NCBI GenBank assembly: GCA_964016885.1
Contig: OZ024743.1
Coordinates: 15,438,001 to 15,502,000 of the forward strand
DNA length: 64,000 nucleotides
Source: Eledone cirrhosa
Lineage: Eukaryota
Reading direction: 5' to 3'
Shown: positions 1 to 64,000 of the stretch, in pieces
How positions within the stretch are numbered: the first letter of the stretch is position 1
Layout: every line of letters begins with the position of its first letter
Program-made: the position numbers and the translations under genes
The notes under the pieces: generated by a model
What the model was told of the DNA's origin: nothing
Seen by the model: the letters and a program-made list of their open reading frames with translations, nothing else
The model's database searches: none

Positions 1-1799
1 CCTTCTGCCTCTCCAGATGATTATTTACAAAGGCATAACACACTGAGGTACTTAATGTCTGCATTTACTCCCAGATAATGTCAAGAAATATGTATGTTCC
101 CGGAATTGATGGTCATCTCCACAACATCTTAAATTCAGCATACATCTACCAGTTGAAGATGTTGTGCTTGCAATTTTGGAATGTATCGCACATTTTGTAT
201 ATACCTCTTATTCTGATCCTCCACTACAGACTCTCGTTATCCTTTGGTGCTAATTTGCAGAATTTCCTTAGGATTACCTGTGATCTTCACACCATAGCAA
301 TTGTATGAGCTGTTGACATGAAAAGTGTTCACTTCCTCGGTCTCCTAGCGCCCCCTGTCCTCAAACGTTGAACCCGTTGAGCTGAGCATACCGGTTAGGT
401 ATGAAGTAGCCCTTTAAAAATGTATTCCAGAGGACACCAGAATAGTTATCTGACTTGACGCACAACACAGCTAATTCAATTAAGTTCGATGTAATAATTA
501 CCTCAATGCAAAAGAGGGATCCACTATTTTACTCCATTACTTGGTAGGCAGATCAGAAACATTCTTGATTCTCATTTGTTGACCAATGCATACTTTCTGC
601 ATTATGAATTAAACGGAACGATATTGTTGGCCATGCAGTGTGTAAATGATTTGGATTGGAATGCCCGGTACTGTACTTATGCTTACTTTGAGTGGGAATA
701 TAAACAGAAAATGAGTTTGCTATTGCACTAGAGAAAATTAAGTATTTTTGTGTCACATATTTTCGAGTTACCTTTAACTTAACATTAAATTTTCCCGACA
801 TCAATCCTTCATTCATTTATTCCCTGAATTCTTTCTTCTATCACGCTCGCTCCCAGTCCATAAATATTTAGTATCCCGCTTGGGTCTATCATTCAGTCTA
901 AGAGGTTAAAACTTAAACACTGATTTAAAACATACAAGGCAATAGGCTCCAAACAAAGCTTTCTAATATCACGAATTATTTGTCGATCCGTATCGTCTTT
1001 ACAAAATGTTAACGACTTAATTTACTAGAAACACGAAATGCTGGTCAATGTCAAATTTGCTTCGGAATTTCTTCAACAAAATGCATTGCCGGAACGATTT
1101 GATATCAGGATTTACGTAAATACTCTTCTGTCTCTCTCCATTATTTCCTGTCTTAAACTTGTGCTTATAAAAACGTGGAACGGGCATAATTTATTTTTCT
1201 AGCGCCAACTAAATGAGCAATCGAAACGTTTTTTCGACTCTCTTTTTATACGTGGAGGAAATTCTGGGAGTTTCCATGGATAATTACATATTTCACAAAA
1301 TATAATATTTGTGTTGTTCGTAGTAGATACGCCTCAGACAACGAGATTATTACTATCGCAGGCGTTTCGTTTCACCGAAATATCAAGTGACATCTGTAAG
1401 TAACACTTCCAATGGCTCGGCCACATAATCATCTATGATAAACTCATGGGCAATTTCGGTTGCTTAGACAATTTCAGAACATACTAACACACATGTTAGG
1501 CAGTGTTTCACTTTTCCATTTCTTAAGAGACGATGGTTTGTATTTAAGACATTTCTAGCTAACATTTCCATAGACATTTTGCCTCGAAGTAGACCTGTAC
1601 ATGCCACGCTAGCACTAACTAGGCTTTCTGTTTCATTGTATTTTTTGTGTGCATGGTAGGGGTTAAAGTATTTGAATTTATAGTAGCCTTCCTTTTTAAG
1701 ACGAAAGAGATATAGTTATTAATTCTAGCATATCTGGTGATTATGTAGATCCTCACATGTTACCTTATTTTATAAAGATGTTGTTAATTACTCCCTTCT

Positions 1800-1940
1800 T
1801 CTTATTATTATTATTCTTCGCCCACTTATTCTGAGAGGGTCGTGGTCGCAAAGTCTTCAAATACACTTTCCAGTGGGTCCTGTCAGACGCAATCGTCTCC
1901 AACTAATCTGGTTGCATCGCCAATCTCATGGATATTATCC
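1800..1940 (-). mobile_element. RTE-clade LINE 3' terminal fragment
   Basis: Minus strand reads ...MQPD*LETIASDRTHWKVYLKTLRPRPSQNKWAK followed by a short repeat tail; similar to the C-terminus of the RTE copy at 11915-12133 (LGIQPDELEMVGSNRTCCKECLRTLPSQ). Confidence 0.55.
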
Positions 1941-3339
1941 AACTATATGTTTTAATTGAAACAATTATATTATAGTGTTTTAAAAAGATAAATTGACAGA
2001 GTAACAAAGGTATTCGATTAGCAACTCATTCGATGTGAATTACTTAATGCATTTTATTTATTTCCATCTCAATTTGAGTAGATTAACATTACAATGTCTA
2101 GTTTATTGCATTACTGAAGTAGACAGTGGAAATGTGGATGTAGAACAAATATACCTACAGACGTCGATGCTAGAGTACAGGTTATTCGATTTACCTGGCG
2201 GTATTTATAACCTTCACCAAATATAAAATGGCAACATATAGACACACGCACACCTCCCTCACGACACACACACGTACACACACACACACATATGCTCACC
2301 AATGGGACACACATATATGTGTATATATGTGAAGGGCTGCAGCTGTGGTAAAATAGATTTCCCATGTATGGTATACAGTTGGATTGAATCACTTCAATGA
2401 GGTGAGCATTTAAACATAAACTAGCATGTGCCCATTCAAAGTGAAGATTCTGTTCATCGGCTGTCATTTTTAAACATGATATAAAGGTTATATAACTCAT
2501 ACGAATATTTGGCAACAAAAGATGTGCTTGGAATTCCCCTTTTCTATCTATGGCTGATGAAATTGAAATGTTAGATGAATGCTAAAATACCTTTGGAAAG
2601 ATTTTATTTTTTAGTTTACATTTGTTTTATAATTTTTATCGTTAATATACTGGCTAAAATATATGGTTTGTTTATTACAGATACTGATTTTACTAAACCA
2701 TCCCAAACTCCCAATGGAGATGTAACAGTGCTATCATACCCCGCGATATTTCTTGAGCATTTAAAACTGACAAAGACCACTTCCTCCTGATCCGAACAAA
2801 GTATTTCTCCTTATTTCTCGGGGATAAATTGGCTCAGATTGAGAGGTGACGAAAAAGGATAGTAGAAGAATTGATCCTGTTCAAAATGTGTTCAATAATT
2901 AAGAACCACGTAAACATGGAAGCGGAATTGAGACTCAGAGTTTAGAGGTGGAACAAATGCAGCGTAGCTTTCTATTTAGCATTCTTATAATTCTGCTAAC
3001 TTGGTGTTATTAATCCCTGAGAGAAAAGGCAGCATTTGAATTTACAATATAAAAGAATATATATAAATACTGATTTTTCAATTGTTATAATACAATAAAT
3101 GTGTATAGTTGTATCATGGGTTCATTACAGGTATATTTTCTAATATGGCCGGAGGATGAGAATCAACGTAAAAACTGGAGGGTATAAGCTTTAAACGTAA
3201 AGATAGGAACCAAACAGGATACTCTATTTTCGTTGGTATTCTGTATTGTATTTTCTGCACCATTCTTCCTTATTACATCTGGTAATGTCATACAGTAATC
3301 AGTTGCGTAAAGTCAGTAATCACGTGACATTCCCTATGC

Positions 3340-4300
3340 ACTGCAACCAGCACATAGTAGTTGGCAAAGAGCCGTGTATTCTCGTATCTTCAACAGTCTG
3401 CTCTGGTGAGCCACTTTATTAAGCTGCCGATGGCTACAATGAATCGGTCGACACACATGGAGAGCCGATTAAGTAATATCTCCTCCATACGAGAAAGGTT
3501 AGAGCCTGATGGAGATCTGTGTTGGGTTTGAAATTTAGGTGGGCGCATCAGGTTCTATGTTGCCAATCAATTCGCCATGTCTGAAGCACGTTGACATTTA
3601 AGTCCCGGCGCTTTTCTAGAGAAAATGTGCTGTGACATGAAGTTATCCAGTACTTGAGAAACTTCAGTCCTGAGAGAGAGGAGGACGAGGTGCAGGATGT
3701 ATGAGAGTACAGATAGATATTCAATTCATGTATTGCGGGGACATCCGGTGATGAGCCTGACTTTGACGTTCTGGACTTTATATAGATTTTTAGTATGAGA
3801 GCTTTTGCACCATTCAGGAGAGGCGTAGTCCGCAACACTCTAGACAATGGCAAGGTCACTGGTATGTAGGTTGGATGTGCCAGCACCCCATGATGATCTT
3901 TCAGATCAGGTAAGAACAAGAGGCGCTGGCTGTAGGTCAACTCTCGGTCAGATTTCACACCGAGATGAGCCAATGTGGCGTTTTAATGAAGGAGTGAGCC
4001 TTCGAGCTTAATAGTGACGAGCTTAATAGCGATTAGCCTAGTTGATATTTAAGTGGAATTTCATTGAAGTCGTCTTTGCCATGCAGAGCTTCAATCCTAT
4101 GGTCATTAAATATGTTTTCTGTCGGGTCGTGTTTGCTCTTCGTATGCTCCCTACGTTAGTCCTAACTCTATCTGAGCGAAGAGGGGCGAGGTCACCAGCA
4201 TAGCCATACTGCCGTGATAGTGTTTGTCTTATGTCACTGATGTAACGATTCCAGAGTCTTAAGAGACTTCATTACCAACGCAGGACAGACTGCTGGTTTG
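3340..4300 (-). mobile_element. Degenerate Vingi/Ingi-like non-LTR retrotransposon (RT C-terminal half and 3' region)
   Basis: Minus-strand translations: LWNRYISDIRQTLSRQYGYAGDLA (YADD motif region), LKLCMAKTTSMKFHLN, HLGVKSDRELTYSQ, PSGSNLSRMEEILLNRL...DRF, GSPEQTVED. Order and wording match recalled Vingi ORF motifs; many stops and frameshifts. Confidence 0.65.
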
Positions 4301-6239
4301 TCCGTCGCTGGATTTCAGAACAAAGCTTCGGTTGGATAGGACATTTCAAATAAGCCACACTATGTAACGGTCAAAAATTGTTCGTGGTATTGTCAGTCCC
4401 TGGATTTTGTTCACTGATCTCTGATCACCATTAGGCGAACAACAACAATTTGAGACAGCATCAGCAATCAAGGCTTACATTAAAGACTGAAGAGTCAAGA
4501 TAATAATGTGTTTAATGGATAGTCTCTGAAATGTAGATAAATCTCAATCGTGCATACAAGATTTACTACAATCAGTAAGTGGGGAACACATAACCAAACG
4601 CTAGACCCTGTATATTGTTGTTAGAACAGAAACATACAGTATTCGCATTTCCTTCTAATTATATCCTACAATTTTAAGAATGGAAGGGCACGTAGGATAA
4701 AATAGATCAAAATCTGGAATAATAATGGACAGATTGAACAAACGGGAACATTTTAATCCATCCACAAGTTGAGGACAACAAATCTGGTGCTAAGCAACAG
4801 CAACATAATAAAAACGCATTTTATTCCTGATATCATTCGCATTTGATTGAATATACTTTCTGTTTATTTATTGATAACTATTGATCTAGCCTCAGACGTA
4901 TATTAAGATTTAAGTAAATAAAAAACAACACTTGTTCTTTCGTTATTTCTTTAACTATTTGGAGGAGTTGCAATAAGAATGTGACACTGTCCAGAGGCGT
5001 ATCGTGGCATCATACCACTTGACGCCAGAATTTAGTTTTTATTGCCTTTTGTTGCAAGCAGGGAGATGGCGAGCCTATGCGAAGTACAGTATGACTTATG
5101 AAACTTAAGCGCTACGCTAGCTGTAAAGGTCAAGCTGGGTTACTCCAAAACGTAGCTATAACCGGCATAGTAGCCTGGAATAGCATTTTACATTATTCAA
5201 ATAATCATAGAAGAAATAAATGGATCATCCCTTCTATATTCAATAACATGATACTTTCAGACACTTGATATATGAAGAGTTTTTCTGATTTCACATTAGT
5301 TTCATAAGATAATATCCAAACTCAACTAATTATATATGCATGTCACATTGACATTGCTCTTAATGCTATTCCTAACATATTTCCTAGTACTCAGCACCTA
5401 TACATAATAAAAGAGAAATCCTGTGTACTAACTCTTGGCATAGCATAATTTCCAATAAAAGATATGGTGATATCGGCTTCTCTCAATATACTTCTCGAAA
5501 TTTCTAAATTATTTTTAGTTGATCTCTGATGGACTAGGCTGGAAAATGTGTTCAAATATCTCCGCAAACACTCTTCCGTTGGTGAAATGTATTCTAAATG
5601 CTTCAGAATCAGTGACCTGGTCTTTTAAATACGTATCGAATTACAATATAATTTATAACGTCCAGATAATTCTGACTGATCTTTCTTCAGTGTTACAAAT
5701 CATGTATATCCACTGTTTTATATATTATATTTGCAGGAATATCAGTTCAGTAAAACAAAGCCCGAAACTGCTTTGCAATTGCTTTTTCAAATGTTCTATT
5801 CAAATATGTCACATTCTATACACATGTCTTCAACTGTAGCCTCAGATTGGCCAGAAGATATATGATAGGTGGAAACTGTCGAACATGTGTATGGTGGTTT
5901 CTGGAAGTTTCAGCCTGCGATGCTGCATACTGAATGGATATTCTGTCAGTCTCAAGCTACATTTGTAATAAAAATGAGTAATATTTCGCTGAATTTCAGA
6001 AATTATAGGAGTATTGATCATAACTCTAGAATATCTAAACCTAGTTACTCGCATCTAATCTCTAGACATTTTTAGAACTTATTTCCTTCTTTATGAAACC
6101 ACTAAATTATTCAATTTATTTCAATTAAACTAAATAGAAAATGTGATAGGATTTGTACAATATACATGGCAATACGGAAAAAAGGAAAAGAAGAAAAAGT
6201 AATAGAAAAAAAGAATCAAGCAGCGAGGAGGAAACGACA

Positions 6240-7260
6240 ATTTCTACAACCCCTATCTGAGCAGTGTTTCAAGTCTGCCCCACGGACAAAATAACAATTT
6301 TTATCAAGAAATATTTCCCTTGGGAGATTCCCCTCGGTCTGGGTGACCCAGTCCCACAATCACGAACTTTTACAGTAATTGATGGAAGAACGTCCTAAGC
6401 ACACTGCTTGAAAATAGTTTAAAGTGTTCAATACATGTCATTGGACTATTGTAAATCATCTACATGAACTGGGGAATGTGTATAAACTTGACCTGTTGGT
6501 GCCACATAATCTGACTGCTACTCAACTTGACCAAAGCGTTGCTCTTTGCTCGTCATTATATAATAGTCTTAACTTTGCCTTTCATCCTTACAGTGTCGAT
6601 AAAATAAAGTACCAGTAATGTACTGCGTAATTGCTGGCCTTGTGCCAATACTAGAAACAATTATATAATAGTCTTGCTAATTACCGTTTTCTGGGCAGGA
6701 TAATAACCAGTGATGAAAAATGGGTACTGTATAATATTATCCAAAGTAAACGACAAGGGTTACCACCAAAAAACAGTAGGAAACCACACACACACCGGAA
6801 CTATACCCAGTGAACGTTACTCTCTTGTGGGATATGAAAGATGCCATCTATTCTGAAGTCTTGAACTCAGGCGAGACAATTAATGCTGATAAGTATTGCC
6901 ACCAGTTGGAATCATTACCTCAAACTCTGCAGAAAAAGCAACCAAAATTTGCAAATCGTAAAGGAGTGTTGCTCGTATACGACTAAGCCGAATTTCATAT
7001 CACCGGGATTGCACAGAACAAATGTTTACGCTTAATAAGGAAGTTTTACCTCATTCTTTTTATTTGCCTGAACATTCTCCTTCAGATTATCATCTTTATA
7101 AACTATTGCAATATTTACTAAATGGAAAATCGAGAGAAAAGGTAAAGATGAACATTGACTCCTTCTTTCCTTCGCAACCTGAAGACATTTAAGTTATAAA
7201 GATCAGCAACTTGCCAGCTAGATAGGTTTATATTATTTAAAACGATGAAAAATATCATCT
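6240..7260 (+). pseudogene. Mariner (DD34D-type) transposase relic interrupted by a SINE
   Basis: Motifs in order: GDSPRSG*P, TIVNHLHELG...LLVPHNLT (WVPHEL-like), FLGRIITSDEKWVLY (first catalytic D), WDMKDAIYSEVLNSGETINADKYCHQL, PEHSPSDYHL (YSPDLAPSDYHL-like). Stops and frameshifts throughout; TIRs not resolved. Confidence 0.85.
6571..6659 (+). mobile_element. 5'-truncated tRNA-SINE (family 1) with 16-bp TSD
   Basis: AACTTTGCCTTTCATCCTTAC...GGCCTTGTGCCAATACTAGAAACA flanked by the direct repeat ATTATATAATAGTCTT at 6555-6570 and 6660-6675. Confidence 0.9.
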
Positions 7261-9315
7261 TGATTAATATATATCCATCACGCCCCCCCCCCCCAAAAAA
7301 AAATGTATTTCCTTTCCTTGTCCATAATATGACAGGACATTCTATCCCACCATATATATATATATGTGTTGCGTCAGTGTGCGTGTATATATTTGTGTTT
7401 GTCGTTAGTTCACTGGTTGGTCGAGTTGCCTTTATTTATGTCCACGTCTAACTATGAGTGCAATGTGTGGAGCCATAAAGGAGGTGGGGGGAAATGTTTT
7501 AGAATCAGTGCTTTAATTCCTTATTCTCCACACAACACATACACACATATACCTAAAACTTGCACAGGCATGCACACACAGACAGGCACCTGACGCACGC
7601 GCATACACACAAATATTGGTAATTACTAGAGATTTCATCTCATAATTAATTTTTTCGTAATAAGTAGTTACACAATTTTATGAAAATAAATATTGCCTAA
7701 AAATCAAAATGTTTCATTTTATAACATCTAGTGCTAATTAGAGACACATAACAGGTCTTTACTCAGCAAAAGAGGTATTAAATAATAATCAATGTATGGT
7801 ATTAGTAATGATAAGGATGAAGAGGAGGGGATTGTGAGGATAATCACGCAGATAGAGATGATAGTAACAATGAGGAGGCTAAAGATTATAATGCTTATAA
7901 TTGTGATCATCGCTGAAGCACTGATGATAATGGTAGGGATTTTATAAATAATACGTGTTCGTGAATCGCTAATCTAATATAAAACTTTGGATTATAATTC
8001 TCGCACATCTTCATTTTTTATCGAATTTAGTCTTTGCAATACTGACATGCTGATTCGTTGGTTGTCACAAATTGTAACTAGCCCAGTAAGTAGTTTGGTA
8101 AAAAGATTGTATTGAATGGCTAAACATACATTCAAATAGGACCCTTCAAGTACGTTATATTATTTTACAGGACTAATCACCTGAGTAATTTCCGAGTTAC
8201 CCATATATAATATCCTAGGGGTGGGTAATTCATTAATATGTTTTATACATGATAAATAAGGGTTACTTGAAATATCGTTTTCGGAGATTAGCTTGTCATA
8301 CCTGCCTTAAGGATAGAAGTTAGAAGTTTTAAAGGTTACAATTTCATAATTTGTATTTGCAACGTGTGTTTGAAATGAATATTTGTATCTTCCGCAGGCC
8401 ATCAGGCAATCATTTAGCAGGGTGTAGTTTTCCAGATGGGATGAAAGCAAAGTTCATCTCGATGGAAAAGGGAATCAGATCACAGACATTGGAAAATTAA
8501 TGCGGTAATATTTATTGTACATTTGACTGCGTAAATTCACTTTCTTCTCTTTCCATAAAGCTTTAACAGAAAGCGTGGATTCATCACCTTACTCGGACAT
8601 TATGCATTTCGGTTACAAATGTGAATAAAAAAACATAGGCTAATCCTTCTCGAGTGAGTATATGTTGCAACTCAACCACGAAATGAATCTCTATCTCCCG
8701 CATATCTGTCATGTTTTAAAATAGAAGACATATTTGCTAACATTATACTAAATATTATGTATGAATAGACGGACAGAAAACGGTTAAATATTTATAGGGC
8801 TTCTGTATCAAAGCTGAGCTGTAATTTGACACCAACAACAAGTACACCTACTTCATCATTTTTAGTAAACTTGAAACAGACTGTATACATTTAATTAGCG
8901 TCTCTATATATATACGAAAAAAAAAAATTAAATAATACATAAGAACGCTTACAAATATTTCTTACTAACCTAAAAGAAAATGTGGATAAAGGAAAACATA
9001 TAGAAATGTTTCCATTGAACTATTATCACTGGAAAGTTTTACCAAATTAAACAGATCTTACTTACCCTCAAGATTCACATATTTTACATTGGAAGCAGAT
9101 CGTTTGAATTAGTGTGGTGTCAGAGACATAGTGGGGATTATAGCCGCAATAGAGATATAAATATACACCACTAGCCAATAATCAATTGAAACATAAGTAA
9201 AATGAATATTAACGAGATATTTATTATGATTGCTGACAGGATTTCTCATTTATCGTGAACTTTCATTACTAAAAATTGAAGAAGAATTTGTTGATGGGGG
9301 AGATTTACTTACACT

Positions 9316-9513
9316 TGTTTCAGTGCAATCACATGACAGTGAGCAATGCACACATCAGCGGAGTAACCACTAAAAACATGAAACGTTTTCATTTTTTCAG
9401 CGCTTTTCGGCATTTTTTCTGATGATGTGCGTTTTCTGATGATGTGCGTATCACTAGAATGGATTACAAAAAATTCTAGATCTTCCAAGCTGTCACATAA
9501 CTGCACTGAAACA
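9316..9513. mobile_element. Possible MITE with imperfect ~24 bp terminal inverted repeats
   Basis: TGTTTCAGTGCAATCACATGACAG (9316-9339) versus CTGTCACATAACTGCACTGAAACA (9490-9513); internal tandem duplication of TTTTCTGATGATGTGCG. Confidence 0.45.
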
Positions 9514-9649
9514 CGTTACCCATCTCCATCCGTTACTTTTAGAATTTTAACTTAATAGCGATCAGTAAACAAAAAAAGCATATGTGTTTAAAAAGCAGTG
9601 AACGGAGTTTGAATATTGAATACATATATTAATATATATATATATATAT

Positions 9650-9652
<3 letters not shown>

Positions 9653-9737
<85 letters not shown>

Positions 9738-9777
9738 GTGTGTGTGTATGTGTGTGTGTGTATGTGTGTGTGTGTGT
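9653..9777. repeat. (TG)n microsatellite preceded by (TA)n
   Basis: Direct reading. Confidence 0.95.
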
Positions 9778-10625
9778 AGAAAATTCGATTTTCAACTTCC
9801 ACTCACTGCTTTTTAAACAAATGTTTCTTTGATTTTCGCCTGTTTCAGGTTCCATCATAGAGCAAAGGAAGCACTCTCCCGATGATGGCCAATGCTTGAA
9901 TGGCTCATATACAGTTGTCTCCCGCTGATTCTGTTGGAATCCGTAACACGGCGCGGTCATCACCTTTTCAATATTCATAGCTAGGCTTTCCAAATGTTTA
10001 TTTATCAAAATATACCGTATATCTTTAGGTTTACGAAATTCACATACGTTTATGTATACAGCTATATCGCAACTCTAAACATATCATGGCATTTTAAACA
10101 AACATCATAATTGTATGTATAAATATATATATATATACTTATGAGTGCGTGAGTTTGTGTGAGAGAGACAGAGACAGACAGGGAATCTGTAAATTTAGCT
10201 TTTATATAGATTTAATCTTAAGCGCATATTTAACTTTCCTGTCTACTGTCTTAAAATTTATAATTCAGGGTGATAATTGCTTCTTTATTTTTCAGGTTCT
10301 GTATGAATTAGATCTAAGCAATTAGCAATTATTTCCATATTTTGCCATATCTTATAGCTATAAATAAATACTTGTAAACAGATATAGACGAATATAATCA
10401 TCTAAAAACATATCAGAATGATTTTTCAGATATGTAGAAATATATGATGAGCTAAAGGGGAAATAGTTAGTTTTATATATAAAGAAATATTTTTCAAATT
10501 TGATAACTTTTATTTTATTAAATACGATACAATATAGTGAAATGATTTCATCCACTCAAAAATATATACAGTTAAATGCAGCGCTATTCTCATGTTATGG
10601 GCTAGTATATATATATATGACAATA

Positions 10626-10805
10626 TTGGCAGTATCGGTGGAGGGTCGGAAGCCATGCTTTGCAGCATAGTTACGTCCCTTTACGATCTGAGTTCAAATC
10701 CCGCCGAGGTTAACTTTGCCTTTCATCCTTACGGGGTCGATAACATTAAGTACCAGTAATGCAATGGGTAATTGCTGGTCTTGTGCCAAATGTAGAAACA
10801 ATTAA
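10626..10805 (+). mobile_element. tRNA-derived SINE family 1, near full length
   Basis: A-box-like TGGCAGTATCGG, B box GAGTTCAAATCCC, central GCCTTTCATCCTTACGGGGTCGAT (resembles the Meta/MESC SINE domain as recalled), 3' end CTTGTGCCAAATGTAGAAACAATT. Confidence 0.85.
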
Positions 10806-11899
10806 TTTAAATACTTTCGGGGGAAAAATAAAATAATACACAGTATGTAATTGTTTTAAATGACTGATATGCATGTACAATGATCAAGTAGCTTGATTAG
10901 CAAGTGCAAAAAAATTATCTTTAAATCTATTATTTATTTAGCCTTTCCAAATCCAAAATGTTGTCATGTTTGAAAGAGTGAATGAGAGCGGGGTGCAAAG
11001 AGACACAGATTAAAAAAAGAGAAAGAGACAAGGGAAGAGATACAAAATAATATATTAAAGTTTAAACGTACTAATTAAGTAAATTATTGATTATATGACT
11101 AACCATTTAACCAAAATAGCATCTTTTAGAAATTAGTTTTTTAATAATCACATTTTATCTGACTTGAAATTTATTTTTTTAAATGTTGGCTTAAATTAAT
11201 TTCATTCTGCGCCTTCATGTTGATGGTAATTATGATGTTGATGATTAGGATTTTATAAAAATGAAGAGGAAGTAGATAGCAATTTATATGATAATGATAT
11301 TAAATAACATAAACATCTAGTAAAATTGAAGACGCATATTTAACATGTACTTAAAAAAACAAAGAAACAGAAAACAATGACTGGGAGAGATTGGTTACTG
11401 GAGAATGATTGATCGTAAGAGAATCTTATTAAGGCAGAGGAACTGAAGGAAATTAGGTAAAAAGTAGAATGGTGTTGACATGAGATAGAAAAAATATAGT
11501 AAATAATAATCAATGACAATATAATTCATTAAACAATGAATACTTCTTCACCACGCAATATTAAAAGACCAGATATAAATTTGATATAGTTATTACAAGA
11601 TTATTTTAATATAAGCATCGGGATGAAAATAACTTTGTTATTCGTATCGTACTAACAAAGATATACGTTTTAGTTGGCTATTCATCTGAAAATAAATAGT
11701 CTTTGACAAATGAAACTGTTATAAATAGTTAATTCCGTCTTTAGAATATCAAATACCAAAGCCAGGGGATGTTTTAGGAAATATATATATTGATAGCCTG
11801 CGGTGCGGGACAGGAAAAACCGCAAAACGCAATAGGTAAATCCACGAAAACACTTGTACTCCCGGTAAATACTCTGCGTTCACAATTATATATACATTT

Positions 11900-13035
11900 T
11901 TTTTCTTCGCCTGCTTATTGTCGAGAGGTTTGTGAGGGAAGAGTCCTCAAACACTCCTTACAGCAAGTTCTGTTAGAACCTACCATCTCCAACTCATCCG
12001 GCTGGATTCCCAAGCGAAACCAGCCGAGGTCATAGATGTTATCCAAATATCTTGATTGGTGGTCTACCCCTAGGACATCTGTTGGTTTGTTTTGCCCATG
12101 AAATCTGTCTAAAATATTTCCTGAGACATTCAACCCACATGTTCATAGTATCAGAAATCTTATACTTCTCCAGAATCATCCGCAGCACGTCCCGAGGAAC
12201 GTGAACATATGCAATTGGGATGTCTACAAAACAAGAGTATACCTCTTTACAATACACCCACGATTTCTCGAAGACCTTCCACAGTGTGAATATGTGGAGG
12301 ACTGTACTGTGTACGGTGTAAAACCTGCACTGTTCATCAGCTAGCTCCGACTGGATAATCTACCTACGTCTCATTGCCAGACACTTAATATACACTTTAC
12401 CGGCGAGGCTTAGCAAGGAGATCCCTCTGCAATTGGAACCATTTATTTTGCCTCCCTTTTTGAAAATTAGGATGATCACTCCCGATGGCCATTGCTTAGG
12501 TGCCTTTCCAGAGGTCCAGGTGACCTAGCCAGAGACATATGACTTAGCCAGAGAGTGCCTTCTTTATTTCATGCTTTTTAAATCTCGGTAACGGAATTCA
12601 TTTACCACAGCGACCTTGCCACATTTGAGGTATTTAGTTGCTCTTGAGATCCCAAACTCCGAGAAAATAGTCATTGCTCCCAGATACACCTCGTTTACAG
12701 CAAAGAATGCTGTTGTGATCGGGTTTAAGAGATCATCAACTTATTATCTCCGCCTCTCTGAAGAGAGCAGAACACCAGACGCGTTCCTGATAGCAGTTAT
12801 GGAGGAGGACTTCTTATTTCGATGTCGCCGGATGATCTGCCAGAACACTTTATTTGTTGATTCCAGCTTAACTCCAAAGTCCTCTTATGTCTTAACTTTA
12901 GACGCCTGTCTGTACCACAAATGCAAGAAGGAGGTAGTATTTCGAAGCAAAGATTTGTAGGTCTTCCTCTTGCTGGAGTGTTATTATCTTTGACCTCATC
13001 ATTGAACCAAGGTGCCCTCCTCCATCCACCACCAC
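11900..13035 (-). mobile_element. RTE-clade LINE fragment, internally deleted; continues at 17282-17370 beyond the hAT insertion
   Basis: Minus strand: YSCFVDIPIAYVHVPRDVL (RT), PRGRPP and LGIQPDELEMVG C-terminus, RAPWFNDEVKD. The segment 17282-17370 reads EADWSYL...STVK*CG, matching the second RTE copy near 31080. Confidence 0.8.
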
Positions 13036-13224
13036 CAGTAGCGTAACAAACGGGGGAGGGAGGAGGGGGATACCCCCTTGCTTTCCTGTCGGTCTAGGTG
13101 GGTCCCCTAGGCTATAATTCTAAACGCATAGCTTAACAACGTAAAGAAAACGCTTAATCTCTAATAAGACTAGAAGTTAAGACCAATCTCTTGTTTATTT
13201 AAAAAATATAATATTTCGGATAAA

Positions 13225-13436
13225 ATGGCAACTGCATCTAAAATAAAGTGTAGACAATATACCGTCGAATAAAAACGTTAACTTGTTTTACTTGCTTTCC
13301 CCACATGCATCTGCTTTCAAAAAGTCAAAATCGCCTTCATATAGAAAGAAGAGGTGATTTACGACTATCTCTAACGGCTTTCACACTAAACATTGACAAA
13401 TTAGTAGCCTTCCATCAATCACAGGGTTCTCATTAA
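13225..13436 (+). pseudogene. Internally deleted Buster/Charlie-type hAT transposase remnant
   Basis: MATASKIKCRQYTVE (N-terminal KCRQY motif), LLAFPT, then NRLHIERRGDLRLSLTAFTLNIDKLVAFHQSQGSH* (C-terminal motif typical of Buster/Charlie transposases as recalled). Confidence 0.65.
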
Positions 13437-14215
13437 AAACCGATTATTATATTCTTTGATTTGTAAATATAAATAAATGATTTGATATCTAAATTCTATA
13501 TTATTCTATTTGTTTGAAATGTTGTAATACATGCTTATGTTATTCTCGTTACTCAGGTTTTTAACCTAATATTTAATTAAAAGTATAATTATGCATGAGT
13601 ATATACACACAAATATATATATCTATATATTTTGTGTATATATAGAAAAAATATATATAATATTTTTATTTATGTTGTTACTTTTTATCATTAGTCATAT
13701 TTGATCACAATTTGGTATTTGCGAATTTCCTGGACTTTTGCTCTATGTTTTGTTTTTCGTCGATTATTTGACGTGTTTTACATTCTTCGGTGTTGAATAT
13801 CAAATCAAGCAAATTGCATTATTCCAAGTGTGTCAATATAGTGCTCATTGTGGGTATGGAGTGGTGTGTAGTGGCCGGAGGCTGGGCGTGCTTGACCGGA
13901 AGCGTGCTCGACCGGAAGGGCGAGCAGATGTGACGTCAGCTTGAGAGGCCCCTTTCTCTTCTACGGCAGTCATCGGACTGAGACAGACGTGCGATTTGAG
14001 GCTGCGACCGGCGAGCTGGATTGTACACACGTGGAAGAGAGGAAAACCAGCCAACGACTTTGCCAGGACCAGAGAAATGCGGTAAGTGAAGTGGCTTTCT
14101 AATCACATGCTATTTCGGCACTTAAAGACTTATAGAAAAAGAAAAAGGAAAAAGGAAGACTTTTTTTTTAAGACAAAGCCACTGGAATACAGTGTCAATA
14201 TAGTGCTCATTAACA

Positions 14216-16944
14216 ATGCTGCCTGAAAAAACTTACAAAACTGGAGCAACAAAGAGGAGAGAAGCTAGACAAGCTGCCACGGAAGAATCTTCAAAGAAAT
14301 GTCATCTAATCAGAAGTTTTCTGAAAAGTCAACAGTCTTCGTTAACAAGTAGTGACGCATACCAAAGCAACGTAACTGCCGGAATTTCCGGCGAGTCGGT
14401 CTGATCAGATGAATTGGAGAAACAGAAAAGCACTGGAGTGTCACGAGAACCTGACGTCGAAGATGCCTCAGGTCCATCGACTATCTCAACAACCGTCGTA
14501 GTCACTGAAGATATAGTCCCAAATGGGGATCCGAACTCAATAGAGGGAAAATGGCTGTATCGGAATCTGAAAATGAAAATGATTCAGAGGAAACTACATT
14601 GGCAAAACAAATCCCAGAGTATGAGCCAGTAGAATGCATGTTCAATTTACGAGGCGACCCGAATTTACCAAGCGACCCGAAACATTTCGAGGACAGACCA
14701 TTGACGACACCTCTAATTTGCTCCCTCATGGCCGTTGGTCCTTGTCAGCCAGGATTGAAAGCTAATTTGGCTGATTTCCCACACGGCTCGAACCACAGAA
14801 AATTCAACATCAGTTGGTACAGGAGAAAGTGTGCTGAAATCCATAAAGTTGACCGACACCGGTTAGTATACTCTCCTGAATCCAACAGACTATATTGCTT
14901 CTGTTGTTGGCTGTTTGCTGATAAAAATGCCGAATCTTACTCGAAGACTTGGGGTAATTCAGAGTGTGGGATGGCAAACTTCAAAAAGGGAATCGAAAAA
15001 ATTGCCAAGCATGAGAAAAGTGCCATTCACATCAATGCCCAAAAGCAATACTTCATGACAAAATATCGTTTGGACGCAGATAAAACAGTCAGCAATAACC
15101 TCATCAATGAAGAGAAGAAGCGAATTGAACGAAATCGCCAGATATTGAGGCGATTGCTTGGTTGTACGTTATTTCTCGCAAAGCAAGGCCTGGCCTTCAG
15201 AGGTCACAGGGAATATTCTGGACTTCGCGCCAAATCAGAAAATGAAGGAAACTTTATTGAATTGTTGAAATTGATGGCCAAGTATGATACGATCTTGGAA
15301 AGCCATTTATTCTCGCCTGGGCGCACTAAAAGACAGCCTATGTACTTAAGTCCAAAATTACAAAACGAATTCATAGAATGCCTGGCAAACGAATGTACTC
15401 AACAAATAATCACGGAAGTGAAAGCGGCAAAATACTATTCAGTCATCGTCGATTCCACAATAGACATTTCGCATCAGGATCAATGCTCTGTGTCACTGCG
15501 ATATGTATCGAAAAGTGGCCACGCACAGGAGCATTTCCTGTCGTTTCGTGAACTAGAATCAGCAGCCACTGAATCATTTTACGATACGCTTGTGAAAGTT
15601 CTTTCCAGGATCCATCATTGGATGCTCAATATATTAGGGGACAAGCTTACGACGGAGCGTTGAATATGTCCGGCCATATTTCTGGGCTTCAGGCTAGAGT
15701 TAAAGAGAGATGCTCTTCGAAAGCTGTTTACGTCCATTGTTGCGCTCATAACCTGAACCTGGTGTTAATCGATGCTAGCCAATCGTCAGTGGATGTTAAA
15801 TTATTTTTTGGTATATTGGAGAGCCTGTATGTTTTCTTAACATCAAGCTTGCCAAGGCTGAACATCCTCGAAGAAGAACAAGAAAAACTATTGACTTCAA
15901 CGATATTAACATTAAAAAGACTCTCAGATACGCGCTGGCTTAGTCACATTCAGGCTGTAGAGGCTACCATTAACAACTTACCGGCAGTAATAAGTGCACT
16001 AGAGAGGATAATAAGTGGGGATGTTCACAACACTGCCTGCTCCGAAAGTATTAGCCGAGGCCAGAGGTTTGCTACTAAATGTGAGCAACTTTGAAATCAT
16101 TTTCATGTTGAAGTTTTTTCAGAATTTACTTAAAAAGCTGCATTCTCTTTCACAATATTTGCAGAAGGAGGCTATCGACTTATATTCCGTAGACGTCATG
16201 ATTAAAAATGTAGTAAAAGAAATTAACGACATCCGCTCAAATAAATATTTTGACCGAACATTATCAGACGCTAAAAATCTCGCCGAGCAATGTCAAGTTG
16301 AACCAGAGTTTACAACAGAAAAACTAAAAAGAAAATAGAAGCGTTTTCATGACGAAAATTCCAGTGAGGAATCTCATGAGACGATGAGTCAGCATTTTAA
16401 ACGGGACGTTTATTTCACTATCTTAGATATAATCATTAGTAGCTTTAACGAACGTTTTGCCGACTTGCACGATCTAGTGAAGGATTTTTCGTGCTTGATA
16501 CCGGCGCACTTCGACGACGACGACACATGCAATAGAGAGAGAATCGATAATCTTGTGAAATTCTACGAGGGTGACATCGAAAATAACACTATCTTCGACG
16601 AGTATTTATCATTCAAAGATTTTTACAAGGAAGTGTGTTTAGATAAATCCATATCGAGTTCTGAGATCATTCCGTTTATGATTTCTAATGACTTAGATAG
16701 AGCCTATCCCAACGTGTTTGCCTTATACAAAATGTTCATAACTATTCCGGTTAGCTCGGCGCAGGCTGAGCGAACCTTCGGCAGGCTCAAACTGATAAAG
16801 AATTATTTGCGTAGTACCATGAGTGAAGAGCGGTTGAATGCTCTGGCAATGATGTACATAGAGCGAGAACTGGCTGAAAAAATTGACTTCAGCATCGTGA
16901 TTGAAACATTTTCTAAAGTAAAACATCGCAAATTAGAACTGTAG
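14216..16944 (+). pseudogene. hAT transposase (TTF-type zinc finger, DUF4371-like, DDE, hATC dimerisation), disrupted by stops and frameshifts
   Basis: ORF pieces 14216-14404, 14414-14632, 14551-15663, 15618-16094, 16015-16338, 16384-16944. Motifs LYCFCCWLF, HEKSAIH, LAKQGLAFRGH, VDSTIDIS, GQAYDGA, HCCAHNLNL, SDTRW, PVSSAQAERTFGRLKLIKNYLRSTMSEERL. Confidence 0.9.
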
Positions 16945-17443
16945 AACAAGTGATGTGCTCGAATGTGAAAGTAAATTTTAGATGGAGAATTTGTTGTACT
17001 TACGAATATTTGTTGGTGAATAATCGATTGCAAAACAAGTTTTATTGATGTTGTTTTTTTTTCTGAAGATAGACCACCGTCTTCGCAGTTAATAAAGTTT
17101 TCACGGAACATGCTAACTCTGTAATCTATAATGCTGTCTACTCTATTATAAATTATTATCTATTCTATATGCGTGTATGAACATATTTCCTTGCAGCCGA
17201 TGGAAATGAGCGTATGGAATTGGTGGACCCCCTTTAGATCGAATTTGCTCCTACTGGCTTTAAAAGCTAGTTACGCCACTGCCTGCCACACCAAGACAGT
17301 TTCACCCACATCATTTGACAGTTGAAGCAGAAACTGCTAAGCTGAGATAGCTCCAGTCTGCTTCTTTTGTCATTTTGGTGCGGATAAAAATAATAACTAT
17401 TCAGTAATTTCTCAATGACTATAGCATCATTGATACATAGATT

Positions 17444-17484
<41 letters not shown>

Positions 17485-17628
17485 TAAAATAACAGATTAA
17501 AGTTTAAGCAAAGAATCGCTGCTTTCACCCTTAACGGGATCTTCTGAAACTAACAAAGTCAATCTGTAAACGCAGAACTGGATATTTCAAAAAAAGTTGC
17601 AACCGGATTTTAGTCTTCAAATTTTTTA

Positions 17629-17682
<54 letters not shown>

Positions 17683-17686
<4 letters not shown>

Positions 17687-17889
17687 GTAGATTTGCAAGG
17701 TAAATGCGTCCGTAGGCGGTATGCCGGTTGAGCAAAGATCGGAGACGATCTAACACACAAGACATATCTGAAGTACTTTCGATTGCAGAGTCGGGTTCGT
17801 TCTATAATAGATCTTGCATCAAGCTGATCGATAGAGACACATGTAATACGTAAATAAATGTGATATGAATCCTCGTTCTTTATAATATA
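17683..17889 (+). mobile_element. Possible short degenerate solo LTR inside (TA)n
   Basis: ~200 bp island bounded by (TA)n; begins GTTGTAGA, has AATAAA near its 3' end, ends TTTATAATA (degenerate TGTTGTA...TACAACA pattern). Confidence 0.3.
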
Positions 17890-18672
17890 AATATATATAT
17901 ATATATATATATGTGTGGGTGGGGGGGGGGGGATAGAAAGAGGAAAAGACAGACTAACAGACAGACAAAAAGAGGGAGAGATAGAAAGAGTGAAGGCGAG
18001 AGCTAGATTGAGAGCCGTATAGTTTTCAAAATTTGCTGGATTGAAAAGAATTAACAGATTCAGGTATTGGAACTCCAAACATTACAGAGATTACAAGTAT
18101 CGGGCTATTTGGTCAGAATTAAATTGTCGACAAATAATACATTGGGCGTTAAGCAAAGCGGATTGCAAGATTATGTCACAGTCTAGTCACCACGATATTC
18201 ATAAAACGTTAAAGCTGAACCAAACTGAAAATTGTCTCAATGAAACCAAGCCACAGTTTCTGCACATTTCCCAATAGACGTATCGTATTTTATCTAACTT
18301 ATATCGGAATTTGTAAACAATGGCAGCGTCAATTACATCTTTGCAACAGGCCAATATTTGTTTCATTGCATTTCTCAGAACAAGCGGGACTAAGATGTGT
18401 TAGACGACACTTACTCAATGTGATTTGCAGTTGATAGAATATGGAACCATGTTGCTGTAAAGTGAATTATTTATCGCTAATAGGCCTAATCTAGATATTT
18501 TTATGGTGTTTACTATTTTCAGTTCAAAAATTCACTACAATGTTATCGGTGGATTATCTACTTGCTAGTAATATAAGCTTACTCAAATGCACCGCCTAAT
18601 AATTCCAAAGATGACGCCATAGATAGAAAAAGTAATGGATTGGATACGACACACATTATGTTGATGATGTGA

Positions 18673-18965
18673 AGCGCGTAACCTAGTGAGTAGAGAATTT
18701 GACTCGTGATCGTAACGTAGAGAGTTCAGTTCCCGGTGGGACGTTGTCTCCTTCGGCAAAACACCTTATTTCCCGTTGCTCTGGTTGTCTCAGCAAGAAA
18801 AATGAGTTTTACCTGTATTTAGAAGGGCCAGTCTTGTCTTTGAGACCTACGTTAAGGGTACATGTGTCTCTGGAATACTCAACTACTCACACGTTAATTT
18901 TCCGAACAACCTGTCCGTTTATTGAATCAACTTGAACAATCGACATCGTAACCGATATAGAACTA
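18673..18965 (+). mobile_element. Older tRNA-derived SINE (family 2)
   Basis: GCGTAACCTAGTGAGTAGAG (A-box-like), GAGTTCAGTTCCC (B-box-like), followed by GTCTCCTTCGGCAAAACACCTTA, which resembles V/CORE-type SINE bodies. Confidence 0.55.
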
Positions 18966-20387
18966 GTTATTAATGTTGATGATAAAGCCTGCATAATCAG
19001 AGTTAACGAAAATGTATTCTTTATCATTTATAATTAAATTAAATAAAAACTCTGCTCTGATCTTATTAGCTGAGCTAAATAAATAATAGTCCACTTATCT
19101 AAAAGCTGATCTAATTATATAAATGTTAGCAAACAGGATTTATATATCCAAATTAAACACTGACATTAATATTACGCAGAGTTATTCTGTTTTGAATACG
19201 ATCTAATTCATATAAGTTGGTTATCATTGAAATAGGATACTCTAGACGTAACAACATTGTAGTATGAATACACAGACAGGTAAATTTGTTGAACGCCTTC
19301 TGATGTAATTTTGCTAGTCAATATCTAAACAGTATATTTTGTCAATCTGTCAGAGAACACCTCATGAGATTCCAACTAATGTTAAGAGCTTTATGAACAT
19401 ATTTTTCTGTGATATGTTTTGAATGATTTGCTAATTCTATTTTTCTTGTCACGCATTCTGTGTAATAGAGATTCATTGGCCTTGTACAGGTTTCCTTCAG
19501 AATATATTGAATGTGTTGCAATGTGTTGCTTCTTATGTATTAGGATATATTTTAGATTAATTTACTCATAGCCAAGGTAAAGTTTCGCATGAAGAATTTT
19601 ATATACATGCTAAAAAGCTAATGTCTATAATTTTCTTTTGGATTCCAAGTTATGTTTGTAATTCAAATGCATTTTCTTGAATTCAACTGTTATGATGAAT
19701 TCTCAAGTTTTCCTACCGCCAATGCATTCGTTTGAAATGTATGTGGTGCCTGTTTTTTTTTTTTGTTTTTTTTCTGTCTCTTTTTCACCTTCTTCATTGT
19801 AAGTGTTACGAACAGTGGCAATGTTCAGGTTGGAATCTATAGCTTTACGCTTAGTAGTGATCCAAATTAAGTTCTCTTTCTATTATACATCATATTACAA
19901 TTATAATATTTGTTTTCACATTTCCGAGTGTATATTCTACTAACATCATTCGATTTCGGAACAAAGAGTATCCAAAAGATGGCTTCGAGAGATCCCTGGG
20001 CTGTCAGTGCGAAAGCGAGCATTGTTGGGCAAGATAAACTTTACTGGCATGTAAGTGCAAAGTGAAGTGTGCAAGGCGACAAAACCGTCCTGCACACAAA
20101 CATCCAGTGTCCGGGTGTTGCTGCCTTGTGTGTTTATGACTAACATTTGCTGTCACAATGAAACAAACATATCTCATTTCTCTCATAATAGTCGGAGTAG
20201 TGAATCTAATTCACCGTCACGTTCTGTTATACAGCTCAACAAATGGTAATAAGCAATTAGTGGAAACATCACCGGGTCCAAAAGGGATTACAATATGACT
20301 TGTAATCCATATATATACACTGGCGGACGGGGTCTAAAAATATTGGTTGCCAGGAGATGAAGGGGGCCAATGTGGCAGGAAGGTATA

Positions 20388-20428
20388 CGTCGCTGACGAT
20401 AGCTAATAAGCTTGAAACTAGTACAGCT
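20388..20428 (+). ncRNA. Minimal type I hammerhead ribozyme (copy 1)
   Basis: Core CUGACGA 20393-20399, stem II AGCU/AGCU, GAAA 20414-20417, palindromic stem III ACUAGU, GUA cleavage triplet. Confidence 0.65.
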
Positions 20429-20809
20429 TTCCTTTGTCAGTGTTGAACAAACGAGCAACGATGGTTGCTAGACACTACGGCTAAATACGGGATGTTTGTT
20501 TACAAACGCACCGAGCATTATAATAAATATTCGGTGAATGCATACGTACATATATATATGTGTGTGCATGTATGTATATATATATACATACTACTGTACG
20601 TCTGTATACATATATGTATGTACGTGTACATACTTATATTTAAGTAACAGCCGTACTAAAAGTGGGAAATTAAATTTCGTTTCATTTTTTCCGTTTATCG
20701 TTTTCGGTGCACCCGGCCGATTAACCCACTCGATATGCAAATTGGGATACTCAGCCGTTAATATGCATAAGGTAAGTATATACGTTCAACAATCTGGCAG
20801 GAAGGTATA

Positions 20810-20850
20810 CATTGCTGACGATAGCTAATAAGCTTGAAACTAGTACAGCG
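20810..20850 (+). ncRNA. Minimal type I hammerhead ribozyme (copy 2)
   Basis: Core CUGACGA from 20815, GAAA from 20836; stem I CAUUG/CAGCG with one mismatch. Confidence 0.65.
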
Positions 20851-21103
20851 TTCCTTTGTCAGTGTTGAACAAACGAGCAACGATGGTTGCTAGACACTAC
20901 GTCTTAATACGGGATGCTTGTTTACAAACACATCGAGCATTATAATAGATGTTAGGTGAATCCATACGTACATATATATATGTGTGCATGTATGTATATA
21001 TATATACATACTACTGTACGTCAGCATACATATATGTATGTACGTGTACATATTTATATTAAAGTAACACGCCATACTAAGACTGGGAAATGAAATTTCG
21101 TTT

Positions 21104-21145
<42 letters not shown>

Positions 21146-24100
21146 TATAATGTATGTGTCTGTGTGTTTCTTTGTTTGATTTTGTTTGTGTGAATGTGTG
21201 TAATATGTGCGTGGAAAATATAAGATATATGTTAACAATAAAAATGTAAACAAATAACACTGCTACAATAACAAAGGTCAGACAATTAATTTAGAACACA
21301 TATTAGCAGCCTCTACACGCTGTTGTGAAACCCACTTATCAGATCCTACGTCTAGTCATAGCATATTTTGGCTAGATACTGTAACATGGTGCTGATGACT
21401 ATGGCGTGTCCGAACCATACCAATTTTTTTCTTTATATTTATTTGTTATATGAACCCATATATGAACCCGTCAAAATATATGTTACGTAAATTGTTTCGT
21501 ATGTTTCACATTAGATCATTTTCTATTGAGACAATAATTTAGACAGAGATGTATAATTCCCATTACAGCTATTCTTAAACTCATTAAGAGCCCACCTATA
21601 CATGGTGTGCTAGATGTAAACTTCTTAGATGTTAAGCAATTTAGTCCAGTTAAACCTCATGTAGCGATAACGCCAACGATGGCATCTACGTCAGTAAATT
21701 AGCGGCAGGACACAGTTTAAACTACATCTAGCGAAGTTTCAGCGAAACGAATACATATAATTTCCAACAATTTCATCGATTCATATGAGGTCAAATTCTC
21801 AACTAAACGAAATGATTATCATTAACATGTAACCATCGAACAGGTTATAGATTACATCTAGTATATTGACAGACAAATGTCAAACACGGTAAATATTGAT
21901 GAAGTGATACTGAACCTAAAATATGCAAGCGCAAACTTTCATTGCTTCAGAAGATGGATATGTGAAAATCATGGTCTTAGACAATACACTAATCATATAA
22001 TATATGATAGATTCGCTGCATCCAATCTGTTATAGGGCTCTGTGCTCTGAATAAATTATAGACACCATCTCCCTAAGTTATCGATATACGACCAAGAATG
22101 GGCGAGGAAAACCATACACACCTAATGGTAGAAGGCAGGGAAATTGCAATGGGCTTTAACAAGATAGTATCTCATGCAATAAAGCCATGATCATACACCA
22201 TTGGTGTAAATAAACGTGCCATGTTCTACAAATAAAATTAGTTTTACTCCTAGTTAAATCGCAATAAGAACACTTGTAAAGAATATATTAGATTGAGCAG
22301 TTCAGAAACGCTTGGGGAACTTCAAAAGTGAGAGGGAGGGTACATAGCGAATGGGTCGAAACACTTTCACAAAGCATAACCCAAACACCATTCATAACCG
22401 TGAATGTGGAAAGAAGCTTAGAATGACTGACAGAACGCTTCCTCTCCTATGAAACAACACATTCCTGATTTGTAATCGGGCTTGTGGAACCAGCACAAAG
22501 ATATTTCGTCTCATGCTTATCTAGAGAAATTGAATCGGGTGGGAATGTATTGTAGTCCTTCAGAGAATACCACCAAAAACAATGATTGCAACGATTATAC
22601 TAAGTAGAGCAAAATAACTAAATTTGAGAACCATGTCAGAGATTCTACAAATTCAGAGTATTAAAACAGAAACAAACTTCGAAATACATAGAGGTAAATG
22701 AAACACTCTGATTGAACACAAAAGAACAACAGAAACATAAAAATGTTATTTTGGAACTGTTAGAATAATTTCAAATGTTAGATGCAATGATAAAAATATA
22801 AGTTCGCTAAAAATAAATTAAAAATTAGGTGAACTTATATTTAAAGAGAAAAGGCGTGAACTCAGTAACATAAAAATGATCAGCAGATACGTAATATAAA
22901 TAGGATGTATCTAGAACACGTGCGTGACCAGGTACAAAGTAATAAGCGGGACAATAAAAATATTTCGTCGTATCTTATAAAGCCGCAATTCCTGCTAGAG
23001 CTGCAGGGGCACCGTATTGAACTAAAATCTTTCTCGGGGACTTTTAAAACCTGGCGGAGCCTATCGCTTTTCCAGATATGCACATATTCGATTTATTCGA
23101 GAAAAAGCAGATAAATAGTGATAGAAAGGAAGTGCGCAGGAGATTTAGAGGAATAATTGAATTTACTACAGGACTAGTATTATTTAGTGACATTGAAACG
23201 ATAAAAGTAATGGTGGCTTCAATTGGATTTGAACTTAGTGGACAAAGAGCCGAAGGGAATACCGCAAACGATTCTATACGATGTTGAGAACAATTTGTCA
23301 TTTCGCCAAACATAAAAGCATTTAGAAACTAGCAAAGAGAGACTCATCGGTGTAATGATAATGCAGGAAGATAAAAAGGCTTTTCTTGATATACAAGGAA
23401 AAAGTACACATCCTACACCTCGACATCAAAACAGAAATGAAACAAATAAAGTAGACGGCAGAAGTCTGCTCCAGCACCCCAATAACCTGCGAGATGCGAG
23501 TGCAGACTAAAAATTGACTAATCCATTCAATCTAGATATAACAACCAATTACATGATCGAACATCTATATACTCCGATAGACATCTCGATAACGTCTCAA
23601 CATATTTCTGTTCTGATTATTAATTAAAACGTAGTACATTTCAAGGATCCTCAAACTAGGAAGTTGGGAATATATATGAAAACATTACCAATTAGGGCGT
23701 TTATAAAACGAAACTTAAAATTGTACACATATTCCAAACATTTGCCGCTAGAGACATGTAATATTCTGTATTAGATATTTTCAAACAATAGCACAACCAC
23801 TCTACACACACTACCCAATACACACAATACTTATTACACAAACATTAAATGAAGACAAAAAAATAAAACAACCTCGCACGGAACGAAAATATGTAGAGCA
23901 ACACAAACAATTACATGCAGGAATAACAATATTCTACAGAACACATTTATAGAAAGTGAGTCAGAGGGTACAGTTGACATTCAGAAGAAATTATTAAAAG
24001 CATTATAATAATATTAATATAATGTAAATAAGGCAAATAACATTACATTAGAATCATTTATATTATTTATTATGATAATATGTGTTAGGAAACATCTGAG

Positions 24101-24394
24101 AAGATCCAATATTACAACGCACCAATATGTGTAAATGAGCAAACACGTTTCCTGTTGTAGTGAATATGTTTGTATTAAGTATGATCACGATGGAGTTCTA
24201 ATTCAAATTAATGGAAATGTGCCACTGTAGACGGAAAAGAAACTGGCAATCTATTAAAGTATTGAGACGTTAGCGGAAGAATGACTGATAATATTTAATG
24301 CAACAGGTGATATAAATGGAGAGTGACTTTTGTTATCAATTTAATTGAGAGAAGAGGAATATTGCAATTTCTGGTGAATTATAATTATATTTAT

Positions 24395-25178
<784 letters not shown>

Positions 25179-25388
25179 TTATTGTTCCACAATGCTTCAA
25201 GCAAACTTCAATACTCTCATATATATATATATTTATGTAAAAGGTAAACAGAACTAACAACACAATCGGTACAGTATATGGAAGGTATATATCAGGTTAA
25301 CGCTTGATAATATATACACACACATATATGTATATAAAGAGAGGAAGAGAGAGAGGGAAAGAGAGAGAGGTGGAGAGAGATATGCCAT

Positions 25389-25517
25389 CAGTATCGTCTC
25401 AGTTCAAATCCCGCCGAGGTTAACTTTGCTTTTCATCCTTACGGGGTCGATAAAATAAAGTACTAGTAATGCACTGGGTAATTGCTGGCCTTGTGCCAAA
25501 AGTAGAAACAATTATTA
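25389..25517 (+). mobile_element. SINE family 1, partial
   Basis: AGTTCAAATCCCGCCGAGG...GGCCTTGTGCCAAAAGTAGAAACAATTATTA. Confidence 0.85.
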
Positions 25518-26116
25518 TAAACGAATACCTTTCTTAATACCAAACATTTCACATCGTGTACCGGGTGAGTTTTATCGAAGTTTTGCCACTAATAAATGAT
25601 AGGGTAGATATGGTGCTTTTTATGATGGTACTAGAACTAGCCCGTTACAGTGTAAGGGGGTTGAATTTCATAGTGACAACTGAATTACCATTTCACAGTA
25701 TCGAGTGAGTGCATTGTTTCCGCGTGACACCAGCACTATCCACATTATCCATGCTAGAGCACACTGCGTCTTCCGTTTGGTTTTGACGATGTAATAGGAG
25801 TGAGGTGAGGGTTGGTACATACTGGTTGTCAAGGTAGGAGGTGAGAGGTGTAATGACAGTTACTGATGTCCGGTGGTACTTTGTGAGTGGCTGGTGCAAC
25901 CGTATTTCCTCACTTGTATAGTGGATCACCGACCGGGAAAATCAATGATTTGGGTGGAAGGGATTAAGCGTTTGCTCATGGACTTTGTCTTATATTAAGG
26001 GAGTAGGCGAGTGATGTCTTACAGACACGAACCCCTTTCATGCTGGCAAGTGTTGGATAAATGTATGAGAGGAAAAATTAGGTGGATAAAGGTACGCACT
26101 AGGTTGTATTATATAG

Positions 26117-26301
26117 GGCGTTGGAATGGCAGTATCGGTAGAGGGTCGGACGCCATGCTTTGTAGCAAAGAGTTACGGCTCTTTATGGTCTGAGTTCAAA
26201 TCCCGCGAGGTTAACTTTGCCTTTCATCCTTACGGGGTCGATAAATAAAGTACCAGTAATACACTGGAATAATTGGTGGCCTTGTGCCAAAAGTAAAAAC
26301 A
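26117..26301 (+). mobile_element. SINE family 1, full length, 9-bp TSD
   Basis: GGCGTTGGAATGGCAGTATCGG...CCTTGTGCCAAAAGTAAAAACA; TSD ATTATATAG at 26108-26116 and 26302-26310. Confidence 0.85.
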
Positions 26302-26546
26302 ATTATATAGTAAGAGAAAGTCCATGGGTGCTTAGAAATGTAGTTACAGCTCGCTTTGGGTGTATCGCGCTCGTATGGAAGCCTGCACCTTTTGTAATAT
26401 TGCAGAACTCCAGTCGATTCGATCCATAGGAGTCAGCTTGGTAAAGACCGCCTTAATCATATCATAACAAGTTTCCCTAGGCCTAATTTTTCTATAGCTT
26501 CCAACAATTTGTAAGAATGTGTGTGTATTTATACATGCACACGCAT

Positions 26547-26578
<32 letters not shown>

Positions 26579-26691
26579 TTATATGTATACACGCACACAC
26601 GCACACACACACACACACACATAATATATATATGAAGCACATGCTTACGTACATACATACACACATGTATATGCATATATGTGTGTGTATG

Positions 26692-26825
<134 letters not shown>

Positions 26826-29006
26826 GACAATAAACACAACAACGAGATAAAACAAAAACGAAGAACGTTGTAAATATAAAATATAGAGCCACTGAAATGA
26901 AAATATAGCAAAATAAAATAAGAAGACATTAACAGAAATAACATGAAAGTAGAGTGGGTGAAAAGTTGTCAACAATGTCAAAAGTCTCAAAAGCCGATCA
27001 CAAATATTTAAACCTAAAAAGAAATCAAATCTAGACAGCATCATATACAAAAATATCGCCTTCATCACAAGCACTACAACCCAACCATTCGACACCACCA
27101 TCACCGACATCATCCGAAACCACCACAAACACCACCAGTACCAGCAGCAGCAGTATTACCATCATCGTCATCAACAACATGACCAGCTCGTCATCATCAC
27201 CAACACGCTACTCCCAACCTCATTTCTTCTACAACTAACACTAACATTCTCGACAGTAACAAGAGTCGTATCTCTAACATCAACAGGAACAGTAACGAAA
27301 ATGTTTGCATTGAATAACAAACAAAAAAATATTAAAACCAGAAAAATAAATATAAACATGAACAACAACAATACTGTGAAGTTTCAAATAACTAAACAAG
27401 ACCAAGAAAAAATTTTAAAATTTACCTCTGCGCATAAAATCAGCATCATTTTCATCATCATTATCATTATCATTATCATTATCATGAACATGAGAAAAAA
27501 AGTAAGATCAACAACAAAAGAAACAACTGCATGATCAATAATATCAGGTGCAATACTATCAACAGAAATAACTACAGCAACAGTAACATGAACAACATGT
27601 AGCGCATCAAATATAGCAGCAACATTAGCAACAACAAACCAAGACAAAATAAAAGCATGTATATAATAGGAAAAGGAAGCAGAAAAGCAACGTTAATGTA
27701 TATGAGATTCACAAAAATAACCTCAACAAAGGGGAAACATGAACAGTAACAGAAACAACAACAATGCAAAGACGAAAATGAGAATACTAAAAAATATCTT
27801 CGTAATATCATAAGCAACAACAGCAAAATAACAAATAAATGATACATCCTCCATCAGTTTCGATGAGGAGCATACAGTTGTTTCACCAACTAAATCACTA
27901 CAAAAGTGACTGAATAATCTATATATGTTGTTATTGAATAGTTCAATATAAAATATTATACTCACTACATGTCTGAAAGTTAGTCAATTATTTAGTCCCA
28001 CGTGAGACCGAGCAAGTTTGATAAATGTTCTTCAAGCTTAACTACAATGCATCCTTCTTTGAAAAATGTAGTATGGTATATTTTGGTATAAATCATAACA
28101 AACAAGCTCGTTAGTTATTCTCAAAGAAGTTGTATTATAAACTGTATGTTTCACAGCATAATGTGTTAGATAAAATCTAGCATGCCTAATTATTATGCAA
28201 ATAACCTACTAAAAATTAAAAAAAGTTGAGAGAACATCTTTTTTTTTTTTCTTATTGGGTAATCATTCATAAAAAATCGTAACTTGGCTTAAAAAATCAT
28301 GAGATATGTTAGCTGACGCTCCAGCCATCAATCAAACAAAAGTCGAAAGAAATCATTGGTGTCTGCTGTTTGATGTTTGGGATATATCATATTTGAGAAA
28401 TGTTGGAAGTTATGCATAAACTACTAGTAAAACATACCACTATCCTATTTTTTAAAATCTGATCGAAAATGATAGTTCCAACGCCACTTTGCTCATTGTG
28501 AATCAGACATTGTTTTGGAATACGAAGTTCCTGCATCAATAAATGTTTAAAAGAATCATATTAACCATGCAATGATTGATTATATTCTTCTGACATACTC
28601 TGAAATCTTAGCATTCAGTTCCAAGTATTGGAAACTGATCGGACAGCAAAGTTTATTCAAGTTATTATCCTATCGTGGAGTTACAAAATTAGATAAACTA
28701 AACCAGCAACTCAAATATTATATTGTTATTAGCAATATTGTAAGGAAGGACCAAAATAATTATTTAAAATTTTCAAAGCCGCTCGGACAATTTCAAAGAC
28801 TCAATATGTGCAACGACTTAGAGTTTCCCATCAATTATACTCTGAACAAATGTGCTAACAGAAATATGAACATCAAGGCAAATGAACAGCATCAACTCGA
28901 TTCTCATCAAATCCGTGATGCTGCGGCCTACCTATTGTTGAGATTATTATTTTTGATACTGGACCTATAAATCTCAGTCTCTTATTTTTGAAAGTAGAAC
29001 TAATAA

Positions 29007-29188
29007 CTGTTTCTACTTTTGGCACAAGGCCAGCAATTATCCCAGTTTATTACTGGTACTTTATTTTATCGAACCCGTAAGGATGAAAGATAAAGTGAAC
29101 CTCGCCGGGATTTGAACTCAGACCATAAAGGGCCGTAACACTTTGCTGCAAAGCATGGCGTCCGACCCTCTACCGATACTGTCAACCC
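29007..29188 (-). mobile_element. SINE family 1 with 14-bp TSD
   Basis: Reverse complement of the family; direct repeat AGTAGAACTAATAA at 28993-29006 and 29189-29202. Confidence 0.88.
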
Positions 29189-29490
29189 AGTAGAACTAAT
29201 AAAGTCGAATAGTTTTCAAGCCGTAACCGAATGACAAACAAATAACATCACAAGAAGTCTGCTGATAGGCCCCAGATTGATTAGATTAAAGCATGGCATA
29301 TCGATATGACTTTGGCTATCTTCTATATCGTATATCATATTCATGAGGGATAGCCATTCTACAATAAAATATCAAACTTTGCACGAGCAGCTAAATGCCT
29401 CTCAAATCACACAATACATTCTGAAAATAGGACACACTATATAGTAACGTTCTGGCTTACCTGCTCATAGAAAGATAAACGGATTGTAAT

Positions 29491-29812
29491 GTTTCTTCTT
29501 CTACTCCCTCTCCTTCTTCTTCTTCTTCTTCTTCTTCTTCTTCTTCTTCTTCTTCTTCTTCTTCTTCTCATTCTTCTTCTTCTTCTTCTTCTTCTTCTTC
29601 TTCTTCTTCTTCTTCTCTTTCTTCTTCTTCTTCTTCTTCTTCTTCTTCTTCTCTTTCTTCTTCTTCTTCTTCTTCTTCTTCTCCTTCTTCTTCTTCTTCT
29701 TCTTCTTCTCCTTCTTCTTCTTCTTGTTCTTCTTCTTCTTCTTCTTCTTCTTCTTCTTCTTCTTCTTCTTCTTCTTCTTCTTCTTCTCATTCTTCTTCTT
29801 CTTCTTCTTCTT

Positions 29813-29843
<31 letters not shown>

Positions 29844-29952
29844 TTCTCATTCTTATTCTTTTTCTTCTTCTTCTTCTTCTTCTTCTTCTTCTTCTTCTTC
29901 TTCTTCTTCTTCTTCTTCTTCTCATTCTTCTTCTTCTTCTTCTTCTTCTTCT

Positions 29953-29999
<47 letters not shown>

Positions 30000-30002
30000 T
30001 TC
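29491..30002. repeat. ~510 bp interrupted (TTC)n/(GAA)n tract
   Basis: Direct reading; source of the spurious poly-R/K/L/F ORFs. Confidence 0.97.
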
Positions 30003-31325
30003 AAAACTGTAGAGTGCATGTCGGGGATCACCTTCTGTCGAGTTGAATAACACCAGGTCGTCTGCAAATTACAGCCGCCGGTCATGATGCCAGTTTTAAC
30101 CCAGCTGCGGATGTCAATCCTGTTCATGTAAATATTGAACATGAAATGTGAATATACGCAGCCTTGGTGGATTCCGACCGCTACATTGAATGATATTGGT
30201 TTAGCACCATTTATCCGAACACAAAGACTCGGGAATTTGTATAGTGACATCAGGAAAACATGAAGATGGCCATCGATTCCATACACCTGTGGAACCTTCT
30301 TCAGCACATCTCGAAGACATGCCGCAGTGTGAATATTTTGTTGACTTCGCTGCGTCGAGGCAAAATCCGCACTGTCCATCAGCAAGCTCGGTCTCGATAA
30401 TCTTCCTGCATCTCTTTGTCCGACACTTACCATAGACGTTACCAGTGAGGCTTTAAAAGGAGATCCCTCTGTAATTGGAACAATCTCTCTTGTCTCCCCT
30501 TTTGAAAATTTGGATTATCCCTCCCAATTGCCATTACTTAGGTGCCTTTCCATAGATGCAAGCTACCCGGCACAAACGAGTCAGCCAGAGAGTTATTTCT
30601 CAATTTAAGGCTTTTAACATCCCTGGTCGGATATCATCTTCCCCAGCGGCCTTGTCACATGTGAGTTCTTTAACTGCTCTTTTGACCTCAGCATCTGCGA
30701 GACTGGTCCTTGCTCCCAGATGAACCTCGTGTACAACAGAATATGCTGTCGTGATCGGGTTTAGGAGATCAGCAAAGTATTCTTTCCACCTCACGAAGAT
30801 GCACCTCTCTGAAGAGAGTAGAACCTTTGATGCCGTCTTGATAGCAGCTGTGAAGAAATCAGTGGATGATCTGTCAGAACACTTTATTTGCTGATCTGAA
30901 GTCGGATTCCAGCTTAACCTCCAATTCATCCCATATCTTAACTTAGGACGCCTTTACTGACTGTTGCGATTCTTCGTGCCTGCTTATAACACGAGTGCTA
31001 GAAAGAGGTCTTGATTCCGAGCCAGGATTTGTAGGACTCCTTTTTGTGCACTCCTTCTTTCGCCCACAGCATTTAACAGTTGAATCAGAGAATGCTGTCT
31101 CAACGTCCTCAGTTCGCTCAGGGTGTTCTCTGAATTTAGATGCAGTGGAATCTGTATACCTGGTCCTGACTTCCTTCTCCACCAATGATTCCCTCTTTAT
31201 CCTGTAGATCCTGGACCAGTCAGCTTTGTGGGCCTCTTTTGTCTTATGTAGTCTCAAGTTTCAGATAACCAGATTGTGATCAGATGAGAGTTCGATCCCT
31301 TTCTTAACAGAAACATCCAGCACAG
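30003..31325 (-). mobile_element. RTE-clade LINE internal fragment (end of APE domain to RT)
   Basis: Minus strand: ELSSDHNLV, RWKEYFADLLNP, KAAGEDDIRPGMLKAL, VGIHQGCVYSHFMFNIYM, FADDLVLF; ends abruptly at the (GAA)n tract. Confidence 0.8.
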
Positions 31326-32390
31326 AATGGAAGAGATCAGCGACATTAACAAAATAAATTATTGTTCTCTGTCTCTGATACCCCTTATACCATGTATATT
31401 TATGTATGTCTCTGTGCTGGAAAACGTTTTTGCTCGTAGGGTTGACATGGCGCTAAAACCAACAACAGCAAGTGCATCAACAACAAAAGCAACGAGGCAA
31501 ACTAAGCCCTTCACAATAGGTAAAGTTACTAGAAATGGATAACAAATTCTGCTTAATTCATACCATGCTCTCTTGAAGTAAGATATGACACTCTGAAAGG
31601 AGGGGGCTAGACATTCTTGAAATGTCTTAAATTATAGATTATTTCCATAAGCTTTGACTTCGTATTAAACATGAAAAATTACCAGAAAAATGAATAGTGA
31701 TATTCATAGAAATAGAATCAGCTACAGCACAAACAATAACATCTTCAAGAATAGCGGAAACAGTAAATAAAATAAAATATAGCAGCAATAAATAAAATAT
31801 ATAAAAAGAAAAATCAGCACAACAACAATAACAACAATGTGCAGTACTACATCAGAAACAGGAATATCAAAACCAATGATTACTGCTAGAGTAACATTAA
31901 AAAATTCCAGCAGAAATAAATGAAACATCAACAGCAACTACAGTAACCTTAGCAAGAACACCAAATATATATGTAGCAACAGAACTAGTAATAAGAGCAT
32001 AAAAAAGCAAAAATAATAGTTATACAAATTAAGGCATATCAGAGGGCTGCATACATAGGAATATGAACAAGAAAAGTAATTCTAATAGAAATGAACAACT
32101 GGAAACAGCATAAACAAGATAAATACCAACACCAAGAACAACAATAACAATAATACAATGTACGAATGGAAAACTATTTAAATGAGGTAAACACGATATA
32201 ACAACAACACATAAATGCATAAGCCAGTGCATATGAAAAGAAATAAGATAAGCAAAGACAACGAGCAACAACAAGAATAGCGAAAACAAACAATACTAAA
32301 TATATCTGCAATAACCACAAAAATATAATATAGCAGTATCAACAGCAAAAAAAAAGAAATAATAAATAATAAAAAAAATAATAATAATAA

Positions 32391-32567
32391 TTGTTTCTAC
32401 TTTTGGCACAGGTCCAGAAATTACCAGTGTATTACTGTTACTTTATTTTATCGACCCCGTAAGGATGAAAGGCAAAGTTAACCTCGGCGGGATTTGAACT
32501 CATAATGGCAAGGACCGTAACTCAATGCGTCAAAGCATGGCGTCCGACCCTCTACCGATACTGCCAA
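32391..32567 (-). mobile_element. SINE family 1 between (AAT)n tracts, next to the Tx1 3' end
   Basis: Reverse complement of the family with (AAT)n on both sides. Confidence 0.88.
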
Positions 32568-32579
32568 AATAATAATAAT

Positions 32580-35500
32580 GCTTTCTTTATTAACCACAAA
32601 GGTTTATACAAAGTAAGACATTAAGGACAATACTGGACAATATAGGACGGTACAAATGGGCATTTCTGAGCGTAAAAAAACAAAAGCAAAGCGTTCCATC
32701 TCGGTCTTCGCTTGACCCAGGACTGCAGCTCCGTCAAGGAGACGAGCTGGGGAAAGACGCATCTGGCAAAAGGCGACCACACCTGATCACCGTTGAGGCA
32801 GAGGTTGAGATGTCGTAGCTAGAGAGCGTGTCATGCCCAGCCATCCACGTAGCGGGTGTTGGCAGCAGATGGACCGCCTGACCATCGGAGCGCGTCCCTT
32901 CCACAATAAGTGAAAGAGCAAACGCTTCATCGCAGATAGGCGAGGCTTAGGACAAGGCACGACGGCCAGGCGGTAGTAGATGCCGGGCGCGATGTACGCA
33001 TTCGCGACCTCCGCTCGACCATTCAGGGATAGCTTCCTCTCTGACCATTTCTGAGTGAGAGAAGCCACCCTGCTCGTCACCTCGTCCAAGATTTTGTCCG
33101 TCTGGAGGTCTGGACTGAACAAGACACCTAGCAATTTAACCTGTACGTCCGTCCAGCGGCCGATGACGTTTGGCGTTTGACACCACTACGGTGACATCGT
33201 CTGCATATGCTGACACGGATATTATGCATCCCAGTTCGCGCGGAACCCCACGAAACGTCTCCAGTTTGTGCAGTATTGGCTCGAGAGTCAATACGTACAA
33301 CTTGGACGAGGGAGTACATCCTTGGCGAACTGAGCGCATGATGTTGAATGGTTCCGAAAGCTGCCCGTTCACTCTCACCACAGCAGATGCTGCTGTGCAT
33401 GGCAGCGATCCAGCCTCTGAAGACGGGCGCAAAGCCAGCCGCACTCAGGACTGCCGCCAGTTAACGATGGGCGACCCTATCGAAAGCTTTCGACTGATCT
33501 AAGTTGATCAACGACTCACCCGTGCCAGGTTCCCTAGCTACCCTCTCCACGATGTATCGCATGAGGTGGAGGTTGTCGTGGATGGATCTGTCTTGGATGG
33601 CGCATGTCTGCGCCTCTCCCACCAGACCACCAACGACAAGCGTCAGCCTCTTTGCTAGCACCTTGTCCAAATCTTGAACTCTGTGTTTAACAGAGATATG
33701 GGCCTGAAATTATCTATGTTATCCCCCTTGTTCGGATCCTATCTCAGCAGTGCCACCACTCCTCGGCTCACACAGCTGGGAATTCTGCCGTTCTGTTGCC
33801 AGTTGCAGTAGACGTCCGCCAAGAGGTCTCCGAACAAGTCTGGCATGGGTACGTAAAGTTCGTAGGGCAACCAGTCATTGCCTCCCGTACTTCAGCGGCT
33901 GTTATCGGCTTTCCTCAACACTCCGCCTCAGTGGCCGAGAGCCGCGGCAGGCCGTCGAGGTAGGCACTAAAGTCCATCCCTCGATCCGGCCCGCCGCTGC
34001 TCCCGAACAGCTGGCGAAGTGTCGCTAAAAAGCTTCACTCGTTTTCCCTGGATCGAGTAGCATGCGCCCGTCGTGCCACGACGCGCCTCCGCCACTTGGG
34101 CCCATTGAACGGTTTCCGTCCCCTTGTGTCTGAGAGCACGCACCCTAGCTCTGAAACGCCTTTGTGCATTGCATTGAAGAATTGGTCGAGGGCCAATTTC
34201 GGCGCAAGTACGCCGGTCGCGAAGCATTTACGAAGCGCCTCGTCTAATTTTCCAACTAGTTTTCCCCCTGCTCTATTTTTCTCTATTGGTAACGCCTTAC
34301 TAAACCTAATGGACTCTATTCTAAGCAAACCACCATTTGTTGTTGACTATGGTCCCCGTCCACGCCCGCATAGTTAGTTCGCTAATCCGGTCTCTGTAGG
34401 CCTGGCGCACTGTTAACGACACGTTTAGCTTCCAGTAGCCGGGTCCCTGTCTATGAAGCCTCTCTAAGTCAACCTCACCATGTAGTCGATTATTTTGAAT
34501 TGTGGACAGCCTATGCTAGACCTATCTATTTCCTTACAAAATACCCTATCTAGATATGATCTGGTTGACCCTATGCGGTTTGTCCATTACCACATTGGCA
34601 CATTAGAGAAATCCGGACGGTACCTGTCAGACAGTTGAAACCGTCTGAGCAGGTTTGCGAGACTTTTACAAACTCCTCCCTTATGCGCTAATCCCACACA
34701 GTCCCAGCGTGCATCTAAGATCCCGTTCCAGTCACCCACTAATACTAAAGAGAGGGACGTTCCAAGAAAGGTCTCCAGACGCCGGAACAAATCAGGCCGC
34801 CCTGCTCCTGTCGGAGCATAGATGGCCACTAGCCTGACAAATTTCCCGTGTCCGCTGGTCACGTCCAGCACCACCAACTTACCTTCTGGGTCCAGGAAGA
34901 TGGCCCATTTAGCGAGATCCAAGCCTCTCTAAAGAAGCACGGCAACTCCTCCCCCCGATCCAGGACGGCTGGGAGATGCGTATACATCGTAGCCGCCGAA
35001 GATCGGTGCGAAGGCTCGTGCTTCGGAGATTCTGGTCTCGCTGATGGCCACCACATCTATGTTTAGTGACCTGAGATCGTTGAGCAGGTGGCCCTGCTTC
35101 TATGACGACCCCAGGTCACGCGCATTTATGCTGCCTATTCTGAGTAAAGTCATGTTGAAAAGGAGTGGAAAAAGTTGGGAAAGACCACTTGTGGAGGAAC
35201 GATGGTCTTTCCTTCCACCCCACGCTTTGTAGCCCCCTCAGGAGAGGATGTCTTTATAAATCCTCCTGGAAAGTTATTGTCGGAAGTCTCCGATATCCTT
35301 GAGGAAATTTAATTTTAGTGTCCTGTATCTTTTCTGAGTGATGCGAGTGATTTGTATGTGTGGGCGTGGTGTGAATTTTCGGGGTGTTGTGTAGTCTTTT
35401 TCTGTGATACTGGTGTTGTGTTGGATGTAGTGTAATAATTGGTTGTAGTTCAAATTTAATTGTTTCTACTTTTGGCACAAGGCCAGCAATTAACCCAGTG

Positions 35501-37468
35501 CATTACTGGTACTTTATTTTAGTTCAAATTGTAGTTCAAATTGTAGTTCAAATTGTAGTTCAAATTGTAGTTCAAATGTAATGCTGTGTAGTGTGTATCG
35601 TTTTGGTTGCTTGTTTTTTTACGTTTGTTGTGTTTGTTTCTGTTTCGCTTGTTGGTGATTTTTGTCGTGTTGGTGTTAATGATGGTGATGATGTTGGTGT
35701 TTGTGGTGATGGAGCTGGTGATGCTGGTGTGTGTGGTGACATAGCTGTCCTAACTTTTTGTTAGTTTGTTTCACCCTGCCTTTTGTTTTTGGAGAGCGAA
35801 GGAAGAGGATTTTTTCTCTTTTGTTTTTTTTCGTTTTTCCAGATACAGTTTCCCACTCCTCTTCGTCGTCACAATCTGTCTCCAGTTGCGGGAGGTCGGG
35901 GAGTGGACAATCCTCCACAGCCGTTGGTTTTGGTTGTGGCGTGGTGGATGGTGGAAGCGCTGGTGCTGATTCTGGCGCGGTGGGTGGTGGTGGTGGTTTT
36001 GCTACTGTTGCTGCTTCAGTTGCTGGGATTGTTGCTGCTACAATTGCCCCTGTTGTTGCTACTACAGTTGTTGCTACCATTTATGCTGCTGGTTTTGATG
36101 GTTGAGTCACTGGGGTGGGCAGGAGATGTAGCCTCAACGTTTTAGCCTGTGGGAAGAAAGACTTTAGGTGGGTTCCATCGCCACAAATGACACACGTACG
36201 CCTTCTACCCTTAACGATTACGGTAAGGTGGATACCGTCATTGAGGTCTATCACCCCTGGACTTGTCTGTATGTGCTTTGGGTCGGCTTGGATCAGGAGC
36301 GCCATCCCAAATCTGGACCAGTTCTCCTGCCTTACTTTTATCACCTCAATTACTTTAGTGTCTGCCTCGATGCCGGTGAGGACGGCAGCCATTAGCCAGG
36401 GAATTTCAATGGCCGGCGGAAGCTGGGTCACCCTGATCCTTACCAGCCTCTGACCACCATAGCTTGGGACGAGTGTGAACTCGTCACATTTTAATGGGGC
36501 CATGGAGTGCAATATGGCTTCCTGTGGGATTCCAAAGAACACGACCACGGTTCTATATTTTTGCCCACGTCTGATGTGGATATTTTGAGCCCACACATGT
36601 CCCAAAGCTTTTTGTATCTGGGACTCGGATGCCCGTTCCACTCGGTGTGTTTTAATGTTTATCGTGCGATATGACACTGTGCATAGGCGCTGATACTCCA
36701 TGGTATTAGAGGGGGGGCTGACCCTGTAACCATATTTTTTATCATTCGCTTGGCGTCAGTCAATTCTTCCTGGCTTACCTCAACCGTTTCATTTTTGTTT
36801 GCCGCTTTAGCAAACGACACATTTGGTTTTGCGCTGATGTTGTTGTTGTTATTGTTATTGTTGCTGTTGTTGTTGTTGTTATTCTTATTTTTAGTTTCAG
36901 TTGTGGTGGTGTCAGTGGCGTTCGGCGTGGAAGAATCCATTTCGATATCACGAGATAATAATTTATTTTTTGTTTCAGTTGTTGCTGTGGTGGTGGTGGT
37001 GGTGGTGGTGGTATCAGTGGTTTTGGTTGTTCTTTTTGACATTGTGGTGATGGGGATGGCGGCTTTAACACCTGTAGATATTGGTATTGGCGGGAAATCC
37101 ATGTCAGTATATGACAAATCTAAATAATTGCCACTGCTATTATTTATATTTCCAGTGTTGGCAACCGTAGCAAGGTTTACAATGGCGGTGGTTGGAGTTT
37201 AGTCTGTTAGAAACGCTGTCAGCAGATTTTGGTAGCTGAAAGCCGTCCATGTTTTATTTCAAAGAAATCTTTTGTTTGATAAATATAAAGTTTAAATTTT
37301 GGGCCCAAGGCGCCAATATTATTGAGTGCCTTTTCAGAAGGCAATATATGTGAACAATATATTATAAACACTAACAAGAAAAATTTTCCATAACTGGCAA
37401 TTTGAAACAACTGAAAACAACAAACATTTGTGGAGCTCACGATAATACGATTTCCTACGCAGGTCGCC
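32580..37468 (-). mobile_element. Tx1-clade LINE copy 1 (intact 5' end, internal deletion in ORF2 3' part), decayed
   Basis: 5' end GGCGACCTGCGTAG next to (TTA)n; ORF1 pieces 37117-35254 with zinc-knuckle-like CVICGDGTH; ORF2 APE (SINARDL, VGDWN) and RT (LDQSKAFD, RQGC, YADD); 3' end CCTTTGTGGTTAATAAAGAAAGC(ATT)n. Confidence 0.88.
35461..35520 (-). mobile_element. SINE family 1 3' fragment inserted in Tx1 ORF1
   Basis: Absent from the paralogous site in Tx1 copy 2 (~47445-47465); flanked by TGTAGTTCAAATTTAAT and tandem repeats of its first 12 bp. Confidence 0.85.
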
Positions 37469-38543
37469 AATAATAATAATAATATCAAAAGTATGAAACA
37501 GATCGACAACAGGATGAGCAACAGCATCAACATAGGCAAAAGAAAAAAATACCATATTTTGAAACGTCTAAGAAACATACTTGATAAATAAATAGACAAA
37601 CTAACTGAAGCATTCGGCTACTTCTAGAACGATAAAACTGTTGCTGTTGGTGGTCGTCGTCGCTTGTTTGTGATTGTATGTTAGTAGTTGGTGATTTCAT
37701 CGTTTAGTGTTTGATATAATCCAATGATATTTGGTTGTCTAGATAACATATAGGAGAACGTATGGAAAATATCAGAGAAGAAGGCACAATGAATCTGAAG
37801 ATACAACGAAAATGTTCAATAGTAAATATGTGTATGCGTGTATGGGTATAAGTATGTATGATGCATATACACACACACACATATACAATGTCTCTCTCTC
37901 TCACTCTCTCTCTCTTTCTCTCTCTCTTATATATATATATATGTATATATATATATAAAAATGCAGAGATAAATAAATAAATAAATAAATATATATAGAG
38001 AGAGAGATAGATAGTGAGAGACGGAGAGGGAGCGAGGGTGGACGAAGACACATGCGTGATTTTGAGACTGGCAAAAATATGCAATTAAGAGAAATTAAGA
38101 GAAGTGTACTACTTTAATGACAACTTTCGTTAAAAAACTTTCTATGAAATAAATTTAATCGATGGATATAATTTGAGATATTCTTAAATTTACTTGAAAG
38201 TCGTATTCATTGGCATATAAATAGATCCAATCTATATGAACACAAGACAGTTTAAAGAACTATAACACTACTTTGAAGATGAAAGAACCACTGTGGCCAG
38301 CGAAGCCTATAGATTCAGCTTGAAATAATACCATTCACATCTGTTGCTTTCTCTATTTTCACACGCTACCTTTGGTTTAATTTAATAGTACAATTTTCTT
38401 TATTTCAACAGAATGCATACAAATAAACACGATTTATCGAAAGAATATATAGTAACAAATGAAATGAAAGTGCAAGAAGAGAGGGACTTTTAAACAAGCG
38501 CCACAATAATGTTGCATTTTTAGGCCAATTAATACACTCACAA

Positions 38544-38563
38544 AATTGCTGTGCATTGATAGC

Positions 38564-38605
<42 letters not shown>

Positions 38606-38626
38606 TCGCTATCAATGCACAGCAAT
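38544..38626. repeat. Short palindrome centred on (TA)n
   Basis: ATTGCTGTGCATTGATAGCGAATA-(TA)n-TATTCGCTATCAATGCACAGCAAT. Confidence 0.9.
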
Positions 38627-38733
38627 ATATATATATTTCGTTTCTGAATTTGTTTAGCAAGATTCTTTATCTGAAAACGTGTGTTGAAACCGATATTGTT
38701 ATACTTTGGGAGAACATGACCCTCCCAAAGTAT

Positions 38734-38780
<47 letters not shown>

Positions 38781-39524
38781 TAGATATATGTATGTATATA
38801 TATACGTATATATATATATATGAGTGTGTGTTTGTTCTCCGAACTTTTGCGTCATCCCACACAGATATCTGTTGACCTCACATTAGTGCAGGTCGCTGTT
38901 GTAACGATTGCATAATAGCTCCCAATGTCACAGACATACGATAATATATATTATTATGTTAGTGCACAGGGATCCCTTTTGAAATAATAGCATAAAATGT
39001 TAGTCGAGGGATCAGTTTGTAGAATTGAGCGTCGGACAAAATGAGTAATCAAGCAATGGAATTGATTTTTTACCAACTCTTTTTTTTCTGTCTATCTGTT
39101 TCGCTTCTTTTCTTTCTTTCTCCTCTCTGTCTCTATGTGTGTATATTACTTTCACACTCTGAGATTCAGTTTTGGGGCCCAGATGATAAATGAAATGAAC
39201 CATGGGATGGGTTACATTATTTTGTAGCCATATTAATGAAACCAATAGACGTTTTACAGAAGTAAAATAAACTCTATGGAAAACATATAAATGCTGTACA
39301 CTATTTCATTAAGTAAAAATGCAATGTAAATCTCAATAGAATTTGGAAATAGAAGTCGAGGAAACTAATAAAATATCGATTTCTTACATTGTCTCCCATT
39401 TACTATGTTTCTGGTCTCGTTCCAAAATTAGTAATCATAATTATTATAATCAAGATGATTAAAGCATCTAATACAAATTGGCAGTATATATGCCAATGAT
39501 ATTGTTTTAATACTAATAATAATG

Positions 39525-40520
39525 ATGATTTCTACACAAGGCCAGCAATTTGGGAGGAGGAGAAGTCGATTAAATTGACCACAGTGAGTTACTGGGGCTT
39601 TATTTGATCGACCCCGTTAGGTTGAAAGGCAAAGCTAACCTCGGTGAGATTTGAACTCAGAACATAATGGGGCATAACTCTATGCTGCAAAGCGTGGTAT
39701 CTGACGCTCTAACGATACTGCCAATCTACCGCCATAATAATAATTGTTTCTACTTTTGGCACACGCCCAGCAATTACTCAGTACATTACTGGTACTATAT
39801 TTTATCGATCCCGTAAGGATAAAAGGCAAAGTTAACATTTGAACTCAATCCGTAAAGGGGCGTAATTCTATGCTGGAATGTATGGCGTCCGACTCTCTAC
39901 CGATACTAAATAATAATGATAATTGTTTCTACATTAGGCACAAGGCCAGAAATTTGGGGGTTGAGAAAATCGCTTAAATCGAAACTAGTGTAACTAGTGG
40001 TACTTTATTTCATCGAACTCGTAAAGGTGAAAGGCAAAGTTAAACTTGGCGGGATTTGAACTCAGAACGTAAAGAGGCATACCTCTATATTGCAAAGCAT
40101 GGCGTGTGACCCTCTACCGATACTGCCAATCCACCCCCATAATAATTGTTGCTTCTTTTGGCACAAGGCCAGCAATTATATCAGTGTATTACTGGTACTT
40201 TATTTTTCGACCCCGTAAGGATGAATGGCAAATTTAACCTCGGCGGGATTTGAACTTAGAATGGCAAGGGCCGTATCTCTATACGTCAAAGAATGGTGTC
40301 CGACCCTCCACCGATACTGCACATCCACCGACCTATAATACAAATAATAATCATTGTTTCTATTTTTGGAACAAGGTCAATAATTACCCAGTACATTGCT
40401 GGTACTTTATGTTATCGACCCCGTATGGATGAAAGGCAAAATTAACCTCGGCGGGATTTGAACTCATACGTGGTCGATAAAATAAAGTACCAGTAATGTA
40501 CTGCATAATTGCTGGCCTTA
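39525..40520 (-). mobile_element. Head-to-tail array of five SINE family 1 copies plus one inverted fragment
   Basis: Units at ~39529-39733, 39743-39908, 39921-40138, 40145-40333 and 40352-40466, separated by short (AAT)n; + strand fragment at ~40472-40519. Confidence 0.9.
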
Positions 40521-40534
40521 ATAATAATAATAAT

Positions 40535-43476
40535 CACCACTCACTTATGTGGAGTGAAGATGAAAAAACAAAGGAATTCCCACAAGAAATCTACTTGGCA
40601 AGATAACATCAATCGCCAAATAAACCTTCTCCGACCTGACATAGAAATTTTAACAAACTATAAAGTAGGTGAACATGTTAAACAAACTAAACTTAGAAAA
40701 TTGAAAAAAAAGTACAGTATAAGATCAACATGTGACATAGACATGCTGATAGAAACAATCAAGCAAAAAGTGTCGGCCAAAGCTGCTCGTATAAGGCGCT
40801 TTGAAAAACGATCTAGATTCTATAAGGACAATAATATGTTCAAAAACAACCAAAGAAACTTCTACAGAAAAATTGGTAAGTCAACAATAACTGCTAAATC
40901 AATACCACCCAAGGAGGAAGTGCAAGAATTCTGGGAAAAGATCTGGGCCGAAGAAAAAGTTCATAACATACATGCCGCATGGATAGACAGACAAATGAAA
41001 GAAACAGCTCACCTTGAAGAACAAACATGGGAAAATATAACAGTTGAACAGCTGCGCTTGGCTCTAAGAAAAACCAGCAAATGGAAATCCCCAGGAAAAG
41101 ACAAAATACAAAACTTTTGGATAAATGCCTTCACAGAGTCTCATGAGCTGTTAGCCCAACTTTACAATGAAATAGTTAAGGAGCCAGAAAAGATACCATC
41201 ATGGCTAGTTAACGGCATTACATTCCTGCTACCGAAGAATGATGAGACAAACAATCCCAAAAATTACAGACCGATAACCTGCTTGACCACAATGTATAAA
41301 ATTTTAACATCAGTCCTAACTGAATACACATATGACCACCTGATAACAAATGACCTATTTCCCATTGAGCAGAAAGGGTGTAAACGAGGCTCATATGGCT
41401 GTAAGGATCAGCTTCTGGTTAACAAAATGATACTGGAAGATTGTCATAATAGACACAAAAATCTATCGATTGCTTGGATAGATTATAAAAAAGCATTTGA
41501 TAGTTTGCCACACAGTTGGATTGAAAAATGTTTAGAGATTTTCAAAATATCCCCCGTTATCAGGAGGTTTTTGTCATTCAGTATGAGGACATGGAGAACG
41601 ACACTCTTTTGAATAGTGAAACAAAATCACTGGAAGCTGGAGAAGTTAACATTACTTGTGGAATTTTTCAGGGTGACTCTTTATCACCGCTTTTATTCTG
41701 CATCGCACTTATACCATTAAGTAAAATGCTCAATGAAACAAAACATGGATATAGAGTCTATGACAAAACCATTAATCACCTGTTCTACATGGATGACCTG
41801 AAACTATTTGCAAAAAATGATGAACAATTGCAAGGGCTATTATCCACTGTGAAGCAGTTCAGTGATGACATTAAAATGGAGTTTGGACTGGATAAATGCG
41901 CCAAAGCAACGTTCACCAGAGGAAAGCTGCTGAAGAGTTCAGACATTAATCTTGATCGGGGGAACGTGATAAGAGAGCTTGATCAAGAACAAACTTACAA
42001 ATATCTAGGTGTTTGTGAAGGAGACGGAATCAAGCACTCGACAATGAGGGAAAGGATAAGGAAGGAATGTTACCGCAGAGTCAGAGCAATCTTAAGAACG
42101 GAATTGAATGCAAGGAATTGGATCGATGCCATAAACACGCTTGCCATACCAGTAGTAACCTACAGTTACAATGTCATCAACTGGTCAAGCACAGAGATCC
42201 GTAGGCTCGATACAAAAATCCGAAAATTCTTAACCATGCACAGAATGCATCACCCTAAGGCAGACATAGATAGAATATATCTCCCTAGGAAAGAAAGAGG
42301 ACGTGGGTTAATCCAGTTAGACATTGCGTTGAAAACTGCAACAATTGGATTATCCACATATCTAAGGGAATCACATGATTGGATGATCAAACTCGTTTTG
42401 AAACACGAAAGCACCAAAAGATCATATTCCATTACAAAAGATGCACAAAGGTACAGTAATGGACTACAAATTTCAGAAGTCCCATTTACTGCTGAAATGG
42501 AAAACACAGAAAAAGCAAAGCAGGTAAAAGTAACTGCAAAGAAAGAACTGCTACAGAAACTGGCTAAGAAATGGCAAGAAAAGCCTCTGTATGGAAAATA
42601 CCCAGAGCGAGCTAACAATCCTGATGTTGACAAAACTTTAACCCATCAGTGGTTGGCATCCTCTGGACTGAAATCGGAGACTGCAGGACTGATTATATCC
42701 GCACAAGATCAGTGTCTGCCAACAAAAAATTACCAAGCCAACATAATAAAAAATGGGCGCAGCCCATTATGCCGTGTATGCAAAAAACAACCAGAGACCA
42801 TTGACCATATATTTTCAATGTGCAGTCCTATAGCTCCAACCGAATACCTAAACAGGCATGACAGAGCTACACAATACATACATTGGATAATGTGTAAGCA
42901 TTTTGACCTGCCCCATCAAAAGAATTGGTGGGAGCATCAACCACCTCCCATACTTGAAAAAGATCACATCTCAATCTTGTGGAACTTTAGCATCCAAACA
43001 GACCGAAAAATAGATGCAAATAGACCTGATATAATATTGAAGGACTTTCAAAGGAGGGTATGCCTGCTAATTGATATGTCTGTTCCAATAGACAAGAATG
43101 TATCTATAAAAACATTTGAAAAATTGAGCAAGTATAAGGACCTGGAGATAGAAATTGGAAAAATGTGGAAATTGAGAATTAAAACAATACCAGTGGTTGT
43201 AGGCGCTCTGGGAATGATACCTAAGGGGTCTAACGACTACTTATCGCAAATCCCAGGAAACCCGCGTATAGGAGAAATACAAAAGATAGTACTAATGGGA
43301 ACTGCCCATATACTAAGGAAGATCCTGTCAATATAAGTACATCACAAGTCTAAACACTAAGGATGCATGTGTGAATATGTGTGTTCTTTCTTGAACATGG
43401 CGGACCTTGTTGTCTCTTGAGGTCACTGGTTGTGACTTGGTGATAACTCGTATAAACATAAAGCAAGATAAATGCA

Positions 43477-43477
<1 letters not shown>
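40535..43477 (+). mobile_element. R4/Dong-clade non-LTR retrotransposon, family A copy 1 (5'-truncated)
   Basis: Flanked by (AAT)n on both sides; single RT-REL ORF split by one frameshift. Confidence 0.92.
40560..43336 (+). pseudogene. R4/Dong RT-REL polyprotein (frameshift near 41610)
   Basis: YRPITCL, WIDYKKAFD, GIFQGDSLS, YMDD, CRVC...ETIDHI...C zinc knuckle, RHD, RPDI...IDMSVP...K..KY..L (PD-(D/E)xK REL endonuclease). Confidence 0.9.
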
Positions 43478-43506
<29 letters not shown>

Positions 43507-43507
<1 letters not shown>

Positions 43508-46500
43508 TTTTCTTTATTAACCACAAGGGTTTACATAAAGTAGACATTAAGGACAGTACAGGATAATACAGGACGGGCATTTCTGCGTGTAAAAAAACAG
43601 AGGATGTAATAAAATAACATAGAAAAAATCCCCAATAGGGGGGAGACTTCCGAGGGACATTTGTGGAGAAAGCCCATTAGAAGACCACAGTGACCCTGAC
43701 CACCAAGGCAAGTGCCCTCTCCCAGTTTTCCACCTTTAATGTATTACAGACACATACTCAGAGTAGGCCCATTCACTCGGGCCTTTGTTGCCTCTCTCAC
43801 CCATCTTTCAACAAAATGCTGGGAAGAGAGCTCTTCCCTCTCTACCCTGATTTTCCTTTTCAAATGAAATTTGAAAAAATTAATCAGGGCATCACCAAAG
43901 AGGTAAGTGCTCGTCTTCAGCACTTTCAAAAGTGTCCATTATACTATCTCTTTGCCATGGCCACCAGAGAGATAACAACTGCCTGCCCTTCCCGGCTAAA
44001 GGCAGAGGGCGGGGCAATCCTCACGATGGACTCAGCTGATAGCTGGATCCGTCCTACACGCGACAGCAGGTTTTCGACATAAACCCACAAGTCAGCAATG
44101 CTCGGACACTGGACGAGTGCGTGCAGGACGGTTTCCTCGCCCTGCGCGCATATCGGACATGCCGGGCTGACGGCACCTCCATGCCTGTAGAGTTTATCCC
44201 GAACTGGCAAAGCTCCTCGGTAACACTGCCTGGCCAGGGATTTCTTGAAGTTGTCCATAGGCCCCGGCCCGAAAGTTCTTCCGAAGAGATTGGCTAGTTG
44301 ATTTTCGTCGACACCTATAGTTTCCCCAAGTACGTCGTCGCTCTTCCACTCCACTAATCCTCTATAGAACGCCAAGGTGGAGTTTCCACCGATCACATTG
44401 CCCGATTGGTCGAGGGCTGTAAGCGCCTGAAGACATTCCAGTCTCCGAGCGCTCCCTCTCGGTCTTCGCTTGACCCAGGATTGCAGCTCCGTCAAGGAGA
44501 CGAGCTGGGGAAAGACGCGTTTAGCAAACAGCGACCACACCTGATCACCGTCGAGGAAGAGGTGGAGATGTCGTAGCCGCCCTCATGTCTGCGCATCATC
44601 AGCCACGGCATTCCCAGCCCTCCACGTAGCGGGTGTTGACAGCAGATGGACCACCTGACCATCGGGGCGCGTCCCTTCCACAAAAAGCGAAAGAGCAAAC
44701 GCTCCAGCGCAGTCAGGCGGGGCTTAGGACAAGGTACGACGGTCAGGCGGTAGTAGATGACGGACGCGATATACGCGTTAGCAACCTCTGCTCGACCTTT
44801 CAGGGATAGCTTCCTCTCTGCCCATTTCTGGGTGAGAGAAGCCACCCTGCTCGTCACCTCGTCCCAGTTTTTGTCCGACTGGAGATCCGGACCGAACCAG
44901 ACCCCGAGCAATTTAACTGGTCCGTCCGGCCAGCGCCCGACGACGCTGTTGGACGGCATGGACCTGCCTCTCCAGGTGCCGAGCTAGAGGCCCACTGACT
45001 TTTCCTGGTTGATCATTGCTCCTGTCACCGCTTCGTATTCTCTTAGTGTAGTGCCGATCGCCTCGATGTGTTTGGCGTTCGACACCACTACGGTGACATC
45101 GTCCGCATTGCTGACACGGATCTTCCGCATCCTAGTTCGCGCGGGATCCCCCCTCAACGTTTCCAGTTTGTGCAGTAATGGCTCGAGAGTCAATACGTAC
45201 ACGTACAAGATGGACGAGAGGGGACATCCTTGGCGGACCGAGCGCATGATGTTGAACGGTTCCGAAAGGTGACCGTTCACTCTCACCACAGAGCAGCTGT
45301 GCATGGCAGCGATCCAGCCTCTGAAGACGGGCCCAAAGCCAGCCGCCCTCAGGACTGCCGCTAGGTAACGGTGGTCGACGCTATCGAAAGCTTTCGACTG
45401 ATCTAAATTGATCAAGGACCCACCCGTGCCAGGTTCCTTAGATACCCTCTTTACGATGTATCGCATGAGGTGTAGGTTGTCGTGGATGCATCTGTAGGGT
45501 ATGGCGCATGTCTGCGCCTCTCCCACCAGACCACCAACGACAAGCGCCAACCTCTTTGCTAGCACCTTGGCCAAAATCTTGAACTCTGTGTTTAGCAGAG
45601 TTATGGGCCTAAAATTATCTATGTTATCCCCCTTGTTCGGATCCTTTCTCAGCAGCGCCACAGCCTCGGCGCACATAGCTGGGAATTTTCCGGTTCTGTT
45701 GCCAGTTGCAGTAGACGACCGCCAAGAGGCCCCCGAACAAGTCTGGCATCTGTACGTAAAGTTCATAGGGCAGACCATCCAAACCACGCGATTTACCCCT
45801 TGTGCAGGTAGTCATTGCCTCCCGTACTTCAGCGGCTGTTATCGGCTTTGCGCAACACTCCACCTCAGTGGCCGAGAGCCGAGGCAGTCCGTCGAGGTAG
45901 ACACTAAAGCCCATCCCTTTATCCGGCCCGCCGCTGCCCCCGAACAACTGAGCGAAGTGTCGCTGAAAAGCTTTACACATTTGCCCGGGATCGAGCTACA
46001 TGCGCCTGTCGTGGTCCACCAAAGAGCGGATCGTGGTTTTGTTGCCACGATGCGCCTCCGCCACGCGGGCCCATTGAAAGGCTTTCGTCCCCTCGTGTCT
46101 GAGAGCACGCACTCTAGCTCTGACAACGCAGCCTTCGTGCTTTGCATAGAAGAATTAGTCAAGGGCCAATTTCGCCGCCAACACGTCGGTCGCGATGCCT
46201 TTGCTAAGCGCCTCGTCTAATTTTCTAACTAATTCTCCCTCTGCTCTATTTTTTCTCTATTGCTAAAGCCTTACTAAACCTAATGGACTCCTATTCTAAT
46301 TGCGCTTTTCAGAGCAAACCACCACTTGTTGGTGACGATGGACCCCGTCAAAGCCCGTTTAACTAGTTCGCTAATCCGGTCTCTGTAGGCCTTGCGCGCT
46401 GGTAAGGACGCGTTTAGCTTCCAGGAGCCGGGACCTCGTGTATGAAGCCTATGTAAGTCAAGTACACAGGTCACGAATTTGTGGTCCGTGTAGCTGACTA

Positions 46501-49223
46501 TCTTGAATTGTGGACAGCCTATGCTAGACCTATCTATTTCTCTACAAAATACTCTATCTAGATATGATCTGGATGACCCTATGAGATTTGTCGAAGTCCA
46601 CATTGGCACATTCGGGAAATCCAATCGCTAAATGTCAGACAGTTCAAAACGCCTGAGCAGGATGCTAAGGCTCTTGCCCTATCCGCTAATCCCACACAGT
46701 CCCAGCGTGCATCTAAGATCCCGTTCCAGTCGTCCACTAACACTAAAGTGCGGGACGTTCCAAGAAAGGTCTCCAGACGCCGGAAGAAATCAGGCCGCCC
46801 TGCTCCTGTCGGGGCATAGACGGCCACTAGCCTGAAAGCTTGCCCGTCTCCGCTGGTAACGTCTAGCACCATCAACTTACCTTCTGGGTCCAGGAAGATG
46901 GCCCGTATGGCGAGATCCAAACCTCTCCGAAAAAGCACAGCAACTCCTTCCCCCGATCCCGGACGGCTGGGAGATGCGTACACATTGTAGCCGCCGAAGA
47001 TCGGACAAAGGCCCGTTCTTCGGAGATTCTGGTCTCGCTGATGGCCACTCATCTATGTTTAGTGATCTGAGGTCGTTGAGCAGGTGGCCCTGCTTCCATG
47101 ACGAACCCAAGCCACGCGCATTTATGCTAGCTATTCTGAGTGAGGTCATGTTGAAATGGAGTAGAAAAGATGGGAAAGACCACTTACCTTACTTCTCGTA
47201 GAGGAAAGATGGTTTGTCCATCCTTTTCACTGCTTGTGGCCTCCTCCGGAAGGATGTCCTTATAAATCCTCCTGGAGAGTGTTTGTCGGAAGTCTCCTAT
47301 GTCTTTAGGGAATTTTTGTTTTAGTGTCATGTACGTTTTCTGTGTGATGGGAGTGATTTGTATGTGTGGAGGCGGTGTGAACTTTTGGGTTCTTGTGTAG
47401 TCTTTTTCTGTGATACTGGTGTTGCATGTAGTGTAATAATTGGTTGTTGTTCAAATTTAATGCTGTGTAGTGTGTATCGTTTTGGTTGTTTTGTTTTGTT
47501 TGCGTTTGTTGTGGGTTTGTTTCTGTTACGCTTTTTGGTGACTTTTGTGGTGTTGGTGATGGTGGTGTTGGGGTTAGTGATGGTGATGGTGTTTGTGGTG
47601 ATGGGGTTGGTGATGCTGGTGTGGATGGTGGCATATCTGTCTTAACTTTCTTGTTGGATAATTTATTTGTTTCCCTCTGTATTTTGTTTTTTGACGGGGA
47701 AGGAAGAAATTTTTTTCTTTTTTGGTTTCTTTTTCTTTTTCTTTTTTCCTGATACCGTTTCCCACTCCTCGTCGTCACAATCTGTCTCCAGTTTCGATAA
47801 GCCGGGGAGTGGAAAATCTTCCACGGGCGTTGTTACAGTTGCTTCTGTTGTTGCTGCTACAGTTGTTGCTGCTATTTCTGCTGCTGGTGGTGTTGATGGT
47901 TGGGTCACTGGGGCCGGTGAGAGAGGTGGCCTCAACCTTTTAGCCTGAGGGCAGAAAGCCCTTAGGTGGGTTCATTCACCACAAACGACACACCTAGGTC
48001 TTCTGCCCTCGACGATACGGTGAGGTGGCTGCCGTCAGTGAGGTCTATTACCTCTGGGATCTCCTCAATGCTTTTATGGTCCGTTTGGATCAGGAGCTCC
48101 ATCCCAGATCCGGACCAGTTCTCCTGCTTTTCTTTTCCTATTTCTATTATTTTGGTGTTGGCCTCGATGCCGGCGAGGACGGCAGCCATTAGCCAGGGAA
48201 TTTCGATGGCCGGTGGAACGTGGGTCACCCTGATCTTCACAAGTCTCTGGCCACAATAGCTTGGGATGAGTGTGAAGTTGTCACTTCTTAATGGGGCCAT
48301 GGAGTGTTCTCTAGCCTCCTGTGGTGTTTCAAAGAACACGTCCACGGTTCCATACTTCTGTCCACGTCTGATGTGCGTTTTTTTTGCCCACACATGTCCC
48401 AAAGCTTTTTGGATTTGGGACTCAGATGCCCGTTCTACTCGGCGCGATTTTATGTTTATTGTCCGATAAGACACGGTGCATAGGCGACGTTGCTCCATGT
48501 TATTAGGTGGGGGGCTGACACTGTACCCATCTTTCTTTACCATTCATCTAATTCTTCCTGAGTTACCTGGATCGCTTCGCACGTTTTTGCTACTCTGGCA
48601 AAATTCAGGGTAGTTTTCTTAATTTCATTGTTGCTGTTATTATCGTTATTTTTGCTATCGTTAATTTTAGTTTCAGTTGTGGTGGTGGTGGCGTCAGTTG
48701 TGTTCGGTGTGGAAGAGTTCATTTTGGTTGAATTCATTTCGATATCATGAGTTAATTTATTTTTTTCTTTTGTTTCTGTTGTCGCTGTGGTGGTGGTGGG
48801 GTGGTGGTTGTCGCGGTGATGGTGGTGGTGGCGGCTTTAACACCTGCAGTCATTGGTAATGGCTGGAAATGAACGTCTGCCTGAGACAAATTTAAAATAT
48901 TGCTACTGTTTACAATTCCAGTGTTGGCAAACGTAGCAATGTTTACAATGGTGGTTTCGGTGTGAGGTGTTGGATTATGAGAAAGGAGTGAATCTGAGTT
49001 ATCCATTATTTTTCATAGAAAACATTTTTTGTTTGATAATTATAAAAAGTTTAAATTTTGGGCTCAAGGCTCCAATATTTTTGAGTGTCCTTTTCAGAAA
49101 TCAATGTATGTGCACTTATATATATTTAACAGGAAAAACTTTCACTAAATGGCAATTTTAAATAACTGAAAATAACAAACCTTTGCGGAGCTCACGATGA
49201 TACGATTTACTACGTAGGTCGCC
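43507..49223 (-). mobile_element. Tx1-clade LINE copy 2, full length (~5.7 kb), frameshifted
   Basis: 5' end GGCGACCTACGTAG next to (TTA)n; ORF1 ~49006-47260; ORF2 ~47150-43750 with SINARGL, SYLDRV, YTDHK, RPITLLN, LDQSKAFD, RQGCPLS and C-terminal CPICAQGEETVLHALVQC; 3' end CCCTTGTGGTTAATAAAGAAAAC(ATT)n. Confidence 0.92.
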
Positions 49224-49265
<42 letters not shown>

Positions 49266-49266
<1 letters not shown>

Positions 49267-49906
49267 CTTTCTTTATTAACCACAAGGGTTTACATTAAGT
49301 AGACATTAAGGAGAGTACAGGGCAATACAGGACGGTACAAATGGGCATTTCTTCGTGTAAAAAAACAGAGGATGTAATAAAAATAACAATGAAAAATTCC
49401 CCAATAGGGAGGAGACTTCGGAGGGACATTTGTGGAGAAAGACCATTAAAAGGCCACAGTGACCCTAACCACCAGGGCAAATGCCCTCTCCCAGTTTTCC
49501 ACCTTTAATTTATAGACACATACTCAGAGTATTCTTGCTTCTCTTACCCATATTTCAACAAAATGCTGGGAAGAGAGCACTTCCCTCTCCATTCTGATTT
49601 TCCTTTTCAAATGAAATTTGAAAAAGTCAATCAGGGCATTACCGAATAGGTAAGTGCTCATCTTCAGCACTTTCAAACGTGTCCACCATACTATCTCTTT
49701 CGCCATGGCCACCAGACAGATAAAAACAGCCTGCCCCTCCCGGCTAAAGGAAGAGGGCGGGGCAATCCTCACGATGGACTCAGCTGATAGCCGGATCCGT
49801 CCTACACGCGACAGCAGGTGTTCGACATAAACCCACAAGTCAGCAATTCTTGGACACTGGACGAGTGCGTGCAAGGCGGTTTCGTCGCCCTGCGCGCATA
49901 TCGGAC

Positions 49907-49908
<2 letters not shown>
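49266..49908 (-). mobile_element. Tx1 copy 3, 5'-truncated 3' fragment
   Basis: Similar to 43507-44160; (AAT)n on both sides. Confidence 0.9.

Positions 49909-49987
<79 letters not shown>
49909..49987. repeat. (AAT)n microsatellite, about 26 units, between Tx1 copy 3 and Dong A copy 2
   Basis: Direct reading. Confidence 0.95.
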
Positions 49988-49988
49988 G

Positions 49989-52778
49989 TAAACTTAGAAA
50001 ATTGAAAAAAAAGTACAGTATAAGATCAACATGTGACATAGACATGCTGATAGAAACAATCAAGCAAAAAGTGTCGGCCAAAGCTGCTCGTATAAGGCGC
50101 TTTGAAAAACGATCTAGATTCTATAAGGACAATAATATGTTCAAAAACAACCAAAGAAACTTCTACAGAAAAATTGGTAAGTCAACAATAACTGCTAAAT
50201 CAATACCACCCAAGGAGGAAGTGCAAGAATTCTGGGAAAAGATCTGGGCCGAAGAAAAAGTTCATAACATACATGCCGCATGGATAGACAGACAAATGAA
50301 AGAAACAGCTCACCTTGAAGAACAAACATGGGAAAATATAACAGTTGAACAGCTGCGCTTGGCTCTAAGAAAAACCAGCAAATGGAAATCCCCAGGAAAA
50401 GACAAAATACAAAACTTTTGGATAAATGCCTTCACAGAGTCTCATGAGCTGTTAGCCCAACTTTACAATGAAATAGTTAAGGAGCCAGAAAAGATACCAT
50501 CATGGCTAGTTAACGGCATTACATTCCTGCTACCGAAGAATGATGAGACAAACAATCCCAAAAATTACAGACCGATAACCTGCTTGACCACAATGTATAA
50601 AATTTTAACATCAGTCCTAACTGAATACACATATGACCACCTGATAACAAATGACCTATTTCCCATTGAGCAGAAAGGGTGTAAACGAGGCTCATATGGC
50701 TGTAAGGATCAGCTTCTGGTTAACAAAATGATACTGGAAGATTGTCATAATAGACACAAAAATCTATCGATTGCTTGGATAGATTATAAAAAAGCATTTG
50801 ATAGTTTGCCACACAGTTGGATTGAAAAATGTTTAGAGATTTTCAAAATATCCCCCGTTGTCAGGAGGTTTTTGTCATTCAGTATGAGGACATGGAGAAC
50901 GACACTCTTTTGAATAGTGAAACAAAATCACTGGAAGCTGGAGAAGTTAACATTACTTGTGGAATTTTTCAGGGTGACTCTTTATCACCGCTTTTATTCT
51001 GCATCGCACTTATACCATTAAGTAAAATGCTCAATGAAACAAAACATGGATATAGAGTCTATGACAAAACCATTAATCACCTGTTCTACATGGATGACCT
51101 GAAACTATTTGCAAAAAATGATGAACAATTGCAAGGGCTATTATCCACTGTGAAGCAGTTCAGTGATGACATTAAAATGGAGTTTGGACTGGATAAATGC
51201 GCCAAAGCAACGTTCACCAGAGGAAAGCTGCTGAAGAGTTCAGACATTAATCTTGATCGGGGGAACGTGATAAGAGAGCTTGATCAAGAACAAACTTACA
51301 AATATCTAGGTGTTTGTGAAGGAGACGGAATCAAGCACTCGACAATGAGGGAAAGGATAAGGAAGGAATGTTACCGCAGAGTCAGAGCAATCTTAAGAAC
51401 GGAATTGAATGCAAGGAATAGGATCGATGCCATAAACACGCTTGCCATACCAGTAGTAACCTACAGTTACAATGTCATCAACTGGTCAAGCACAGAGATC
51501 CGTAGGCTCGATACAAAAATCCGAAAATTCTTAACCATGCACAGAATGCATCACCCTAAGGCAGACATAGATAGAATATATCTCCCTAGGAAAGAAAGAG
51601 GACGTGGGTTAATCCAGTTAGACATTGCGTTGAAAACTGCAACAATTGGATTATCCACATATCTAAGGGAATCACATGATTGGATGATCAAACTCGTTTT
51701 GAAACACGAAAGCACCAAAAGATCATATTCCATTACAAAAGATGCACAAAGATACAGTAATGGACTACAAATTTCAGAAGTCCCATTTACTACTGAAATG
51801 GAAAACACAGAAAAAGCAAAGCAGGTAAAAGTAACTGCAAAGAAAGAACTGCTACAGAAACTGGCTAAGAAATGGCAAGAAAAGCCTCTGTATGGAAAAT
51901 ACCCAGAGCGAGCTAACAATCCTGATGTTGACAAAACTTTAACCCATCAGTGGTTGGCATCCTCTGGACTGAAATCGGAGATTGAAGGACTGATTATATC
52001 CGCACAAGATCAGTGTCTGCCAACAAAAAATTACCAAGCTAACATAATAAAAAATGGGTGCAGCCCATTATGCCGTGTATGCAAAAAACAACCAGAGACC
52101 ATTGACCATATAATTTCAATGTGCAGTCCTATAGCTCCAACCGAATACCTAAACAGGCATGACAGAGCTGCAAAATACATACATTGGATAATGTGTAAGC
52201 ATTTTGACCTGCCCCATCAAAAGAATTGGTGGGAGCATCAACCACCTCCCATACTTGAAAAAGATCACATCTCAATCTTGTGGAACTTTAGCATCCAAAC
52301 AGACCGAAAAATAGATGCAAATAGACCTGATATAATATTGAAGGACTTTCAAAGGAGGGTATGCCTGCTAATTGATATGTCTGTTCCAATAGACAAGAAT
52401 GTATCTATAAAAACATTTGAAAAATTGAGCAAGTATAAAGACCTGGAGATAGAAATTGGAAAAATGTGGAAATTGAGAACTAAAACAATACCAGTGGTTG
52501 TAGGCGCTCTGGGAATGATACCTAAGGGGTCTAACGACTACTTATCGCAAATCCCAGGAAACCCGCGTATAGGAGAAATACAAAAGATAGTACTAATGGG
52601 AACTGCCCATATACTAAGGAAGATCCTGTCAATATAAGTACATCACAAGTCTAAACACTAAGGATGCATGTGTGAATATGTATGTTCTTTCTTGAACATG
52701 GCGGACCTTGTTGTCTCTTGAGGTCACTGGTTGTGACTTGGTGATAACTCGTATAAACATAAAGCAAGATAAATGCAA
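49989..52778 (+). mobile_element. R4/Dong family A copy 2 (5'-truncated), nearly identical to copy 1
   Basis: ORFs 50002-50913 and 50829-52637 differ from copy 1 at only a few residues; same frameshift; (AAT)n tail. Confidence 0.92.
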
Positions 52779-54136
52779 ATAATAATAATAATAATAATAA
52801 TAACAAAGAAAAATTCCCCAATAATAATAATAAGGGAAGAAGACGCACATGGTGGATTGAAGGTTGTGAAATCGCTCCCGTAAGTTTTGATTTTTAACAT
52901 ATTTAAATCAATTGTGAAATAACAATTCTTAATACCAATGATACATAAAGCATCCGGCTTAAGTCTCCGGAAAAATTCGGATCCATAATATATAGTTATA
53001 TCGCTCAAATATTCAATTTTGTATTATACATTTTATATTCAAAACAGAAAATGGTTATATATGGAAGAAAACCCCCTCTGTCTACACTATATAGAACGGC
53101 CAAATAACAGCAATTTCACCAACACCAGAAACTAGATATTCCACTTACCACATCACCCCTCTGTGTACACTAAATACAACAGCCAATTTCACCACCACCA
53201 CCACCAATCTCAGCATAATGATAATAATTAATATCATTATTGTCTCAAGTTTTAACAAAATGTATAAATCCAATATTAAGAAAATATGTCAACACATATA
53301 CGCGACTAACGCCATAGATTCACCGATCAAAAAAAATTACAGTCTATTCAACAAAACTCAGTAACGACAACGCCATCACTAGAGTCACCGTCACCGCCGC
53401 CGCCCACCCATCATTACTACCACTATCCCATCACCGCCGCCACCACTCCTTCATTGCTACCACCGCTATCCCCCATTACCTTCTGTTAATTTACGAAAGG
53501 GGAAGGTAGCGGTATCACTAGACAATATTAATAAACAAGATTAATATTTAATTTTGGAACAGGAATGTTAGAGCCGAAAAGTAGAAAAATGACAAAATGA
53601 CTAAATAACTAAAGATAATTTCACCACCACCACCACTACCACGATGAAAACACTGGTCAAGTCGACTCAACCGCTATTTCTACTCCAACTTCAACACCAT
53701 AACTACAGTACTACGATCACATCATCACCACCACTGCCTCATTATCGCTACCGCCGCTATTCTCTCCCACTACCTCCTGCTAGTTGCTGCTAGCACAGCA
53801 CTGCCACTGCCTAATTATCACTACCGCCGCTATTCTTTCCCGCTACCCCCTACTATATTGTAGTGCCCCCACTAAAAGAGGAAGGCATCAAAATATATAA
53901 ATAAACTGAATTGATGACCCGGTCAAAATCAAAAAAACAAAAATCAAAATCAAAGCAGCACAGCAACAACGAAAAACGTAAAGGAAATAAAAATGGACGG
54001 ACAGAGAAGGGAAGGGAAAAACTAAATCAGACATTCAAACATTACATTACAATGAAACTTATGCTTATTCATTTTTGGGGTTTTTTTCTGCCTGTTTGTT
54101 TGTTTGTTTATTTGGGTTCGTCTACAGCGTAATAAT

Positions 54137-57100
54137 GCCACACAAAACCACGTGGAGTGACGAAACTACCGGAGACGAGTAATTCACCGGTGGTTATGTA
54201 ACCATACATTCGCCAATCCTCGATAAGAGTGTTTAAATGTCGAATCTAAACAGTTCGAATAACGGTGAAATGGAGACTAGAATGTCATGTGACAGACTCT
54301 CACCCAACAGGTGCTCCCTGGCTCAGCAGCAGGGACCTGGCTGTCAACCAAATACTGCTGGTATCGGAGGAAGAAGAAGAAGGAAAGGGACCAGAACCAA
54401 CTGGACGAAAGAATTGAATAGAACTGTTATACAATGTTACCTGAAGAGTAACCCCAAGGAGAAAGGCTATAGGAAAAGAATGCATAACATCTGGAACGAT
54501 ATTGGTCCATTTAAATTAGATGAACAAAAACTGGCCGGGCAGGCTCGGGTAATAAGAACTAATGGGGGGATAAGTGAGCTGGAACTGGAGGAACTGAGCA
54601 GAGAGATTAGGTTGGAGATGGAGAGTGGAGTATGCCAGGCAAACGAGCCAGTGGGAAATGAAGGCGAAGAGGTCGAGAGAACGGAGGAACCACCCGAAGC
54701 AGACAATGATCTGAATGCTGAGATAAATAATACCTGGAACAGAGATACGGCCACTGAGGAGATGAATGCTGACGGGCTAGGACAAGATTTGGTTGATATC
54801 CTAAACTTAGTGGTAGATGAATTGAACAATGATAGTGGGAGACCTATGAACCTAAGATTTGTAGACAGGAAAAAGTTAAAAGAAACAACAGCTAAGGTAA
54901 AGAAAGTCATCCCATACCTTGAGGCGAGGAGCCTTCACCAGTGCAACAATATCCTCAAAGCAACAGCAAATACGGTGAGGAAACTACTTGGTATAAAAGC
55001 GAGAGCAAACAGCATAAACAAGAAAGAGCAGAGCCTTGGTGGAAGAAACTACTGAGTGGTCAAATCAGGGAAATGAGAAATGACATTGGAAAGCTTGAGT
55101 CCCTACTGAATGGGACACTAAAAAACATAGACACTAAAAATAGACTGGAAATAAAGTACAAAACTAGGAGGAAAAAGCTAAATATTATCATAGAGGAACT
55201 GAAGCAACGCATTGTAGCAAAGAGTACAAAAATCAGGCGATACGAGAACAGAGTCAGTCAGTATAGACAGAACCGCATGTTCGACAACAACCAGAAGATG
55301 CTGTTTGGACAGCTTGAAGGGAACGAAAGAGGCAACGACTTGATCACTGAGGCGGAACAAACTAAAACATTCTGGAGAGGAATATGGGAGCAGGATGTTA
55401 AACATAATGACCAGGCAGTGTGGATTGAGACAGTACAGAAGGAGATCAGTGAACAGGCACACCAACAAACTGATTTGAGTATCACAGTTGAAACTCTTAA
55501 GGGGCAGGCCAAAAAACTAACCAACTGGAAGTCACCTGGCCCAGATGGTGTGCAGGAGTATTGGATTTAAAACATAACATCCCTCCACCCGAAACTGACA
55601 ACCATGTTCAATGACTGCTTGATGTCAGGTGAGGTACCAGAGTGGTTGACAAAAGGTACCACAGTTCTGATAATGAAAGACCGAATCAAGGGTAATGATG
55701 TTACCAATTATAGACCTATCACATGTCTGTCCGTAATGTGGAAACTGTTGACAAGCATTGTGTCTGAGGAAATCTACCATCACCTCCACACAAACAACTT
55801 GTTACCGGACGAACAGAAAGGATGCCGAAAGAAGTCACGTGGTACAAAGGACCAGTTACTTATTGATAAGATGGTAATGAGGAATTGCAAGAGGAGACAC
55901 ACTGGTCTTGCCATGGGATGGATAGACTACAAAAAGGTATTTGACATGGTGCCTCATTCTTGGATCACCAAAAGCCTGGAGATCTTCAAGGTGGCTGATA
56001 ACATCAGACAGTTGTTGGGCAAAAGTATAAAGTCCTGGGAAACAGAGTTAACATCAACTGGAGAATCCTTGGGAAGCGTGAAGATCAAGAGAGGTATCTT
56101 CCAGGGAGATAGTCTGTCCCCTCTGTTGTTTGTCCTTGCCCTGATGCCCCTGACCAGTGTACTGGGAAAAGTGAGAGCAGGATACAGGTTGGGAATGGGA
56201 GGGCTTACCATCAATCACCTCCTCTTCATGGACGATCTTAAGCTCTTCGGGAAGAGTGAGAAGGAGTTGGATGTGCTTGTTGACACTGCCCGTATTTTCA
56301 GCAATGATATATGTATGCAATTTGGTATTAGTAAGTGTGGAATCATTGTGATGAGGAGGGGTAAGTTGAGCAGAAGTAACGGAATCCAGATACCAAAAGG
56401 TGAGATGATAAAGGAAATTGACTCTGAGGAAGGATACAAGTATTTGAGCGTTCTGGAGGCTGATGACATCAAGAACAAAAAAATGAAGGAATTGATAAGA
56501 ACTGAATACATTACGAGAGTAAGGAGCGTATTAAAGTCACATCTGAACAGTAGGAATGTCATAAGTGCAGTAAATTCCCGGGCTGTGTCTATTATTAGGT
56601 ACAGTGCGGGAATTCTGAGATGGAATGTTGCTGAACAAAAAGAAATGGATAGGAAGACAAGGAAGCTATTGACTATCTACAATATGTTCCACAAGAGGAG
56701 TGATGTCGATAGACTCTACTTAAGGAGATATGAAGGTGGAAGAGGTCTTATCAGCATAGAGGACTGTGTTCAGATGGAGAAAAACAACCTACACAAATAC
56801 GTGACTGATAGTAAGGAGCCAATGCTCAGAACTGTACTGAAGGAGGGGACAATAGGCCAGGGGATGTCCAAGGAGGAAATAACATCAAGGAGAAAGAGCA
56901 GCCTTCTGGAAAAATCCCTTCATAGTACCTTCTTTGAGAAAACTGAATTTAGAGATCCACAGACATGGAACTGGTTGAAAAGAGAAGGACATAAAAAGGG
57001 TACAGAAGGAATGTTAATGGCTGCGCAGGAGCAGGCCCTCAAAACGAAGTGGTTGAAACACCACATTTACACGGAGGAGGCTAGCCCACTGTGCAGGATC

Positions 57101-57740
57101 TGTGGAGAGAGAGAGGAGACTGTTGCTCACATTGTATCCGAGTGTAAACACCTAGCCCAGACTCACTATAAGGGCTGGAGACATGATGTGATGGGCAGGG
57201 TGATCCACTGCCACCTATGCAAAGTAAACAATTTACCACATTCTGAGAAGTGGTATGAGCATAAGCCAGAGGTGGTGATAGAAAACGATCAGGTGAAGGT
57301 GCTGTGGGATTTTAGGATACAGACGGACAAGAAACTGGAACACAATAGACCTGACCTGGTGGTTTTGGACAAAGAAAAAAGATCGTGCCTGATTGTAGAT
57401 GTGGCCTGCCCATTCGACACGAGAGTGCAAGAGAAGGAGAGGGAGAAAATTAACCGATACCAGGACTTAAAGTGGGAGGTAAAAAGGATTTGGAACTGCC
57501 ATGAAGTCAAAGTGATCCCGATTGTCATAGGCGCACTAGGGACTATCTCAAAAAGTTTCCAGGGATGGTTAAATAAAATTGGCCCCGCCACGATTTTTGG
57601 AACGCTTCAAAAGGCATGCTTGCTGGAAACAGCAAGAACCTTCCGATACGTCCTGAATATCTGATGCTGCAGGTAGTGGCTTGATATTCATTTCAACAAA
57701 CTTTCCAGTTAACTAACATCAATGACTGAGATTCAAAGAG
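54137..57740 (+). mobile_element. R4/Dong family B, apparently full length (~3.6 kb)
   Basis: Starts after TAATAAT; ORF 54237-57664 with one frameshift (~55030) and one stop (55568). N-terminal WTKELNRTVIQCY...YRKRMHNIW domain, YRPITCL, GIFQGDSLS, FMDD, CRIC...ETVAHI..C, RHD, RPDL...DVACP..EKINRY; (AAT)n tail. Confidence 0.92.
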
Positions 57741-57768
57741 TAATAACAATAATAATAATAATAATAGT

Positions 57769-58046
57769 AATTGTTTCTACTGTTGGCACAAGGCCAGCAA
57801 TTATATCAGTGTATTACTGGTTTCTACAATAGACACAAGGCCAGAAATTATCCCAGTGTATTACTCGTACGTTATTTTATCGACCACATTAGGATGAAAT
57901 GCAAAGTTAACCTCGACGGGATTTGAACTCAGAATATTAATACTAATAATTGTTTCTACTTTAGGCACAAGGCCAGCAATTACCAGTGCATTACTGGTAC
58001 TTTATTTTATCGACCCCGTAAGGATGAAAGGCAAAGTCAACCTCAA
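57769..58046 (-). mobile_element. Three stacked SINE family 1 3' fragments in the Dong B tail
   Basis: Three TTTCTAC...CACAAGGCCAG units starting at ~57770, 57820 and 57950. Confidence 0.85.
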
Positions 58047-58064
58047 TACTAATAACAATAATAA

Positions 58065-58496
58065 TTTAGGATACAGACGGACAAGAAATTAGAACACAAC
58101 AGACCTGACCTAGTGGTTTTTAACAAGGAAAAAAAATCGTGCATGATTGTAGATGGAACCTGACCCTTTGACACGAGAGTTCAAGAGAAGGAGAGGGAGA
58201 AAATTAACCGATACTAGGATTTAAAATGTGACTTAAAAAGGATTTGGAACTGCCATGAGATCAAGGTCGTCCCGATTGTCATAGGAACTCTAAGTAATAT
58301 CTCAAGGATGTTTCAAGGATGGTTAAAGAAGATTAGTCCAGCCCCGTTTTTTTGGAACACTTAAAAAGGCATGGTTGCTGGGAACATCAAGAACCCTCCG
58401 ATACGTCCTAAATATCTGAGGCTGCAGGTAGCGGCTTGATAATCATTTCAACAAACTTTCCAGTTAAATAACATCAATGACTGAGACACAAAGAAC
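58065..58496 (+). mobile_element. R4/Dong family B 3' fragment
   Basis: Diverged copy of 57311-57740 (TTTAGGATACAGACGGACAAG...ACATCAATGACTGAGA). Confidence 0.88.
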
Positions 58497-58502
58497 AATA
58501 AT

Positions 58503-61500
58503 GGTTTCTTTATTGGCCACAAGGGCTAACTCGAAGAAAAACATTAGAGACAGCACAGAACAGTACAGGACGATACAAAGTGGGTTTTGGTCGTGTAAAC
58601 AGGTTATAACAAAATTGGTCTAGAATTCAAAATAATTCAAATAACAAAAATTGCCCAAAAAGGTGGAAACCTCCGAGGGTCACTCGTGGCGAAAACCACA
58701 CAAAAAGGCCACGGCTGCCCTGACGACCAGGGCTAGAACCCTCTCTCAGTTTTCCCACTCCTCAGTCTACAAGCACATACTCAGAGCGAGGCTGTTCACT
58801 CGGACCAGACTCGCCACTTTCACCCACCTTTCAACAAACTTACTAGAAGACAGCACTTGCCTCTCCACCCTGACTTTCCTCTTCAAGTGAAACTTGAAAA
58901 AATTAATCAGGGATTGGCCGCAGAGGAAAATGTCCGTCTTCAACCCTTTCAGCCTTGTGCACCACACAATCTCTTTTGCCATGGCCACCTGGCAGATGAA
59001 AACTGTCTGCCCTTCCTCCTCTTTAGAGGGACTACCTGCACAACTGACTTAGTCGATAACTGGATCCGTCCTACACACGACAGCAGCTGTTCGACATAGC
59101 TCCACAAGTCAGCAATCCTCGGGCACTGAATGAGTGCGTGCACAACGGTTTCGTCACCCTGCACGCATCTCGAACAGGCTCGGCTGACAGCACCTCCTTG
59201 CCTGTAGAGCTTATCCCGAACCGGCAACGCTCCCCGGTAGCACTGCCAGGCCAGGGATTTCTGGAAGTTGTCCATAGGCCCCGGTCTGAAAGTTCTCTTG
59301 AAGAGAGCGAACAGCTGATCGTCTTCGACGCCCAGGGTCTCTCCGAGAACGTCGTCCCACTTTCCATCCACTAGCCCTCTATAGAACGCAAAGGTGGATG
59401 TTTCACCGATACTAGTGCCCAACTGGTAGAGCGCTTGGAGACATGCAAGCTTCCAAGCGCTGTCCCTCGGTATTTTCCTGATCATGGACTGCAGCTCCGT
59501 CAAGGAGACGAGCCGGGGAAAAGCGGGTCTGGCAAACGGCGACCACACTTGTTCACCGTCAAGGAAGCACCAGAGATGTCGCAGCCTGAGCGCATGTTTG
59601 CGCATCATGAGCCACGGCAAGCCTAGTCCTCCACGCAACGGGTGTTGACAGCAAATGGATCGTCTGACCATGGGAGCACGTCCCTTCCACAAAAAGCGGA
59701 AGAGAAGGCGCTCCATTTTGGTCAAAGTTGGGCAGCGCACGGTACGACGGTCAGGCGGTAGCAGATGACGGACGCTATGTACGCATTCGCCACCTCCTCC
59801 CGAACTTTCAGAGACAGCCTCTCTTCGGCCCATTTCTGGGTGATAGAGGCTACCCTGCTCGTCTCCTTGCTCCAGTTTTTCTCCATCTGTCGGTCCGGAG
59901 TGAACCAGACCCTGAGCAATTTAACCGGTCCTTCCGTCCAGTGACTCACGACGCTGTCGGATGGCATTTCAGGTGCCGAGTTGCAAGCCCACCAACTTTT
60001 CCTGGTTTATCTTTGCTCCTGTCACCGCTTCGTATTCCTTGAGAGCGGTACCGAGCATCTGGACATGTTTGGTGCTCGACACCACCACGCTTAGGTCGTC
60101 GGTGTATGTTGACACGGATCTCCCGCAACCCAGTTCGCGTAGGACCTCCCTCATCGTCTCCAATTTGTGCAGTAACGGCTCGATGGCTAGTACGTACAAC
60201 AGGGACGAGAGGGGAACACCTGGCGGACCGAGCGCATGAGGCTGAAAGGCTGCGACAGGTGACCATCCACCCTCACAATCGAGCAGATGTCGCTGTGCAT
60301 CGCAGCGATCCAGCCCATTAATACGGACCCGAAGCTGGCCGCCTCGATGACCGCAGCCAGGTGCCGATGGTTAACCATATCAAATGCTTTAGATTGATCC
60401 AATTTGATCAGGCCCCACCTCTGCCAGGTTCCTTATCCACTCTCTCTATGATGTATCGCATGAGATGGAGGTTGTCATAGATGGATCTGTCCGGAATTGC
60501 GCATATCTGCGCCTCTCCCACGAGATCACCGACGACAAGCGCCAATCTCTTTGCTAACAACTTGGCCAAAATCTTAAACTCTGTGATTAGCAGAGTTATG
60601 GGCCTGAAGTGGTCTATAACGTGCCCCTTGTCCGGATATTTTCTCAGCAGCGCCACCGCTCCCCGGCTCATAAAACTGGGAATGCTCCCGTTCTGCTGCC
60701 AATTGCAGTAGACATCTGCCAAAAGGTCGCCGAACAAGTGTGGCATATATGCATAAAGCTCGTAGAGCAGACCAGCCAAACCTGGCGATTTACCCCTCGT
60801 ACAGTCAGACAACGCTTCCCGTATTTCACCTGATCATCGGCTTTTCGCAACACTGCCCTCCGGTCGTCGAGGGCCGCGGCAGTCCATCGAGGTATGCACC
60901 GAAGTCCATACTCCGACCCGGCCTGCCGCCGCTCCCAAACAATTGAGCAAAGTGCTGTTGAAAAGCCGCACACATCTGCTCGTGTTCGAGCAACATGTGC
61001 CCGTTTTGATCAGGCAAAGACCGAATTGTGGCGTGTTGCCACATCGCCCCTCCACCACCCGGGCCCATTGAATGGCTTTCGTCCCCTCGTGTCTTAGAGC
61101 ACACGCTCTAGATCTCACAACGCGGCCTTCATGCATTGCGTTGAAGAATTGGTTGAGTGCCAATCTCGCCGCATGCACGTCGGTTGCGATGCCTGTCCTA
61201 AACGCCTCTTCTAGCTATCTAACTAACTCTCCCTCTACTCTATTTTCCTCTATCACTACTCCTTTGCTAAACCTTATCGATTCTACACTAATAACCCTTT
61301 TCAGGCTAAACCACCACCTGTTGTTGACGATCGCACCCGTCAACGGACGCTTAACTAATTTGCTAATCCGGTCTTTGTAAGCTTTGCGCGCCGAGAACGA
61401 CTCGTTCAGCTTCCAGTAGCCGGACCTTTGCCTATGGAGTCCATCTAAGTCAACTTCACAGATCACAAATTTGTGGTCCGTGTAGTCGACTACTTTAAAT

Positions 61501-62358
61501 TGTGGACAGCCTACACTAGCCTTATCTGTTTCCCTACAGAATACCCTATCTAAATACTATCTGGATGACCCTTTAACAGTATTAGTTATAGAGTAGTCGC
61601 CACTTTAGCAGGGTGGTAGAATCAGTGGTCGTTACTTTAACAGGGTAGATGATTGAAGGTCGTTAGTTGCCAGTGTGGTAAGTGATAGTATCCTCGTTGG
61701 ATTATCTTGTTGACATAGACGTGAGGGAAGGTCCCTCGATCTATTTACCATCTATTTACAATATTCCTTTCATCAGGTCGCCCATTCCAGCAGCATGGAT
61801 TATAGATGTTATTGAGACACGAGTAACATAACAATGATTTCAACAGCAGTAATTAGAGATGAAATGTATGTTTATTTATATGGTTGAAGTTACAGATAAA
61901 AAGAGGTTACAAAAGGGAATGTGCCATTTCGCCGTTAAGCCGGCGAGGCTCGGGGTGCAATATCTCACTGTTACATTATGCGTGTTGCTGGCTCGAAGTT
62001 TCTGGTACAAGAGAGAGATTCTTCAAATCTTCGCGGGGAATTTCTTCCTCAGGGCGCGTAGAGATACATCCTCTTCTACTGGCGCTGATTGTCTGAACTG
62101 AGCCAAATCACGCACAGAGAATGTATGTGAGCCCGCGGAATGTAGGTCACTACAACCCGATGCGGTTTGCCCATGTCCACATTGGCACATTCGGATAATC
62201 CAGTCTATACATGTCAGACAGTTCAAAACGTCTGAGCAAGTTGTTGGGGCTTTTACAACCTCCTGCCCTCTCTACTAGCCCCACATAATCACATCGTACA
62301 TCTAAGATAACGTTCCAGTCGCTCACTAACACTAAAGAGCGGGACGTTCCAAGAAAGG
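58503..62358 (-). mobile_element. Tx1 copy 4 (distinct subfamily), 5'-truncated within the APE domain, interrupted by a solo LTR
   Basis: FLGTSRSLVLVSDWN, GYWKLN, RPITLL, DQSKAFD, YTDD, CSRCVQGDETVVHALIQC; 3' end GCCCTTGTGGCCAATAAAGAAACC(ATT)n. Confidence 0.88.
61572..62154 (-). mobile_element. Gypsy-like solo LTR (583 bp) with 4-bp TSD
   Basis: Interrupts collinear Tx1 APE sequence; TSD ACCC at 61568-61571 and 62155-62158; minus strand begins TGTAGTGACC, contains AATAAA (~61870) and ends CTGTTAAA (degenerate ...TTACA). Confidence 0.7.
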
Positions 62359-62384
62359 ATACGTCTGACTGATATTCAAAGAAC

Positions 62385-62415
<31 letters not shown>

Positions 62416-62984
62416 CTTTTCTGAATATGTAGCTGCCATACACTTTTTATCTATCGCACCTTCAATATATACTGTATCTCCTACAACCTGCAGTAAACAT
62501 CACATAATTCATCGCATATGCCAATCCGCTTTAATTGACGAGTCATTTTTATTTACCTGAAAACATTGGCTTATAACGGCTCGGGCAAAACATGAATTCT
62601 TTGAACTCTCGACAGTTTGGGTGACCTAGAAAAGGATATTTGAGACGACCCATATTCCATGAGAATAACTTGAAATGAAAGAAATAATGAGTAGTAGAAA
62701 TGTAGAGTGATATGCAGGGAGTAAGCTAGACATACAATACAGGAAATAGAAATAAAAACGGACAGGTAGATAAATAGTATTAATAAAAATGAAAACGTAT
62801 GTATTTCTTTACCAATACTGTAGTCAGTATAACCATTGTTAATATTTGTTCTTATGAATAAATCTTTTAAACATATTCCAAGTGTCATTTATTGCTGATT
62901 TTCAAAAATCTCATAGATCTCCCTCTATTCTTCCTGACTTTCTTTCCTTTGTAAGCATACGCACATAAAAATTGACATAGATAT

Positions 62985-63082
62985 AATTATATGCATATAC
63001 ACACACACACACACATAGAACTTACAATAATATGTATATGTATATATATATATATATATATGCATATATATATATATATATA

Positions 63083-63142
<60 letters not shown>

Positions 63143-63194
63143 TATATATTTATATATATGTATATATGTGTACACACGCACCCCCCCCCCCCCC

Positions 63195-63225
<31 letters not shown>

Positions 63226-63360
63226 CTTCTCTCTCTCTTTCGTCTGCGACTTCACAAAACTTATGTTTACCGAATTCGTAGACCAGACCCCTTCTTCTTC
63301 TTCTTCTTCTTCTTCTTCTTCTTCTTCTTCTTCTTCTTCTTCTCCCCCCCCCCCCCCGTT
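62985..63360. repeat. Compound (CA)n/(TA)n/poly-C/(TTC)n low-complexity block
   Basis: Direct reading. Confidence 0.9.
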
Positions 63361-64000
63361 AGACTTGTGCGAAATTCCTTCCTTTCTCACATTTTAACCA
63401 GGTTTGATGGTCTTTTGTCTCTTGTTCACGATTTCACCGAGTTTATATTCATAGAGATCTGGGACTTGTCTATTTCTTCTCACTTTCCGTTGCTTAAACC
63501 ATTTTGTCTGTTACCCTAACGTCCTCTTTATTTACGTGTCCCAACGACTTTTTTTAGCCGTTGTTCGCACCAACCTGAGGCATATGGCCCTTAAAGCGAT
63601 GAAATGCCTGGGACGGTTGGAGGGTCACTGATGAAGGACTCACTTTTTCATATGCACCACCATTTGCAACGCGCAGCCATTATTATAATATATATATATA
63701 TATATGCAAAAGTTTTATTTAAGATTGTTGGGTTACAACGAGTAAATATTTTATAACAACAGTTTCTGGAGTAGATTTACGATATTAAACAAATGGAAAC
63801 TATATTTATAAAACCATATTTATTTCGTTATATATATTTCTGGGATATCATATTAAAAATATGGTATGCCTTCCTCAGACAAAATACAATACATAAGCTG
63901 TTTTATAAATAATTAGTGACATACCTTGTAATAATGCAACTTCCATTTAAAAAGTTGATTTGGTATATATATGCATATATGCGTACACACAATATCTGTC

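Follow-up and report, generated by a model that had tools for sequence, protein, structure and literature searches.

Several LINE/SINE pairs with a common 3' hairpin have been described. The eel UnaL2/UnaSINE pair and the zebrafish ZfL2-1 and ZfL2-2 elements end, like the octopus elements analysed here, in a short 3' stem-loop followed by a terminal repeat; the loop is kept and the stem letters vary (PMC4176376, PMC3747384). Recognition of the zebrafish L2 elements was reported as loop-specific and stem-tolerant (PMC4176376). Compared with these stringent L2 pairs, as far as the accessible parts of the reports describe them, the candidate octopus pair would belong to the L1/Tx1 group, with three firm stem pairs and long target duplications. 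An L1-clade LINE and a tRNA-SINE likewise share a 3' hairpin in maize and sorghum (ZmSINE2-3 with LINE1-1_ZM) and in Chlamydomonas (SINEX-3/L1-1_CR); compensatory stem changes and a conserved loop and 3' flank are further likenesses (PMC3472496, PMC3747384). The octopus case differs from these pairs by its animal, target-specific Tx1 lineage, by about 23 nt of shared sequence versus 50-80, and by an ATT end versus poly(A)/(T).

A Tx1 element has also been proposed as a SINE carrier in crocodilians, where, in the accessible text, the SINEU/Tx1-Mar link is drawn from targets, ages and 5' heads rather than from the 3' tail (PMC4494074). As in the octopus SINE, the target preference of SINEU is weaker than that of the LINE; unlike the octopus SINE, SINEU has an snRNA head and a low copy number. 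The Kibi, Koshi and crocodilian Tx1 families are microsatellite-specific like the octopus Tx1, which targets (ATT)n and (TATC)n, and the accessible text of the same account describes no SINE partner for them (PMC4494074). The main octopus SINE types are tRNA-Deu and tRNA-CORE, and the LINEs include L1-Tx1, Dong-R4, CR1 and RTE; in their accessible parts, the accounts of the tRNA-Deu SINE name no partner LINE (PMC8967140, PMC13282606). No report of this SINE/Tx1 pair was found in the main texts of the openly accessible papers searched.

Here, a SINE of the octopus Eledone cirrhosa was found to share its last ~23 bases and an ATTAT motif with ATT-targeting Tx1-type LINEs. It is fairly probable that the SINE is copied by the Tx1 ORF2 protein by way of a predicted hairpin of three pairs and a CUUGU loop.

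Elements of the window

The window is a stretch of 64,000 nucleotides (contig OZ024743.1, positions 15,438,001 to 15,502,000). It contains copies of the SINE, Tx1-type LINEs, and LINEs with an (AAT)n end, which we take from their C-terminal motifs to be R4/Dong-type.

32392..32567, minus strand: SINE copy, short subtype (~190 nt family), stem damaged; immediately follows the ATT tail of Tx1 copy 1
32580..37468, minus strand: Tx1-type LINE copy 1; 5' end intact and preceded by an ATT run, ORF1 and ORF2 broken, deletion within the element ahead of its final ~100 nt
32592..32604, minus strand: 3' hairpin of Tx1 copy 1, AACC-TTTGT-GGTT
35458..35520, minus strand: SINE 3' fragment nested in Tx1 copy 1, hairpin intact at 35473-35485
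37301..37313, minus strand: 5' UTR hairpin of Tx1 copy 1, GCGC-CTTGG-GCCC, ~60 nt upstream of the ORF1 ATG
39505..40520, mostly minus strand: cluster of about seven SINE copies or fragments, short and long subtype
40535..43476, plus strand: R4/Dong-type LINE, (AAT)n end, 99.5% identical to the second copy
43507..49223, minus strand: Tx1-type LINE copy 2, frameshifted and almost full-length, flanked by ATT arrays
43519..43531, minus strand: 3' hairpin of Tx1 copy 2, AACC-CTTGT-GGTT
49060..49072, minus strand: 5' UTR hairpin of Tx1 copy 2, GAGC-CTTGA-GCCC
49266..49906, minus strand: Tx1-type LINE copy 3, 5'-truncated, 3' hairpin AACC-CTTGT-GGTT at 49278-49290
49992..52777, plus strand: second copy of the R4/Dong-type LINE, (AAT)n end
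54237..57740, plus strand: second R4/Dong-type family, (AAT)n end, 5' boundary approximate
57772..58044, minus strand: tandem array of three SINE 3' parts; the hairpins at 57784-57796 and ~57963-57975 are intact
58065-58498: 3' fragment of the second R4/Dong-type family
58503..61572, minus strand: Tx1-type LINE copy 4, 5'-truncated member of the second tail family, with the 3' hairpin AGCC-CTTGT-GGCC at 58515-58527

The strings quoted in an earlier sequence-only reading were all located on the minus strand: TGGC-CTTGT-GCCA of the SINE at, for example, 35473-35485, 40159-40171 and 57784-57796, and the tails of Tx1 copies 1-4. The tails are family features: the ending of copy 4 was found in 30/30 of its best relatives, a few with single changes, and the tail of copies 2 and 3 has 9,501 exact matches across the genome.

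The Tx1-type LINEs of the window are members of the L1/Tx1 group with target-sequence specificity. They have two ORFs, with an APE endonuclease, a reverse transcriptase nearest to L1, and a C-terminal zinc domain. The best solved-structure match is human L1 ORF2p (E 4e-17; R2, 1e-10), and named Tx1 references were absent among the matches. One Tx1 copy (L362) retains intact ORF1 (485 aa) and ORF2 (1,139 aa). In the accessible part of one survey, only Tx1 and R1 are listed as site-specific APE clades (PMC6007223). Scanning metagenomes for the Tx1 tail yielded 9 loci, of which none could be recognised as this element, and related loci were absent from viral and prokaryote collections.

The SINE is non-coding, dispersed and bordered by target duplications, with a length of ~190 nt (short subtype) or ~220 nt (long subtype). 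It consists of tRNA-like A and B boxes, a central domain that is presumably of the Deu/Nin type, and the tail. The A- and B-box-like motifs of the head were read from the letters; a head from a copy other than 32392..32567 aligned to 16 genomic tRNA-like loci with z 1.1-4.1, and ARAGORN and Rfam gave no tRNA match on the window copies. A random sample of 1.2 Mb out of the 3.0 Gb genome contained 168 SINE tails (132 short-type, 36 long-type), which extrapolates to ~4 x 10^5 copies genome-wide. The short subtype is the younger and more abundant one (median divergence from consensus 5.5%, versus 10.9% for the long type). These ages overlap those of the Tx1 families (~2-14%), but they overlap CR1 ages as well. 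One full-length SINE (L326) carries a Tx1 tail at its end, with the junction at the hairpin. Searches for a SINE subfamily with the exact Tx1 tail gave one chimeric copy with a first pattern, zero with a second, and zero in viral contigs. The SINE tail and the Tx1-type terminal 40 nt were both detected in sequencing runs of organisms C and G, as presences only.

The shared tail and the candidate partners

The last 23 bases of the SINE are identical to seven Tx1-type 3' ends at 13-17/23 positions, and to seven other LINE ends (CR1, a second CR1-like family, two RTE and three R4) at 5-10/23. In the background set, made up of 5,687 genomic stretches that precede ATTAT, the mean is ~6/23; Tx1-level scores were reached by 2-12 of these stretches, the top ones possibly unmasked SINE ends. 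The sequence-only reading had allowed that another LINE clade might match better; none of the seven other ends did so. The R4/Dong-type LINEs were rejected as partners (their (AAT)n end has a polarity opposite to that of Tx1 and the SINE), as was RTE, which ends in (ATG)n. The second CR1-like family has a TGGC...GCCA stem that looks alike by eye; it scores 8/23 and has another terminal repeat. Tx1 is the best candidate partner.

The shared stretch of ~23 bases is short for a stringent LINE/SINE pair. In an AT-rich genome, a short motif picked after the fact, with several families and registers compared, might be alike by chance. The background counts argue against this, with 7/7 Tx1 ends and 0/7 other LINE ends passing, and the target motif and the type of duplication are independent points of agreement. 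Chance likeness is thus extremely unlikely.

A young CR1 family might instead mobilise the SINE, as CR1 and L2 do for Deu/Nin-type SINEs elsewhere. Nin and Deu SINEs with CR1 or L2 tails are known in other animals (PMC3747384), and the octopus CR1 family has a sense-strand (ATT)n end, many open frames of 945 aa, and overlapping ages; SINEs stand behind CR1 tails in 5/50 cases. However, the CR1 tail matches the SINE at 7/23, which is background level, and its hairpin is unlike that of the SINE and Tx1. Duplications of at least 9 bases were absent in 13/13 truncated CR1 copies, whereas 55/103 SINE copies have duplications. This alternative is largely refuted and very unlikely.

It is also conceivable, though quite unlikely, that the SINE really depends on a LINE outside the sample, rare or extinct, and that the likeness between Tx1 and the SINE comes from a common ancestral tail or a common host factor. 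The sample covers 1.2 Mb of 3.0 Gb, and genome searches give best matches only. Moreover, stem pair 2 of the SINE is matched by no Tx1 3' end, and no Tx1 family with the GGC/GCC stem of the SINE at its 3' end was found genome-wide. The SINE stem joined to the Tx1 spacer gave 5 genome-wide matches, all of them SINE copies, and variants gave 303 scattered matches. On the other side, no LINE was seen in which the SINE tail follows a different body: a genome-wide search for the tail after non-SINE letters, with a pattern spanning about 1/4 of possible upstream sequences, gave 246 scattered matches. Among 30 examined, the SINE body preceded the tail in 20, and by eye the remaining 10 had no upstream sequence in common. 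No additional LINE-like end emerged when the sequences in front of ATT runs and of 5,135 ATTAT sites were clustered.

Target sites and duplications

Direct repeats of at least 8 bases border 55/103 full-length SINE copies, and of at least 14 bases 39/103; shuffled pairings gave 15/306 and 2/306, respectively. ATTAT follows the SINE in 49 of the 55 duplication-bearing copies. The duplications are mostly 13-20 bases and begin at ATTAT, on the strand that Tx1 uses. Tx1 inserts at ATT on the same strand, with 30/30 full-length 5' ends behind ATT arrays; of 20 3' ends retrieved, the 17 that could be matched all lie at ATT. In truncated Tx1 copies, repeats of at least 8 bases were found in 5/20, all within ATT runs, and therefore no Tx1 duplication length could be derived from them. 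Published duplications are 7-18 bp in the L1 clade and 7-15 bp in RTE (PMC6007223). The SINE duplication length is L1-like, which supports Tx1 as the partner. Since the tail is near-identical and the ATT motif is the same, the SINE likely borrows the Tx1 copying enzyme.

The breadth of targets differs. At most two ATT units follow 146/168 SINE ends, and at least four follow 12/168 SINE versus 30/34 Tx1-B ends. The (ATT)n described behind the SINE is thus usually one or two units, which form the start of the target duplication. The SINE shares the ATTAT motif and strand of Tx1, but lies mostly outside long ATT repeats; short ATTAT(T) sites are used, so the term microsatellite-targeted does not hold for it. 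Sister Tx1 families target (TATC)n and share the hairpin; no SINE end (0/168) was at a TATC repeat, with 522 such sites versus 6,881 ATTAT sites. The proposal that Tx1 mobilises the SINE agrees with the tail similarity, the target motif and strand, the L1-like duplications and the overlapping ages, but it is reached by inference, and the difference in target breadth speaks against it.

The predicted hairpin and a possible mechanism

Pairing was analysed on 11 natural tails. The closing pair is C-G in 11/11; pair 2 is C-G in seven, G-C in three and unpaired in one; pair 3 is G-C in eight, A-U in two and G-U in one. The three core pairs hold, with two independent double changes, but the fourth pair is broken in 5/11 tails. 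It is A.C in Tx1 copy 4, and T.T in 33/36 long-type and 34/132 short-type SINE copies. The paired fraction was 86% in the tails versus 12-57% in slid controls; the number of pairs with a double change was matched by 131/500 shuffles. The core pairs are intact in 118-122/132 short-type copies, and a compensatory change within the SINE family was not found. No tail folded better than its own shuffles (z -0.2 to -1.4). The covariation described in the sequence-only reading is thin, and its fourth stem pair is overstated. Folding predictions for full-length SINE RNA show the hairpin as largely absent: the median closing-pair probability is 0.05 in 84 short and 0.15 in 16 long copies, and forcing the hairpin would cost ~1.9 and ~1.3 kcal/mol, respectively, versus 0 in three Tx1 families. 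A structured 3' signal is therefore weakly supported: the two double changes in the core pairs favour it, but the SINE family itself has none and its predicted folding is weak.

These results bear on whether Tx1 copies the SINE through primary sequence and pairing of AUU with the target, with no need for a hairpin. The predicted folding favours this reading, the hairpin being most disfavoured in the younger, more abundant subtype. The loop, closing pair, A-rich spacer and GAAA letters also account for most of the similarity, and two further Tx1 5' UTR types have a homologous hairpin with a TTTT loop. However, pairs 2 and 3 were each changed on both sides with pairing kept, and the cost of forming the hairpin is low enough for a protein to pay. 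Copying without a hairpin appears unlikely.

The 5' UTR contains a match overlooked by the earlier reading. The exact stem-loop of the SINE is present in one Tx1 5' UTR type (22/30 full-length copies), which is also the best match of the SINE tail (18/23). Eight full-length Tx1 regions were examined, and 5' UTR types III and IV are based on six copies. The Tx1 lineage might tag both RNA ends with a CUUGU hairpin, and the SINE might have acquired its hairpin from the 5' UTR and not from the 3' tail. The spread over short ATTAT sites would then mean that the specificity of Tx1 for microsatellites is set by how long an AUU tail on the RNA pairs with the target, and not by the endonuclease. This idea is speculative and rather unlikely.

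In the favoured reading, copying by the Tx1 ORF2 protein through the hairpin, Pol III would transcribe the SINE from its A and B boxes and run a few bases into the flank (AUUAU...). The Tx1 ORF2 protein would bind the loop and stem in trans, near the RNA 3' end, and its endonuclease would nick the DNA strand that faces ATTAT(T). Pairing of the short AUU terminus with the nick may ensure that reverse transcription begins immediately after GAAAC(A/C). The duplication would then arise from cleavage of the second strand at a distance of 13-20 bases. The SINE would occupy short sites because its RNA has one or two AUU units, whereas Tx1 RNA from an array would have many.

If this is true, a repeat that ranks among the most abundant in octopus would gain a known carrier, and stringent (tail-dependent) recognition would include a member of the L1/Tx1 group from an animal. 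This would bear on whether the poly(A) dependence of L1 is a derived state, a question raised in PMC3472496 and PMC4176376. It would also provide a natural test of Tx1 target specificity, in which one hairpin serves ATT or TATC targets and the SINE follows ATT only, and more loosely.

Mobile elements in and around the nest

The assembly containing the window is 3.0 Gb in size. Within the window, Tx1-type (minus strand) and R4/Dong-type (plus strand) LINEs are linked by ATT/AAT runs. The features are as follows:

32.4-61.6 kb, both strands: nest of four Tx1-type copies, three R4/Dong-type copies, one fragment and about 12 SINE pieces
37301-37313: Tx1 5' UTR hairpin, CTTGG loop
49060-49072: Tx1 5' UTR hairpin, CTTGA loop

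The R4/Dong-type copies at 40535-43476 and 49992-52777 lie 9.3 kb apart, share a frameshift and 99.5% identity across 2,818 nt, and each adjoins a Tx1 3' end; they can be read either as recent insertions or as a local duplication. Disrupted ORFs encoding DUF4371 and a zinc finger (14509-16944) are probably a DNA transposon remnant, and a (TTC)n array of 170 units occupies 29493-30002. The LINE types found here match those described for Octopus in the available text of PMC13282606 and PMC8967140.

Human L1 ORF2p is the nearest relative of the Tx1-type RT among solved structures, and for the Tx1-type ORF2 the nearest named relative (69%) comes from Argonauta hians, an octopod. One copy elsewhere in the genome has both ORF1 and ORF2 open, and relatives of the open ORFs carry endonuclease, RT and zinc domains. 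Its target specificity makes the LINE a probable member of Tx1, since site-specific APE LINEs are known only from Tx1 and R1 (PMC6007223, in part). One Tx1 type has 2,260 intact 5' ends in the genome. At least seven ATT units, counted through single mismatches, precede all 30 Tx1 5' ends examined; the 3' end was present in 17 of 20 fetched partner stretches, each time with an ATT array (17/17).

The Tx1 families occur with different combinations of ends, with at least four 5' UTR types and three ATT-type tails (loci L361-L367 and the window). A 1-kb Tx1 with an internal deletion (L257, G000:C1 about 22832240-22833267) joins 5' and 3' ends of different families and is possibly a non-autonomous derivative. 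A truncated copy (L321) has an inverted 5' segment, as in L1 twin priming. Several Tx1 families have (TATC)n as their target, where they stack in tandem (random blocks B2, B3, B5, B6; locus L004). One family of R4 type terminates next to (ATAC)n on the opposite strand, a mirror image of the ATT/AAT relation between Tx1 and Dong.

Tail similarity and the hairpin

All tails quoted in the sequence-only reading for the SINE and Tx1 copies 1-4 are present in the window, and they are family features. The copy-4 ending recurs in 30/30 best relatives, and the copy-2/3 tail has 9,501 exact matches genome-wide. A third Tx1 tail family (GGCC/GGCC stem) has 1,811, and four further tails of this design come from Tx1 copies inside (TATC)n repeats. 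Twelve random 100-kb blocks contained 168 SINE tails (132 short-type, 36 long-type).

Compared across their final 23 bases in the best of three registers, both SINE subtypes share 13-17 identical positions with seven Tx1 3' ends, versus 5-10 with the ends of seven other LINEs (two CR1-like, two RTE, three R4); the four TATC-type, the RTE and the R4 ends were single copies and the remainder majority strings. The background mean is about 6, and the Tx1 values were reached by 2-12 of 5,687 stretches. The similarity reaches only a few bases beyond the upstream side of the stem. The resemblance between the SINE and Tx1 tails is real.

Compensatory covariation had also been claimed, and the signal for it is slight. 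Among 11 natural tails, the closing C-G pair is invariant (11/11). The second pair is C-G in seven, G-C in three (two SINE subtypes and one 5' UTR) and unpaired in one; the third is G-C in eight, A-U in two and G-U in one. The three-pair core thus contains two independent double changes, but the fourth pair is broken in 5/11, and the SINE family itself shows decay only, with no compensatory change. Paired cells reached 86% versus 70% in shuffles, with related rows from which the structure was also picked; three pairs with a double change also arose in 131/500 shuffles. All Tx1 3' ends have C-C before the loop and G-G after it, and genome-wide pattern searches found no Tx1 family with the SINE's stem at its 3' end. 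Relative to shuffles, the tails fold weakly (z -0.2 to -1.4). For the closing pair, the median predicted probability in full-length SINE copies is 0.05-0.15, and forcing the hairpin would cost a predicted 1.3-1.9 kcal/mol; no such penalty is predicted for intact Tx1 tails.

With 18 of 23 positions identical, the SINE tail is matched best by a hairpin in the type I Tx1 5' UTR, GGGC-CTTGT-GCCC, which lies some 150 nt inside the 5' end and shortly before ORF1. The SINE's 11-base stem-loop is exact in 22/30 type I copies; seven have a CTTGA loop and one is damaged. Two other 5' types, represented by six copies, have a 12-pair inverted repeat as the homologous hairpin, and its loop is TTTT in five of the six; the CUUGU loop is therefore not general at the Tx1 5' end. 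A hairpin 35-60 nt ahead of the ORF1 ATG is present in each of the observed 5' UTR types.

Insertion targets and candidate partners

Flanking direct repeats of at least 8 bases were found in 55/103 full-length SINE copies (15/306 shuffled pairings), and of at least 14 bases in 39/103 (2/306), with one mismatch tolerated from 12 bases and as many as two bases of the SINE terminus possibly counted in. The 3' flank begins ATTAT in 49 of these 55 copies, meaning that the "(ATT)n" ascribed to the SINE belongs mostly to the target. The proposed microsatellite targeting was not borne out: 146/168 SINE ends carry at most two ATT units, and only 12/168 carry at least four, so the SINE is ATTAT(T)-directed. 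None of the 168 ends lies at a TATC repeat. In LINE end sets drawn largely from searches, not random blocks, at least four units follow 30/34 Tx1-B, 31/51 Tx1-A, 18/35 Tx1-G and 26/50 CR1 ends. SINEs stand behind ATT tails in the same orientation in 19/51, 5/34 and 8/35 cases for the Tx1 families and 5/50 for CR1, with one opposite case in total; this reflects a target effect and picks out no single partner.

A young CR1 family, which also ends in (ATT)n, might be the partner instead; however, its hairpin differs, its tail identity to the SINE is at background, and 0/13 truncated copies have a duplication of at least 9 bases. Ages do not discriminate, since the SINE (5.5% and 10.9%) overlaps both Tx1 (about 2-14%) and CR1 (about 1-14%). 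RTE, ending in (ATG)n, and R4/Dong, ending in (AAT)n on the other strand, were rejected, and searches of incomplete coverage found no partner of another kind. A long 3' tail with an (ATG)n end is common to RTE LINEs and a short repeat (B5 about 8,000-8,500; B4 about 96,500); the two are apparently a second, more ordinary SINE-like/LINE pair. Nearly identical tRNA-like copies with many different anticodons (L371, L373-L381) are likely copies of a tRNA-derived repeat and not genuine isoacceptors.

One SINE copy has a Tx1 tail as its end, joined at the hairpin; either template switching or the insertion of a truncated Tx1 would suffice to explain it. The SINE tail and a Tx1-type terminal 40 nt are each present among contigs of two further organisms (C and G).

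Precedents and the proposed partnership

No published report of this SINE/Tx1 pair came up in the article texts searched. The 2013 table of SINE/LINE pairs, as excerpted, lists no Tx1 pair (PMC3747384), its L1-clade pairs being from plants and one green alga (PMC3747384, PMC3472496), and octopus SINEs are given no partner LINE in the available portions of PMC4758252 and PMC5804259. SINEU/Tx1-Mar is a prior case of a SINE tied to Tx1, on the basis of targets, ages and 5' heads (PMC4494074, available text).

Mobilisation by Tx1 through a structured 3' signal, as first proposed, agrees with the shared tail (13-17/23), less so with weak folding and a stem absent from Tx1 3' ends. On the model of the zebrafish L2 elements, in which specificity comes from the loop and stems are swappable (PMC4176376, in part), the Tx1 ORF2 protein would bind the SINE hairpin, nick the target, prime and mobilise the SINE in trans. 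Tx1 is quite probably the carrier of the SINE; that the predicted hairpin serves as its handle is somewhat favoured.

Follow-up and report, generated by a model that had tools for sequence, protein, structure and literature searches.

In the extracts available of PMC3812793 and PMC1635306, Dong is described as a LINE of TAA repeats, with a single open reading frame (ORF) that encodes a reverse transcriptase (RT), a CCHC motif and a restriction-like endonuclease (REL). Dong-R4 and L1-Tx1 elements are both reported to have been active recently in Octopus vulgaris (PMC13282606, in extract). Among Tx1 elements, Kibi is flanked on both sides by (TC)n, Koshi by (TTC)n and a crocodilian Tx1 by (TTCC)n/(TTTC)n; the same account, as excerpted, treats a family as target specific when the target flanks more than 20% of its copies, and infers from common targets that the crocodilian SINEU, often found in tandem, is mobilized by Tx1-Mar (PMC4494074). 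Parallel specificity for U2 snRNA genes has been described for Keno (Tx1, APE) and Utopia (REL) (PMC4640811, in extract), whose identical 3' flanks imply that both face the same way in the gene. In Bombyx, TRAS1 and SART1 insert in opposite directions into one simple repeat, (TTAGG)n, and both endonuclease specificity and annealing of the RNA to its target are discussed in the excerpted account (PMC7265360).

Every component of the locus described here has precedent in Dong, Kibi/Koshi, Keno/Utopia or TRAS1/SART1. Its Dong-like copies have the architecture and the TAA target of Rex6 and of the Dong elements of the R4 clade (Bombyx Dong, Anopheles DongAg and snail DongBg); here, however, there are two families with 38% amino acid identity, and the tracts are also used by an APE element. 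This second element is, like Kibi, Koshi and the crocodilian Tx1, a two-ORF APE LINE flanked by one microsatellite, but it differs in its ATT unit and its molluscan host, and the nearest Kibi-like locus found (L001) is only 28 to 36% identical in ORF2 to intact relatives of the ATT-flanked family. As with Keno and Utopia, an APE and a REL lineage occupy one target, but here that target is a microsatellite, and the two lineages use its opposite strands. Both TRAS1 and SART1 are R1-clade APE elements of telomeres, whereas one APE and one REL element are found here at interstitial tracts. Unlike the SINEU/Tx1-Mar pair, the SINE at this locus is of the tRNA type, and its probable link to Tx1 is a common 3' end and an ATT tail. 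An initial sequence-only reading had proposed that APE and REL elements converged on one target; the same tracts are indeed used in opposite orientations, but convergence of this kind has already been published elsewhere.

Within the 64-kb window (the whole stretch of DNA analyzed), the insertions form three neighboring sites, at 32377 to 37483, 39515 to 52831 and 54131 to 62414, that lie 2.0 and 1.3 kb apart, so that the earlier picture of a single, ever-growing locus was overstated. The site at 32377 to 37483, which was outside the span of the sequence-only reading, has the same build as the other two. AAT units were found at 20 of the 25 junctions across the three sites, and 5 junctions lacked them. 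In the span covered earlier, of which element calls account for 21,290 of 22,891 bases, nearly every junction had been taken to be an AAT tract; at least two perfect units are present at 17 of 22 junctions (just 2 units at five of the 17), but the remaining 5 (40466, 57820, 61572, 62154 and 62358) have none. Tracts of at least 3 units, read on the + strand, comprise 17 AAT and 0 ATT in the sites (26.7 kb), whereas the remaining 37.3 kb of the window contains 4 AAT and 3 ATT. Off-site, at least 4 units follow 6 of 74,514 strand positions (8e-5) and at least 5 units follow 0 of 74,514. Six tracts (37469, 40520, 49909, 52820, 54131 and 58045) are bordered solely by 5' ends, by the truncated end of a SINE or by unique DNA; since they touch no canonical 3' tail, they are targets and not tails. 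Orientation was consistent for all four Dong events (the A pair counted once) and all four Tx1 copies (p = 0.008).

The five Dong-like copies (starts at 40535, 49989, 54137, 58066 and 62359) all lie on the + strand and end in AAT units, as first read, and four of the five in this one window also have a 5' tract of 2 to 26 units. Their division into two families, A and B, was absent from that reading. The architecture is that of R4/Dong, namely a single ORF with RT, then a CCHC knuckle, then a PD..D/ExK REL, and no APE; both families contain the motifs CRIC..H..C, RHD, RPD..D and KY, which we take to be the CCHC and REL set. A WTKE..N motif, presumably typical of R4, is present in the Dong-like protein, which gave no Pfam match for an N-terminal Myb-like domain, and the best matches in a PDB search were R2 proteins. 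Dong A copy 1 (40535 to 43476) is 5' truncated, with (AAT)5 on its 5' side (40520 to 40534), one frameshift near 41.6 kb, a Pfam RVT_1 domain and CCHC and REL motifs; an X1 contig extends it by 1165 nt beyond its 5' end. Copy 2 (49989 to 52777) carries the same frameshift, lacks a further 153 nt at its 5' end and is followed by (AAT)8 (52778 to 52801). The long Dong B copy (54137 to 57740) is a near-full-length but decayed single ORF, over which an intact 1158-amino-acid relative aligns at 54399 to 57661 (tblastn); it lies between (AAT)2 (54131 to 54136) and a degenerate tract (57741 to 57771). A Dong B 3' piece (58066 to 58496), 86% identical to the long copy, has (AAT)2 (58497 to 58502) in common with a Tx1 tail, and a 26-nt Dong B tail piece from 62359 runs into an imperfect (AAT)10 (62385 to 62414), the right edge of the third site.

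The Tx1-like copies at 43507 to 49223, 49266 to 49908 and 58503 to 62358 are all on the - strand with own-strand tails in ATT units, in agreement with the sequence-only reading, and the copy in the first site (32580 to 37468) has the same orientation. The element has two ORFs, with APE, RT and a C-terminal zinc finger in ORF2, as in the Tx1 clade; relatives carry PF03372, PF00078 and PF13966, and the RT is nearer to that of human L1 than to R2. The full-length copy at 43507 has several frameshifts, a CCHC-like knuckle in ORF1 and an APE-RT-zf-RVT ORF2. The first-site copy, found by tblastn with intact relatives, retains its 5' end but is decayed, with internal deletions, and is 80.5% identical to the 43507 copy; (AAT)4 (32568 to 32579) lies beside it, and its 5' end adjoins (AAT)5 (37469 to 37483), a target remnant with unique DNA on its other side. 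These two full-length copies, only 80% alike, share the base at which they start, right after (ATT)n. The 3' piece at 49266 is 88% identical to the 43507 copy, and (AAT)14 (49224 to 49265) separates the tail of the former from the 5' end of the latter. The copy at 58503, of a subfamily B that is 71 to 77% identical to the other copies, is 5' truncated, has no 5' tract and abuts the Dong B tail piece at 62358 with no tract between them. Thus, 3 of the 4 Tx1 copies in the sites of this window have a 5' tract, and in 4 of 4 AATAAA stands 6 nt ahead of the ATT tail. The tail-to-tail joins reported earlier were confirmed at the (AAT)10 between Dong A and Tx1 (43477 to 43506), at 57741 to 57771 (Dong B to SINE) and at 58497 to 58502, as was the head-to-head join at (AAT)26 (49909 to 49988), which contacts 5' ends only. 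A tentative 18-nt piece of the Tx1 3' untranslated region (52802 to 52819, - strand; 21 of 22 letters matching, flanking tract letters included; E = 0.002), absent from the earlier reading, sits between two tracts, with (AAT)4 (52820 to 52831) beyond it.

A search for close relatives yielded five distant loci (26 to 36%) in metagenome contigs and none in viral contigs. The best match of the five, L001, is distant and intact and has (TC)n at both ends; the flanks in the window are (ATT)n and not the (TC)n or (TTC)n of Kibi and Koshi. The properties of L001 fit a Tx1 placement without proving it. Among 560 candidates, no longer homologue of the Tx1 ORF1 piece was found. Cluster and Atlas look-ups returned no names at the level of a clade, with no named Dong, R4, HERO or Tx1 sequence among the results. 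Judged by architecture rather than by a tree with named references, the two kinds of LINE are likely to belong to Dong/R4 and Tx1.

The SINE is about 180 bp long, with an ATT tail and a motif that we take to be B-box-like. One copy (32392 to 32567, - strand) lies in the first site, between (AAT)5 at the left edge (32377 to 32391) and the Tx1-like element, within which a further SINE piece (35457 to 35521) is inserted. Five copies in head-to-tail order, with AAT units between them, occupy 39515 to 40466 on the - strand; two are of a longer subtype and one is 5' truncated. An X4 contig joins unique DNA to the first of them (38901 to 39594, with 4 other letters). Next to the array is an inverted piece without a 3' end (40467 to 40519, + strand; no tract at its left junction), the sole orientation exception, and 57772 to 58044 holds two truncated SINEs on the - strand, one with a 47-nt internal duplication, with a degenerate tract (58045 to 58065) on their 5' side. 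It holds, therefore, that all but one SINE fragment are on the - strand (8 of 9 pieces; p = 0.02). The array copies are on average 79% identical among themselves, versus 90% for dispersed SINEs, and tandem duplication was rejected as their origin because they are less alike than the dispersed copies. Dispersed SINEs lie at short TTA motifs and not at tracts, with duplications of 11 to 14 bp that start at TTA (6569 and 28999), which suggests that a few bases may suffice for the shared machinery.

The last 25 nt of the SINE resemble the Tx1 B end, the score being reached by 0 to 2 of 2000 shuffles for 5 of 5 SINE queries, and the Tx1 B end ranks second of 12,228 non-SINE tiles in this match. The resemblance to subfamily A Tx1 ends is weaker (0 to 617 of 2000 shuffles, and more than 50 for the three identical commonest SINE ends). 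Dong was rejected as a partner, since its ends match the SINE no better than shuffles do (691 to 1987 of 2000). Folding of the Tx1 and SINE 3' ends gave no stem-loop beyond that of shuffles (z about 0). Given the similarity of the two ends, Tx1 likely mobilizes the SINE.

We consider it probable that a REL-type Dong-like lineage and an APE-type Tx1-like lineage have repeatedly retrotransposed into (AAT)n, priming on complementary strands; this judgment covers the three tracts, the layered ages and the fixed opposite strands jointly, in one window. Architecture, orientation, 5'-end tracts and layered ages are direct observations. Tx1 copies are 71 to 88% alike among themselves and the Dong A pair is 99.5% alike; because copies of such different ages stand side by side, insertion was repeated. 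Target-primed reverse transcription (TPRT) implies priming nicks on complementary strands: Tx1 cDNA would start at a nick in the AAT strand, and Dong cDNA at a nick in the ATT strand. That the poly(A) signal of Tx1 lies 6 nt ahead of the tract suggests cleavage of the RNA inside the tract and an (AUU)n end. Such an end would pair only with the nicked AAT strand and would set the orientation of Tx1 even if the APE nicked both strands. TpA steps occur on both strands of (AAT)n. Pairing of the RNA 3' repeat and strand preference of the endonuclease would give the same picture of opposite orientations. The SINE, which probably has the Tx1 3' end, may ride on the Tx1 machinery. Every insertion would leave a tract on either side, so that occupied sites gain targets, and a tolerant, gene-poor neighborhood probably contributes.

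Another explanation, which we regard as unlikely, is that a short TTA/AAT motif is enough for Tx1 and the SINE, much as TT/AAAA is for L1, and that they accumulated in a permissive region; most tracts would then be their own tails grown by slippage, with Dong the only TAA-tract specialist. The short TTA sites of the dispersed SINEs are what would be expected in that case, as are the presence of three separate sites within 30 kb, the SINE and the solo-LTR-like insert that lie within Tx1 bodies, the old Tx1-like piece on the + strand at 19955 to 20158, which has no tract nearby, and the ORFs in the interval 1 to 29.4 kb, among which no conspicuous host gene was seen by eye. However, the (ATT)5 at 37469, with a Tx1 5' end before it and unique DNA after it, and the (ATT)26 met head to head at 49909 cannot be tails, and zero Tx1 copies stand at tracts in the Dong orientation.

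Growth at the DNA level, through duplication, gene conversion or template switching between AAT tracts, may have concerned chiefly Dong A; as an account of part of the cluster it is very improbable, since all other copies are just 71 to 88% alike, whereas for the Dong A pair alone conversion or local copying has a chance not far short of even. The two Dong A copies share the frameshift and 18 of the 23 letters that set them apart from most family reads, and they are therefore sisters, which reduces the weight of the Dong copies as evidence: all are on the + strand, as noted earlier, but these two are not independent. Their 14 differences in 2789 nt are clustered in the 3' half (1 within the first 1430 nt and the other 13 beyond; Kolmogorov-Smirnov [KS] p = 0.001), which may reflect local copying or conversion. 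A minor source element that inserted twice would account equally well for the shared letters. Relative to X1 contigs, the intervening Tx1 has 133 other letters in 2568 and Dong A has 42 in 2875; this older Tx1 and the different 5' junctions exclude a simple tandem duplication of Dong A later split by Tx1. Misassembly, in which unlinked repeat copies were fused at microsatellites, seems more improbable still. The joins do sit on simple repeats, and in a comparison of two RAD-seq runs and two contig sets with 38901 to 49250, simple-repeat tracts left out, no contig or read record among the best-supported rows spans the stretch or any element-to-element junction. Nevertheless, many of the tracts are degenerate or just 2 to 5 units long and separate copies that have diverged, the window contains no N, and the X4 contig bridges 38901 to 39594, although it may be the assembly's own source. 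Random joins would still require tracts at 5' ends, so the signal of targeting would survive misassembly.

In this presumably octopus-type genome, the recurrent, oppositely oriented insertions at (AAT)n make it likely that a Tx1-like element, probably together with the SINE, homes to a repeat hitherto reported as a target of Dong elements alone. Our literature search returned no (ATT)n-targeting Tx1 family and no octopus SINE-Tx1 link; the family may be listed in repeat catalogues. We suggest tentatively, at somewhat less than even odds, that octopods carry an undescribed (ATT)n-homing Tx1 lineage that mobilizes a major tRNA SINE and has converged with Dong from the opposite strand, mutual seeding of targets building multikilobase stacks genome-wide. 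If this were true genome-wide, it would add a target to the Tx1 catalogue and a likely mobilizing partner for an octopod SINE (in O. vulgaris, SINEs account for about 12% of the genome; PMC13282606), and it would provide an explanation, at the level of sequence, for some transposable-element hotspots in octopod genomes. A natural APE/REL pair on one repeat in opposite orientations could also serve as a probe of endonuclease strand choice versus RNA-primer pairing. The principles known from Keno/Utopia and TRAS/SART are unchanged.

Other features of the window can be noted. The spacer between the second and third sites (52832 to 54130) has no LINE or SINE homology by tblastx and blastn, which ruled it out as a decayed Tx1. 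Only subthreshold matches were obtained with Rfam; almost all fell on dinucleotide repeats, and the SINEs gave none. A long TTC tract (29493 to 30002) has an RTE-like piece, and not Tx1, as its neighbor. Within Tx1 B, away from the tracts, lies a 582-bp insert (61573 to 62154, - strand) that was absent from the sequence-only reading; it is flanked by a 4-bp duplication, ACCC, and from its ends appears to be a solo LTR.

Comparing the sequence with itself, displaying its tandem repeats and junctions, and a tblastn search using intact relatives revealed three sites built alike. The first (site 1, 32377-37483) lies outside the region described in the sequence-only reading and comprises a tract of AAT units (read on the plus strand), a minus-strand SINE, a tract, a minus-strand Tx1-like LINE with an intact 5' end and a tract. 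Site 2 (39515-52831) begins with five minus-strand SINEs, an inverted SINE piece, (AAT)5, a plus-strand Dong-like LINE of family A and (AAT)10; these are followed by a full-length minus-strand Tx1 element, (AAT)14, a minus-strand Tx1 3' piece, (AAT)26 and a second plus-strand Dong A copy, and the site ends with (AAT)8, a tentative 18-nt Tx1 piece and (AAT)4. Site 3 (54131-62414) consists of a plus-strand Dong B element, a tract, two minus-strand SINE pieces, a tract, a plus-strand Dong B piece, (AAT)2, a minus-strand Tx1 element of subfamily B (Tx1 B) into which a solo-LTR-like sequence is inserted, a Dong B tail piece and a tract. The insert (61573-62154, 582 bp) has a 4-bp duplication and lacks an internal region.

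At least two AAT units were present at 20 of the 25 junctions examined. The junction displays and element orientations confirmed the retroelement pile-up at (AAT)n observed in the sequence-only reading; its statement that nearly every junction is a tract held for 17 of the 22 junctions in its span (at least two units), but the tracts are often short, with only two units at 5 of those 17, and 5 of the 25 junctions have no units. Tracts of at least three units within the sites (26,743 bases) were AAT in 17 cases and ATT in none, compared with four and three, respectively, outside them. A contig from set X4, which may be the assembly's own source, links unique DNA to the first SINE; the comparison covered sequence other than tracts, and no record among those listed spanned an element-to-element junction.

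The plus-strand elements carry an RT, a CCHC knuckle and REL motifs, and the solved structures closest to them are R2 proteins; identity between families A and B is 38% over 582 aa. The minus-strand elements have two ORFs, RT and zf-RVT domains and APE motifs scattered over frames, and they resemble human L1 more closely than R2. Among named relatives, the best matches of their RT come from Argonauta hians (64%) and Sepia pharaonis, pointing to a probable octopod host. The labels Dong and Tx1 are putative, assigned because they fit this architecture and the targets. Among five metagenome loci, the best match to the minus-strand elements was a distant relative, an intact two-ORF LINE (446 and 1314 aa; L001 1-5678) with (TC)n at either end, and thus Kibi-like.

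Because a 3' tail is enough to produce a tract on that side of an element, only 5' flanks were counted as evidence of targeting. Tracts flanked three of four Tx1 copies, at 37469 (5 units bordering on unique DNA), 49224 (14 units, doubling as the neighbour's tail) and 49909 (26 units, head to head with Dong), and the tentative mini piece adds a further flank (52820, 4 units). Four of five Dong copies were likewise flanked, at 49909, 40520 (5 units), 54131 (2 units) and 58045 (3 perfect units within a degenerate run); at 62358, the 5' flank of both Tx1 and the Dong tail piece, there is no tract. Background frequencies outside the sites (74,514 strand-positions) were 0.96% for at least two units, 0.044% for at least three, 0.008% for at least four and zero for at least five. 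Furthermore, two Tx1 copies that are 80% alike share an exact start base directly after (ATT)n. The strand rule (Dong on plus, Tx1 and SINE on minus) was obeyed by 8/8 LINE insertions, with the Dong A pair counted as one event (p = 0.008), and by 8/9 SINE pieces (p = 0.02). Against targeting stand an old Tx1-like piece at 19955-20158 that has no tract, and dispersed SINEs that lie at short TTA motifs, with clear 11-14 bp duplications in 2 of 6 examined.

The last 25 nt of the SINE resemble the Tx1 3' end immediately upstream of the common ATT tail. For each of five SINE queries (three identical), the score against Tx1 B was reached by 0-2 of 2000 shuffles, compared with 0-617 for subfamily A and 691-1987 for Dong ends in both orientations. 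The Tx1 B end ranked second of 12,228 non-SINE tiles; the tile above it, at 39411, is itself an apparent decayed SINE end (39405-39450, plus strand), which lies 70 bp away from the left edge of site 2 and runs against the array. This 3'-end likeness and the shared orientation are suggestive of Tx1 as the SINE's likely partner. A SINE piece inserted in the Tx1 ORF1 region lies beside five tandem copies of a target-site 12-mer (35457-35577 in all), perhaps generated by slippage during insertion.

Divergence among the copies points to insertion having been repeated. Array SINEs average 79% identity among themselves and 85% to dispersed copies, which show 90% identity with one another; therefore, the array is old and did not arise by tandem duplication. 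The Tx1 copies are 71-88% alike, and the 43507 copy differs from contigs of X1, a run labelled as another organism, at 133 of 2568 letters summed over six listed pieces. Dong A (40535-43464) is about 98.5% identical to X1 contigs (42 other letters in 2875) and, on this comparison, is a young family common to more than one species. Of 2789 sites compared between its two copies, 14 differ, most of them in the 3' half. The copies have a frameshift in common and agree at 18 of 23 listed letters where most family reads differ (best 40 of 2250 rows; left out were 41259, where the other letter is the minority, and a pair of sites lying beyond the shared span). The two are sister copies, arising either through a single minor source or through local conversion.

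In target-primed reverse transcription, priming uses whichever strand is continuous with the antisense strand of the element; this is the AAT strand for Tx1 and the SINE and the ATT strand for Dong. AATAAA precedes the tract by 6 nt in all four Tx1 copies, RNA cleavage occurs some 10-30 nt downstream of a poly(A) signal, and no poly(A) was seen in the Tx1 DNA copies. Tx1 RNA cleaved inside the tract would end in AUU repeats, for which a nicked AAT strand would be the only pairing partner; we favour strand choice by such pairing plus a TpA-nicking APE. Every insertion would leave a tract on either side, and sites would therefore gain targets. The interpretation offered in the sequence-only reading is partly supported: shared tracts and opposite strands are retained, but its single growing locus is not. 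A tolerant region is also suggested, both by the existence of three distinct sites and by two inserts that do not lie at tracts.

Dong, a snail family included, inserts at TAA repeats (PMC3812793, PMC1635306), and Kibi, Koshi and crocodilian Tx1 insert at other microsatellites, with SINEU paired with Tx1-Mar (PMC4494074). Keno (APE) and Utopia (REL) have one common U2 site (PMC4640811), and TRAS1 and SART1 insert in opposite directions within TTAGG (PMC7265360). Octopus vulgaris has active Dong-R4 and L1-Tx1 elements and TE hotspots (PMC13282606); passages of PMC8967140, PMC9115989, PMC4758252, PMC3747384 and PMC5678591 contain no target data for octopus Tx1. Neither an (ATT)n-targeting Tx1 nor an octopus SINE-Tx1 link was found in the main texts of the published papers searched. 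For this Tx1-like family, Dong's repeat, used from the opposite strand, is a likely new target, and the SINE is a likely passenger.

Elsewhere in the window, a minus-strand LINE piece at 29493-31400, RTE-like from its motifs (no Pfam match), ends in a 510-bp (GAA)n tail, (TTC)170 on the plus strand, and is related (71%) to a piece at 12266-12907. A hAT-type DNA transposon (about 13860-17280) has a frameshifted transposase with DUF4371 and hAT dimerisation domains. Local duplications with near-identical frames (20368-21109 and 24336-25257; 322 bp at 92.5%) lie beside (TA)n tracts.
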